A stretch of 26,637 bases of DNA from Chthoniobacterales bacterium (GTDB taxonomy: Bacteria > Verrucomicrobiota > Verrucomicrobiia > Chthoniobacterales > Chthoniobacteraceae). Below, piece after piece: positions 1 to 26,637 of the stretch. A program made the translations under genes and the position numbers. The stretch spans positions 1 through 26,637 of the forward strand of contig JBBSOD010000001.1 in assembly GCA_038260125.1 (NCBI GenBank), in the 5' to 3' direction. The notes beneath the pieces are model-generated. The model searched no databases, was not told where the DNA came from, and saw nothing but the letters and a program-made list of their open reading frames with translations. Each line of letters starts with the position of its first letter. Positions within the stretch are counted from its first letter, which is position 1.

Positions 1-1055
1 ATGTGGACTTCGGTAGCGCGTGGATGATCGCGATACCAATTCCCGACTCGCTCCGGCCTCGTCAGGCCGTCGCGAGCGAGAAGTTTGCGCGCCTTTACCA
101 CCGTCGATGAAAGGTTGAAAAATGTGATCTTTCCCGTGCTGGCAGCTCGATCCACGGCAAAGCCGTGACTGACGTAGAGCGCATCCGCATAGCACGAGAC
201 GATGCGCTCCGCTCGATGCCCGTCGGTGAGGGAAGTCAGCGTAAAACGGAACGCAGTTCGGCGGGCAAAGGTGACTTTGCAGTTGTCCCAATGACACCCG
301 GCGAGCAACTCCAGCATCGCGAATGACTTTTTCCGCAATTTCGGAGCGGATTTTCGCCTCGCAGCGTCTTCTTCCCAACCGCGCCACTGCGCAACATTGC
401 GCCCCGCGCCGTATTGATCTGACTGCTGTATTCCGTAGGAATCCTCTCCAGTATTAGCATTGTCACAGACTCGGTCATTTTCGGCGGGCTTTGCGGGTGC
501 CGTTTTCGGAAGCGGGGGCGTCTTCAAAACTCCTTCCGGCGATGGCTGCTTTACCGAAGCAACGGACGCCTTTGGCTGAATCTTCCTCGGACGGCCGGGC
601 GGACGCTTTCGCTGCTCGATCATGATGGTCGGCGCGATCTTTTCTCCACCGTTACCGAGCGTCGTATAGTTGTGGAGTGGCTTGCTGCGACGGTCGTAGA
701 AGAGAGAGTGCTTGTCGTAGAGGAGCTTCGCTGGATCGGCGACGATAACGCCCCATTTCTTCGCGCCACGCCCGCCCCTGGTTCGCATCTTCGTCTCGAA
801 CACTAGCTCTCCGCTGCGGCGCAGTCTCGATAACTCTCGCGTGGTATGCTCACGGCTATAGCCGGTCTTACGGCAAAAGGCACTGAGGTCAATGTCACCC
901 CAAATCGGCGAGCGCGCTGCGACGTTCTCAATCCATCCCTTCAAGCGCGCACGGCACGTTGCAACGTGGCCGCGACGACGACCGCGGCAGCGACGAACAC
1001 TATTCTCTTCCTTCCGGGATGAGGGCAGACCCCACCCGTTAGAAAAACTCGGCAT
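1..1055 (-). CDS. Partial (3'-truncated) DNA-binding protein with N-terminal HTH and AT-hook-like motif; possible replication initiator
   Basis: Manually translated, stop-free frame of 351 codons from ATG 1055 (GGGAG SD upstream) to the window edge; absent from the ORF track. Contains IDLSAFCRKTGYSREHTTRELSRLRRSGELVF (HTH-like), RKRPPGRPRK, a Pro/Lys linker and a C-terminal globular-looking part. Confidence 0.75.
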   Translation of the reverse strand, partial: MPSFSNGWGLPSSRKEENSVRRCRGRRRGHVATCRARLKGWIENVAARSPIWGDIDLSAFCRKTGYSREHTTRELSRLRRSGELVFETKMRTRGGRGAKKWGVIVADPAKLLYDKHSLFYDRRSKPLHNYTTLGNGGEKIAPTIMIEQRKRPPGRPRKIQPKASVASVKQPSPEGVLKTPPLPKTAPAKPAENDRVCDNANTGEDSYGIQQSDQYGAGRNVAQWRGWEEDAARRKSAPKLRKKSFAMLELLAGCHWDNCKVTFARRTAFRFTLTSLTDGHRAERIVSCYADALYVSHGFAVDRAASTGKITFFNLSSTVVKARKLLARDGLTRPERVGNWYRDHPRATEVH

Positions 1056-1129
1056 TTTTCTTGACTCCCGGCAATCGGAAGCCAAGTTTCGTCGCGAATT
1101 ATTTCGACTCCTTGGCTCCTAACAGCCTT

Positions 1130-1171
1130 CGGGGATTGGTGAGCGACAAACTCATCAATCCCCGTTTTTTT
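1130..1171 (+). terminator. Intrinsic terminator, antisense to the leader of the 1..1055 gene
   Basis: 14-bp stem CGGGGATTGGTGAG / CTCATCAATCCCCG (one G-U pair), 7-nt loop, then T7. No U-tract follows the stem on the minus strand. Confidence 0.8.
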
Positions 1172-1188
1172 GGATTTGTGGTTGGTTG

Positions 1189-1214
1189 TTAGGTGGACAT
1201 GTTTTTCACCTCCT
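1189..1214 (-). other. Perfect Shine-Dalgarno plus three-codon minigene (Met-Ser-Thr-stop)
   Basis: Minus strand reads AGGAGGTG-AAAAAC-ATG TCC ACC TAA. Confidence 0.45.
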
Positions 1215-1410
1215 CGGAGTAGGGGATGGGAGCCGGGGTGTTGCGCCGTGCATGGAGCAACTTTCATTGAAAGGACTGTTGCGATAACGCGATTGCGCCT
1301 CGTGCGCCTTGCCCGCGCTCCTGTGGAATTCCGATTCTTGACAGGCAACCCACATTGCTCCGCCCACAGCGCAACCACATTACCAGCACCGCGCTAGCGT
1401 GCCGTCCATT

Positions 1411-1704
1411 ATGAGCCAACTAACCTACAAGAATGTGGTGGGGCCGAAGATCAGAAGCCTGCGTATCCAGTTCTCCTGGACTCAAAAATCGCTGGCGAAA
1501 TACCTGCGGCGTATGGGCTGGAATATCTCGCGCAGCACACTCGCGAAGGTCGAAGCCCGTCTTATCCACGTCAGCGATTCCGACCTCCTATATTTTGTCC
1601 GGCTCTTTGAAGTGGAACCGAGATACTTGCTGCCGGAACTTGACCCGGAGGAACACTTAGGGACAGCCGTGCGGCGTCTCCTGGCACGCGAGCACGCAGC
1701 TTAG
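1411..1704 (+). CDS. XRE-family HTH transcriptional regulator
   Basis: VGPKIRSLRIQFSWTQKSLAKYL...ISRSTLAKVE is an HTH_3 pattern. ATG 1411 preferred over GTG 1399. Confidence 0.85.
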   Translation: MSQLTYKNVVGPKIRSLRIQFSWTQKSLAKYLRRMGWNISRSTLAKVEARLIHVSDSDLLYFVRLFEVEPRYLLPELDPEEHLGTAVRRLLAREHAA

Positions 1705-1719
1705 TCAAAGCCCAACGAA

Positions 1720-2058
1720 ATGCCTGACGGCCAGAACAAACCACCGAGCTTGGCGCGAACGATGCAAACCTTCGCGTCGATGCTGTGCATCGTCGAATCG
1801 CTCGGGGAGAAAGTGGATAAGATGTCCGCGCAGCTTGAAAAGCTCTACGCGCGGAGCAACCAATCGCAGACTCTCATCGCAAACGGTAAGCGCGAAAAAG
1901 AATTCTACACCGTGAAGGAAGTCGCCGAAGCCATCGGCACGAGCGACAAATCCGTGCGCCGACTCCAAAAGCGCGGATTCTTCAAAAGCAGCAGCGCTCT
2001 CCGAACCAAGCAAATCCCGCGTTCCGAAATCGAACGCTATAAAACGGAGACGGTCTAG
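1720..2058 (+). CDS. Excisionase-like / MerR-type HTH DNA-binding protein
   Basis: C-terminal FYTVKEVAEAIGTSDKSVRRLQKRG...IPRSEIERY matches the xis/HTH_17 pattern. Located next to the integrase. Confidence 0.75.
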   Translation: MPDGQNKPPSLARTMQTFASMLCIVESLGEKVDKMSAQLEKLYARSNQSQTLIANGKREKEFYTVKEVAEAIGTSDKSVRRLQKRGFFKSSSALRTKQIPRSEIERYKTETV

Positions 2059-2959
2059 AGCGTGTTCTGGACTTTGGGTTTGTAAATAAGGCTGTACTTT
2101 ATAATTGCCATTATGCATCACGCTGTGGATGGTAAAAAAGAAGTTCAAAACCGGCAGCGGAAAAACGAGCTATGCTAGCGATGTCACTGACGAGGAGTGG
2201 GCGTTCTGCGCACCCTATTTGACGTTGATGAAAGAGGACGCGCCGCAGCGAGAGCACTCGTTGCGGGCGGTCTTCAACGCCGTGCGCTACCTTGTTCGAG
2301 CAGGCTGTCCTTGGCACATGATTCCCAACGATTTTCCGTCCGGGTCAATCGTCTACCAGCAAGTTCAGCGCTGGATTGCCGCAGGTTGCTTTGAGACCCT
2401 GACGCATGATCTGCGCAAGCTGTTGCGCATGTTGGCCGACAAAACCGCCGAGCCTTCGGCGGCCATTCTTGACGGGCGCACCTTGCAAAGCACACCGGAG
2501 AGTGGTGAGCGCGCAGGCTATGATGGATACAAGCGCAAGAAAGGCTCGAAGGTGCATATCGCTGTCGACACGCTCGGCCACCTGCTTGCTTTGAAGGTCA
2601 CCCCTGCCAACGAGCAGGAGCGCGCCCAAGTCGAGGATCTCCTCAAGGAGGTTCAAGAGGTTACCGAGGGCAGTGTGAAAGCGGCCTTTGTCGACCAAGG
2701 CTACACGGGCGCGGAACCTGCCGCCCAAGCCGCCAAGCACGGCGTGGAATTGATCGTCGTCAAACTCGCCGAAGCCAAGCGGGGATTCGTCCTACTGCCA
2801 AGACGCTGGGTGGTGGAGCGCTCCTTTGCCTGGGCCAGTCGTTTCCGCCGACTGGCGCGGGACTACGAAAGACTACCGACTTCAGTCGCAGGTCTTCACT
2901 GGCTCGCATTCCTTACTCTCATGCTGCAATCTCTCCTCCGCTAAAGTTCAGAATACGCT
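2059..2959 (+). mobile_element. IS5-family insertion sequence (~900 bp)
   Basis: 17-bp TIRs AGCGTGTTCTGGACTTT (2059-2075) and AAAGTTCAGAATACGCT (2943-2959) match at 15/17. Flanked by CTAG at 2055-2058 and 2960-2963. The boundary is ambiguous by 1 bp (CTAG vs TA duplication). Confidence 0.92.
2129..2944 (+). CDS. IS5-family DDE transposase
   Basis: YASDVTDEEW N-terminus, AAILDGRT, AFVDQGY and LPRRWVVERSFAW...RRLARDYE motifs. ATG 2129 preferred over TTG 2105. Confidence 0.93.
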   Translation: MVKKKFKTGSGKTSYASDVTDEEWAFCAPYLTLMKEDAPQREHSLRAVFNAVRYLVRAGCPWHMIPNDFPSGSIVYQQVQRWIAAGCFETLTHDLRKLLRMLADKTAEPSAAILDGRTLQSTPESGERAGYDGYKRKKGSKVHIAVDTLGHLLALKVTPANEQERAQVEDLLKEVQEVTEGSVKAAFVDQGYTGAEPAAQAAKHGVELIVVKLAEAKRGFVLLPRRWVVERSFAWASRFRRLARDYERLPTSVAGLHWLAFLTLMLQSLLR

Positions 2960-4078
2960 CTAGGCGGCTTTCGCTCCGCTTTCGAGTGGCAGAACTCGGG
3001 GGCCATCGAAAGCTTCAAAGGACATCTTCTCGGCCATTGCGGCGCTGTAGTCCGCCCGCAAATGGCCGTAGGTCTTGGCGACCAAAGTTCCGCCGTCCGA
3101 ATGTCCGAGCCAGTCGGAGATGACTTTGAAATTGATCCCGCTCTCGATTGCGTTGGAGGCAAAAAAATGCCGCAGGGAATGCACGGAGAACTGTTTCAAT
3201 CCCGCCCGCTTGCAAGCCAGCTTCATCGCGCCACGAGGGGAGTCGATGTCAAAAACCCGCTCGCTCATGTCGGTTGAGTCGTGAGCGGCGATCAGGCGCA
3301 CGAGAAGATTTCGCAGGTTTGGAAAAAGCGGGATGACGCGCTCTTGATGATTCTTCGTGCCCAACTCGCCTCCGGTAATCAGCACGCTTCCGGCTTCAAG
3401 GTTCACGTCTTCAAATCGCACTTCGCGAGCCTCGCCAACGCGCATCCCGCTGTAGGCGAGAAATTCGACCATCGCCGTCGCGCCGGACGCAACGGCCAGC
3501 GGAGCTTCACGAAGCGTTTTCACCAATGACCGAAATTCTGCGTGGCTCGGGAGTTCGATTATCGACTTCGGCTGCTTGCGGCGCTTGAGCTTTTCCGCGG
3601 CATTCTCCAACACGATTCCCCGATCCACGGCATAGCGGAGAATGAGTTTCAGGGTTTCAAGCTCGATGTTGTGACTCCGCGCGGAAACCGTCGCTCCGCG
3701 TTTGCGCTTCCAGGCGTCGATTTCAGCGAAGCCAATCGCCTTCACGGACATCCCGCGAAAGAACGGCGTCAGCCCGACGAGCGCGACGCGCCGACGGTCG
3801 TAAGACTTCGGCTTGAGGCCGGACTTGATCGACGCGAGCCATTCTTCCGCAAGTTCCTCGAACCGGATGTTCCGATTCTCCTCGCCCTCCAGCCGCTCGG
3901 CTTTCACGCGAAATTCCCCCAGCCGCCGCTTGGCAATCGCGAGGTCTGTGGTGTTGAGCGAACGTCTGATTTGCTTGCCGTTGACCTTGACACGGGCGTA
4001 GTAAACCTTGTTGCCGTTCCGGTAGAGGCACTCTGCGGCCTTCTTAAACTCCTGCGACTTTCCGAGCATCTGATTCAT
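2960..4078 (-). CDS. int: Tyrosine recombinase / phage-type integrase
   Basis: Catalytic set present: YSGMRVGEA (R), TKN (K), HSLRH, LGH and KTYGH (Y). N-terminal arm-binding-like YYARVKVNGKQIRRSL. Start set at ATG 4078 (alternative 4069). Confidence 0.93.
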   Translation of the reverse strand: MNQMLGKSQEFKKAAECLYRNGNKVYYARVKVNGKQIRRSLNTTDLAIAKRRLGEFRVKAERLEGEENRNIRFEELAEEWLASIKSGLKPKSYDRRRVALVGLTPFFRGMSVKAIGFAEIDAWKRKRGATVSARSHNIELETLKLILRYAVDRGIVLENAAEKLKRRKQPKSIIELPSHAEFRSLVKTLREAPLAVASGATAMVEFLAYSGMRVGEAREVRFEDVNLEAGSVLITGGELGTKNHQERVIPLFPNLRNLLVRLIAAHDSTDMSERVFDIDSPRGAMKLACKRAGLKQFSVHSLRHFFASNAIESGINFKVISDWLGHSDGGTLVAKTYGHLRADYSAAMAEKMSFEAFDGPRVLPLESGAKAA

Positions 4079-4167
4079 GCGAAGAAGTATAGGGGTGTTT
4101 AATCGGGATATGTAGCCAAAAATTGCGAATTGAAAAATAGCTGTAAGTTGTTTACCAACAGTCACAT

Positions 4168-4255
4168 GGAGGGGTGGCAGAGTGGTCTAATGCGCCGGTC
4201 TTGAAAACCGGAGAGCCGCAAGGCTCCGTGGGTTCGAATCCCACCCCCTCCGCCA
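4168..4255 (+). tRNA. tRNA-Ser (anticodon TGA) with long variable arm and encoded CCA
   Basis: GGAGGGG/CCCCTCC acceptor stem, anticodon arm CCGGT-CTTGAAA-ACCGG, variable arm and GGTTCGAATCC T-loop; 88 nt. Confidence 0.96.
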
Positions 4256-4431
4256 TGTCCGCAATTCGCTTGAAAACACGAAGGGCTGTTCCATCTTTTC
4301 GCACTGCTTGACATGGTCAAAATCGGGCTGATACCAGTTCCTATTGAGAGTGAGACGTCGTCAGAGTTAAGATTCACGGAGTGTGCAGGCGGTATCTGCG
4401 GGAGGCGCGCCGCAGCGGGCCGAGGGTGGCT

Positions 4432-4659
4432 TCAGCCGGAGAGGGCAAAGCGGGTTTACGCAGCATGCGGTTGAGCCGGACGAGGAGTTCACGCATCACG
4501 GCTTTCAGGGCGACGATCGGTTTTTCTGCCGGAGGCGATGAAACGCTGGTAGAACCCGGCCAGGATCTGGGCGTGGCGCTGGGCAGTCGGCGAGCCGTGC
4601 CGCGGAGGTGGACTTGCCATGCCGCCTGGGCAATTTCGAGGCCCATGTAGATGGTTCTT
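4432..4659 (-). pseudogene. Internally deleted, frameshifted IS110-family transposase relic
   Basis: N-terminal TIYMGLEIAQAAWQVHL (cf. IS110 xGIDVAK) is joined to C-terminal RHAQILAGFYQRFIASG|K-PIVALKAVMRELLVRLNRMLRKP (cf. NPxLxxFYxRL..GKPxKVALxAxMRKLL), split across frames. Confidence 0.7.
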
Positions 4660-5892
4660 CTAGCGCGACAGCCATGCGCTGGCGAAGAGCCACACCGAGG
4701 CCGCGCCAGCCGTCAGCAGCAGGATATAGCGGCGGCGCCAGCACAGCTCGACGGCCAGTCCGGCCAGGATGAGGGCAAAGGGCACCAGATAGCCCGAGCC
4801 TGGAAGGGATGAAACGAAGGCGGAGCGCGTAAGGAGCGAGTGCCCGACCATCTCGGCCAGCAACAGCGTCGCGCCCGCGATGGCCAGGATGCACGCCGCG
4901 ACATATCCCGCCCCGCGCCGCCGCTGGAAGGTAAGCATATTGACCACCGCCCCGCAGGCCAGTGTCCACCCGGCCCACCAGCCCAGATCGGCCTGCGCAA
5001 TCCAGATCTCGAAGCGGAAGCGATCCGGCTCGGGATACGCCGTCGGGTTCAGCCGGGCGAGCGTCCCGCCAAAAGCCTCCAGCGCTGCGGCGAAGGCCGC
5101 CGGATCGGCTCCGCGGAAGGCCTGCTTCATCCGCTGCAACGACTCTGGCACGGACTGACCGAGGGGGCCGGGATAAAGCGCGGGAGCGTCTTCCGCCGGC
5201 CGCCACTCGCCTCCGGCGCGCGGCGGCACTACCCGCAGTGCGCTGCCGTCGCGGATCTCGCGGAACGCTTCCAGCCGCCGCGCCAGACCGAGGACCAACC
5301 GCTGCCGGCGCGACAAGGCGGCCGGCCCGCTCCCGGCGCGCGTCGCCCGGGCGTCGGCGACCAGTTCTGGGAGCCGGGTGCGCCGGGTCAGCGTCTCGTA
5401 GGTCTCGCGGGACGCCGCCTCGGGCAGGCCTAATGCGCGCCGCAGGTCGGCATCGTTCACCTGAATGAGAGGCTGGTCGGTCCAGCTTTCGGGGTTCAGC
5501 CAAAGCGACGCGATGACCGTCGTAGCGGACAATTCGTCGTAAATGGAATCGCGATAGCTTTCTGAGCCGGAAATCGCGGCCAGCTTCTGACGGGCAAAGA
5601 AATAGAACGGACCGGGCCGGCCCTCGACGAAGACCGGCAGCTTTTCGAGCGGATCCAGATCCATGCGCGCGGGCAGGATGCTGCGCGGGGGCGTCGAGGG
5701 CTGTTGCGGCGGAGTCGGCGTGGCACCCGGCGAGGGGGCCGCCGGGGTGGCGGGCGTGGCCGTGCCTTTCAGCGTGTCGGTTTTACCCTTCGGTTCCGCA
5801 GCGCTTGCCCCACCCAGGATACCCAGAATTATTGCGAGCCCGAGCGCTTGGCCCCCCAAGGCTCGAGCTAGGAAGTCGCGGGCGGATACCAT
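4660..5892 (-). CDS. CcsA/CcsBA-like membrane protein containing only the N-terminal periplasmic part and first TM helices; no WWD domain
   Basis: Signal peptide, then LPVFVEGRPGPFYFFARQKLAAISG, LRVVPP...W and YPEPDRFRFE, resembling the periplasmic domain of fused system II cytochrome c synthases, then ~4 TM segments and a stop. ATG 5892. Confidence 0.55.
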   Translation of the reverse strand: MVSARDFLARALGGQALGLAIILGILGGASAAEPKGKTDTLKGTATPATPAAPSPGATPTPPQQPSTPPRSILPARMDLDPLEKLPVFVEGRPGPFYFFARQKLAAISGSESYRDSIYDELSATTVIASLWLNPESWTDQPLIQVNDADLRRALGLPEAASRETYETLTRRTRLPELVADARATRAGSGPAALSRRQRLVLGLARRLEAFREIRDGSALRVVPPRAGGEWRPAEDAPALYPGPLGQSVPESLQRMKQAFRGADPAAFAAALEAFGGTLARLNPTAYPEPDRFRFEIWIAQADLGWWAGWTLACGAVVNMLTFQRRRGAGYVAACILAIAGATLLLAEMVGHSLLTRSAFVSSLPGSGYLVPFALILAGLAVELCWRRRYILLLTAGAASVWLFASAWLSR

Positions 5893-6329
5893 CGGTAGAG
5901 CATCAGATACACGATCACGCCCGTCACGGAAACATACAACCACACCGGCAGCGTGATCCGCGCGATTCGACGGTGTTTATCGAAACGCCGACGCAGGGCC
6001 GGAATCAGCGTGAGCATCACCAGCACCGGCGTGATGGCCGCCAGCACGACGTGCGTAAGCAGGATGACTTTATAGAAGATTTCCGGCGCACCCCCGGCCG
6101 TGAAACGAGTCACCAGCCCCGCCTTCAGCCAGTGATAGGTAACGTAGCTCGTCAGAAAAAGGGTCGAGACCGCCACTGCGCTCAGCATGCAGGTCACGTG
6201 CGCCGCGATCTGCCGCCGCCGGATGAAAAACCACCCGGCACAGAGCAAAACCGTCGCGATGGAATTCAGCGTGGCGTTGAGTCCCGGCAGCATTTGCTGA
6301 TAAGGCGTCAGGATTTCGCGCAGGCTCAT
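5868..6329 (-). CDS. DUF420 / CtaM-like oxidase assembly membrane protein
   Basis: LPGLNATLN...AHVTCM...FLTSYVTYH...ILLTHVVLA...HRRIARITLPVWLYVSVTGVIVYLML. ATG 6329. Confidence 0.9.
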   Translation of the reverse strand: MSLREILTPYQQMLPGLNATLNSIATVLLCAGWFFIRRRQIAAHVTCMLSAVAVSTLFLTSYVTYHWLKAGLVTRFTAGGAPEIFYKVILLTHVVLAAITPVLVMLTLIPALRRRFDKHRRIARITLPVWLYVSVTGVIVYLMLYRWYPPATS

Positions 6330-6330
6330 A

Positions 6331-6987
6331 TTACTGCATCGCCTGGCCGATGTCCTGGGCCAGTTGCCGCACTTCCTCGATTTTTGTGGCGTCGTAGTAA
6401 CCGCGGATGTTGCCCGCACGATCGACCAGGATCAGACGGTTCGTCGGATTCAGGGCAAGCGCGGGATTTTCCCAGTCCGGCGCGCGCGGCAACCGGAAGC
6501 CTGCACTCATCACGCGCCCGATCTCCGCCCGTTCTCCGGTGAGGAAGACCCACTGTCCCGTTTTGCGATGCTTGCGCGCGTATTCGCGGAGCCGCGCGGG
6601 CGTCTCGCGCTCCGGGAAGCGGGAAAACGTGACGAGCTTGGCCTGCGGCAGGTTCGCGATGACATTCTGCAACTCTTCCAGCCGAAGGACGACGAGCCTC
6701 GATTCCTTGTCTTCGCCCGCCGTGGCGAAGCTCGCGACCCACGCGTAGCCGCGCAAATCCTCGGATCCGAACGGGGTGCCGTCGCTGTCCTGCAGCGAAA
6801 ATTCGGGTGCCGGGCTATAGACCGCCAGCGACCTCACCTCGGTCTGGCGCGCCCGGTCGGCCTTGTAATAAACCGTGGCGACAGCGAAGAGCACCAGCAC
6901 GACATGCAGCCAGAGCAGCGCCGGGAACCAGCGGTTCGCGGGGCGCGCCGGGGCCATGTCATCGTCGATTTCCAGCGTCTCTCCCAT
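6331..6987 (-). CDS. Sco1/SenC-fold protein lacking the copper ligands
   Basis: N-terminal TM and Sco patterns (APEFSLQDSDG, WVASF, PERETPARLREYA, WVFLTG, ILVDRAGNIRGYY). The protein has no Cys. Confidence 0.85.
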   Translation of the reverse strand: MGETLEIDDDMAPARPANRWFPALLWLHVVLVLFAVATVYYKADRARQTEVRSLAVYSPAPEFSLQDSDGTPFGSEDLRGYAWVASFATAGEDKESRLVVLRLEELQNVIANLPQAKLVTFSRFPERETPARLREYARKHRKTGQWVFLTGERAEIGRVMSAGFRLPRAPDWENPALALNPTNRLILVDRAGNIRGYYDATKIEEVRQLAQDIGQAMQ

Positions 6988-6990
6988 CTT

Positions 6991-7902
6991 TTAGAAATGC
7001 ACGAAAACCATCAGACCCAGAATCACCGGCAGATAAACGATCGACGAGAAAAAGAGCCTCCGGGCCGAAGCGCGGGAGCGGTCGGTCACGAAGCGGACTG
7101 CGTAGTAAAGCAGCAGTCCGTCGATGGCCAGCGCGATCCCGACATACACGAGGCCCGCCCACCCCAGAGCGAAAGGCATGAGCGTCACACCCGCCAGGGC
7201 CACCGCGTAAAGCAGCGATTTCCAGGCCGTGGCCGCGCCGTCGGTGTCGCGCACGTTCAGCATGTGGAAGCCCGCCTGCGCATACTCGTCGCGATACATC
7301 CAGGCGATGGCGAGAAAATGCGGAATCTGCCAAAGAAAGAGCACGCCGAAGAGAATCCACGCCCCCGCGCCCGTGGCCGGTCCGCCGGCGGCCGTCCAGC
7401 CGATAACCGGCGGAATCGCCCCCGAGACCGCGCCGACGGTCACACAGACCGGGCTGACCCGTTTCAGCGGAGTGTAAATCGCGAGATAGATCAGCAGCGT
7501 GGCTGCCGCCAGGAGCGTCGCGGTCGGATTCGTGGTGAAGGCCAGATAAGCCAGCCCCGCCACTCCGCACGCCGCGCCGAGAGCGATGGCCTGCTCCGAC
7601 CGCCAGCGCCCGGCCGGCAGCGGACGGGCCTTCGTCCGTTCCATCAGCCGGTCCACCCGCACCTCGATCGCCTGATTCAGGATGGCCGCCGCCGCCGCCA
7701 CCAGCGCCGTGCCCACCAGCGTGTGCAGCAGCCGCACCCAGTCCAGCGGGCCCGGCGACGCCAGGCAGAAGCCGACGAAAGTCGTAATCAGCATCAGGAG
7801 ATTAAGGCGCGCCTTGGTCAGAACCATCAGGTCAGCCATCATGCTGGCGTCATCCGTTTCCAGGAGGGGCTCCTCTACCGTGCGCGAGATTTCGCTTTTC
7901 AA
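6991..7902 (-). CDS. ctaB: Protoheme IX farnesyltransferase (heme O synthase)
   Basis: LTKARL, NQAIEVRVDRLMERTKARPLP, YTPLKR, GAIPPVIGW and WQIPHFLAIAWMYRDEY. TTG start overlaps the ctaA stop (TTGA); ATG 7842 is the alternative. Confidence 0.93.
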   Translation of the reverse strand: MKSEISRTVEEPLLETDDASMMADLMVLTKARLNLLMLITTFVGFCLASPGPLDWVRLLHTLVGTALVAAAAAILNQAIEVRVDRLMERTKARPLPAGRWRSEQAIALGAACGVAGLAYLAFTTNPTATLLAAATLLIYLAIYTPLKRVSPVCVTVGAVSGAIPPVIGWTAAGGPATGAGAWILFGVLFLWQIPHFLAIAWMYRDEYAQAGFHMLNVRDTDGAATAWKSLLYAVALAGVTLMPFALGWAGLVYVGIALAIDGLLLYYAVRFVTDRSRASARRLFFSSIVYLPVILGLMVFVHF

Positions 7903-8861
7903 GCAGCGCCCTCCGCTACGGAAGATTCGGGTCCATTCGCGAAACGCGCACGGTGGCTCCCGATCCCGTTCGCCGCCAGCGCCAGCCGCGTGCGAAGAGC
8001 GGCTGCTGTGGCCAGGATGAGAGCGCCGTTCACGACATGGAAGGTGGTCGGAACGGGCGCTTTTGCAAGCCAGATGACACTCGCCCCCAGCATGACCTGC
8101 AAGAGCACGAGACCAAGGAGCAGGCAGGCCGGGCGCAGCAGCCTCCCCTCCCCGCGGGTCGTGCGCACCGCGGCCACCGTGAGCGCGAAGATGGTCCCGA
8201 GAACGACCAGAGCGCCGATCCGGTGAGTGAAATGGATGATGACTGGAAACGTGTCCAGCGGTGGAATCCAACCTCCGAAGGATGTCGGGAAATCAGGGAT
8301 GATCAGCCCCGCTTTGAAGTGCCGCATGATCGCGCCGACGACAAGTTGAGCGTAAACCACCACGATGGCCAGCGACGCCAGACGGGTCAGGCCGGCACGC
8401 TCCCGGCCGGAGACATCCCGGCGCGGCGACAAGGCGGTCGCCAGCACCACCAGTCCGGCCAGGACGGCCTGCGCCAGACACCCGTGAAACACCGCCAGCG
8501 AGAGCGAGCGTTCCGTCACCCTCAGCCCGCCCAGCACGCCCTGCACGCTCACGCCAAGCAGGGCCGCGATCGCCAGCCAGCGCACCCAGCGACGGCTCTC
8601 CGTGCGCCATGTCCAGATGGTTAGTCCGATAATGAGCAGCCCGAGCGTCGAAGCGATCAGCCGGTGTCCGTGTTCCAGGCGGACATTCTCGATCTGCCAC
8701 CAGCCGGCGGGGTTGATGCTCCCGTAGGATAGCGGCCAGTCCGGCACGGCCATGCCGGCCTGTTTACTCGTGACCATCCCGCCCACGAAGATGAGTGCGA
8801 GGGTGAAAAGAACACAGAGCCAGGCAAAGCGCGCGAGCCAGACGGAGCGGGGCGGGTTCAT
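7899..8861 (-). CDS. ctaA: Heme A synthase (CtaA/Cox15), type without the N-terminal Cys pair
   Basis: GGMVTS..AGMAVPDWP, EHGHR, FHGCLAQ, HFTHR and FHVVNG; 8 TM segments. Confidence 0.92.
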   Translation of the reverse strand: MNPPRSVWLARFAWLCVLFTLALIFVGGMVTSKQAGMAVPDWPLSYGSINPAGWWQIENVRLEHGHRLIASTLGLLIIGLTIWTWRTESRRWVRWLAIAALLGVSVQGVLGGLRVTERSLSLAVFHGCLAQAVLAGLVVLATALSPRRDVSGRERAGLTRLASLAIVVVYAQLVVGAIMRHFKAGLIIPDFPTSFGGWIPPLDTFPVIIHFTHRIGALVVLGTIFALTVAAVRTTRGEGRLLRPACLLLGLVLLQVMLGASVIWLAKAPVPTTFHVVNGALILATAAALRTRLALAANGIGSHRARFANGPESSVAEGAA

Positions 8862-8891
8862 CGGAGTGCCTCCAAGATCGAATCAGAGTGG

Positions 8892-8972
8892 GATGATCGG
8901 CTGGAAGCCGACGCCACGACCGCGGCTGAGCACTTCTCTTTCCTTCGTGGCGTCGGCTTCCAGCCGATCATC
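8892..8972. repeat. Inverted pair of GTGG-type REP-like elements
   Basis: Perfect 28-bp inverted repeat (8892-8919 / 8945-8972) with a 25-bp spacer. Each arm is GTGG + CGTCGGC-TTCCA-GCCGATC. Confidence 0.85.
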
Positions 8973-9173
8973 ATCTTCTGAATAGATACCACGCCCGTCC
9001 TTGAAATTTCTTTCGTCCTCAAACTCCAGTTTGGGTGCGCAATGTCCGCGGAAATTCTGTTTCGCGGACGTAACCGCGTAACGGGAGGCACAGGCGAGGC
9101 GCTCTTTTTTTGGATGAGACGAAGACTTGCATCTCAGTCTGGACTAGCGGAGAAGTCCCCGCCGGGCCATCCA

Positions 9174-10139
9174 CTATTCCTCCCGCGCCGGGGCGGGCTC
9201 GCCAGCGGATTCTGCTCCTGCTCCGGGCTGCCGCGCGGAGGTCGCGGCGGCGTCTTCGTTAGCCGGAGGCAAAGGCTCCTTCACCTGCGCGGCGGCGGGT
9301 TGCTCAGAAGGCTCGAAAGTCGTGCCGCCCTGCGCGGCGGGCTGCCCGACATCCTGCGGCTCACCGGGCGAAGGTGCGGTCTGGCCCTGCGGGGCAGGTT
9401 TGGGAATCAGCGCCGCCATGTCCGTCTGCCACTTGCCGTAATCCTCCGCCGTGTCCACCGTCAGCAGGCCGCGCATAGCGTAATGCCCCAGTCCACACAA
9501 CTGCCCGCAGATAATTTCGTATTCGCCCGCTTTCGTCGGCGTAAACCACACCGGAATCATCTGCCCGGGAATCGCGTCCTGCCCCACCCTCATCGCCTGG
9601 ATGGAGACGTTATGAATCACGTCCTTGGCCATGATCTCCAGAATGACTGGCTTGTTCAGCGGGGTGTGCAGATCGTTCGTCACCACTAGATCGTCCGCCC
9701 CTTCCGGCGTGGAACGGTCGAGTCCGATCGCGTTCGAGGCATCGACGAGTTCGATCTTGCGCGGCCCGAATTTTTTGTCCGCGCCGGGGTAGTGAAAGAT
9801 GAAGTTGAACTGCTGCGCGATCACCCGCACGCGTTCCGCCTGCTCCACCGGAAACTCGTTCACCCGTTTCGCCCAGAGCGGAAAAGCGAACCCGATCAGC
9901 AGCACCGCTTCCACGATCACCACGCTCACTTCCAGGTGCGTCGTGATTTTCGTCTTCGCACCGTAGTAGTTCGCACGGGGATGGCGCGATTTGTGAAAAC
10001 GGAAGAGGACATAGACCAGAAAAATACTCCAGCCCATGAGCAGGATGAGCACTTTCCAGTGCACAAACTCCAGCATCTGATCGATGTGGATGCCGTGCTG
10101 AGAAGCATTGGGAATGAGGCCGAGAAGTCTGTTCAGCAT
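9174..10139 (-). CDS. coxB: Cytochrome c oxidase subunit II (CuA) with Pro/Ala/Gln-rich C-terminal tail
   Basis: Two TM helices, DVIH and CGQLCGLGHYAM CuA motif. Confidence 0.95.
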   Translation of the reverse strand: MLNRLLGLIPNASQHGIHIDQMLEFVHWKVLILLMGWSIFLVYVLFRFHKSRHPRANYYGAKTKITTHLEVSVVIVEAVLLIGFAFPLWAKRVNEFPVEQAERVRVIAQQFNFIFHYPGADKKFGPRKIELVDASNAIGLDRSTPEGADDLVVTNDLHTPLNKPVILEIMAKDVIHNVSIQAMRVGQDAIPGQMIPVWFTPTKAGEYEIICGQLCGLGHYAMRGLLTVDTAEDYGKWQTDMAALIPKPAPQGQTAPSPGEPQDVGQPAAQGGTTFEPSEQPAAAQVKEPLPPANEDAAATSARQPGAGAESAGEPAPAREE

Positions 10140-10154
10140 TTCTAAATATCGAGG

Positions 10155-10388
10155 CTAGGCGGAATCAGTGGGCGGCAGGCCGTTCGAATGGCGGCCGAGA
10201 TAGACCATAAAAACGACGATGCACGCGAGCACGACCCCGAGCACCGCCAGCAGGGCCAGGATGGCGTAACTGAGTGCCTTGGTGTCGGCGGAAGTGGGCG
10301 AGCCGAAGCAGACGGCGCAGGCCTGCGCGGAACCAGTCAGCCCCATCCAGAGCAGTGCAGTCAGCAGCAGAGTCCATCGCGCGCTCAT
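10155..10388 (-). CDS. Small exported membrane-anchored CxxC protein of unknown function
   Basis: Signal peptide ending SAQA, then CAVCFG, then one TM helix. ATGA-coupled to the upstream gene. Confidence 0.8.
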   Translation of the reverse strand: MSARWTLLLTALLWMGLTGSAQACAVCFGSPTSADTKALSYAILALLAVLGVVLACIVVFMVYLGRHSNGLPPTDSA

Positions 10389-10585
10389 AGCACTCCTTTT
10401 GTTTTCCGGATAAAAACCACTTCGTAAACCACCAGCGTCGCGGCCGCGACCAGCGAACCCAGCGCCGCGGCCAATGAAAAACCCGCCCCTGTCTCCAGAT
10501 AACTCAGCAGCGCACCCGTCGCGCAGCCCAGAATCATCAGGACCGCCACGGTGATGAAGAGAATATGGAAGGCTTTTAGCGACAT
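10385..10585 (-). CDS. Small two-TM membrane protein of unknown function
   Basis: MSLKAFHILFI...; two hydrophobic helices; tightly packed in the operon. Confidence 0.75.
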   Translation of the reverse strand: MSLKAFHILFITVAVLMILGCATGALLSYLETGAGFSLAAALGSLVAAATLVVYEVVFIRKTKGVL

Positions 10586-10588
10586 GGA

Positions 10589-10936
10589 TCAGTGCGGCAG
10601 GCGGATAGGATCCCAGTAGTGCAGCCAGGTCAGAAAAAACAGACCGCAGGCAAAGAAGACGGTGAACGCGAGCAGCACGTAGATCTGCCGCCGCTCGTGA
10701 TTCAGGTGCATGAAGATCAGCGCCACCAGCCCGGCTTTAACCGTGGCCACGATCATCGCGATCACGATGTTCGCCTGCATCGAGCCGAAGTCGAAATAGG
10801 ACAACGCCACCGTCACGCCCGTCAGCACGAGCAGCGCGCCGAAGACCAGCATGTAGGCGCGCACATGCACCGTGACGGCGGCGTGCTCGTTCTCGTGACC
10901 CGGCTGCGAGTGAGTCGATGGAGTGCTCATGCTCAT
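10589..10936 (-). CDS. ctaF: Cytochrome c oxidase subunit IV (CtaF/CyoD-like)
   Basis: YMLVFGALLVLTGVTV...IATVKAGLVALIFMHL; three TM helices. Confidence 0.9.
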   Translation of the reverse strand: MSMSTPSTHSQPGHENEHAAVTVHVRAYMLVFGALLVLTGVTVALSYFDFGSMQANIVIAMIVATVKAGLVALIFMHLNHERRQIYVLLAFTVFFACGLFFLTWLHYWDPIRLPH

Positions 10937-11875
10937 TTACAGAAGATAAAAGATGGGAAACACGAAAATCCAGACCAGATCGACGAAGTGCCAGAACAAG
11001 CCGGCCACTTCGAGGCGGTTGGCCAGGTGCTCGGGCTCTGCGTCATACATTTTGCGGCTGCGGAAAAAGAAATAAGTGAAGACCACGATGCCGCCGAAGA
11101 CGTGCAGGCCGTGCAGCCCGGTGATGGTGAAATAGGTCGCAAAATAGTTGCTGTGCTTCGGCAGGAAAGCGGTCGCCCAGAGCACATCCTTCGCCTCGAC
11201 ATGGGCCTGCTTTTCCGACGGCGGCTTGTGCCAGAAATGCGGGCGATCGTTCGCCGGATTGGTCGGGTCGGCGTTTTCCGTATCCAGATTAATATGATAG
11301 CCGAGAATCTGCACGCCCTTCTCCTGCGCCAGGTGCGACACCTCGGAAGGCGAATGAATCTCCACTTCCTCCTCCCGGCCGTCGCGCGAGATATCGACCG
11401 CGTGCAGGTGCCCGGTGATCTCGGTCCGCGGAGCGAGTCCCTTTTTGGCCAGATGTTCGTTGCCCAGATAGGGCTCGTATTTCAGACGGGCCTCCTCTTT
11501 CAGATAAATGCCGAAGTGATCGAACTTCTGCGGATATTCGTAGGCGAGCTTCACTACGAGGAAGATCAGGCCGCACACGATAGTCGCGCCCAGATACACG
11601 AGGTAGTGAGTGTAGCGGCGCATTTTGAGCGAGGCCCAGGCCATGACCACCGTGACCGACGAGAGAATCAGGATGGCGGTGTTCATCGTCCCGACCGGGA
11701 CATTCAGCAGCCCGTGCGGCCAGAAACCCGGCTCAGCCCCAAGCCGCAGGAAGACGTAGCCCGAGAACAGGCCGCCGAAGAGCATCACTTCCGAAGCCAG
11801 AAACAGCCAGATGCCGATCTTGGCGTTCCAAAGCTGCGTGTCCGGCCGCGGCGTTACGGTGTAAGGAATTTCCAT
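10937..11875 (-). CDS. coxC: Cytochrome c oxidase subunit III (short five-TM type) with a large loop insertion
   Basis: GIWLFLASEVMLFGGLF, NTAILILSS, TGLHGLHV and GLFWHFVDLVWIFVFP. Confidence 0.95.
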   Translation of the reverse strand: MEIPYTVTPRPDTQLWNAKIGIWLFLASEVMLFGGLFSGYVFLRLGAEPGFWPHGLLNVPVGTMNTAILILSSVTVVMAWASLKMRRYTHYLVYLGATIVCGLIFLVVKLAYEYPQKFDHFGIYLKEEARLKYEPYLGNEHLAKKGLAPRTEITGHLHAVDISRDGREEEVEIHSPSEVSHLAQEKGVQILGYHINLDTENADPTNPANDRPHFWHKPPSEKQAHVEAKDVLWATAFLPKHSNYFATYFTITGLHGLHVFGGIVVFTYFFFRSRKMYDAEPEHLANRLEVAGLFWHFVDLVWIFVFPIFYLL

Positions 11876-11887
11876 AGCAGTCTCTCG

Positions 11888-13777
11888 TCAGGCACGGGGC
11901 TGGGTTTCGGGCGAATCCACCATCGCCTGATCGACCAGATTCGGTCGCGCTTTTTCGGTGACGCCATCGCCTCGCAGCGTCTCCGTTTTCTCCGGTAGCG
12001 GCAGCCATTGCGGGCTGAAATCGGCCGCCACTTCGGGATGGCTGTACTCGTAAGGCCCGGTGTAAGCGGAAGGCTGGGTCGCGAAGTTGCCGTGCGGCGG
12101 CGGCGAAGGCGCGGCCCATTCGAGCGTGGTCGCGTCCCACGGATTGTCCGAGACCAGGCGGCCGAACTTGATGCTCAGGAAGAAATTCAGAATGAACGGG
12201 ATCTGGAAGAGCCCCAGAATGAAGGCTGACCAGAACATGAAAGGATTCCAGTGCAGCACATTCTGCGTGAGATCCCAGCCCGCGCCGCCGTCATACCAGC
12301 GGCGGTGCATGCCCGCCATGCCCTGCAGAAACATCGGAAAGAATATGCCGTTCATGCACGCGAAGGAGCCGAAGAAATGCACCCGCCCCCAGAACTGGTT
12401 CATGTTTCTCCCCACCGCCTTCGGGTACCAGTAATAAACGCCCGCGAAGATGGCGAAAATCGTCCCGGGCGCGACGATGTAGTGAAAATGCCCGATGACG
12501 TAGTAGGTGTCGTGCAGGTACAGACCGATCGAGTTGAAGGCCAGCGGAATGCCGGTCAGACCGCCCAAGCCGAACATGGGCAGGAAGCCCGTCGCGAAAA
12601 GCATCGGCACGGTGAACTTGATCGAGCCGCCCCAGAGAGACATCAGCAGCACAGTCACGATGACGACCGACGGCACGGAGATCAGGACCGTCGTCGTCTG
12701 GAAAAAGGTGCTCACCTTACTCCCCATCCCGGTCAGATACATATGATGCGCCCACACCACGAAGGAGAGAAACCCGATGCCCATCGTCGAATAGACCAGG
12801 CCCTTGTAGCTCCAGAGCGGCTTGCGCGTGCCGTTGGCGATCACGTCGCCCACGATGCCGAGGCCCGGCAGGATGAGCACATAGACCTCGGGATGCGCCA
12901 GGAACCAGAAAAGATGCTGCCAGAGCAGCGGACTGCCCCCGCCCGCCACCGCCCACGGCTGGCCGTTCACCACCAGACCCGACGGCATAAAGAAGCTCGT
13001 GCCCGCCACCCGGTCCATCAGCTGCATAAAGCTCGCGGCTTCCAGCGGCGGAAAGGCCAGCAGCAGCAGATACGCCGTGACCATCTGAGCCCAGACAAAA
13101 TACGGCATCCGCATCCAGCTCATGCCGGGCGCGCGGAGCTGGATGATCGTCGTAATGAAATTGACCGAGCCCAGCAGTGACGACGTGATGAGCATGACCA
13201 TGCCCAGGAGCCAGAACGTCTGACCGGTCATCCACATGTTCTCGTGCAGCCCGTTGACCGCTGCCAGCGGCGAATAGGATGTCCAGCCCGATTTGGCCGC
13301 CCCGCCCGGCACGAAGAAGCTGACCAGCATGATCACGCCGCCCACCGCAAAGGACCAGAAGCTGGCCATGTTGATCTTCGGGAACGCCATGTCCGGCGCG
13401 CCGATCTGGAGCGGCACCACGTAGTTGCCGAAGGCCGCGAAGGCCACCGGCACGATACCGAGAAACACCATGATCGTTCCGTGCATCGCGCCCAGCTCGT
13501 TGTAGAAATCCGAAGCCATCACGCCGTCCTTAAACGCCTCTTCGCCGAGCACGTTCTCCACTATTTTCCCGATGATCGGCAGCGGATCGCCCGGATAAGC
13601 GAGCTGCCAGCGCATCAGCATCATCAGCCCGAAGCCGAAGAGGAGAAAGGACAGGCCGGTGATGCCGTACTGGATCCCGATGACCTTGTGATCGGTCGAA
13701 AAAACGTATTTCTGCCACCACCCCAGTTCATGGTGATCGTGGTGTTCTTCGTGATGATGAGCGGAGGCGCTGTCCAT
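11888..13777 (-). CDS. coxA: Heme-copper oxygen reductase subunit I, A1 type
   Basis: DHKVIG, MHGTIM, GAPDMAFPKIN (D-channel), WFLAHPEVY, VWAHHM, GHFHY and GMHRR. Start at ATG 13777. Confidence 0.97.
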   Translation of the reverse strand: MDSASAHHHEEHHDHHELGWWQKYVFSTDHKVIGIQYGITGLSFLLFGFGLMMLMRWQLAYPGDPLPIIGKIVENVLGEEAFKDGVMASDFYNELGAMHGTIMVFLGIVPVAFAAFGNYVVPLQIGAPDMAFPKINMASFWSFAVGGVIMLVSFFVPGGAAKSGWTSYSPLAAVNGLHENMWMTGQTFWLLGMVMLITSSLLGSVNFITTIIQLRAPGMSWMRMPYFVWAQMVTAYLLLLAFPPLEAASFMQLMDRVAGTSFFMPSGLVVNGQPWAVAGGGSPLLWQHLFWFLAHPEVYVLILPGLGIVGDVIANGTRKPLWSYKGLVYSTMGIGFLSFVVWAHHMYLTGMGSKVSTFFQTTTVLISVPSVVIVTVLLMSLWGGSIKFTVPMLFATGFLPMFGLGGLTGIPLAFNSIGLYLHDTYYVIGHFHYIVAPGTIFAIFAGVYYWYPKAVGRNMNQFWGRVHFFGSFACMNGIFFPMFLQGMAGMHRRWYDGGAGWDLTQNVLHWNPFMFWSAFILGLFQIPFILNFFLSIKFGRLVSDNPWDATTLEWAAPSPPPHGNFATQPSAYTGPYEYSHPEVAADFSPQWLPLPEKTETLRGDGVTEKARPNLVDQAMVDSPETQPRA

Positions 13778-13909
13778 GCTGGTATAAGCGAATCTAATGT
13801 TTAGCACAGGCCCGGCGGTCGGACAACCGGACTTTGCTCAGAATTGAAAGGGACATTTGCCATTCGACTGTCCCAGTGAAAAAGGCGCGCGGGCCGCAGG
13901 CGGAATGAC

Positions 13910-14731
13910 TCACGAAGCCGCCCCCCCCTCGGCTGCGGGAGGAGCTTCTCCGGCGGGCGGAGCGCCGCCCGGCAGCGTATCGTTTTCGGGAATGGCGAGC
14001 AAATCTTCTTCCGTCATGGCTCCGGCATGTCCCTGCAACGCCGCGCGGGCCGCCGCCATCTGCTCGGGTGTGACCGGCGGGGCACTGTTCCCCCAGGCCT
14101 GTCGGATGTAGGTCAGGATGTGCGCGATCTTTTCGTCCGTCAGGGTAGGTCCCCAGGCCTGCATGACACCCGAATAGGCCTGCTTCTGGCCGTTGATCGT
14201 GATCGGCCCGGCGAGTCCATGCAAGAGGATCGAGGCCAGGCGCTTGTTGTTGCCGGTCACCCATTCGCTCCCCGCGAGCGGCGGATACTGCCCCGCCGCG
14301 CCTAGTCCGGTCGCCTGGTGACAGGTCGTGCAGTTCTGCTTGTAAAAGATCTCCCCGAGCTGCGGCGAAGTTTTTTCCGTCTGCTCCTCACCTTTCCCGG
14401 CGCCGTCTCCCGACGCGAAAAACATCCCCGGATCCCAGCGCCGCTCGCTGTAAACGTCGCTCCGGAAAGCGCCGCTGAAGAGCATGAGATAGCCGCCGGC
14501 CCAGAAGATGGCCGCGCCGCACAGAATGATCAGCCACAGCGGAAACGTGCCGAGCGATGCCTCCCCTTCGCGCCGCAGGGATGGCTCCGGCTTTTCGCGC
14601 TGGACCGCGTGCTGATGCGTGATGTCCTGGCCTTCGGTGTAATCCACCTCGCCGGTCATTTCCCCTTCGGGATACTTCTGCGGCGTCAGCTCGGGCGGAA
14701 CTTTCCCCGCTAGTTCGTCACGATTCTTCAT
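13910..14731 (-). CDS. Membrane-anchored class I monoheme cytochrome c
   Basis: One TM helix, CTTCH, YPPLAGSEWV and axial Met in GVMQAW. Confidence 0.92.
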   Translation of the reverse strand: MKNRDELAGKVPPELTPQKYPEGEMTGEVDYTEGQDITHQHAVQREKPEPSLRREGEASLGTFPLWLIILCGAAIFWAGGYLMLFSGAFRSDVYSERRWDPGMFFASGDGAGKGEEQTEKTSPQLGEIFYKQNCTTCHQATGLGAAGQYPPLAGSEWVTGNNKRLASILLHGLAGPITINGQKQAYSGVMQAWGPTLTDEKIAHILTYIRQAWGNSAPPVTPEQMAAARAALQGHAGAMTEEDLLAIPENDTLPGGAPPAGEAPPAAEGGAAS

Positions 14732-15450
14732 TGAGCGCCTTTCTCCGTGGAAGTTTCCTCCGCCGCCGGTGCCGCCGTCTCCGCGTCTCCGGCTCCGCTC
14801 GCCTCCGCGTCTTTCTTCTCCTCTTCCTTCGCTTCGGTCAGCGCCTCGGGCAACGGATGCGTGCGGTCGAGCGAAAGCAGATAGCCGACGAGCGCCCGCG
14901 CGTCATCCGTAGGCACGATCTCGTAGCTGGGCTGGCCGATTAGCACGCCCTTCATGATGGCGATCGCATCGTGCGAGACCGCGCCTGCAACCTTCCGCTT
15001 CTCGAAAAGAAAAGAGTAGGGCGGCATGATCGAGCCCGGCGACACACTGCGCGGGTTGTACAAATGCCGGTAGTGCCAGTGCGCGTCGTCGCGCCGTTTA
15101 CCGATGCTCGAGAGATCGGGGCCGAGGCGGTTCCACCCCGCCAGCATGGTGGTATCGTAAAGGTAATCGCGCGCCACGTTCTGCCTTGTGCCCCATTGCC
15201 GGACGATCCCGGTGTCAGCGTAGCCGGGCAGAAGCTGCTGGCTGTGGCAGTTCACGCACCCGTTCGCCACATACACGGCCCGGCCCTGCGCGACCACGCC
15301 GGAGCGATTCACCGGATAGACATCGCCCGTGTCCGCATCCACCTGCGGCTCCAGCGCATCGAGCTGGAGAAACGGAATCGCGACCATCACGATCCAGCCC
15401 AGCGTGAAGAGGGCGAACACCCCGCCGAGGACCGAGCCGAGCTTATTCAA
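14728..15450 (-). CDS. CcoO/FixO-like monoheme cytochrome c
   Basis: N-terminal TM, GRAVYVANGCVNCHSQQ, RLGPDLS, HLYNPR and SIMPPY (axial Met). Confidence 0.9.
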   Translation of the reverse strand: MNKLGSVLGGVFALFTLGWIVMVAIPFLQLDALEPQVDADTGDVYPVNRSGVVAQGRAVYVANGCVNCHSQQLLPGYADTGIVRQWGTRQNVARDYLYDTTMLAGWNRLGPDLSSIGKRRDDAHWHYRHLYNPRSVSPGSIMPPYSFLFEKRKVAGAVSHDAIAIMKGVLIGQPSYEIVPTDDARALVGYLLSLDRTHPLPEALTEAKEEEKKDAEASGAGDAETAAPAAEETSTEKGAQ

Positions 15451-16916
15451 TGGGCCACCTCCGCAGGTTGAGGGACGATCAGCGTGGGAGCGCCGCCCGG
15501 TCGCCCGAGCCGGGCGAGCATCATGAGAAAATGCAGGCCGAAGACGGTTTGCCCGAAGAAGAGCAGCACCTGCGCGATGGTGCTGCCGGCCAGAAACGGC
15601 AACGTGCTTTCATAAACCTGCTCGAATGAATTACCCGGATCCATCATGGCCGCCCCCTGCATGAGCCCGCCCACCAGGAGCATGAGGAGGAGGAGCCCGA
15701 TGCCGTAGGCCGCGCCCCAGAAGTGCAGTTTGATCAGCCAGGCCGAGCGCCACTCCACGCCCACCAGCCGCGGCACGATGTAGTAGATGCAGCCAAACAT
15801 GACCATGCTGAAAAAGGCGTAAAGATCCAACTGGATCAAGCCGCGCGCGCCCATCGTCAGGTGCATGAAGTGACCGGCCGAGCGCAGCGAGAAGATAATG
15901 TTCAGGCAGCCCGCCAGCGTGTAGGCCATGGCCCCGATGACCACGAACCGCAGCGTCGGGCTGAAGTGCATCATCGTGATGTTCTGGCGCAGCGTGAAAT
16001 GATGATTTACCGCCACCGTGGCGATGGGAATGATGGTCAGGACCGAAGCCACGATGCTCGCCGTGATGACCCATGAAGGCAGCGGTCCGCCCAGGAAGGC
16101 GGGCAGTCCCCGGAAGCTGTAGAAAAGGACGAAAGTCCAGAAGCCGAACGTGGCCAGGTGATAGCTGAAAATGGGCAGCCCGGTTACTTTCGGGATCATA
16201 TAGTAGGCCGCCGCCAGCCCGATGGCGGTGAGCCAGAGCCCGAAGAGATTGCCCGCGAACCAGAAGACGATCGCGCTCTGCACTGCGCCCTCGACCGGCA
16301 GCACATGCAGCATCAGATTTCCAATGGCATAGATCCAGGGGAAGGCGAAAAACGCGCAGATCAGATACCACTGCGACACGAAGACGTGCCCGCTGCGCCG
16401 GAAGCGGTAAAGGACCACGCCCCAGATGCCGATGGCGGAGTAGCCGAGAAAGATCAGCACCGCCGCGTAGCCCGGAAACTCGAGATAGGGGAACGGTCCG
16501 CCCGCGCCGGCCAGAATGGCGATCGTGCCGACGATCAAACCGAGATTCCAGAGCGCCGCGCCGAAGGTAATGAAGAGCGGGTAGCGCAGTTCGACCCGGC
16601 AGAGACGGGCCATGATCCAGATGGCCGTGCCCACGCCGGCCAGCGAGGCCCAGCCGTAGAACATGAGGTTGTTCTGCACCGGGACGAGGCGGCCGAAGTT
16701 CAGCGCGGCGCAGAAGGAAAGGAAACCCGGATAGTGCAGCTTGATGCTGGTGATGAGGCTGATCAGGCTGGCCAGGAAGAGCCAGAAAAGAGCCGAGGCA
16801 TAAAACAGCAGCACGGGAAACCGGGTCGAGGTATCGATCGCGGCGCGCTCGCGCGCTTCCCGCGACGGCCCGGCGGTCTGGGTCACTGGCATTTCCTCTA
16901 AAGTGGCGGCGGTCAT
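15447..16916 (-). CDS. CcoN-like (cbb3 subunit I fold) membrane protein lacking all heme/Cu histidines
   Basis: FGRL, YLEFP, VSQWY, YYMIPK..G.PIFSYHL..FGFW, YYIVPRL and HFW motifs of CcoN are present, with ligand positions substituted. Paired with the ccoO-like gene by an ATGA overlap. Confidence 0.85.
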   Translation of the reverse strand: MTAATLEEMPVTQTAGPSREARERAAIDTSTRFPVLLFYASALFWLFLASLISLITSIKLHYPGFLSFCAALNFGRLVPVQNNLMFYGWASLAGVGTAIWIMARLCRVELRYPLFITFGAALWNLGLIVGTIAILAGAGGPFPYLEFPGYAAVLIFLGYSAIGIWGVVLYRFRRSGHVFVSQWYLICAFFAFPWIYAIGNLMLHVLPVEGAVQSAIVFWFAGNLFGLWLTAIGLAAAYYMIPKVTGLPIFSYHLATFGFWTFVLFYSFRGLPAFLGGPLPSWVITASIVASVLTIIPIATVAVNHHFTLRQNITMMHFSPTLRFVVIGAMAYTLAGCLNIIFSLRSAGHFMHLTMGARGLIQLDLYAFFSMVMFGCIYYIVPRLVGVEWRSAWLIKLHFWGAAYGIGLLLLMLLVGGLMQGAAMMDPGNSFEQVYESTLPFLAGSTIAQVLLFFGQTVFGLHFLMMLARLGRPGGAPTLIVPQPAEVAH

Positions 16917-16942
16917 CTCAAAAAACGAAAAGTCACTGATTT

Positions 16943-17578
16943 TTACGTGGCCGGAGCGGGCGCGGGGGGTGAAGGCGAAGCGGCGGGGCTGGCGGCGGGA
17001 GAAGGATCAGGAGCCGCGTTCAGAGTGGCAGCGGCAGGTTCGGGAGCGGCGGCTTCGGCGGCGGGCGGGGCAGCTGGCGTGGGCGAAGATGCAGGAGCGG
17101 CGATCGGAGCCGGAGCCGGAGTTACAGATGTGGAACTCGCGCCCTGAGCGGGAGCAGGCGCGGCATTTTCAGCCGGAGCCCCAGCCGGAGCTGGAGAAGC
17201 CGCGGGAGCCGCGCCGTCCGCGGGAGTCGCCGCCGAGTCGCCCGCTGCGGGTGCGGGCGGAACAACCGGCACCTCGCTGGGGCCGACTTTCCGCTGCTGG
17301 AGATCATGCAACGTCAGTTCCATCGCACGGTGGACCGGGAGGCGGACCGTGCTTTGCGCCTTGTCGATCCAAGCGTAGTTTTCGAGCTGTTCCTGCTCTT
17401 CCTTAACCAGCTTCTCGTGATTTTCACGCCGCTCACTGGCCCGAGTCCGATCGTATTCCTTGACCTCTTCACCGAAGAAATGAACGCCGACCATCGCCAC
17501 CAGGCCCAGAAAGCAGAAGGCGAGCAACGCCCACAGAAAGGTGGGCCAGACCGATTTATCGCGGAAGTCGTCGGCCAT
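16943..17578 (-). CDS. actG: ACIII subunit ActG-like with ~110-aa Pro/Ala tail
   Basis: One TM helix, then YAWIDKAQSTVRLPVHRAMEL. ATG 17578 lies 2 nt after the actF stop; the track start at 17902 overlaps actF. Confidence 0.75.
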   Translation of the reverse strand: MADDFRDKSVWPTFLWALLAFCFLGLVAMVGVHFFGEEVKEYDRTRASERRENHEKLVKEEQEQLENYAWIDKAQSTVRLPVHRAMELTLHDLQQRKVGPSEVPVVPPAPAAGDSAATPADGAAPAASPAPAGAPAENAAPAPAQGASSTSVTPAPAPIAAPASSPTPAAPPAAEAAAPEPAAATLNAAPDPSPAASPAASPSPPAPAPAT

Positions 17579-17580
17579 CG

Positions 17581-18777
17581 TCAGTTGGAAAGGTTCACCG
17601 AGCGGACCAGATGCGGATCGCGCAGCGGATAGAGAGGCTGGCCGAGCATCAGTTTTAGAAAGACGAATCCTAGAATACCCCCGAGCGCGAGCACGGTGAA
17701 GATATCGAGGAAATGAGGAGCAAAGCCGAACTGATGCAGCATCGGCATGACAATAATATAGATGTCCAGCATCTGCATGAGGATCAGCCAGCTCGCGATC
17801 CCGCAGATAACGGCCGTTTTTTTCTTGAACTTCTGCAAGAGCCGCAGCGGGAAAGGAGTGAAAAAGCGACCGATGACCAGAATGAGGCTGAGGATATTCC
17901 ACGACCCAATGTTACGCCGCAAAAAGTAGGAGGTTTCCTCGGGAATGTTGGCATACCAGATGAGCATGTACTGGCTGAACCCGATGTAGGCCCAGAAGAT
18001 GCAGAAGGCCAGCATCAGCTTACCCATAATGTGATAATGCTCTTCGGTCACATCCTGCAGGTAGCCCCCCGCTTTCAGACCGCTAACAATCAGGACCAGC
18101 AAACACATGGCGCTCCCCGCCGAGCCGGCGAAAATATAGACACCCCACATGGTGGAGAACCAGTGGTGATCGAGTCCCATCAGCCAGTCGATGGCCGCGA
18201 AAGTCAACGACACCGCGAGGATGGGTATGCCGACGAACGAGAGCCGCCGCAGGTGGATGGTGCGGCGCGGATGGCCGTCGGAATCCTGCCGGACAGATAG
18301 GAGCCGGGCAAGAAAAGCGACAGCGAAGAGCAGGACGAAATAGGCAACCGCGCGGATGAGAAAGAACGGGATGTTGAGATAACCCTCTTTTTTATCGAGC
18401 AGCGAATCGATGCCCGGCGCGAGGCCCCACCACTTGAAAAGAAGGGGCGCGCAGAGCAGCATCGGGATCACGAGAATGGCGAGCACGCCGATAAGCACGG
18501 CCACATTTTCCAACTGCCGCCGCACCAGCACCGACCACTCGGCATCGGTGGCATGATGCACCAGGATCCAGAAAAGCGAGCCGACGCACATGGTGAAGAA
18601 CACCATGAACGCAAACAGATAGGAGAAGGCGAACTGCACCGGATTAAACAGACCGCAGAGGACGGTGCCTAGAATCCCGACCACCGCGGCGGCCAGAAAG
18701 ACGGTCGGCAGAATACCGAGATGCTTTCGGTCGAAGCGCTCGGGCATCGGCGCGCGGGAATGTGCGTGGCTGTCCAT
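17581..18777 (-). CDS. actF: ACIII subunit ActF
   Basis: FAFSYL..., HHATDAEWSVLVRR, DWLMGLDHHWFSTMWG, FWAYIGFSQYMLIWYANIPEET; ~10 TM helices. Confidence 0.92.
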   Translation of the reverse strand: MDSHAHSRAPMPERFDRKHLGILPTVFLAAAVVGILGTVLCGLFNPVQFAFSYLFAFMVFFTMCVGSLFWILVHHATDAEWSVLVRRQLENVAVLIGVLAILVIPMLLCAPLLFKWWGLAPGIDSLLDKKEGYLNIPFFLIRAVAYFVLLFAVAFLARLLSVRQDSDGHPRRTIHLRRLSFVGIPILAVSLTFAAIDWLMGLDHHWFSTMWGVYIFAGSAGSAMCLLVLIVSGLKAGGYLQDVTEEHYHIMGKLMLAFCIFWAYIGFSQYMLIWYANIPEETSYFLRRNIGSWNILSLILVIGRFFTPFPLRLLQKFKKKTAVICGIASWLILMQMLDIYIIVMPMLHQFGFAPHFLDIFTVLALGGILGFVFLKLMLGQPLYPLRDPHLVRSVNLSN

Positions 18778-19499
18778 TATTGCGGGCCTCCCTCGGCAGG
18801 TGCGGCGGGTTCAGGCGCGGGTTGGTCGAGCCGGGCGAGTTCGTGAGCGGGCACATCTTCCGCGGTCGCATTCACTCCGCGCTGCAAAGCGCGCAGGTAG
18901 GCGATGATGGCCCAGCGGTCGGGCACGGTGATATTTCCACCGTAGGAGCCCATGTTGCCTTTGCCGTGCGTGATCGTGTCGAAAATCTGTCCGTCCGGCA
19001 GCGCGCTGACCCGGGCGTCGATAATCGGGACGATGGTGGCGAGGCCGTATTGTTTAATGATGCCGTTGCCTGCGCCGGTCTGGCCGTGGCAGATGGCGCA
19101 ATTGATATTGAACCGCTCCCGGCCGCGCTCCATCACCTGCATATTCAAATCGAGCGGAATGCCATTGCCCCAGTTTTCGCCAATCTTCCCGGTGTCTGTA
19201 TAGTCCAGCCCGTTGCTGAACCCGGCCGGCTTTACCGTCACGCGGCTGTTGCTCGCGGAGGTGGTAAATGCGACGCCCGGATTGGCGTAGCCGCGCGGCA
19301 CGGTGCCCGCGACCGGTTCCCGCTGAACCTTGCCGTCGGCGAAGAAATCGCTCTCGTGCTGCGGACGGTATTTCGGCTGATCGTCCATATCCGGCAGAAT
19401 CTCGATAGGCGGACGCGTGCTGTGTGTGCCGCGGAAACCCGCGATGGCCAGCACGGCGATCACACCGATAAAGAAGAGGGCGAAGAAGTAGCGCAGCAT
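18777..19499 (-). CDS. actE: ACIII subunit ActE, monoheme cytochrome c
   Basis: DMDDQPKYRPQ..SDFFADG, GTVPRG, CAICHG, HGKGNM and DRWAIIAYLRALQ. Confidence 0.92.
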   Translation of the reverse strand: MLRYFFALFFIGVIAVLAIAGFRGTHSTRPPIEILPDMDDQPKYRPQHESDFFADGKVQREPVAGTVPRGYANPGVAFTTSASNSRVTVKPAGFSNGLDYTDTGKIGENWGNGIPLDLNMQVMERGRERFNINCAICHGQTGAGNGIIKQYGLATIVPIIDARVSALPDGQIFDTITHGKGNMGSYGGNITVPDRWAIIAYLRALQRGVNATAEDVPAHELARLDQPAPEPAAPAEGGPQ

Positions 19500-19501
19500 C
19501 T

Positions 19502-20050
19502 CTATTCCTCGACCAGGGTGACGTATTTTCCGCCGATCTTCTCGAGGAAGTCGCGGGTGCGGGTTTCGGCAAATTTAGGATCGCGCGACTCGATCACGAG
19601 GAAAAATCCATCGTCGGTCACGCGGGAAAAGCGATCCCAGTTAAACATGGGGTGATACCATTTCGGCAACTGATTGAAGACCAGCATCGCGAAGAACGCG
19701 GTAAAGGCGGAAAACAGAATGGTCAGCTCGAACATGATCGGCATGAAGGCCGGCACGGTGAAGAAGTCGGTCGGCTTGGCGTTGACCACCGTCTTGTATT
19801 CGATCAGAGCCGGATACATAGTCAGCGCCGTCGCGGTGAGCAGACCCGCGATGCCGCCAGCGAGAACCGGCGCGCTGAGCCAGGATTTTCCGAGGCCCAT
19901 CGCCTTATCCATCCCGTGGATCGGGAAGGGCGAATGGACATCCCAGCGCTTGAAACCTTCGTCGCGCACCTGTTCAGCCGCCTCGAAGAGCGCCTTCGCG
20001 GTCGAGAACTCCGCCGCCACTCCGTAGATTCGTTTAGGTTCGGCGATCAT
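19502..20050 (-). CDS. actD: ACIII subunit ActD (DUF3341)
   Basis: AEF...DVHSPFPIHGMD, PAFMPIMFELTILF and DDGFFLVIE. ATG 20050 is coupled to the actC stop. Confidence 0.92.
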   Translation of the reverse strand: MIAEPKRIYGVAAEFSTAKALFEAAEQVRDEGFKRWDVHSPFPIHGMDKAMGLGKSWLSAPVLAGGIAGLLTATALTMYPALIEYKTVVNAKPTDFFTVPAFMPIMFELTILFSAFTAFFAMLVFNQLPKWYHPMFNWDRFSRVTDDGFFLVIESRDPKFAETRTRDFLEKIGGKYVTLVEE

Positions 20051-21495
20051 TATTCGGTCACCTCCGTGGAATGAGCGTCCATCCCGATCTGCGCGTCTTC
20101 GACATGGTGATGCGGATCGGCCTCGGGGCTGACCAGTTTCACCTCGGACATGGCGATCATGGGCAGGAAGCGGATGAAGAGCAGGAAGAGGGAAAGGAAA
20201 ATACCGAACGTGCCGATGAAGGTCCAGATCTCCACCCACGACGGGTGATACATGTGCCAGGCGCTGGGCAGGAAGTCCTGCACGATGGAAGTCACGATGA
20301 TGACGAAGCGCTCGAACCACATGCCCGCGTTGACAAACATGCAGACGATGAAAACCACAATCAGATTTCTCCGCATGCTGGGGAACCAGAAGATCTGCGG
20401 CGAAATTACATTGCACGTCATCATGCAGATGTAGGCCCAGACGTAGGGACCGCCCACGATGCGGTTCCAGAAGGCGGCGCGCTCGAAGGGGTTCGCGCCA
20501 TACCAGGCGATGAACAGCTCCATCAGGTAGGCGTAGCCCACGATCGAGCCGGTCAGCAGGATGATCTTGCACATCTTATCAACGTGCGCGGGCGTGATGA
20601 GATCCTTCAACGCGGGGTAAATGAGCCGCGCGGGCAGCATGATCGTCAGCACCATGGCGAAGCCGCCGAAGATGGCGCCAGCGACAAAATACGGCGGGAA
20701 AATAGTGGTGTGCCAGCCTGGGACAATCGAGGTCGCGAAGTCGAACGACACGACGGAATGCACCGAAAGCACCAGCGGCGTAGAGAGACCCGCCAGCAGC
20801 AGATAGGCCATTTCATAGTGCCGCCACTGCCGGTTCGAGCCGCGCCAGCCCAGCGCGAAGATGCCGTAGATGACCTTCTTAATCTTGCTGGTGGTGCGGT
20901 CGCGCAGGGTGCCAAGATCGGGCACCAGCCCGGTGTACCAGAAGAGCACCGACACCGAAAAATAAGTCGAGACCGCAAAGACATCCCAGAGCAGCGGGCT
21001 GCGGAAGTTCGGCCAGATGGCGTTGGCGTTTGGCACTGGTGCCAGGAACCACGCCATCCAGACGCGGCCAACGTGGATGCCGGGGAAAATACCGGCGCAG
21101 ATCACCGCAAAGAGCGTCATCGCTTCCGCCGCGCGGTTGATCGAGGTGCGCCATTTCTGGCGAGTCAGAAAGAGAATGGCCGAGATCAGCGTCCCGGCGT
21201 GGCCGATGCCGATCCAGAACACGAAGTTGGTGATGTCCCAGGCCCAGCCGACGGGGTGATTTTCTCCCCACACGCCGACACCGGTCGAAATCTGGTAGCC
21301 GATGCAGAACAGCCCGATCATGGCGATGGTCGAGCAGATCAGAAACGACACCCACCACCACAGTTTCGTCGGGCCTTCCACGATCCCGGCCACGTTTTCC
21401 GTGACCCAGTTCAGACTGCGGTTGTTGGTGATGAGCGGCGGACGCTGGACCGCCGCGATCTCTTTCGCCGTGGGTGGCGGCAAGGTGCGAGCCAT
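20050..21495 (-). CDS. actC: ACIII quinol-binding subunit ActC (NrfD/PsrC family)
   Basis: [57 protein letters not shown] and [16 protein letters not shown]. Confidence 0.96.
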
Positions 21496-21519
21496 TAGCG
21501 TGAACCCTCCGTATGCAAC

Positions 21520-21710
21520 CGTGGCATCGGCATCCTGCCGATGATTCTGGTCTGACTTTCAGTGCAGCCGTGGCAGCTAGATAAAAATGTCCGATACATC
21601 ACGCGCTGACCTCCGTGAAGTTAGTGGCTGGATGATTGGCTGGAAGCCAACGCCACGGGGGACAGGGAAAACTCCGCGGCAGGCGTGGCGTCGGCATCCT
21701 GCCGATCATC
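21520..21710. repeat. Cluster of three GTGG-type REP-like units between actB and actC
   Basis: Units at ~21520-21545 (+), 21631-21657 (-) and 21684-21710 (+). The last two form an inverted pair. Loops are ATCCT or TTCCA. Confidence 0.85.
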
Positions 21711-21765
21711 CACTTCTGACATTCAGAGCAAGCGTTCATTCTGCGGGAAAAGTGTGTCGAAATGC

Positions 21766-24700
21766 TCACGCGCCCACCTCCACTGCGGGCTGCGAAATGG
21801 GCTCGTTCGGCCCATGATGACTCTCCGGACTGCCGTGCTCCTCTTCCATATAGGCCGCTGGTTCGTGCGCGCCGGGCATGGCCGGGTTGAGGTTGCGGAT
21901 CCGGGCCAGATAACTCACCCGCGCTTTCACATTCAGATAATCGAGCAGCCGGTAATTGCGCGCGTCTCCCTTTAGTTTCGACACCTTGCTGTCGAGATTC
22001 ATCAGGTCGCCGAAGACGATCGCCTCCGACGGACACGCCTGCTGACACGCCACTTGGAAAACATCCACCGGAATTCTGATGTCGGGCGAGGACCCCGCCC
22101 GCACCTTTGCCGTGATCTTCGCCTCCTCGATCCGCTGCAGACAGAACGTGCATTTTTCCATCACGCCGCGCATCCGCACGGTCACGTTCGGATTTTTCTG
22201 CATCTTCACCGTGTCGGGCGAACCCTTCTCGGTCAGCGGTCCGAAATAGAGACCCTGCGCCTTGATCGGCCCCATCTGCATCTGCTCGATGGGCCGGGAA
22301 TTGTAGTCGAAGAAATTAAAACGCCGCACTTTGAACGGGCAGTTGTTCGCGCAATACCGCGTGCCGATGCAGCGGTTGTAGGCCATCACGTTCAGCCCCT
22401 CGTTGTTGTGCACGGTCGCGTTTACGGGGCAGACCGTCTCGCACGGCGCGTTCTCGCAGTGCTGACACATCATCGGCTGCGAAATCATTTCCGGGTCGTC
22501 TTCGTGGCCCTCGCGCGTTGCGTAGTAACGGTCCAGACGGATCCAGTGCATCTCGCGCCCGCCCATCACCTGAGTCTTGCCCACGACCGGGATGTTGTTT
22601 TCCGCCTGACACGCCACCACGCAGGCGTTGCAGCCGGTGCAGGTGTTCAGATCGACCGTCATGCCCCACTGCTCCGCGCCGTCGAGCGGCGGGTTGGTGT
22701 AAAGCGATTCCATCCCGGCGTCGGGATTTTCCGCGTCCATCCACATTTTCTGCGCGAACTCAGGATGCTCGTCGTATTTTGCCTTCGAGCCTTCGCGGAT
22801 TAACGCCCGGCCTTCCATGCTCCAGTGGTCCTGAGTCACGCCGAGCGGATAAGAGCCGCCGGTCTTCGTGATTTTCGCGCCGGTTAGAATGTAGGGCGAG
22901 TCGCTCAACAGCAGCGGAAATGCGTCCACGCCGCTGCCCGAAGCCACGCTGCCGATCATCCGGCGGCCGTAGCCGAGCGTCACCGTGATGGAATGATCCG
23001 CGTGTCCCGGCGAAATCAGCACGGGCATCTCGATCGACCGGCCGGCCACTTCGATCCTGATAATGTCGCCCGCCGTCGCCCCGCCCAGCACCCCGTTAGG
23101 CGCCTCGATTTCATAGCGGTCCGCCATCGCCTGATTCATCAGCGCGACGTTATCCCACGTCATCTTCGTGACGGGATCCGGCGTCTCCTGCAGCCAGCTC
23201 ACGTTGGCCCAGCTTCCGTAGCCCAGCTTGTAATCCGGCACCAGCACCACCTCCACCGCGTCCGCCGAAGCGGGCCGCAGTGGCTTTCGGTTGCCCGCAC
23301 CTTCGTCCCGTCCGCCGCTTAGCGAGAGCGCGCGCGGGGCTCCGGCGCTGTCTTTTTGAAAACCCGTCCGCAACAGCTCGTTCCACGCTTCGTCGAACGC
23401 CGCGCCGCTCGCGCCGGAGCGCTCCTGGAAAGTTTCCTGCACCCGCGCCGGACCGTGCGGATGCCCGTCGCCCGCCAGCATAGAGAGCAAATCGTTTTCC
23501 GACCAGCCGTCGTAGAGCGGCAGGATCATCGGCTGCATTGCGAGGTAGCTGCCGTCCGCCGCCAGCCCGTCGCCCCAGCTTTCCAGATAATGCGCAGCCG
23601 GCACATGCCAGCGGCTGACCGACGTGGTTTCGTCGTAGTTCAGCCCCAGCCGGATCGTTTCGGGCACGGCTTCCTGCAACTTCACCCAGCCCAGATCGGC
23701 GGGCGCATTGTAGGCGGGATTTCCTCCGAGAATGAAAAGCGTTTTGACCTGCTTGACTCCCATCTGCCACGCCAGATCGGTGATCGTCGCCGCCGGTTCC
23801 ACGTCCGACTGCTGGCCTTCCAGCGTCTGACCCAGCCCGCCGAGCGCCTGATTGATGGCCAACGCCGCCCGCTGCACCGCCGCCGGCTGCCGCGGACCCA
23901 CCGCCACCAGCGCCCGACCGCCCGCCGCCTTCAGATCCTTGGCCGCCTCGCGAATCCAGCCCTCGGGAAAAGTCACCCCCGCGGCCGCTTCCAGCCCGCC
24001 CGCCGACGCGCCCAGTTCCGCCGCCAGTTGCCGCGTAAACTCGCCCACATGACTGGCCGGGAGCCGCAGCCGGTGATCCGCCATGCCGCCGGTGATCGTA
24101 TAATGATTCTCCACCGCGTAGAGGCGGTTCATTTTGCCGCCGCCGTCCTGCTTCACCCCGCGCCGCCGCGCAAAATCGCGCTGATACCGCCCGCTCGCGT
24201 CCTCCGTGCCCAGCAGATCGCAATCCAGCGTCAGAATCACATCCGCATTCGCCACATTATAACTCTCTTGGACGCCCGGACCGAAGGCCGCACCCGCACC
24301 TGACAGCCCGCCCGGCTCATAGACCGCCCACATCGCCTGCGGAAACCGCTGCAGCACTTTTTTCCGCAGCCGCTCGCGCGTCGGCGAATTGCTTTCCTCC
24401 AGCAGCAGCGCCATTCCCGCGCCGCCGTCGCCTTCATGCCGGGCCAGCAGCTTCTCCAGATGCTTTTCGAAAATTTCCGCCTGCACCTGCTCCTTGTCGC
24501 GGATGAAATTTTTCGCGCGATCCGGATCGTAGAGCGCCAGCACCGAGGCCTGAACCTGCATGTCCGAACCGCCGTTGCTGGCCGGATGCTCCGGATTTGC
24601 ATCCACCTTGATCGGACGCCCGTCCACTGTCGTCACGATCAGCGGGATCGCCCCGCCCGCCCGCGGCATCGAGCTCGCGTAGAAAAGATTTTTGCCCGGA

Positions 24701-24972
24701 ATCGTCCACTCCGAGCTCTTGACGAACGGCAGCAGCTTGTGCTCGGGGCGGCGGCAGGCGGCCAGACCGAGCCCCGCCAGCGCCGTCGAAGCGCCCATCA
24801 GTTTCAGGAAACTCCGGCGCGTCACTCCGTCCATCTCCAGCTCGGCGGCTCCGGCCGGGAACTCGCGGGCCAGCGCCTCGCGGAAGTCAGGCGTGTCCGC
24901 CAGCTCAGCCGGGCTCTGCCAGTAACGGCGCTCGGACTTCGGGGCGGGCGGGTGGTGGAAAATTCGTTTCAT
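21766..24972 (-). CDS. actB: ACIII subunit ActB (molybdopterin-oxidoreductase-like domain plus Fe-S domain)
   Basis: YWQSPAEL N-terminus, Tat motif TRRSFLK followed by LAAC, and four Cys clusters (CTGCNACVVAC, CQHCENAPCETVC, CIGTRYCANNC, CTFC...CQQAC). Confidence 0.96.
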   Translation of the reverse strand: MKRIFHHPPAPKSERRYWQSPAELADTPDFREALAREFPAGAAELEMDGVTRRSFLKLMGASTALAGLGLAACRRPEHKLLPFVKSSEWTIPGKNLFYASSMPRAGGAIPLIVTTVDGRPIKVDANPEHPASNGGSDMQVQASVLALYDPDRAKNFIRDKEQVQAEIFEKHLEKLLARHEGDGGAGMALLLEESNSPTRERLRKKVLQRFPQAMWAVYEPGGLSGAGAAFGPGVQESYNVANADVILTLDCDLLGTEDASGRYQRDFARRRGVKQDGGGKMNRLYAVENHYTITGGMADHRLRLPASHVGEFTRQLAAELGASAGGLEAAAGVTFPEGWIREAAKDLKAAGGRALVAVGPRQPAAVQRAALAINQALGGLGQTLEGQQSDVEPAATITDLAWQMGVKQVKTLFILGGNPAYNAPADLGWVKLQEAVPETIRLGLNYDETTSVSRWHVPAAHYLESWGDGLAADGSYLAMQPMILPLYDGWSENDLLSMLAGDGHPHGPARVQETFQERSGASGAAFDEAWNELLRTGFQKDSAGAPRALSLSGGRDEGAGNRKPLRPASADAVEVVLVPDYKLGYGSWANVSWLQETPDPVTKMTWDNVALMNQAMADRYEIEAPNGVLGGATAGDIIRIEVAGRSIEMPVLISPGHADHSITVTLGYGRRMIGSVASGSGVDAFPLLLSDSPYILTGAKITKTGGSYPLGVTQDHWSMEGRALIREGSKAKYDEHPEFAQKMWMDAENPDAGMESLYTNPPLDGAEQWGMTVDLNTCTGCNACVVACQAENNIPVVGKTQVMGGREMHWIRLDRYYATREGHEDDPEMISQPMMCQHCENAPCETVCPVNATVHNNEGLNVMAYNRCIGTRYCANNCPFKVRRFNFFDYNSRPIEQMQMGPIKAQGLYFGPLTEKGSPDTVKMQKNPNVTVRMRGVMEKCTFCLQRIEEAKITAKVRAGSSPDIRIPVDVFQVACQQACPSEAIVFGDLMNLDSKVSKLKGDARNYRLLDYLNVKARVSYLARIRNLNPAMPGAHEPAAYMEEEHGSPESHHGPNEPISQPAVEVGA

Positions 24973-25646
24973 CGGTGACAGCCCGAGCAGTTCTGTGGCG
25001 GATTCACGCGCCAGGCATTCTTGAGTTTCAGGCCGATCTCGCGCTGCGACTCGATCGCGTTGCCCGACCCATCGACCGGCGGATGCCAGGCCAGATTAAA
25101 GACCTCGCTCTGCGGCCGCAGATGATTCTCGGGCGCGCGGTGACAGTCCAGACAGAAACTCATGCTCAGCGGTTTCTGGTGCGAGACCACCTTCATTTCA
25201 TTGACCGGGCCATGGCAACTGAAGCAGCTCACTCCCCGGTTCACGTGCACCGAGTGGTTGAAATAAACGTAGTCCGGCGTCTTGTGCACCTGCACCCACG
25301 GGATCGGCTGGCCCGTTTCCACGCTCTGGCGCACCGTGGCCAGCTTCGGGCTGTCCCAGAGCACCCCGCCCTCGCGATGGCAGTTGTTGCAGGTCTGCGT
25401 GTTCGGCACGTTCGAGTGCGCGCCCACCTCCACGAAACTGTGGCAGTAGCGGCAGTCCATCCCGAGCTGCGCCACATGCACATCGTGCGGAAAAGCCTGC
25501 GGCTGGTTCGGCTCGTAGCCTACCCGCGTGTATTTCGGCGTGAAATAATACCACACGCCAGCCGTCACCGTCCCGCCGAGGATCAGCAGGCAGAGAATAA
25601 TCTTGAGCGGAAGAAAATTCGTCCAGCGCGGGAAAAAGTTCGCCAT
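24969..25646 (-). CDS. actA: ACIII pentaheme cytochrome c ActA
   Basis: One TM helix and five CxxCH motifs (CRYCH, CNNCH, CFSCH, CLDCH, CSGCH); YVYFNHSVH. ATGA overlap with actB. Confidence 0.96.
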   Translation of the reverse strand: MANFFPRWTNFLPLKIILCLLILGGTVTAGVWYYFTPKYTRVGYEPNQPQAFPHDVHVAQLGMDCRYCHSFVEVGAHSNVPNTQTCNNCHREGGVLWDSPKLATVRQSVETGQPIPWVQVHKTPDYVYFNHSVHVNRGVSCFSCHGPVNEMKVVSHQKPLSMSFCLDCHRAPENHLRPQSEVFNLAWHPPVDGSGNAIESQREIGLKLKNAWRVNPPQNCSGCHR

Positions 25647-25680
25647 TCTAAAGTTCTAAGGCTGTGCGGGTGAAGCGGAG

Positions 25681-25697
25681 TGACGCGGTCCGCGTCA
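25681..25697. promoter_or_regulatory. Candidate operator upstream of actA
   Basis: Perfect dyad TGACGCGG-T-CCGCGTCA, 35 bp upstream of the actA ATG. Confidence 0.4.
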
Positions 25698-25814
25698 AAA
25701 TCGGGCCATGATTTGAAGGACTTTGCGCAGCCTCTGCAAACATTTTTCGCGCAAATTTAAAAAAACGGAAAGCCAGCCGAGGCAGTCGATTCATTTCAGC
25801 CGAAAACATCCCCG

Positions 25815-26111
25815 TTACGAGATCTCCTCATCCTGCCCCGGCAAGCGGTGCCCCAGGCCTTTCCAGACGCCCGCAGCCCCCTTGCGCACGAGCACGCGGA
25901 CCACACCCACGGCCACCCCGGTGCAAACGCCCCAGAGCAGCGCATCCGTCCATTTAGTGCCGTAGTGCTCCGGATTGAGCGGTGGCGGCGTGCCGCGCAT
26001 ATACTTCCAGCCGAGGCGCGAGACGCTGAAAGTAAATCGTGACGCCAGCATGACTACCAGCATCGAGACCAGGCCCCAGCGAAACTCATCCGAGTCGAAA
26101 TCTAAATCCAT
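25815..26111 (-). CDS. DUF4235-like small membrane protein
   Basis: W..MRGTPPP..PE....WTDALLWGVCTGVAVGVVRVLVRKGAAGVW pattern recognised from memory. Confidence 0.7.
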   Translation of the reverse strand: MDLDFDSDEFRWGLVSMLVVMLASRFTFSVSRLGWKYMRGTPPPLNPEHYGTKWTDALLWGVCTGVAVGVVRVLVRKGAAGVWKGLGHRLPGQDEEIS

Positions 26112-26413
26112 AGTCCCGCCATGCTACCGAACCGCCTCCACGCCGCAAGAGCAACCTGCGCTCACGCCGGAACTTTCGGGGGAAGTTCCCCCATCTTCAG
26201 CTCCGGTTCCGCGTCGGGAATGACTCAAGCCCTGAGGAACCGGTGCGGAGGTCTCGAACTCCGGTCTTCCTGGCGGCTGCCCGTTTCCAGCCCGGACGAA
26301 CGGAGCGCGCCTTCTCCGGCGGCGGCCGCCGGGATGTTGAAACGATGGACCGGAGACGGCATCGTCTCCGCTCATTCATGAGCTCACGGGCCGACTCTGA
26401 CTTCAGTTCCTGA

Positions 26414-26440
26414 AAATCCGCGTCATCCGTCAAATCCGCG
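26414..26440. repeat. Short 9-bp-period repeat unit
   Basis: AAATCCGCG-TCATCCGTC-AAATCCGCG; a single copy in this window. Confidence 0.45.
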
Positions 26441-26505
26441 GTTTCCGATCACGGTTTCAGGATGATCCGGAGCAGAAAACGCAGGTTCAATCCGGATGGG
26501 AGCCT

Positions 26506-26601
26506 CAGACCGTGGCACATGCTTCCAGCGAGTGAACCAGACCGTAGCACATGCTTCCAGCTTGTGAACCAGACCGTAGCACATGCTTCCAGCTTGTGAA
26601 C
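26506..26601 (+). repeat. Three tandem 32-bp units, each containing a GTRG REP-like hairpin
   Basis: CAGACC-GTRG-CACATGC-TTCCA-GC(T/G)(T/A)GTG-AAC x3. Copies 2 and 3 are identical; copy 1 differs at 3 positions. Confidence 0.9.
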
Positions 26602-26637
26602 CAAACCCGAAGCCGCAGGCTCTCTCCAATAATGGAG

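Follow-up and report, generated by a model that had tools for sequence, protein, structure and literature searches.

Four proteins encoded in one gene cluster of a Chthoniobacterales bacterium from soil each lack residues on which their textbook relatives depend: the haem and copper ligands of a CcoN-like protein, the K-channel lysine of CoxA, the copper ligands of a Sco-like protein and the haem-handling domain of a CcsA-like protein. Do these absences record one concerted remodelling of a respiratory supercomplex, as was originally predicted, or several unrelated events? We addressed this question for a stretch of 26,637 nucleotides (the window) by comparison with known structures and with related loci.

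The gene array

From position 25646 to 4660 on the minus strand, the window contains a respiratory cluster of 20 well-supported, co-oriented and tightly packed genes. Their products are alternative complex III (ACIII), a cbb3-like module, an aa3 oxidase, the enzymes of haem A synthesis, and assembly factors:

24969..25646, minus: ActA, pentahaem cytochrome c (five CxxCH; Pfam Cytochrome_C7 and c3)
21766..24972, minus: ActB, Fe-S/molybdopterin-like subunit with a TAT signal (794 bits to R. marinus ActB 6F0K_B; Fer4 domains)
20050..21495, minus: ActC, NrfD-type quinol-binding membrane subunit (Pfam NrfD, E 1.4e-20)
19502..20050, minus: ActD (Pfam ActD, E 4.6e-57)
18777..19499, minus: ActE, monohaem cytochrome c (one CxxCH; Pfam Cytochrome_CBB3)
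17581..18777, minus: ActF, second NrfD-like membrane subunit (236 bits to 6F0K_F ActF)
16943..17578, minus: single-pass membrane protein of 211 aa with a Pro/Ala-rich tail, in an ActG-like position (from sequence)
15447..16916, minus: CcoN-like protein without the six haem/CuB His (alignment; NCBIfam ccoN)
14728..15450, minus: CcoO-like monohaem cytochrome c (Pfam FixO, E 5e-27; one CxxCH)
13910..14731, minus: CcoP-like monohaem cytochrome c with a membrane anchor (Pfam Cytochrom_C; weak match to ccoP; one CxxCH)
11888..13807, minus: CoxA, A1-type subunit I in which Ile383 (codon 12659-12661) takes the place of the K-channel Lys
10937..11875, minus: Cox3 with a long soluble insertion (Pfam COX3; 312 aa)
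10589..10936, minus: Cox4, prokaryotic subunit IV (Pfam COX4_pro)
10155..10388, minus: exported protein of 77 aa with one TM helix and a conserved A-C-x-x-C (protein conserved in 7 relatives)
9174..10139, minus: CoxB with complete CuA, no cytochrome c domain and an extra buried Glu77 in TM2 (9909-9911)
7899..8861, minus: CtaA, haem A synthase (Pfam COX15-CtaA)
6991..7902, minus: CtaB, haem O synthase (Pfam UbiA, E 3.5e-58; start TTG 7902 or ATG 7842)
6331..6987, minus: protein of the Sco fold, CxxxC and His missing (E92, S96, N180; Pfam SCO1-SenC)
5868..6329, minus: DUF420 membrane protein (Pfam DUF420, E 2e-40)
4660..5943, minus: P0004, truncated CcsA-like protein with the periplasmic domain and first TM helices, no WWD (possible start ATG 5892)

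All six core subunits of ACIII, ActA to ActF, are thus identified. For the 211-aa protein, many relatives encode a weak homologue in the corresponding place, and Pfam and NCBIfam searches gave no match. The DUF420 protein is presumably a CtaM-type oxidase assembly factor.

As predicted, the co-oriented genes share overlapping stop and start codons, at five or six junctions. These are ATGA overlaps at ActA/ActB and at CcoO-like/cytochrome c, TAATG overlaps of 1 nt at ActC/ActD (ATG 20050) and ActE/ActF, a TTGA overlap at CcoN-like/CcoO-like provided that the start is TTG 15450, and a possible overlap of DUF420 with P0004. The remaining junctions are mostly 0-12 nt, apart from three wider gaps between ActB and ActC (about 270 nt), between Cox4 and the 77-aa mini-ORF (200 nt) and between CoxB and CtaA (312 nt). 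Two further tiny ORFs, at 21599-21769 and 13794-13913, are doubtful; the raw ORFs 21599-22153 and 13794-14264 were rejected because they overlap real genes out of frame and leave free remnants (56 and 39 aa) that are not protein-like. Promoter and terminator consensus scans found nothing on the coding strand that exceeded shuffled sequences. A tRNA was the sole match in an Rfam search. No RNA runs containing the stretch are listed, and the runs that hold it are soil-metagenome DNA only.

The cluster is typical of its verrucomicrobial order, and gene order is conserved in 22 of 30 loci from that order. The same genome carries a second, canonical ACIII-caa3 cluster with the K-channel Lys on contig C13, and canonical forms of the two maturation factors as well: Sco on contig C14 and CcsA, at full length, on C83.

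Missing residues in four proteins

The CcoN-like protein is homologous to P. stutzeri CcoN across the entire membrane core (3MK7_A; E 3.2e-28, residues 33-459), and alignment to 3MK7_A bore out the claim that it is ligand-less. None of the six His that ligate haem b, haem b3 and CuB is present: H60 is replaced by Q81, H207 by G222, H257/H258 by P272/A273, H345 by L360 and H347 by Q362. Tyr251 is retained as Y266. Homology and the adjacent haem-c CcoO partner link the protein to the C family of haem-copper oxidases, although it lacks the six His and its score against the NCBIfam ccoN model TIGR00780 (124.8 bits) falls far below the cut-off of 583.15. Our survey of 61 CcoN-like sequences comprised 26 liganded and 35 ligand-poor forms. 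The CxxCH of the CcoO-like subunit is kept in all loci with a complete CcoO-like protein, and that of the third cytochrome in all loci where this cytochrome was found. A predicted complex of the CcoN-like and CcoO-like proteins scored 0.86, compared to 0.00 for the best control; this score was reached by 51 of 78 complexes of known structure and by 2 of 108 mismatched pairs, and the prediction may be mere recall of solved cbb3 structures. The assembly is 84% complete, so the statement that this genome has no liganded CcoN is a weak one. An NOR-type reading of the family, with Asn for His, was rejected on the grounds that liganded relatives show the canonical WWxGHN and that nNOR is, according to its published description, related to the B family. 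Literature searches found no earlier description of a ligand-less CcoN.

Loss of the K-channel Lys was also confirmed: in an ungapped alignment to P. denitrificans CoxA (1AR1_A), Ile383 occupies the position of K354 in helix VIII, and a helix VI Ser is replaced by Gly. CoxA has all six His, the cross-link Tyr, the HPEVY Glu and the D-channel Asp, and the CuA site of CoxB is complete (H, C, C, H, M), with the first His in DVIHN and the others in C-G-Q-L-C-G-L-G-H-Y-A-M. The enzyme is an A1-type aa3 oxidase by its redox ligands, D-channel Asp and CuA, without the K-channel Lys. Across the Lys-less lineage this Lys is replaced by Ile, Leu or Val, and one residue in CoxB helix 2 is Glu or Asp in all 20 Lys-less loci, compared to Pro in all 9 Lys-bearing loci. 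This acidic residue lies above the entrance Glu of the K channel, at a distance of seven positions, so the channel has probably been rebuilt, that is, remodelled and not decayed, and the CoxB Glu may substitute for the missing Lys. The covariation splits two oxidase lineages, so as few as one or two evolutionary events may lie behind it. Cox3 is 312 aa here, compared to 201-239 aa in the Lys-bearing type, and all seven relatives with a conserved version of the 77-aa mini-protein have the Lys-less type. K-channel variants are already known in family A, where repeated loss has also been discussed (PMC8239418).

The last two claimed losses were upheld as well. Compared with B. subtilis Sco (1ON4, 4HDE), the CxxxC of the Sco-like protein reads E92...S96 and the His position is Asn180; the protein contains no Cys at all. 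It passes the Pfam SCO1-SenC model (34.2 bits, cut-off 22.8), with the CxxxC and distal His copper ligands absent. P0004, the last gene, encodes a CcsA that ends ahead of the WGRFWDWDPKE (WWD) block. It aligns to residues 107-423 of the 638-aa full-length CcsA at the syntenic position in relative G002 (27% identity over 317 aa, E 5e-26), which establishes homology to CcsA, and lacks the WWD domain with its flanking His. Pfam PF01578 (the WWD domain) had no match in P0004, and no WWD remnant was found downstream. As predicted, the CcoN-like, CoxA, Sco-like and CcsA-like genes contain no frameshift or internal stop.

Four changes of different ages

The distribution of the four states was judged from 60 related loci, in which we considered the oxidases adjacent to ACIII. 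CcoN ligand loss is old and recurrent, with at least three origins. The CcoN gene tree requires three changes of ligand state, and forcing the ligand-poor sequences into a single clade costs 95 lnL units (AU p 0.006), rejecting a single origin. This loss could be tied cleanly neither to an adjacent aa3 operon nor to the presence of another CcoNO fusion in the same genome, as both ligand states occur with and without each. Lys-less CoxA is the mark of an entire oxidase lineage. The Sco and CcsA changes, by comparison, are young and nearly private to the host genus. The CxxxC and His of Sco are retained at 22 loci, whereas G000 and G001 have lost both, as G030 has independently; G018 has only a shifted CxxC and no His, and the G023 locus was unreadable. 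Among the related loci surveyed, CcsA is truncated in G000 and G001 only. The mini-protein with its A-C-x-x-C is present in six genomes with an intact operon Sco, so specific compensation for the lost Sco thiols is not supported.

Comparison of two species of the host genus gave dN/dS values of 0.06-0.31 for all genes compared. The CcoN-like gene, at 0.10, is under strong purifying selection (ActF, 0.09). The values for the Sco-like gene (0.23) and the CcsA remnant (0.28) are rough, given that dS is near saturation at about 1.1-1.2. These two proteins are 65% and 59% identical between congeners, compared to 83-94% for ACIII subunits, and evolve faster, yet not neutrally.

One interpretation of these data is that the cluster is a redundant branch in the process of being lost, with canonical ACIII-caa3, Sco and CcsA copies available elsewhere. 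We consider this unlikely. The faster evolution of the Sco-like and CcsA-like proteins and the missing C-terminal third of the latter would fit such decay, but stops and frameshifts are absent, dN/dS is low in each gene compared, ligand-less CcoN and Lys-less CoxA persist over many families, and CoxA retains all redox ligands and the D channel. Together with the conserved gene order, dN/dS values of 0.10-0.28 and the covariation of CoxB Glu/Asp with Lys loss, these observations sustain the view that the cluster is not randomly decaying.

The same comparisons make it very unlikely that the four changes evolved together as a single adaptation that gave rise to an ACIII-aa3 supercomplex specific to the lineage. 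All four states do occur in one co-oriented, frameshift-free cluster, and in the loci sampled Sco was lost only where CcoN was already ligand-less (4 of 4). At the family level, however, every combination of CcoN state and Lys state is found: Lys-less CoxA with a fully liganded CcoN in families f3 and f15, and a ligand-less CcoN with Lys-bearing CoxA in f7 and f13. CcoN loss recurred independently. The changes in Sco and CcsA do not extend beyond one genus (except, for Sco, to G030 and, in part, to G018), whereas those in CcoN and at the Lys are spread over many families. Changes of such different ages do not amount to one concerted remodelling. The original prediction was to be given up if the losses proved independent or private to one genome, and they are independent or nearly private. 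What stands of it is a lineage-typical cluster under selection; the concertedness of the losses does not.

It is equally improbable that the CcoN-like protein binds cofactors through non-canonical ligands in a new catalytic function, since, despite the retained fold, the helix VII Tyr, a few His such as H398 (conserved across all groups) and the one or two original His left in some ligand-poor relatives, the ligand-less clade has no newly conserved His, Met or Cys, its haem/Ca-environment residues (at least 95% conserved in liganded CcoN) are variable, and the residues at the ligand positions differ between genomes.

A retained CcoN shell and its known relatives

The reading that we find reasonably probable is a typical order-level cluster in which four unrelated events make up a mosaic of losses, with the CcoN shell retained and Sco and CcsA degenerate. 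The cluster comprises five parts: a complete ACIII; a cbb3-derived module with a cofactor-less CcoN core and two intact haem-c subunits; an A1-type aa3 oxidase without the K-channel Lys; the synthases for haem O and haem A; and the degenerate Sco and CcsA. Electrons would pass from menaquinol through the Fe-S centres of ACIII and the haems of ActA and ActE to the haems c of the CcoO-like and CcoP-like subunits, which would be held on a redox-dead CcoN shell, and from there to CuA of CoxB, haem a, haem a3/CuB and O2. The CcoN ligands would have been lost in an ancestor common to many families, with at least two further losses elsewhere in the class, and the shell was most likely kept under selection as a scaffold. 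The change of Lys to Ile, Leu or Val marks an entire oxidase lineage in which the channel, with the acidic CoxB residue, is probably rebuilt. The operon Sco and CcsA would have degenerated in the host genus only, where the canonical copies elsewhere can supply the chemistry. In family f19, a ligand-less CcoN has no aa3 operon within the fetched downstream flank, and a scaffold role leaves such loci unaccounted for.

We suggest more tentatively that the CcoN shell, together with the two haem-c subunits, serves as an obligatory adaptor that docks on ACIII and passes electrons to a separate oxidase, in this case a Lys-less aa3 with a K channel through the subunit II Glu. If this is true, the cbb3 architecture, which lost its active site on at least three occasions and kept its shell each time, also plays a non-catalytic part in the respiratory supercomplexes of Verrucomicrobiota, and many "cbb3 oxidase" calls in soil genomes are wrong.

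On the mosaic reading, textbook residues missing together in one operon do not require a shared cause; the losses here range from ancient lineage traits through a remodelling with compensation to the recent degeneration of copies that are redundant. Genes annotated as high-affinity cbb3 oxidase in abundant soil Verrucomicrobiota are here predicted to be unable to bind haem or copper, so oxygen-affinity inferences from such annotation are unsafe. In model enzymes the K channel is essential for proton transfer, which makes the Lys-less aa3 oxidase, with its co-varying Glu in subunit II, a natural experiment.

Like R. marinus ACIII (6F0K) and the F. johnsoniae ACIII-aa3 supercomplex (6BTM), the cluster has a full ActABCDEF set, with strong sequence matches. 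As in known ACIII-oxidase clusters, oxidase genes lie immediately downstream on the same strand, and ACIII and cbb3 genes are co-located in Methylacidiphilum (PMC6688271). In contrast to those clusters, the single array here has three modules, the middle one cbb3-derived with a cofactor-less core, and the aa3 oxidase has neither a fused cytochrome c domain nor the K-channel Lys. Compared to P. stutzeri cbb3 CcoNOP (3MK7/5DJQ), the 12-helix CcoN fold (at the sequence level), the monohaem CcoO partner, a third c-type cytochrome and the predicted N-O interface are retained, whereas all six His and the conserved haem/Ca environment are gone and the third subunit is monohaem instead of dihaem. The Sco-like protein shares the thioredoxin-like fold of Sco1/SenC chaperones (B. 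subtilis 1ON4) at the sequence level, without Cys or the His ligand, and P0004 matches the N-terminal two-thirds of system II CcsA, without the WWD haem-handling domain. The aa3 oxidase has the redox ligands, cross-link Tyr, HPEVY Glu, D-channel Asp and CuA of its counterparts in P. denitrificans (1AR1) and R. sphaeroides (1M56), and differs from them in having Ile for K354, Gly for the helix VI Ser and, in CoxB TM2, Glu where the canonical enzymes have Pro.

The respiratory gene array and its flanks

ORF listing together with Pfam, NCBIfam and PDB sequence searches identified a single minus-strand array of 20 well-supported genes, running from 25646 to 4660. The co-oriented array of the original prediction was confirmed, and its count of 21 genes relies on doubtful small ORFs. 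The array, in gene order, and its left flank comprise:

Minus strand, array genes 1-6: ActA (five CxxCH), ActB, ActC, ActD, ActE and ActF of alternative complex III (ACIII)
16943-17578, minus strand: 211-aa single-pass protein with a Pro/Ala-rich tail, between ActF and CcoN-like
Minus strand: CcoN-like, CcoO-like monohaem cytochrome, second membrane-anchored monohaem cytochrome c
Minus strand: CoxA, Cox3 (10937-11875), Cox4, 77-aa exported A-C-x-x-C protein (10155-10388), CoxB (9174-10139)
Minus strand: CtaA, CtaB, Sco-like, DUF420, 427-aa protein without a Pfam match (the CcsA-like last gene product, P0004, 4660-5943)
4168-4255, plus strand: tRNA-Ser, left flank
2960-4165, minus strand: tyrosine integrase, left flank, beside the tRNA-Ser
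2105-2944, plus strand: IS4/5-type transposase, left flank

Overlaps occur at five or six junctions, and the remainder mostly span 0-12 nt. Internal promoters could lie within three larger gaps of about 270, 200 and 312 nt; promoter consensus scans gave no informative signal. The 270-nt ActB/ActC gap (21496-21765) is atypical within an act operon; its sole ORF (56 aa) is not protein-like, and an Rfam search of it gave no match. The protein encoded at 16943-17578 combines a single TM helix and a charged segment with a tail of about 110 aa rich in Pro and Ala; it is fast-evolving, sharing 62% identity with its counterpart in the congener at a dN/dS of 0.25. The tRNA-Ser, integrase and IS group (2105-4255) immediately adjoins the end of the respiratory cluster. 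The names of the closest named homologues, and the soil-metagenome DNA runs that alone contain the sequence, suggest that the window comes from a soil-dwelling member of Chthoniobacterales/Verrucomicrobiota.

Four changes and their distribution

Each of the four losses originally read from the window was borne out by alignment. The CcoN-like protein has no His at the six ligand positions of Pseudomonas stutzeri CcoN (Q81, G222, P272, A273, L360 and Q362) and retains the helix VII Tyr. CoxA carries Ile383 at K354 of Paracoccus denitrificans CoxA, with helix VIII aligned without gaps, and Gly for the helix VI Ser; it retains all redox ligands, the HPEVY Glu and Tyr, and the D-channel Asp. In the Sco-like protein the CxxxC cysteines are replaced by E92 and S96 and the His by Asn. 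P0004 matches residues 107-423 of the 638-aa CcsA encoded at the equivalent position after DUF420 in a relative (G002), and ends ahead of the WGRFWDWDPKE block carried by that protein; no remnant of the block was found downstream.

The original prediction further held that these losses were concerted. We retrieved as much as 20 kb of sequence surrounding the CcoN-like gene in each of 60 genomes, 30 of them belonging to the same order and 30 to other orders of the class, and scored each of the four states on alignments. All four combinations of CcoN state and Lys state were observed, and the Sco and CcsA changes are far narrower in distribution. These distributions place the four events at four different depths and show that they do not travel together; the reading of a concerted loss was not supported. 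The claim that the losses are not random decay was supported.

The ActABCDEF/CcoN-like/CcoO-like/cytochrome c module is a conserved feature of the class. All six His and the Tyr are present in 26 of 61 CcoN-like sequences, which thus resemble real C-family oxidases, and the remaining 35 are ligand-poor. The ligand-poor sequences occupy three places on the gene tree. A clade of 25 (SH-aLRT 99) covers the window's family along with seven or more others, another order contributes a second clade, of 10 (SH-aLRT 100), and a single sequence is nested among liganded ones. Constraining the ligand-poor sequences to one clade cost 95 log-likelihood units (AU p 0.006), evidence that points to at least three origins of ligand loss.

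At the CoxA Lys position, all orthologues of 61-74% identity (families f1, f3, f15, f20 and f24) carry Ile, Leu or Val, and Lys is kept in a second oxidase type of 43-46% identity (f2, f4, f6, f7, f12 and f13). Seven residues past the conserved helix 2 Glu of CoxB, each of the 20 Lys-less loci has Glu (Asp once), compared to Pro at that site in 9/9 Lys-bearing sequences, including the second oxidase of the window's own genome. This pairing suggests that CoxB Glu77 may take over from the missing Lys. Cox3 open frames are mostly 280-360 aa in Lys-less clusters, with outliers, compared to 201-239 aa in Lys-bearing clusters; in the window's Cox3, of 312 aa, a soluble stretch of roughly 110 aa is inserted between helices. 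The 77-aa protein, with one TM helix and an invariant A-C-x-x-C right after its signal peptide, is conserved upstream of CoxB in seven relatives with the Lys-less type. In the CuA/Mg-site motif C-x-E-x-C of the window's CoxB, Glu is replaced by Gln; this Gln (C-G/A/S-Q-L/I-C-G) is common to both oxidase types beside the module in relatives.

Sco retains its CxxxC and His in 22 loci, and both are absent in the window's genome and its congener. One relative (G018) lacks the His and has its CxxC shifted; another (G030) lost the ligands independently. The G023 locus (C4:577587-597586) was unreadable for Sco and left outside the count: its CoxA (44% identity) and Sco regions align poorly, with unreadable ligand columns, which may reflect a frameshift or assembly problem, this genome being only 67% complete. 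Outside the genus, all searched relatives with a readable contig have a full-length CcsA (open frames of 543-679 aa); the window's genome and its congener share the same truncation. The Sco-like and CcsA-like genes are the fastest-evolving of the cluster (65% and 59% identity between congeners), and their evolution is not neutral (dN/dS 0.23 and 0.28).

The genome also contains a second ACIII cluster (ActB-F, contig C13:20-11000), after which come a Sco-like gene, a CoxB that has a cytochrome c domain (CxxCH) and keeps the Glu of its CuA motif, a Lys-bearing HPAVY-type CoxA and Cox3. This oxidase is caa3-type, so the genome has two ACIII-oxidase systems. Contig C14 encodes a canonical Sco that has both CPNIC and His, and contig C83 a full-length CcsA. 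No liganded CcoN was found in the assembly, which is 84% complete.

A possible role for ligand-less CcoN

The residues replacing the CcoN ligands vary from genome to genome, no newly conserved His, Met or Cys appeared in the alignment of ligand-less sequences, and these sequences vary in the haem/Ca environment that is conserved among liganded forms. Even so, the CcoN-like dN/dS between the two species of the genus is 0.10, similar to that of ActF (0.09) and ActD (0.095). The CxxCH of the CcoO-like protein is retained at every locus with a complete gene, and that of the third cytochrome at every locus where it was found. The predicted CcoN-like/CcoO-like complex scored 0.86 (best of three controls, 0.00), a mark attained by 51 of 78 solved complexes and two of 108 mismatched pairs; because solved cbb3 complexes exist, this prediction indicates likeness, not proof.

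We infer that menaquinol would be oxidised by ACIII and its electrons passed onward by the ActA and ActE haems. Since the window's CoxB has a complete CuA site and lacks a cytochrome c domain, electrons leaving ACIII need a membrane-bound cytochrome c to reach CuA. Obvious candidates for this relay would be the pair of haem-c subunits from the former cbb3 oxidase, with the redox-dead CcoN shell serving as a scaffold that holds both.

Relation to known systems

We found no description of ligand-less CcoN in the literature. ACIII-oxidase clusters were already known, as was ACIII beside cbb3 genes in Verrucomicrobia (PMC6688271), and the K channel of family A, with its variants and repeated loss, has been treated previously (PMC8239418). 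To these the window adds a direct test of the independence of the four changes, evidence for at least three origins of CcoN ligand loss, the pairing of Lys state with a CoxB residue within one sample, and canonical back-ups for Sco and CcsA in the same genome.

Follow-up and report, generated by a model that had tools for sequence, protein, structure and literature searches.

A Sco-fold protein without copper ligands in a cytochrome oxidase operon of Chthoniobacterales

We describe a bacterial protein, P0001, that belongs to the Sco superfamily by its fold, its sequence profile, and its position in an operon, yet lacks the two features that define these copper chaperones, the CxxxC motif and the histidine. 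It is very probably a conserved pseudo-Sco that is kept by selection, and not a decaying allele. The CxxxC...H copper site is the hallmark of Sco proteins, and all of the mechanisms proposed for them (copper donor or thiol reductase) make use of it. Our best explanation is that P0001 is a pseudo-Sco with a copper-independent task in oxidase biogenesis; we put the probability of this explanation, taken as a whole, at roughly 0.55.

The window that we analyzed is an entire contig of 26,637 nucleotides. It belongs to a metagenome-assembled genome (MAG) that is 84% complete, with 4.5% contamination (G000).

The protein and its missing ligands

P0001 is encoded on the minus strand by a stop-free reading frame of 218 amino acids, with no cysteine at all. 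It has an N-terminal tail, then a single transmembrane helix, and then a thioredoxin-like Sco domain that is probably periplasmic. The features of the protein are:

6331 to 6987, minus strand: ligand-less Sco/SenC-fold protein P0001 (reading frame and translation, PF02630, AlphaFold2 model, Foldseek, orthologues, and dN/dS)
6862 to 6930, minus strand: membrane anchor helix, residues about 20 to 42 (AlphaFold2 helix at 20 to 49; motif W-x-H-[VL]-[VI]; 66% identity in the clade)
6700 to 6714, minus strand: former CxxxC site, now E92-D-K-E-S96, at the N-terminus of helix alpha1 (alignments)
6442 to 6453, minus strand: former histidine site, N179-P180-T181-N182, in the loop that precedes the LILVD strand (alignments)

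Several lines of evidence place P0001 in the Sco family. The SCO1/SenC family of Pfam (PF02630) matches it with 34.2 bits (E = 2.9e-8), above the cut-off of 22.8 bits, and the match covers positions 2 to 133 of the 134 in the profile. A search of NCBIfam gave no significant family for P0001. When we compared P0001 to the sequences in the PDB with phmmer, we found the Sco proteins of B. anthracis and B. subtilis (E = 8e-8 to 8e-7). An AlphaFold2 model, computed from an alignment of 22 rows, has a pLDDT of 90.1, and in this model the helix at residues 20 to 49 is followed by a thioredoxin-like domain. The top Foldseek matches of the model in the PDB are Sco structures without exception (4hde, 1xzo, 4wbj, 1wp0, and 6n5u). 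For 4hde, the E value is 9e-14 and the TM score, by target, is 0.84; across the bacterial Sco structures, the E values range from 1e-13 to 1e-11. P0001 has the same fold, and the same single N-terminal membrane tether, as the bacterial proteins known as Sco, SenC, PrrC, or YpmQ (for example, BsSco from B. subtilis, 1xzo and 1on4; the B. anthracis protein, 4hde; and ScoI from B. diazoefficiens, 4wbj). The alignment also shows that motifs of the Sco subfamily are retained (FLTG, GF, and LVD..G.IRGYYD). The membership of P0001 in the Sco fold and family is not due to chance.

A sequence-only reading of the window had proposed that the EDKES at 6700 to 6714 aligns without gaps to CxxxC, that the histidine is lost, and that the protein has no cysteine. 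The alignments show that this was correct in every detail. Across 18 canonical relatives, WVASFATAG-EDKES-R aligns without gaps to W[IV]ADFI[FY]T[TS]-CPGPC-P, so that the first cysteine is replaced by E92 and the second by S96. The ligand histidine, in HS[TS]R-[LIV]LVD, maps to P180 (MAFFT) or to N179 (HMMER alignment to 4hde), and under either alignment, there is no histidine in residues 165 to 183. Because both cysteines and the histidine of CxxxC...H are missing, P0001 is predicted to be unable to bind copper in the way that Sco proteins do, or to carry out thiol-disulfide chemistry.

The operon and its canonical counterparts

On the minus strand, the genes of the window are in the order alternative complex III (ACIII), a cbb3-like module, coxA, coxC, coxD, a transmembrane protein of 66 amino acids, an exported CxxC protein of 77 amino acids, coxB, ctaA, ctaB, the ligand-less sco, DUF420, and a membrane protein of about 400 amino acids. 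ACIII, the cbb3-like module (which is cofactor-less), and the oxidase form one long co-directional cluster. The neighbors that we discuss below are:

4660 to 5943, minus strand: membrane protein of about 400 amino acids, with no Pfam family, downstream of DUF420
5868 to 6329, minus strand: DUF420, a CtaM-like membrane protein for oxidase assembly (PF04238, E = 2e-40)
6991 to 7902, minus strand: ctaB, heme O synthase of the UbiA family, directly upstream of the ligand-less sco (PF01040; full-length alignment to orthologues of 303 amino acids)
7899 to 8861, minus strand: ctaA, heme A synthase (COX15-CtaA, PF02628)
9174 to 10139, minus strand: CoxB, subunit II, with the CuA ligands kept (PF00116 and alignments)
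10155 to 10388, minus strand: exported CxxC mini-protein (signal-like N-terminus, ACAVCFG, and one transmembrane helix), ancestral to this type of operon

Just 3 nucleotides separate the stop codon of ctaB from the ATG of the ligand-less sco, and just 1 nucleotide separates its TAA from the ATG of DUF420 (TAATATG). These spacers agree with the earlier description of the gene as intact and embedded in an operon. As for the downstream gene, CtaM, of the DUF420 family, is a membrane protein that is needed for the activity of the aa3 and caa3 oxidases in S. aureus and B. subtilis, at a late step that is unknown (PMC9145763).

The side-chain ligands of CuA in CoxB (H176, C211, C215, H219, and M222) are all present, and they are invariant in 15 relatives, so the oxidase still needs CuA metallation. 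The CuA ligands are also intact in the CoxB of another locus with a ligand-less Sco (L005). The invariant ligands in CoxB rule out the explanation that the oxidase lost CuA and hence had no need of Sco.

The slot that P0001 occupies in its cox/cta operon, with ctaB directly upstream and DUF420 downstream, also holds canonical Sco proteins. For example, L007 and L110 have the order coxA-coxC-coxD-small-small-coxB-ctaA-ctaB-sco, and their Sco is canonical (CPGPC...H); CxxxC is present at the same slot in about 35 other loci. The arrangement ctaB-sco-DUF420, with an intact CxxxC, is found at dozens of loci, from Verrucomicrobiota, Planctomycetota, Omnitrophota, Acidobacteriota, Ignavibacteria, and others. 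In other words, the ctaA-ctaB-sco-DUF420(CtaM) module is widespread, and the ligand-less protein is the positional orthologue of the normal Sco that this module usually encodes. Because the adjacency of sco and DUF420 recurs across many phyla and is common with canonical Sco, we rejected the idea that the downstream DUF420 is specific to the ligand-less form.

The closest canonical operon is L110, whose coxC, coxB, ctaA, ctaB, and DUF420 are 62–75% identical to those of the window. At the ligand-less locus L005, the neighboring genes are 67–76% identical to the window's. Despite the similar identity of the neighbors, the Sco of L110 is just 43% identical to P0001, as compared to 61% for the Sco of L005. 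When the ligands were lost, this gene thus changed faster than the genes around it.

Within the anchor of P0001, W26, H28, and V30 to L33 are invariant in the ligand-less clade. Once its start codon is corrected, the canonical Sco of L110 has the anchor motif RWIVWAHL..., as in the ligand-less proteins (RW..WAH), so the anchor motif is not a novelty of the ligand-less clade, as we had considered. The charge distribution around the transmembrane helix of P0001 is ambiguous. Canonical orthologues with the same anchor motif suggest that its Sco domain lies outside the cytoplasm.

Two other genes of the operon deserve comment. One idea that was linked to the sequence-only reading is that the CxxC mini-protein stands in for the lost thiols, as a lineage-specific compensation. 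Co-occurrence does not support this. Of the operons that encode a canonical Sco, at least 14 (including L007, L110, L015, L017, L018, and L020) have a homologue of the mini-protein, with A-C-x-x-C-[FYM]-G and a transmembrane helix, between the small transmembrane gene and coxB. The mini-protein predates the loss, so we rejected this idea; it may handle copper. The other gene encodes the membrane protein of about 400 amino acids, which, among the loci that we compared, is found only beside the ligand-less Sco of clade 1 (defined below). For this protein, our one lead comes from the ESM Atlas, where 15% of one cluster has Cytochrom_C_asm.

Selection and recurrent loss

Among the 5.8 billion proteins that we searched, P0001 has three close relatives (59–65% identity, 220–221 amino acids). 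In all three, both cysteines are gone (the former CxxxC is DDKVS, EDRGS, or ETRES), the loop is free of histidine, and the reading frame is open. We will refer to these four proteins as clade 1. They are 59–73% identical to each other, they all come from MAGs or metagenome contigs (as do the other sequences that we used), and their loci all have the arrangement ctaA-ctaB-sco-DUF420, followed by the gene for the protein of about 400 amino acids. Across the 174 relatives that we collected, the more distant matches (43% identity or less) are all canonical, with a few separate exceptions. Among 1.84 billion representatives at 50% identity, only one cluster has an E value below 1e-30, and within the GTDB family (101 genomes), no genus but that of the window has the ligand-less form, and there, both of the two species have it.

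Selection on the ligand-less sco resembles selection on its neighbors. Within clade 1, its pairwise dN/dS (Nei-Gojobori) is 0.13–0.29, which is more like an upper bound than a precise rate, as dS is saturated (1.1–2.0). Between the same contigs, the dN/dS of ctaB, ctaA, and DUF420 is 0.11–0.31. The protein distance of the ligand-less Sco, relative to that of ctaB, is 1.5–1.8, and for canonical orthologues from the same family, the median of this ratio is 1.47 (range 0.9–3.0). Neither the ratio nor the dN/dS indicates strong relaxation within clade 1. The sequence-only reading had taken P0001 for a pseudo-chaperone, and the orthologues bear this out: CxxxC and the histidine are absent from them as well, and selection on them shows no strong relaxation.

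In a maximum-likelihood tree, the four sequences of clade 1 are monophyletic (SH-aLRT 99), and their stem is 0.66 substitutions per site, as compared to 0.12–0.23 for the terminal branches. This points to a burst of change around the loss of the ligands, and then to purifying selection. The loss in clade 1 is a single event, in the ancestor of a narrow lineage of Chthoniobacterales.

We also asked where in the protein the constraint lies. Nine canonical orthologues from the same family, about as divergent overall, are most conserved in the CxxxC loop (83% identity, versus 56% for the domain). In clade 1, this is reversed, and the ligand loops are under the least constraint. The mean pairwise identity is 42% for the former CxxxC loop (residues 88–97) and just 24% for the former histidine loop (residues 167–183), which varies more than any other part of the folded domain; the remaining domain is at 66–75% (72–75% for the core), and the transmembrane helix is at 66%. 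Because the ex-ligand loops are the least conserved, the old active site was released from constraint, and not rebuilt as another precise site. The pattern shows that drift was confined to the two ex-ligand loops, and that selection preserved the fold, the anchor helix, and most of the surface.

Ligands have also been lost in other Sco proteins. P0066 has no cysteine and no histidine, P0123 has no cysteine but keeps the histidine, and in P0169 the histidine is replaced by serine. In P0090 (locus L109), CVTC...S replaces CxxxC and the histidine is gone; this protein shares the WAH anchor and is placed, with weak support, as the sister of the window's clade.

The second ligand-less clade has four members (L035/P0175–P0178). 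L035 is from a low-GC, Bacteroidota-like MAG and has the gene order coxB-coxA-ctaB-coxC-coxC-coxD-sco-DUF420. Its Sco has FFSTN-DLQES-KK and AYSPQLVVVD, so that the first cysteine is replaced by aspartate, the second by serine, and the histidine by tyrosine. Its ligand-less relatives P0176–P0178 are 66–85% identical to it, and its canonical relative P0179 is 50% identical. As in the window, the ligand-less gene lies immediately before DUF420 (coxD-sco-DUF420), the same three ligands are lost, CoxB is of the CuA type with its CuA ligands intact, the gene is under purifying selection (dN/dS of 0.107 between L035 and L116), and the genome contains canonical paralogues (three of them, elsewhere in the genome). 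Unlike P0001, to which they are about 25–28% identical, the proteins of clade 2 have tyrosine in place of the histidine, their nearest canonical relative is P0179, and the tree gives them a separate origin. All of the 17 genomes related to L035 that we examined have a canonical Sco at the same slot. The slot is retained at four loci of clade 1 and at two loci of clade 2. The tree requires at least two bacterial origins of ligand loss.

The two clades converge at the former cysteines. The second cysteine is replaced by serine in 8 of 8 proteins, and the first is replaced by aspartate or glutamate in 7 of 8. We infer that this reflects capping of the N-terminus of helix alpha1, and not a new metal site, because the former CxxxC loop is otherwise variable. 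We also considered whether a change in CoxB (phenylalanine to valine, two residues past the first histidine of CuA) covaries with the loss in Sco. At first, among about 37 loci, we saw the valine only in the window, L005, and L035. However, in all 17 of the relatives of L035, the valine occurs together with a canonical CxxxC...H Sco, so we rejected covariation for clade 2, and in clade 1 the change to valine is a single event.

Other copper donors and possible functions

If P0001 does not deliver copper, then CuA might be loaded by other proteins. The MAG that contains the window has two further PF02630 genes. One of them, on contig C14, encodes a canonical Sco (FTHCPNICP...NHS) and directly adjoins a PCuAC gene; the tetranucleotide profile of C14 fits the genome. 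The other, on contig C13, encodes a third Sco (YYRCPMLCG) and is upstream of a caa3-type coxB. In its composition, C13 is the outlier among 69 similarly sized contigs, and we left its Sco out of the argument. In G014, from the same genus (86% complete), we found no other Sco and no PCuAC, so the ligand-less copy is alone there and a backup canonical Sco throughout the genus is not established. The "other copper donors" part of our explanation is supported in G000 and G101 only.

The closest known case to P0001 is plant HCC2. In the literature that we could search, papers on HCC2 were the only ones on a ligand-less Sco, with no bacterial example; the 2007 genome-wide survey of Sco (Banci et al., J Proteome Res) is outside that scope. 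HCC2 is a Sco homologue without the copper-binding cysteine pair and histidine, it is conserved in plants, and it reportedly complements a yeast sco2 mutant (PMC3971200, PMC6696091). Loss of HCC2 leaves COX activity unaffected and changes the responses to UV-B and stress (PMC3971200). A 2019 review called HCC2 "very surprising" and left its function open (PMC6696091). Arabidopsis HCC2 resembles P0001 in that the same residues are gone, the loss is conserved across a lineage, a canonical Sco (HCC1) coexists with it, and the proposed role is independent of copper transfer. Unlike P0001, which is the positional orthologue in an oxidase biogenesis operon and has its canonical copy elsewhere, HCC2 is a dispersed nuclear paralogue. 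The nearest relatives of P0001 are canonical bacterial Sco proteins from the same type of operon, with no common descent with HCC2. The ligand-less proteins that resemble HCC2 are thus a functional class and not a clade, with an independent loss in bacteria.

We propose that a descendant of the operon's Sco lost its copper site and kept its fold, its anchor, and its surface under selection. A protein that has neither copper nor thiol chemistry, yet is selected in the biogenesis half of a CuA-oxidase operon, points to a role in the service of the oxidase that is independent of both copper and thiols, and canonical operon Sco proteins probably share this job. P0001 might be a membrane-tethered periplasmic adaptor or holdase that acts by protein contacts within the module for heme A and copper insertion. 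It might hold or position the new subunit II (or I), or it might work with CtaM, with other proteins (the canonical Sco and PCuAC of C14, and possibly the CxxC mini-protein) as the source of the copper for CuA. The sequence-only reading had suggested a docking or scaffold role, and we likewise infer that such a role is conceivable. There is an analogy of mechanism with redox-inactive thioredoxin-fold domains, such as the b and b' domains of PDI, or ERp29, which have no active-site cysteines and serve to bind partners or substrates. They resemble P0001 in having a thioredoxin-like fold without cysteines, but they are eukaryotic and unrelated in sequence. We tentatively favor the adaptor mechanism, at somewhat less than even odds.

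What is known about canonical Sco constrains how an adaptor could work. The complex of ScoI and CoxB is stable only via a bridging Cu2+ that is held by four sulfurs, and in its apo form, ScoI does not associate with CoxB (PMC6669012). Without the cysteines and the histidine, P0001 should not be able to form this Cu2+-bridged intermediate or to reduce the cysteines of CuA. Given how apo-ScoI behaves, P0001 is unlikely to dock in the canonical mode, via bridging copper, and a role in holding CoxB would need a different interface. When we predicted complexes of the ligand-less Sco with CoxB (residues 1–245) and CtaM/DUF420, with an alignment for each chain, the ipSAE was 0.00 in two runs, which were without controls, so this result counts neither for nor against an interaction.

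Alternatively, P0001 might no longer be a transient assembly factor, but a permanent accessory subunit of the mature aa3-type oxidase or of a supercomplex of ACIII and the oxidase. This would fit with the conservation of its transmembrane anchor (66% identity, with W26, H28, and V30–L33 invariant), with the co-directional cluster of ACIII, the cofactor-less cbb3-like module, and the oxidase, and with purifying selection on the fold and surface despite the lost chemistry. However, the anchor motif is also present in the nearest canonical orthologue (L110), so it is not tied to a new role. Also, the gene lies in the biogenesis half of the operon (with ctaA, ctaB, and ctaM) instead of among the genes for subunits, and the fold search matched no solved oxidase or ACIII supercomplex beyond Sco itself. 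We consider an accessory subunit to be unlikely. Or the function could lie outside of the oxidase, as has been proposed for HCC2 (stress response), so that the position in the operon is merely historical. The argument for this is HCC2 itself, as its loss spares COX activity and alters UV-B and stress responses (PMC3971200). In the bacteria, though, the distances to ctaB and ctaM are tight, as expected for translational coupling, the exact slot is kept at the four loci of clade 1 and the two of clade 2, and no gene from another pathway is linked to the ligand-less sco. Such a function seems quite unlikely.

Another potential explanation is that E92/D93, S96, and H140 form a new metal site of carboxylates and other residues, through which P0001 supplies the oxidase with a metal ion or buffers one for it. 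In clade 1, H140-R141-K142 does not vary, and the acidic residue and the serine at the former cysteines (7/8 and 8/8) recur in two independent clades. But the former CxxxC and histidine loops (42% and 24%) are the least conserved, which is not what a metal site would look like, and the soluble domain has a single invariant histidine and no conserved methionine or cysteine. Aspartate, glutamate, and serine are good N-caps for helices, so stabilization of alpha1 would account for the convergence without a metal. We find a new metal site to be improbable, at even longer odds than a role outside of the oxidase. Finally, given the very short spacers (3 and 1 nucleotides), P0001 might be a functionless relic whose frame stays open only so that ribosomes can pass through to ctaM and the downstream gene. 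Translational coupling would constrain the frame and the ends of the gene, but it would not lead to a dN/dS of 0.13–0.29 along the whole domain. Nor would it explain why conservation varies by region (72–75% in the core versus 24% in one loop), why the predicted fold is confident and native-like, or why an independent clade had the same outcome. A relic is very improbable.

If P0001 is instead a pseudo-Sco with a copper-independent task in oxidase biogenesis, then the implications might extend to canonical proteins. The operon Sco would have a second function in oxidase biogenesis, independent of copper and thiols, that is sufficient for selection if there is another copper donor. It might, for instance, link newly inserted subunits to the CtaA/CtaB/CtaM module as an adaptor. 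The ligand-less forms would be natural separation-of-function alleles, with at least two bacterial origins and one in plants (HCC2). This broader claim is speculative, and we think that it is a bit more likely to be wrong than right.

Whatever its function, P0001 should not be annotated as a copper chaperone, and more broadly, a match to PF02630 does not imply that a protein is a copper chaperone. The nearest canonical orthologues (L110 and P0179), compared with their ligand-less sisters, provide a simple experimental handle. The same loss has occurred in bacteria at the original position in the operon, beside a CuA oxidase, at least two times. This recurrent and selected loss suggests that Sco proteins generally have a role that does not depend on copper.

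CoxB substitutions alongside the loss of Sco ligands

CoxB, the oxidase subunit II that carries CuA, has three residues of note in this operon.

Window 9174-10139, minus strand: CoxB (residues 113, 178 and 213)

At residues 113 and 178, the window and L005, another locus with the ligand-less Sco, share two substitutions at positions that are invariant in 13 relatives. The first replaces Trp with Phe within QQF-x-W; judging from its position, this Trp may be the residue through which electrons enter subunit II. The second replaces Phe with Val, two residues past the first CuA His. The substitutions represent one evolutionary event, in the lineage that also lost the Sco ligands. Residue 213 is the Gln of the CuA loop, which reads C-G-Q-L-C (vs. 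C-x-E-x-C), and this Gln is invariant in 15/15 aligned relatives. In canonical aa3 oxidases, the Glu of this loop is also a ligand of the Mg/Mn ion, so the Mg/Mn site may be altered across this whole group.

Other divergent Sco proteins

Two other lineages of Sco have degenerate copper sites, and the window's own genome bin has a second cox cluster.

L109:1202-1849: P0090, from a lineage placed with weak support as sister to the ligand-less clade, directly 3' of ctaB
L035:5968-6585 and L116:4802-5419: a second ligand-less Sco clade, in a Bacteroidota-like cox operon, directly upstream of DUF420
Contig C13, L003:1357-2163 and 2013-3122: second cox cluster, with Sco and a caa3-type CoxB

P0090 shares the WAH motif in its anchor with the ligand-less clade. 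It has C-V-T-C-D-G-G-S at the CxxxC position and it lacks the His. The CxxxC copper site may have changed to a thioredoxin-like CxxC pair. In the Sco proteins of L035 and L116, the two Cys are replaced by Asp and Ser and the His by Tyr, and dN/dS is 0.107. This clade originated independently of the window's ligand-less clade.

The means of attachment to the membrane also appears to vary. Canonical orthologues from the same family in L093, L095, L097, and L098 have an L-x-G-C lipobox after the signal peptide and appear to be lipoproteins. Instead of the lipobox, a TM anchor is conserved in the ligand-less clade, in L110 (the closest operon with a canonical Sco), and in L109.

The Sco on C13 has 268 amino acids, including a C-terminal TM extension. 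This contig may be contamination of the bin or a transferred island, because its tetranucleotide correlation to the genome is the lowest among 69 contigs of similar size.

Neighboring genes in the operon

Two further proteins are encoded near sco and coxB.

Window 4660-5943, minus strand: ~400-aa protein, no Pfam family
Window 10155-10388, minus strand: exported CxxC mini-protein; its N-terminus is signal-like, and it carries the motif A-C-x-x-C-[FYM]-G and a single TM helix

The ~400-aa protein has a signal or TM segment, a Pro/Thr-rich linker, a periplasmic domain, and C-terminal TM helices. Across ~100 loci, its gene was found only in the four loci of the ligand-less clade, directly 3' of DUF420 (45–59% identity), and it was absent from this position in L110 and other operons with canonical Sco. 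The only pointer from the ESM Atlas is weak, namely Cytochrom_C_asm in 15% of one cluster.

Sco is followed directly by DUF420/CtaM in about 35 of the 80 species loci (L011–L100), from Verrucomicrobiota, Planctomycetota, Omnitrophota, Acidobacteriota, Ignavibacteria, and Bacteroidota. Such a widespread gene pair suggests that Sco and CtaM are functionally linked, a connection that a review (PMC9145763) does not discuss.

The mini-protein is a conserved component of this type of oxidase operon: in at least 14 loci, spanning several phyla, its gene lies between coxB and the gene for a 66-aa TM protein. Its presence is unrelated to whether Sco is ligand-less or canonical. The mini-protein could be an unrecognized copper or thiol factor for these oxidases.

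Follow-up and report, generated by a model that had tools for sequence, protein, structure and literature searches.

Judged from its sequence, the coxA gene of the soil Chthoniobacterales bacterium studied here encodes an intact A1-type oxidase without the K-channel lysine; the position is taken by Ile383, and the same loss marks a clade of related enzymes that share further changes along CoxA helix VIII and in TM2 of CoxB. The window, meaning the whole stretch of DNA that was analysed, spans 26,637 nucleotides (contig JBBSOD010000001.1 of assembly GCA_038260125.1, positions 1 to 26,637) and belongs to a MAG that is 84% complete and split into 712 contigs. The genes below form one long minus-strand cluster, which also holds ctaA and ctaB for heme A biosynthesis, and the cox genes follow the order I-III-IV-small-small-II. 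The earlier note on this DNA was silent on strand; coxA lies on the minus strand.

17581-25646, minus strand: actA-F, alternative complex III (ACIII) genes
13910-16916, minus strand: divergent trio of ccoN-like, ccoO-like and cytochrome c genes
11888..13807, minus strand: coxA, A1-type heme-copper oxidase subunit I, 639 aa when read from GTG (PF00115, 426.8 bits)
10937..11875, minus strand: coxC, subunit III, 312 aa with a large internal insertion (PF00510 in two stretches; synteny in relatives)
10589..10936, minus strand: coxD, caa3-type subunit IV family (TIGR02229, 52.7 bits, above cut-off)
10155..10585, minus strand: two small ORFs separating coxD from coxB (translation of the intergenic stretch)
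about 10385-10585, minus strand: the first of these, a 66-aa two-helix membrane ORF (translation)
about 10155-10388, minus strand: the second, an exported CxxC ORF (translation)
9174..10139, minus strand: coxB, CuA subunit II, 321 aa (PF00116 and TIGR02866 matches)

In a profile search the PF00115 score of CoxA lay above the cut-off of 34.8, and its score with the TIGR02891 equivalog was 552.9 bits, under the cut-off of 670.75. The best PDB matches were 1ar1_A from P. denitrificans (E 6e-113) and 1m56_A from R. sphaeroides (E about 1e-112), and the top structure matches were of the A-family without exception. Because a 92%-identical homologue (P0004) is 629 aa long, the true start of coxA is likely to be the ATG at 13777 rather than the GTG.

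The alignment of CoxA residues 320-423 to 1ar1_A and 1m56_A using phmmer was free of gaps, and three sites within or close to this region define the state of the channel and the active site (Pd and Rs denote P. denitrificans and R. sphaeroides numbering).

12659..12661, minus strand: Ile383, codon ATC, at Pd K354 / Rs K362 (gap-free HMMER alignment, codon checked)
12845..12850, minus strand: Gly320-Asp321 of helix VI, at Pd S291/H292 (alignment, codons checked)
12881..12895, minus strand: HPEVY, with CuB ligand His305, D-channel Glu307 and cross-link Tyr309 (all three 100% in the clade)

Helix VIII reads ISVPSVVIVTV when aligned to the Paracoccus and Rhodobacter enzymes, and Pd T351 is represented by Ser380. 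The earlier note had placed Ile at the K354/K362 position with its codon at 12659-12661 and had read the helix VI Ser as replaced in a GIVGD motif, and both readings agree with the alignment and the codons. It had also described the His ligands, the cross-link Tyr, the Glu of HPEVY and the D-channel Asp/Asn residues as intact, which we likewise found: the A1 signature LAHPEVY occupies residues 303-309, the six His ligands of heme a, heme a3 and CuB are present (H109, H305, H354, H355, H440 and H442), and the D-channel is complete (N128, D139, N146, S149, S209, S210 and N216; the Pd counterparts of this set being D124, N113, N131, S134, S192/193 and N199). Across the clade, the His ligands, Tyr309, Glu307 and the D-channel residues are 96-100% conserved. 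With a complete D-channel, CoxA differs from the B-family, which is defined by having no D-channel and a K-analogue path of Tyr/Ser/Thr. A lysine elsewhere in the channel, which the earlier note had named as one finding that would overturn its claim, was not seen: within the membrane spans of helices VI-VIII there is no Lys or Arg in the query or in the aligned clade, and basic residues near these helices are confined to the cytoplasmic loop (R328, K329, K335) and the cytoplasmic end (K/R397). A misalignment hiding a Lys is thus ruled out by the gap-free alignment of residues 320-423 together with the lack of Lys/Arg in clade helices VI-VIII.

We searched 5.8 billion proteins for homologues and obtained thousands of relatives, the best 120 of which were 67-92% identical to CoxA, with the named ones labelled Verrucomicrobia or Chthoniobacterales. 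In an alignment of 228 homologues, 128 had LAHPEVY or LGHPEVY together with I/L/V at the lysine site, and another 71 had Lys. Likewise, 80 loci from species genomes were compared, and the 43 with at least 56% identity all have I/L/V at this site; these come from Verrucomicrobiota, Acidobacteriota (including Vicinamibacterales and Thermoanaerobaculia), Planctomycetota (including Phycisphaerae), Marinimicrobia, Omnitrophota, Myxococcota, Thermodesulfobacteriota, Elusimicrobiota and Bacteroidota. Relatives one step further out, at 41-47% identity, carry Lys with the exception of one Binataceae locus. As I/L/V occupies the site in every one of the 128 close homologues and the 43 genomic relatives, Ile383 is far beyond chance or sequencing error, and this consistency along with the open frame also rules out a pseudogene.

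The alignment and phylogeny that the earlier note had proposed do define a K-less clade, whose 23 rows in a FastTree tree form a monophyletic group with support of 100. This clade is sister, with support of 96, to three other lysine-less sequences, and at least six changes of lysine state are needed on the tree of sampled sequences. Across eight phyla or more, the clade is strongly constrained. Within Verrucomicrobiota the enzyme is patchy and not universal, since a copy with at least 63% identity was present in 5 of 120 sampled species genomes (source genome excluded); verrucomicrobial carriers include the cultured Rubritalea marina DSM 17716 and MAGs labelled Prosthecobacter and Luteolibacter.

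Comparison of alignment columns between the lysine-less clade and lysine-containing homologues (K-group) showed that the lysine is one of several residues to differ. The lysine site is I in 83%, L in 14% and V in 1% of the clade and K in 100% of the K-group, while position 320 (Pd S291) is A in 82% and G in 10% of the clade compared with S in 98% of the K-group. At position 321, Glu is present in 96% of the clade, although the query itself has Asp321, and further clade features at the cytoplasmic surface are N325, N326, W332, K335 and R397. Two additional elements were mapped on the DNA.

12653..12679, minus strand: helix VIII stripe Ser377...Ser380...Ile383...Thr385 (alignment and modelled CoxB interface)
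12944..12979, minus strand: clade-specific beta-hairpin insertion of 12 residues (277-288) on the P side (a gap in about 90% of K-group sequences)

Along helix VIII, Pd A348 is replaced by Ser377 (clade 100%; K-group Ala 90%), the usual Thr at Pd T351 by Ser380 (clade 99%), the usual Gly at Pd G352 by Val381 (clade 99%) and Pd F356 by Ser/Thr385 (clade 100%; K-group Phe 92%). The usual Ser/Asn at Pd S/N357 is Ala in the clade and V386 in the query, and the usual Trp at Pd W358 is Phe/Leu in the clade (position 387). The P-side insertion has DSSP strands at about residues 279-284 of an AlphaFold2 model (pLDDT 89.1), and residues 275-285 belong to the modelled CoxB interface.

CoxB has a CuA site formed by H176, C211, C215, H219 and M222, columns that are invariant in the clade CoxB alignment, with Gln213 standing where the CuA motif usually has Glu (CxQxC vs CxExC). 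Two acidic residues of its TM2 bear on the K side.

9930..9932, minus strand: CoxB Glu70, the K-channel entrance Glu (Pd E78 / Rs E101, motif LE..; alignment to canonical CoxB)
9909..9911, minus strand: CoxB Glu77, a second Glu seven residues deeper in TM2 (alignment; modelled interface with helix VIII)

Glu70 is conserved in at least 90% of 34 clade CoxB sequences and lies inside the modelled interface, and Glu77 is invariant (34 of 34). Canonical enzymes carry the Pro of LExxWTxxP at the Glu77 position, and Glu was found there in none of 38 lysine-containing relatives. The clade has therefore made coupled gains, with CoxB Pro to Glu77, helix VIII Phe to Ser/Thr385 and Ala to Ser377. Since Glu77, Ser/Thr385 and the loss of Lys all mark a single clade, they count as one evolutionary event and not as statistical covariation. 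Furthermore, the sister lysine-less Binataceae sequence (L046) has Pro, not Glu, at the CoxB 77 position, so Glu77 is not needed by every lysine-less enzyme.

We modelled the complex of CoxA (residues 25-600) with CoxB (residues 1-250) alongside three controls, and this gave a score of 0.83 compared with 0.00 for the best of the three controls; the 0.83 mark is reached by 58 of 80 solved complexes and by 2 of 110 mismatched pairs. Model runs agreed in at least 96% of contacts, with a partner pLDDT of at least 83, although the pass probably reflects likeness to solved aa3 complexes and so speaks for helix register and not for function. Residues of CoxB TM2 predicted to face CoxA are 66, 69-70, 73-74, 77, 80-81 and 84-86, and those of CoxA helix VIII predicted to face CoxB are 377-378, 381-382, 384-386 and 388-389; Ile383 is absent from the predicted list, in which unlisted residues count as uncertain. 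In the aa3 topology CoxB TM2 and CoxA helix VIII run antiparallel, and this orientation together with the interface register would place Glu77 at about the depth of CoxA 384-386. Glu77 is thus predicted to sit at the depth of the lost lysine and next to Ser/Thr385 by an argument from register, not from a measured contact, as the modelled lists place Glu77 and Thr385 each at the interface without showing that they touch.

With respect to known systems, CoxA is about 40% identical to the canonical A1 aa3 enzymes of P. denitrificans (1AR1/1QLE) and R. sphaeroides (1M56), and has in common with them the 12-helix core, the six His, HPEVY and the D-channel, along with subunits III and IV and a CuA subunit II that bears the entrance Glu. 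It departs from them in the exchanges K354 to Ile, S291 to Gly/Ala, G352 to Val, F356 to Ser/Thr and W358 to Phe/Leu, as well as in the 12-residue P-side insertion, the second CoxB TM2 Glu, CxQxC and the gene order. The ACIII-associated aa3 oxidases of Bacteroidota (Flavobacterium johnsoniae type) are among the nearest Lys relatives at 41-43% identity and also adjoin actABCDEF, but they keep the Lys, Ser291 and the CoxB TM2 Pro, and have the order II-I ... III. The B-family ba3 enzyme of T. thermophilus likewise has a lysine-free input path, made of helix VIII hydroxyls and a subunit II Glu; however, it has no D-channel and uses helix VI Tyr residues, whereas CoxA keeps the D-channel and is without such a Tyr. 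By spacing, Ser377 and Ser380 would match ba3 S309 and T312.

The aa3 oxidases of rus operons in acidophilic iron oxidisers (Acidithiobacillus, Acidiferrobacter) also belong to the A-family, conserve the D-channel and have I/L/V/M at K354. They differ in being a separate lineage, A2 by evocell, with extra N-terminal helices and with S291 and the COX2 entrance Glu lost, the latter loss being listed in a supplementary table of Degli Esposti et al. 2021 (PMC8239418). The same group has described oxidases of iron oxidisers in which Ile or a similar residue stands at K354 and, for archaeal family A oxidases, has counted seven independent losses of the K-channel under one of its evolutionary scenarios.

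The closest counterpart is an A1 'KC channel' subclade in Suppl. Table S1 of PMC8239418, entered there as 'K-channel: no, KC', with Elusimicrobia, Ca. Calescamantes and Methylacidiphilaceae as its taxa. In the residue table for Fig. S7 of that paper, an Elusimicrobia sequence is given as Y-A-I-S-C-E and Methylacidiphilum as Y-G-L-S-V-E, both keeping COX2 E78. The subclade pattern has Y at Pd 280, A, G or S at 291, I or L at 354, S at 351, C or V at 357 and E at 292. The query matches it with Y309/G320/I383/S380/V386/D321 (the last being Glu in 96% of the clade) and with CoxB Glu70, a likeness that rests on the residue pattern and on relatives from the same taxa lying inside our clade (L039 of Elusimicrobiota and L009 of Methylacidiphilales). 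As the same pattern is already present in these supplementary tables, the feature is not newly seen, as the earlier note had taken it to be. Nevertheless, the subclade is tabulated with three taxa and read as a cbb3-like channel, whereas the clade here is much wider, and the pair of CoxB Glu77 and Ser/Thr385 and the Ser377 stripe are absent from the supplementary residue table.

We also assessed whether the enzyme is likely to be functional. Profile searches of the genomes of five relatives found the lysine-less enzyme to be the only PF00115 match in two, a Vicinamibacterales genome with a 4.1-Mb contig and a Neomarinimicrobiota genome, with no cytochrome bd (PF01654) in any of the five; in Rubritalea marina it occurs alongside a true cbb3 oxidase. 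As the sole oxidase found in two genomes it must support respiration there, and we infer that the lysine-less enzyme is probably a working main oxidase. We read coxA, coxB, coxC and coxD as genes for a functional, O2-reducing A1-type cytochrome c oxidase that probably pumps protons. A decayed paralogue, or an enzyme of other chemistry such as NO reduction or non-pumping scavenging, would be in keeping with the TIGR02891 score below the equivalog cut-off and with the canonical, lysine-bearing A2-type caa3 oxidase on contig C13 of the same genome, which means that the lysine-less copy is not required as sole oxidase in its own genome. However, the metal ligands, cross-link Tyr, CuA site, D-channel, subunits III and IV and heme A biosynthesis genes are all intact, and the strong conservation across phyla along with the sole-oxidase genomes makes such a non-respiratory role very improbable. 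A tie between lysine loss and ACIII or the cofactor-less cbb3-like module was considered and rejected, as the loci examined outside Verrucomicrobiota (Acidobacteriota, Planctomycetota, Marinimicrobia and others) have the lysine-less coxACD-B genes with no ACIII or cbb3-like module within 10 kb flanks. Literature on the biochemistry or expression of the clade yielded sequence catalogues only, and Methylacidiphilum papers mention an aa3-type oxidase without characterisation.

For the proton route, the earlier note had offered either D-channel-only operation or an alternative path; sequence cannot decide between them, and the evidence leans to the second, with Glu70 and Ser380 kept and Glu77, Ser377 and Ser/Thr385 gained. 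We tentatively favour a K-side input that has been remodelled rather than lost, with the D-channel working as usual, and would give this a little under an even chance from sequence and model. It is favoured because Glu70 and Ser380 are kept on the K side and the new buried polar groups Glu77, Ser377 and Ser/Thr385 are fixed, whereas the rus-operon oxidases without the lysine have given up the entrance Glu as well. Protons would still enter via CoxB Glu70 and pass to CoxB Glu77, a new mid-membrane carboxylate against helix VIII adjoining Ser/Thr385, from where water and the hydroxyls of Ser380 and Ser377 would lead them on to Tyr309; this input would be the one that protonates the binuclear centre during its reduction. 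The substitutions, their conservation and their location in the modelled interface are observed, whereas a proton-carrying role for Glu77 in the lysine's place is inferred. In this form, in which the mid-channel carrier has moved to subunit II with a changed charge and a buried Glu plus a helix VIII Ser/Thr replace the lysine, the proposal is possible but somewhat doubtful. Against a remodelled route, Ile383 and Val381 (canonical Gly) make the lumen of the classical channel more hydrophobic.

That same hydrophobic lumen (I/L383, V381, A/G320 and F/L387 for Trp) speaks for an enzyme whose K side is functionally dead and in which every proton, chemical or pumped, takes the D139...E307 route, the polar interface residues then serving packing or assembly. 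The D-channel is conserved in full, and the Acidithiobacillus rus-operon oxidases are hydrophobic at K354 and without the entrance Glu, so D-channel-only operation stays a serious rival. Nonetheless, the retention of Glu70 (at least 90%) and Ser380 (99%) and the gain of an invariant Glu77 are hard to explain for an unused route, and in canonical enzymes a K-to-M exchange nearly abolishes activity in the reductive phase with the D-channel intact, which leaves a D-channel-only enzyme unlikely. Input through helix VI/VII hydroxyls at the equivalents of cbb3 S240, S244, H247 and Y255, as in a C-family-like 'KC-channel', is how Degli Esposti et al. 2021 class the Elusimicrobia and Methylacidiphilum A1 sequences with the same pattern, and Ser348, which stands where cbb3 has its cross-link Tyr, is present in 100% of the clade. 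However, the closest relatives that retain the lysine (Bacteroidota, Bradyrhizobium type, LSFVVWAHHM) have Ser348 too, so that it is unlinked to the loss, and for this reason we downgraded the KC reading; in addition, position 340 is Ser in just 56% and the Tyr/His equivalents of the cbb3 path are absent. We consider this path decidedly improbable.

A-type oxidases, from those of bacteria to those of mitochondria, are regarded as unable to do without the K-channel lysine, and here a large, abundant lineage in dominant soil and water phyla probably works without it, a natural experiment on what the K-pathway requires. Its value as such a test is moderately interesting, tempered by the fact that sequence catalogues already list A-type lineages without the lysine, this residue pattern among them; what we believe is added here is the breadth of the clade, its status as sole oxidase in some genomes, and the interface stripe of Glu77, Ser/Thr385 and Ser377. 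If Glu77 does replace the lysine, what the K-pathway essentially requires would be some titratable group at this depth and not a lysine. The proposal for Glu77 in subunit II and Ser/Thr385 names concrete residues for mutation, and carriers among cultured aerobes (Rubritalea marina DSM 17716, Prosthecobacter and Luteolibacter) would make the Glu77 replacement directly testable.

The CuA, periplasmic and subunit III regions of the lysine-less oxidase, together with the genes around it, carry several further features, which lie in the window as follows:

9474-9509, minus strand: CuA motif of coxB (subunit II), CGQLCGLGHYAM
10155-10585, minus strand: two small ORFs in the interval between coxD (subunit IV family) and coxB
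10937-11875, minus strand: coxC, subunit III, 312 aa
12944-12979, minus strand: 12-residue insertion in coxA (residues 277-288), specific to the multi-phylum lysine-less clade
13910-16916, minus strand: ccoN-like, ccoO-like and cytochrome c genes, between the alternative complex III genes and coxA

In the predicted CoxA and CoxB complex, the coxA insertion forms a periplasmic-side β-hairpin that contacts CoxB. The sequence adjoining the insertion has GGGSP for the usual GGGDP, and Trp296 in place of a Tyr. In the CuA motif of coxB, Gln takes the place of the usual Glu, a residue that also binds the Mg/Mn site; this Gln is invariant across the clade and is also found in a few lysine-containing relatives. 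In coxC, an insertion of >100 residues separates the conserved N-terminal and C-terminal parts, and in several Verrucomicrobiae relatives the conserved subunit III parts lie about 1.2-1.4 kb apart. Of the two small ORFs, one encodes a 66-aa membrane protein with two helices and the other an exported protein with one TM helix and a CAVC motif. The gene order I-III-IV-small-small-II was found again in most clade loci, and one or other of the small proteins may serve as an additional subunit of the oxidase, close to where subunits I and II meet.

The product of coxA (11888-13807) scored 552.9 against TIGR02891, the NCBI equivalog model for CtaD/CoxA, which is below the cut-off of 670.75. Some public records wrongly name members of the clade 'cbb3-type cytochrome c oxidase subunit I'. 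In the profile search, the neighbouring ccoN-like gene reached just 125 bits with TIGR00780, against a cut-off of 583. The trio is kept in Verrucomicrobiae relatives, among them Rubritalea marina, which has a true cbb3 in addition.

The source genome holds two other A-type loci on separate contigs:

Contig C13 (locus L001:335-3072): a second oxidase, canonical A2-type caa3, with YSHPAVY, the lysine in SIPSAIKVF, and CoxB fused to cytochrome c
Contig C405 (locus L004:3-380): a third A-type subunit I, of which an N-terminal fragment lies at the contig end

Further A-family lineages without the lysine were detected among the representative proteins of the search (P0176, P0186, P0208, P0216, P0236, P0250, P0261, P0264, P0266; P0209, P0219, P0224, P0246; P0138; P0173). 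One has Gln at the lysine site in proteins mostly of about 800-870 aa, which are perhaps fusions of subunits I and III, and another has Glu at the site itself. In several others, the residue one or two places ahead of the site in helix VIII is acidic (IPFE, LPFD, VPIAE).

Follow-up and report, generated by a model that had tools for sequence, protein, structure and literature searches.

A CcoN-fold protein with all six heme and CuB ligands replaced, encoded beside ACIII in Chthoniobacterales: a candidate platform for two cytochromes c

Introduction

Databases annotate the product of an ORF at positions 15447–16916 (minus strand, 489 aa) of a Chthoniobacterales contig as the O2-reducing subunit of a cbb3-type oxidase, and its ESM Atlas clusters carry only the name "cbb3 subunit I family protein". 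The gene, here called psN, precedes two cytochrome c genes, psO and psP, and the three lie between ACIII and aa3 oxidase genes in the window, that is, the whole analysed stretch of 26,637 nucleotides. The locus raises the question of whether psN can be an oxidase and, if not, what it is retained for. Previously, active-site His residues were reported as conserved in every HCO family except gNOR, and the only exceptional family carries a single His-to-Asp change (Murali et al. 2024, PMC11214002). Since His is conserved in that survey bar one family, a clade in which all six His are missing falls outside the described HCO range. In the literature searched, which took in subscription journals only in small part, no account of a CcoN without its ligands or of a pseudo-oxidase was found.

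Results

Gene Order and the ACIII Cluster

The following features were assigned in the window:

24969..25646, minus strand: actA, pentaheme cytochrome c of ACIII (five CxxCH; Pfam cytochrome c7/c3)
21766..24972, minus strand: actB, Fe-S subunit of ACIII (Pfam 4Fe-4S dicluster domains; syntenic in all loci)
20050..21495, minus strand: actC, NrfD-type membrane quinol-binding subunit (PF03916 NrfD)
19502..20050, minus strand: actD (PF11821 ActD, 195.5 bits)
18777..19499, minus strand: actE, monoheme cytochrome c (PF13442)
17581..18777, minus strand: actF, second NrfD-like membrane subunit (position and synteny; 49–57% identity, all loci)
16943..17578, minus strand: orfG, single-TM protein with a Pro/Ala-rich tail at the actG position (position)
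15447..16916, minus strand: psN, CcoN-fold protein with 6/6 heme/CuB His ligands replaced (ligands, dN/dS, phylogeny, fold)
14728..15450, minus strand: psO, CcoO/FixO-like monoheme cytochrome c with an N-terminal TM helix (PF02433, 95 bits)
13910..14731, minus strand: psP, membrane-anchored monoheme class-I cytochrome c of the c552/NiR-tethered type (PF00034/PF13442)
11888..13807, minus strand: coxA, A-type oxidase subunit I (PF00115, 426.8 bits; TIGR02891, 552.9 bits)
10937..11875, minus strand: coxC, subunit III (PF00510)
10589..10936, minus strand: coxD, prokaryotic subunit IV (PF03626, 59.5 bits)
9174..10139, minus strand: coxB, CuA subunit II without a heme c domain (PF00116, TIGR02866)
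6331..8861, minus strand: ctaA, ctaB and a Sco-like gene, for heme a synthesis and copper delivery to aa3 (PF02628, PF01040, PF02630)

According to Pfam matches and heme counts, the ACIII set ActABCDEF is encoded in one cluster, with ActF, which has no Pfam match, assigned by synteny only. ActA carries only five hemes, as an earlier sequence-only reading of this DNA had claimed, and the same count was obtained in 60/60 relatives; ActE has one CxxCH in 80/80 relatives. That reading had also placed the module between actG and coxA. The order is correct, but orfG has no family match and owes the name actG to its position only; it is weakly conserved (30–40% identity in relatives; dN/dS 0.25–0.29). 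The claimed gene-to-gene coupling is evident from the overlaps of psN with psO and of psO with psP, 4 nt each. All 80 of the best loci have the order actABCDEF-orfG-N-O-P. Of 27 additional CcoN-like loci taken from the phylum sample, 24 show it too, and act-N-O-P holds in every locus of sufficient length.

Loss of the Metal Ligands in psN

psN was aligned with P. stutzeri CcoN (3mk7_A; phmmer E 3e-28). Both His ligands of low-spin heme b are absent (H60 is replaced by Q81 in the motif VPVQNN, H347 by Q362 in GLIQ), as are the heme b3 ligand (H345 to L360, also in GLIQ) and the CuB ligands H207 (G222, WFAGN) and H257/H258 (P272/A273, GLPA). The alignment thus bears out the claim that all CcoN metal ligands are substituted, as well as that of a 489-aa ORF with the helix-VII Tyr, as Y266 aligns with Tyr251. 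The CuB-His cross-link partner of this Tyr is Gly in psN, and in the sister clade the Tyr itself is replaced by Ser or Ala. In addition, psN lacks R78, the Glu aligned with P. stutzeri E122, and the equivalents of T215, S240 and H337, all of which are invariant across canonical and intact ACIII-linked sequences. psN matches Pfam COX1 with 128.6 bits and TIGR00780 (ccoN) with 124.8 bits, the latter under the curated equivalog cut-off of 583.15 bits. Without heme b, heme b3 and CuB, psN would therefore be incapable of O2 reduction.

Fold and Selection

The AlphaFold2 model of psN is confident (pLDDT 90, pTM 0.91), and its comparison with 3mk7_A in Foldseek (TM 0.87/0.91, rmsd 2.6 Å) indicates that the 12-TM heme-copper oxidase fold is kept. 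The dN/dS analysis proposed in the sequence-only reading gave pairwise values of 0.10 (dS 0.69) and 0.063 (dS 1.15) with two relatives, i.e., strong purifying selection equal to that on actF, coxB and coxC of the same operon; for psO and psP, also under purifying selection, dN/dS was 0.11–0.13. The frame is intact in 99/99 complete relatives of the psN family, and an alignment of 16 diverse members contains 112 invariant columns. Conservation of 42 residues is confined to the ACIII-linked clade and persists once the ligands are gone. Those predicted to face the cytoplasm include H305, H306, R323, E388, W389 and H398; H462, also in a predicted cytoplasmic segment, is conserved as well in ligand-less clades. 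The H305/H306/R323/E388/W389 set is conserved in intact-ligand ACIII-linked members too. Recent decay of psN is ruled out by dN/dS and by the clade-wide conservation of the ligand-less state.

Phylogeny and Distribution

Phylogeny of CcoN-like proteins was inferred from quick IQ-TREE trees. The ACIII-linked sequences form a clade apart from canonical CcoN (SH-aLRT 98–99), which occurs across Verrucomicrobiota and in which some members retain all ligands. The analyzed psN falls inside a 38-row ligand-less subclade with intact-ligand sisters. A single origin of the ligand-less state was rejected by the AU test (p = 1.5e-11) and by the differing substitution patterns, so the ligands were lost at least four independent times, with other substitutions each time. 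In the clade of the analyzed psN, the former ligand positions hold Gly, Pro, Ala/Gly/Glu, Leu/Val/Tyr and Gln/Trp/Arg and vary between close relatives. The Udaeobacter-type sister clade keeps both heme b ligands in about 80% of sequences, and at its CuB and b3 ligand positions Asn, Gln, Arg and Tyr occur instead, with strong conservation. Both ligand-less clades of Chthoniobacterales have Ala in place of S240, and the Udaeobacter-type clade has Gly in place of T215. Ligand-less lineages outside Chthoniobacterales have long branches (0.7–4.2 substitutions per site).

The ligand-less form was found in approximately 69 of 121 sampled Chthoniobacterales genomes (about 57% of the order sample) and also in pmoA-bearing, Methylacidiphilum-like genomes. 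A 198-bit COX1 match in a pmoA-bearing genome was rejected as a true cbb3 oxidase and is NorB. A "cbb3 oxidase" of Methylacidiphilum-like organisms is cited in the literature.

The pseudo-oxidase reading is thus strongly supported: the ligands and the Glu, Arg and proton-path residues are lost, the fold is kept, selection is strong, and the ligand-less state is old and clade-wide rather than a product of decay.

The Cytochrome c Partners

The sequence-only reading held that the partners of psN keep intact heme motifs, and this stands for both, with one CxxCH each. psO has the motif CVNCH and aligns to CcoO over residues 50–147, including CxxCH and the region of the axial Met, with which its own Met aligns; one CxxCH is present in 88/92 relatives. 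psP has the motif CTTCH (one CxxCH in 84/85 relatives). The label CcoP-like needs correcting: with 37.7 bits against TIGR00782 (cut-off 180), psP is not a diheme CcoP. Its best solved relatives are 3ziy and 1c52, and its heme domain is much closer to the tethered c of Cu nitrite reductase (E 9e-20) and to Thermus c552 (E 2e-13) than to CcoP (E 5e-6). NiR-tethered c and Thermus c552 are electron donors to cupredoxin copper centres, and the closeness of psP to such cytochromes was counted in favor of the reading preferred below. Homology of the psP heme domain to the heme c domain of caa3 CoxB was not detectable (E 0.25), which was counted against that reading, and neither was homology to ActE (E 0.008 over 15 residues).

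The aa3 Genes and the Second ACIII

The A-type aa3 set comprises CoxA, a CuA-motif CoxB, CoxC and CoxD, with ctaA/ctaB downstream; the ctaA/ctaB/Sco-like order is the same in loci L106 and L107. CoxA probably starts at the ATG at 13777, and its TIGR02891 score falls below the cut-off of 670.75. No CxxCH was found in the coxB product here or in 13/13 relatives. The second ACIII of the same genome is directly followed by a caa3 oxidase and lacks an N-O-P module. The same arrangement is found in nine relatives, and the caa3 CoxB carries heme c.

As the sequence-only reading had suggested, co-occurrence of the His-less CcoN with act and cox genes was surveyed; among the sampled loci of sufficient length act genes are constant, and cox adjacency is variable. 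In the clade of the analyzed psN, in pmoA-bearing genomes and in locus L111, aa3 genes directly follow N-O-P on the same strand, and the psP-coxA gap of the window contains no terminator-like site. In many relatives with a ligand-less N, aa3 genes lie 4–9 kb away behind opposite-strand ORFs (L012) or are absent within 8–10 kb. Loci L095–L098 and L112–L114 have a ligand-less N-O-P without any cox genes inside 8–10 kb, and several of the genomes with such loci encode canonical CcoNO elsewhere. Intact-ligand relatives with an adjacent A-type oxidase also exist (L090, L092), so adjacent aa3 does not explain ligand loss, and no strict tie between the two was found. Because aa3 genes are distant or not nearby in many relatives, aa3 cannot be the universal acceptor, and, judged by gene order, the invariant partner of N-O-P is ACIII, not aa3.

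As the genome is 84% complete, it may encode further cytochromes c or a genuine cbb3 oxidase. Among sequencing runs, the window was found in soil DNA runs only, and no RNA runs containing it were found.

Discussion

Proposed Role of N-O-P

The best explanation of psN is probably descent from an ACIII-linked cbb3-type oxidase with loss of heme b, heme b3 and CuB, and psN most likely serves an electron relay as its structural support and is not an oxidase. Synteny and the partner heme motifs give good support to the view that psN would be retained for its two c-type partners in complex with ACIII. From such sequence-derived data we infer a physical association with ACIII, a scaffold role of psN and a path to aa3. 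In the proposed mechanism, psN would be a 12-helix membrane platform on which the single-helix, single-heme psO and psP assemble beside ACIII, the three proteins jointly forming its electron exit. The psO and psP hemes would take electrons from ActA/ActE and, most likely in this organism, hand them on to CuA of the aa3 encoded alongside, an oxidase without its own cytochrome c domain. We give this whole reading a probability of roughly 0.6. Its last step, the wire to CuA claimed in the sequence-only reading, would fit a CoxB without heme c and a caa3-paired second ACIII without N-O-P, but aa3 is often distant; the case for it is circumstantial. A direct transfer from ActE to CuA, of the kind proposed for R. 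marinus, may also occur, and this was counted against an N-O-P wire. A bolder extension, which we hold at somewhat under even odds, is that Verrucomicrobiota had an ancestral hard-wired ACIII-cbb3 supercomplex. At least four lineages would then have converted its oxidase core into a bridge free of cofactors that keeps two c hemes between ACIII and a different oxidase, and the result would be an ACIII-(fossil cbb3)-aa3 megacomplex.

Alternative Explanations

N-O-P might instead be an ACIII output branch to acceptors different from the neighboring aa3 (soluble cytochromes, caa3 oxidase, true cbb3 or denitrification enzymes) or an electron buffer, the adjacency of aa3 being a lineage-specific gene order. 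We consider this unlikely, though to be reckoned with: it would account for the cox-less loci and the canonical CcoNO of several such genomes, and in F. johnsoniae aa3 stays active without ActE, which may serve some other partner (PMC8552683). It sits poorly with the same-strand aa3 directly after N-O-P in the clade of the analyzed psN, pmoA-bearing genomes and L111, with the terminator-free psP-coxA gap, and with an aa3 that has no heme c of its own while the N-O-P-free ACIII pairs with caa3. A role of psN outside electron transfer, as a proton or ion path for ACIII, an assembly factor, or a lipid- or metal-binding subunit, appears improbable. The clade-specific residues predicted to face the cytoplasm could be read in this way, and proton pumping by ACIII is still debated (PMC8498564), but these residues are also conserved with intact ligands, so they are no gain linked to the loss. 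Moreover, the cbb3 proton-path residues are gone (S240 and T215 as above), and psO and psP have strictly kept their heme motifs, which speaks for electron transfer.

Continued heme binding by psN, with ligands outside the canonical set, retained redox activity and possibly new chemistry, is very improbable. Neither Q81 nor Q362 is a good ligand for heme, the Arg that binds propionate is lost along with the canonical Glu, the membrane core has no conserved His, Met or Tyr pair, and the ligand positions vary between close relatives. The idea draws on the Udaeobacter-type clade, where heme b ligands mostly persist and Asn/Gln/Arg/Tyr at the CuB/b3 sites could form a remodelled pocket. A functionless decaying relic is scarcely credible: the long branches outside Chthoniobacterales would suit it, but dN/dS of 0.06–0.10, the intact frames and invariant columns, the confident model and retention of the gene in over half of the sampled order genomes all speak against it. 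The preferred reading remains that of psN as a scaffold for a two-heme electron exit from ACIII.

Significance

ccoN is in wide use as a marker for high-affinity, microaerobic respiration. Chthoniobacterales include Udaeobacter, a soil genus of very high abundance. If most ccoN copies of the order are cofactor-less, this use of the marker misleads for those groups, and the same caution applies to the ccoN copy of pmoA-bearing, Methylacidiphilum-like genomes. If the bridge reading is true, the "cbb3 oxidase" of the sampled Udaeobacter-type soil Chthoniobacterales and of verrucomicrobial methanotrophs does not reduce oxygen, and genome-based claims of high-affinity respiration need revising for both. 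Intact, heme-b-only and fully ligand-less forms of a single conserved operon make up a natural series. From it one can learn the path from terminal oxidase to structural subunit and the hand-off of electrons from ACIII to its partners, and it can separate the parts of the HCO fold needed for assembly from those needed for catalysis.

Comparison with Known Systems

The module resembles the cbb3 oxidase of P. stutzeri (3MK7/5DJQ) in the CcoN fold (TM 0.87–0.91), the CcoO-like monoheme partner and the N-O-P order. It differs in that psN lacks the heme b, b3 and CuB ligands (TIGR00780, 125 vs. 583 bits), psP has one heme instead of two and belongs to another cytochrome c type, and the genes are welded to those of ACIII. 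A "C-type oxidase found together with ACIII" in Opitutaceae is mentioned in PMC8498564 with reference to Refojo et al. 2010. With oxidases of this kind, the intact-ligand ACIII-linked cbb3-like ones of Verrucomicrobiota, the analyzed psN shares one clade (SH-aLRT 99), the act-N-O-P order, the 42 clade-specific residues and 39–50% identity; those members have the Tyr and all six His and are presumably able to reduce O2, whereas the clade of the analyzed psN lost the ligands.

As in the F. johnsoniae ACIII-aa3 (6BTM) and R. marinus ACIII-caa3 (6F0K) systems, ACIII and an A-type oxidase are co-encoded. In both, the five-heme wire of ActA has to be extended by a further c heme for electrons to arrive at CuA: F. 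johnsoniae needs the sixth, mobile ActA heme, and R. marinus the heme c of caa3 (PMC8552683). The extra heme thus resides elsewhere in a mobile N-terminal ActA domain or a CoxB fusion; the analyzed locus has neither, but two anchored cytochromes and a dead oxidase subunit. Tethered c hemes replace a soluble carrier in cytochrome cy (R. capsulatus, 6XKW) and in the diheme QcrC of actinobacterial bcc-aa3 (6ADQ, 7QHM). The likeness of N-O-P to these supercomplexes would be a functional analogy only, as its anchor would be a fossil catalytic subunit. In mitochondrial complex III, the peptidase-like core proteins are a former enzyme kept as structural subunits. They offer a conceptual parallel from another protein family; in the present case, the dead protein psN would itself be a former terminal oxidase.

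Gene Organization of the Respiratory Cluster

The minus strand of the window carries a single long series of respiratory genes from 25646 down to ~6331, in which the CcoN-like module (psN-psO-psP, hereafter N-O-P) lies between the genes of alternative complex III (ACIII) and those of an A-type (aa3) oxidase:

from 25646, minus strand: actA, five CxxCH motifs
after actA, minus strand: actB, actC (NrfD), actD (PF11821), actE (monoheme), actF
between actF and psN, minus strand: orfG, at the actG position, small ORF, one TM segment, Pro/Ala-rich tail
15447-16916, minus strand: psN, CcoN-like ORF, 489 aa
14728-15450, minus strand: psO, CcoO/FixO-like ORF
13910-14731, minus strand: psP, membrane-anchored monoheme cytochrome c
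after psP, minus strand, in this order: coxA, coxC, coxD, two small ORFs, coxB
after coxB to ~6331, minus strand: ctaA, ctaB, Sco-like gene

The psN/psO and psO/psP pairs overlap by 4 nt. A consensus scan, which is weak evidence, placed the single sigma-70-like site of the minus strand ahead of actA and detected no terminator-like site between psP and coxA. The Sco-like protein (6331-6987) matches PF02630 weakly (34 bits), one small ORF upstream of coxB occupies 10155-10388, and a tyrosine-integrase gene (PF00589, 2960-4165) is located on the low-coordinate flank. The window comes from a soil MAG of 712 contigs with 84% completeness.

Loss of Metal Ligands in the CcoN-like Protein

The sequence-only reading, in which psN has lost every CcoN metal ligand and kept the Tyr, was confirmed by phmmer alignment with P. 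stutzeri CcoN (3mk7_A, E 3e-28). H60 is replaced by Gln, H207 by Gly, H257/H258 by Pro and Ala, H345 by Leu, and H347 by Gln; Y251 remains Tyr. Its score on the curated ccoN model, 124.8 bits, lies below the cut-off of 583. The AlphaFold2 model of psN, based on an alignment of 68 sequences, is confident (pLDDT 90, pTM 0.91), and its superposition on experimental CcoN structures gives TM 0.84-0.91 and rmsd 2.0-2.8 A across ~460 columns. Judged by the alignment and the predicted fold, the oxidase shell is intact and the metal sites are gone. Further losses in the ligand-less clade that includes psN (the query clade) concern four residues that are invariant across canonical and intact ACIII-linked sequences: Arg78 of RPxH and the counterparts of P. 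stutzeri E122 (a Ca2+/propionate ligand), H337, and S240. Thus, psN is very probably non-catalytic.

Gene decay as the reason for these substitutions was rejected using the Nei-Gojobori method. Compared with two relatives (89% and 87% identity), psN has dN/dS of 0.10 (dS 0.69) and 0.063 (dS 1.15), comparable with actF (0.087 and 0.073), coxC (0.069), and coxB (0.072). The values for psO and psP were 0.11-0.13.

Distribution and Phylogeny

More than 1,244 homologues were detected in the protein collection, and at least 568 species genomes carry such a gene. The 80 best loci all show the gene order actA-B-C-D-E-F-orfG-N-O-P as far as the length of the contig allows. In a phylum sample of 401 genomes, matches to the ccoN model fell into three score classes, namely, canonical CcoN (593-681 bits), a class of 208-288 bits, and one below ~180 bits. 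Since canonical ORFs are ~720-900 aa long, they are consistent with CcoN-CcoO fusions. Members of the 208-288-bit class have kept the Tyr and every one of the six His; in the low-scoring class the ligands are gone, with a substitution pattern differing by lineage. At the positions of P. stutzeri H60, H207, Y251, H257, H258, H345, and H347, the query clade reads Q-G-Y-P-A-L-Q and the Udaeobacter-type clade H-N-S-Q-R-Y-H; patterns in other lineages include A-A-G-V-N-Q-Q, Q-S-G-S-R-E-Q, F-G-A-R-L-V-Q, A-S-A-T-S-V-L, H-S-A-Q-K-F-I, and L-N-A-T-Y-H-W. Act genes lie directly upstream in 24 of the 27 fetched loci with a non-canonical CcoN-like gene. No act genes were found upstream at two loci (L085 and L104), and the remaining one, L099, was not classed because its upstream sequence is only ~2 kb.

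Among 121 Chthoniobacterales genomes, nearly all at least 90% complete, a CcoN-like gene was present in 112, ActD in 110, and canonical CcoN in 23. The intact ACIII-linked type occurs in ~39 and the ligand-less type in ~69, approximate hand counts by score class whose boundary was compared with residue patterns at ~34 loci.

In a maximum likelihood tree (quick IQ-TREE search, 70-71 rows, long branches included), the ACIII-linked sequences formed a single clade separate from canonical CcoN (SH-aLRT 98-99). The window psN fell within a ligand-less Chthoniobacterales subclade of 38 rows, whose sisters, protein P0073 and locus L092, are intact. The tree requires at least four changes of ligand state, the exact placement of some ligand-less lineages being unsure owing to long branches. 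A tree uniting all ligand-less rows was rejected by the AU test (delta lnL 157, p 1.5e-11, seven ligand columns masked), and the distinct substitution patterns point the same way, arguing for repeated loss.

Four relatives with the act-N-O-P order (L045, L046, L049, and L076) come from MAGs assigned to Acidobacteriota, Nitrospirota, Alphaproteobacteria, and Dormiibacterota, where they lie on short contigs. The one placed in the tree, L045, nests within the Chthoniobacterales clade, and these contigs are likely mis-binned. Three relatives are listed as longer proteins, 601-660 aa (P0018, P0092, and P0119). P0018 has a FixO as well as a COX1 domain and so points to an N-O fusion; it may be an assembly artefact, since its locus (L031) has many fragmented genes.

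In the Udaeobacter-type sister clade (L006-L084 and L094), both heme b His are retained in ~80% of sequences and have been lost repeatedly; therefore, heme b is also dispensable. There, Asn, Gln, Arg, and Tyr, all strongly conserved, take the place of the CuB and b3 ligands; instead of a simple loss, this may reflect a remodelled pocket in which Tyr occupies the position of the former proximal His.

Conserved Residues and Cytochrome Partners

Thirty-four residues, chiefly Trp, Gly, Pro, and Tyr, are conserved across every CcoN group, and the ACIII-linked clade has 42 more conserved residues of its own, which its intact and ligand-less members share. The latter include H305, H306, R323, E388, and W389, in segments predicted to be cytoplasmic from the helix pattern of the model. 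Together with H398 and H462, they form a conserved His/Arg/Glu cluster predicted to face the cytoplasm; H398 is conserved in all CcoN groups and H462 solely in ligand-less Chthoniobacterales clades. Most of the cluster is thus specific to the ACIII-linked clade and was retained after ligand loss. That the 42 clade-specific residues outlive catalysis is consistent with a structural role linked to ACIII.

The partners keep their heme motifs, as had been noticed from the sequence: one CxxCH occurs in 88 of 92 complete psO relatives and in 84 of 85 psP relatives. The two psO relatives that have no motif come from assemblies with many broken genes. The psO alignment spans CcoO residues 50-147, a stretch with both the heme motif and the Met region. 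In psP, a linker connects a single TM helix to a heme domain of class I. The closest solved relatives of this domain are the tethered cytochrome c of Cu nitrite reductase from Ralstonia (E 9e-20) and c552 from Thermus (E 2e-13), both of which are electron donors to cupredoxin copper centres; CcoP, after which psP was named, matches much less well (E 5e-6). A Pro/Ala-rich tail ends psP, as it does orfG, psO, and coxB.

Possible Link to the aa3 Oxidase and Proposed Role

The module had been proposed to act as a wire from ACIII to CuA, and circumstantial evidence supports this. As that reading held, ActA has only five hemes (60/60 loci), and the downstream-encoded CoxB has no heme c domain (13/13). 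A second ACIII of the same genome (contig C13, L125:140-10961; L001) is directly followed by a caa3 oxidase, whose CoxB has a fused cytochrome c domain, with no N-O-P; in relatives, all nine of the second ACIII clusters that were retrieved (L126-L134) are arranged in this way. Since the ACIII with a heme-c-bearing oxidase has no N-O-P, the module goes with the oxidase devoid of its own heme c. Three points argue against a universal aa3 link. A distance of 4-9 kb often separates the aa3 genes from the module in the Udaeobacter-type clade (at L012, they lie beyond opposite-strand ORFs), cox genes are absent from the 8-10 kb around several ligand-less modules, and an A-type oxidase also follows two intact modules (L090 and L092). 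The invariant partner of N-O-P is ACIII.

We propose that the ancestor was a cbb3-type oxidase bound to ACIII. Other oxidases would have assumed O2 reduction, and the catalytic centre of N, now dispensable, would have decayed. N itself could not be lost, presumably since it is the platform for the assembly of O and P and for their docking to ACIII. The likely electron path here would lead from menaquinol through ActC and the Fe-S clusters to the hemes of ActA (and ActE), and from there by way of the psO/psP hemes to CuA of aa3. We assign this scaffold-and-relay role, which like all functional statements here is based on sequence, synteny, and predicted fold, a probability of about 0.6; for aa3 as the acceptor the odds are roughly even.

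Comparison with Known Systems

No published account of a ligand-less CcoN was found in the literature searched, and a 2024 superfamily survey describes the active-site His as completely conserved in all families but gNOR (PMC11214002). Publications on verrucomicrobial methanotrophs report a cbb3-type terminal oxidase with genes adjoining those of ACIII (PMC6688271, PMC8498564, PMC10205796). All five genomes of one family in our phylum sample (f13) are taken to be Methylacidiphilaceae-like because of their pmoA copies (1-4, three or four in four genomes) and size (2.2-2.5 Mb). Two of them, G279 (L121:10563-13283) and G132 (L124), have the order act-N-O-P-coxA-coxC-coxB, matching the window, and an N protein with the pattern S-E-S-S-H-F-V, five of six His being lost. 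The G279 protein, the one scanned, scored 22.6 bits on the ccoN model; the other COX1-family genes of this genome are two A-type, NorB, and a possible B-type gene scoring 268 bits. This module appears in published reviews as a cbb3 terminal oxidase.

The ACIII-aa3 of the window, with neither an extra ActA heme nor an oxidase-fused heme c, differs from the systems of F. johnsoniae and R. marinus, in which the step from ACIII to the oxidase is made by a sixth, mobile ActA heme and by a heme c fused to caa3, respectively (PMC8552683).
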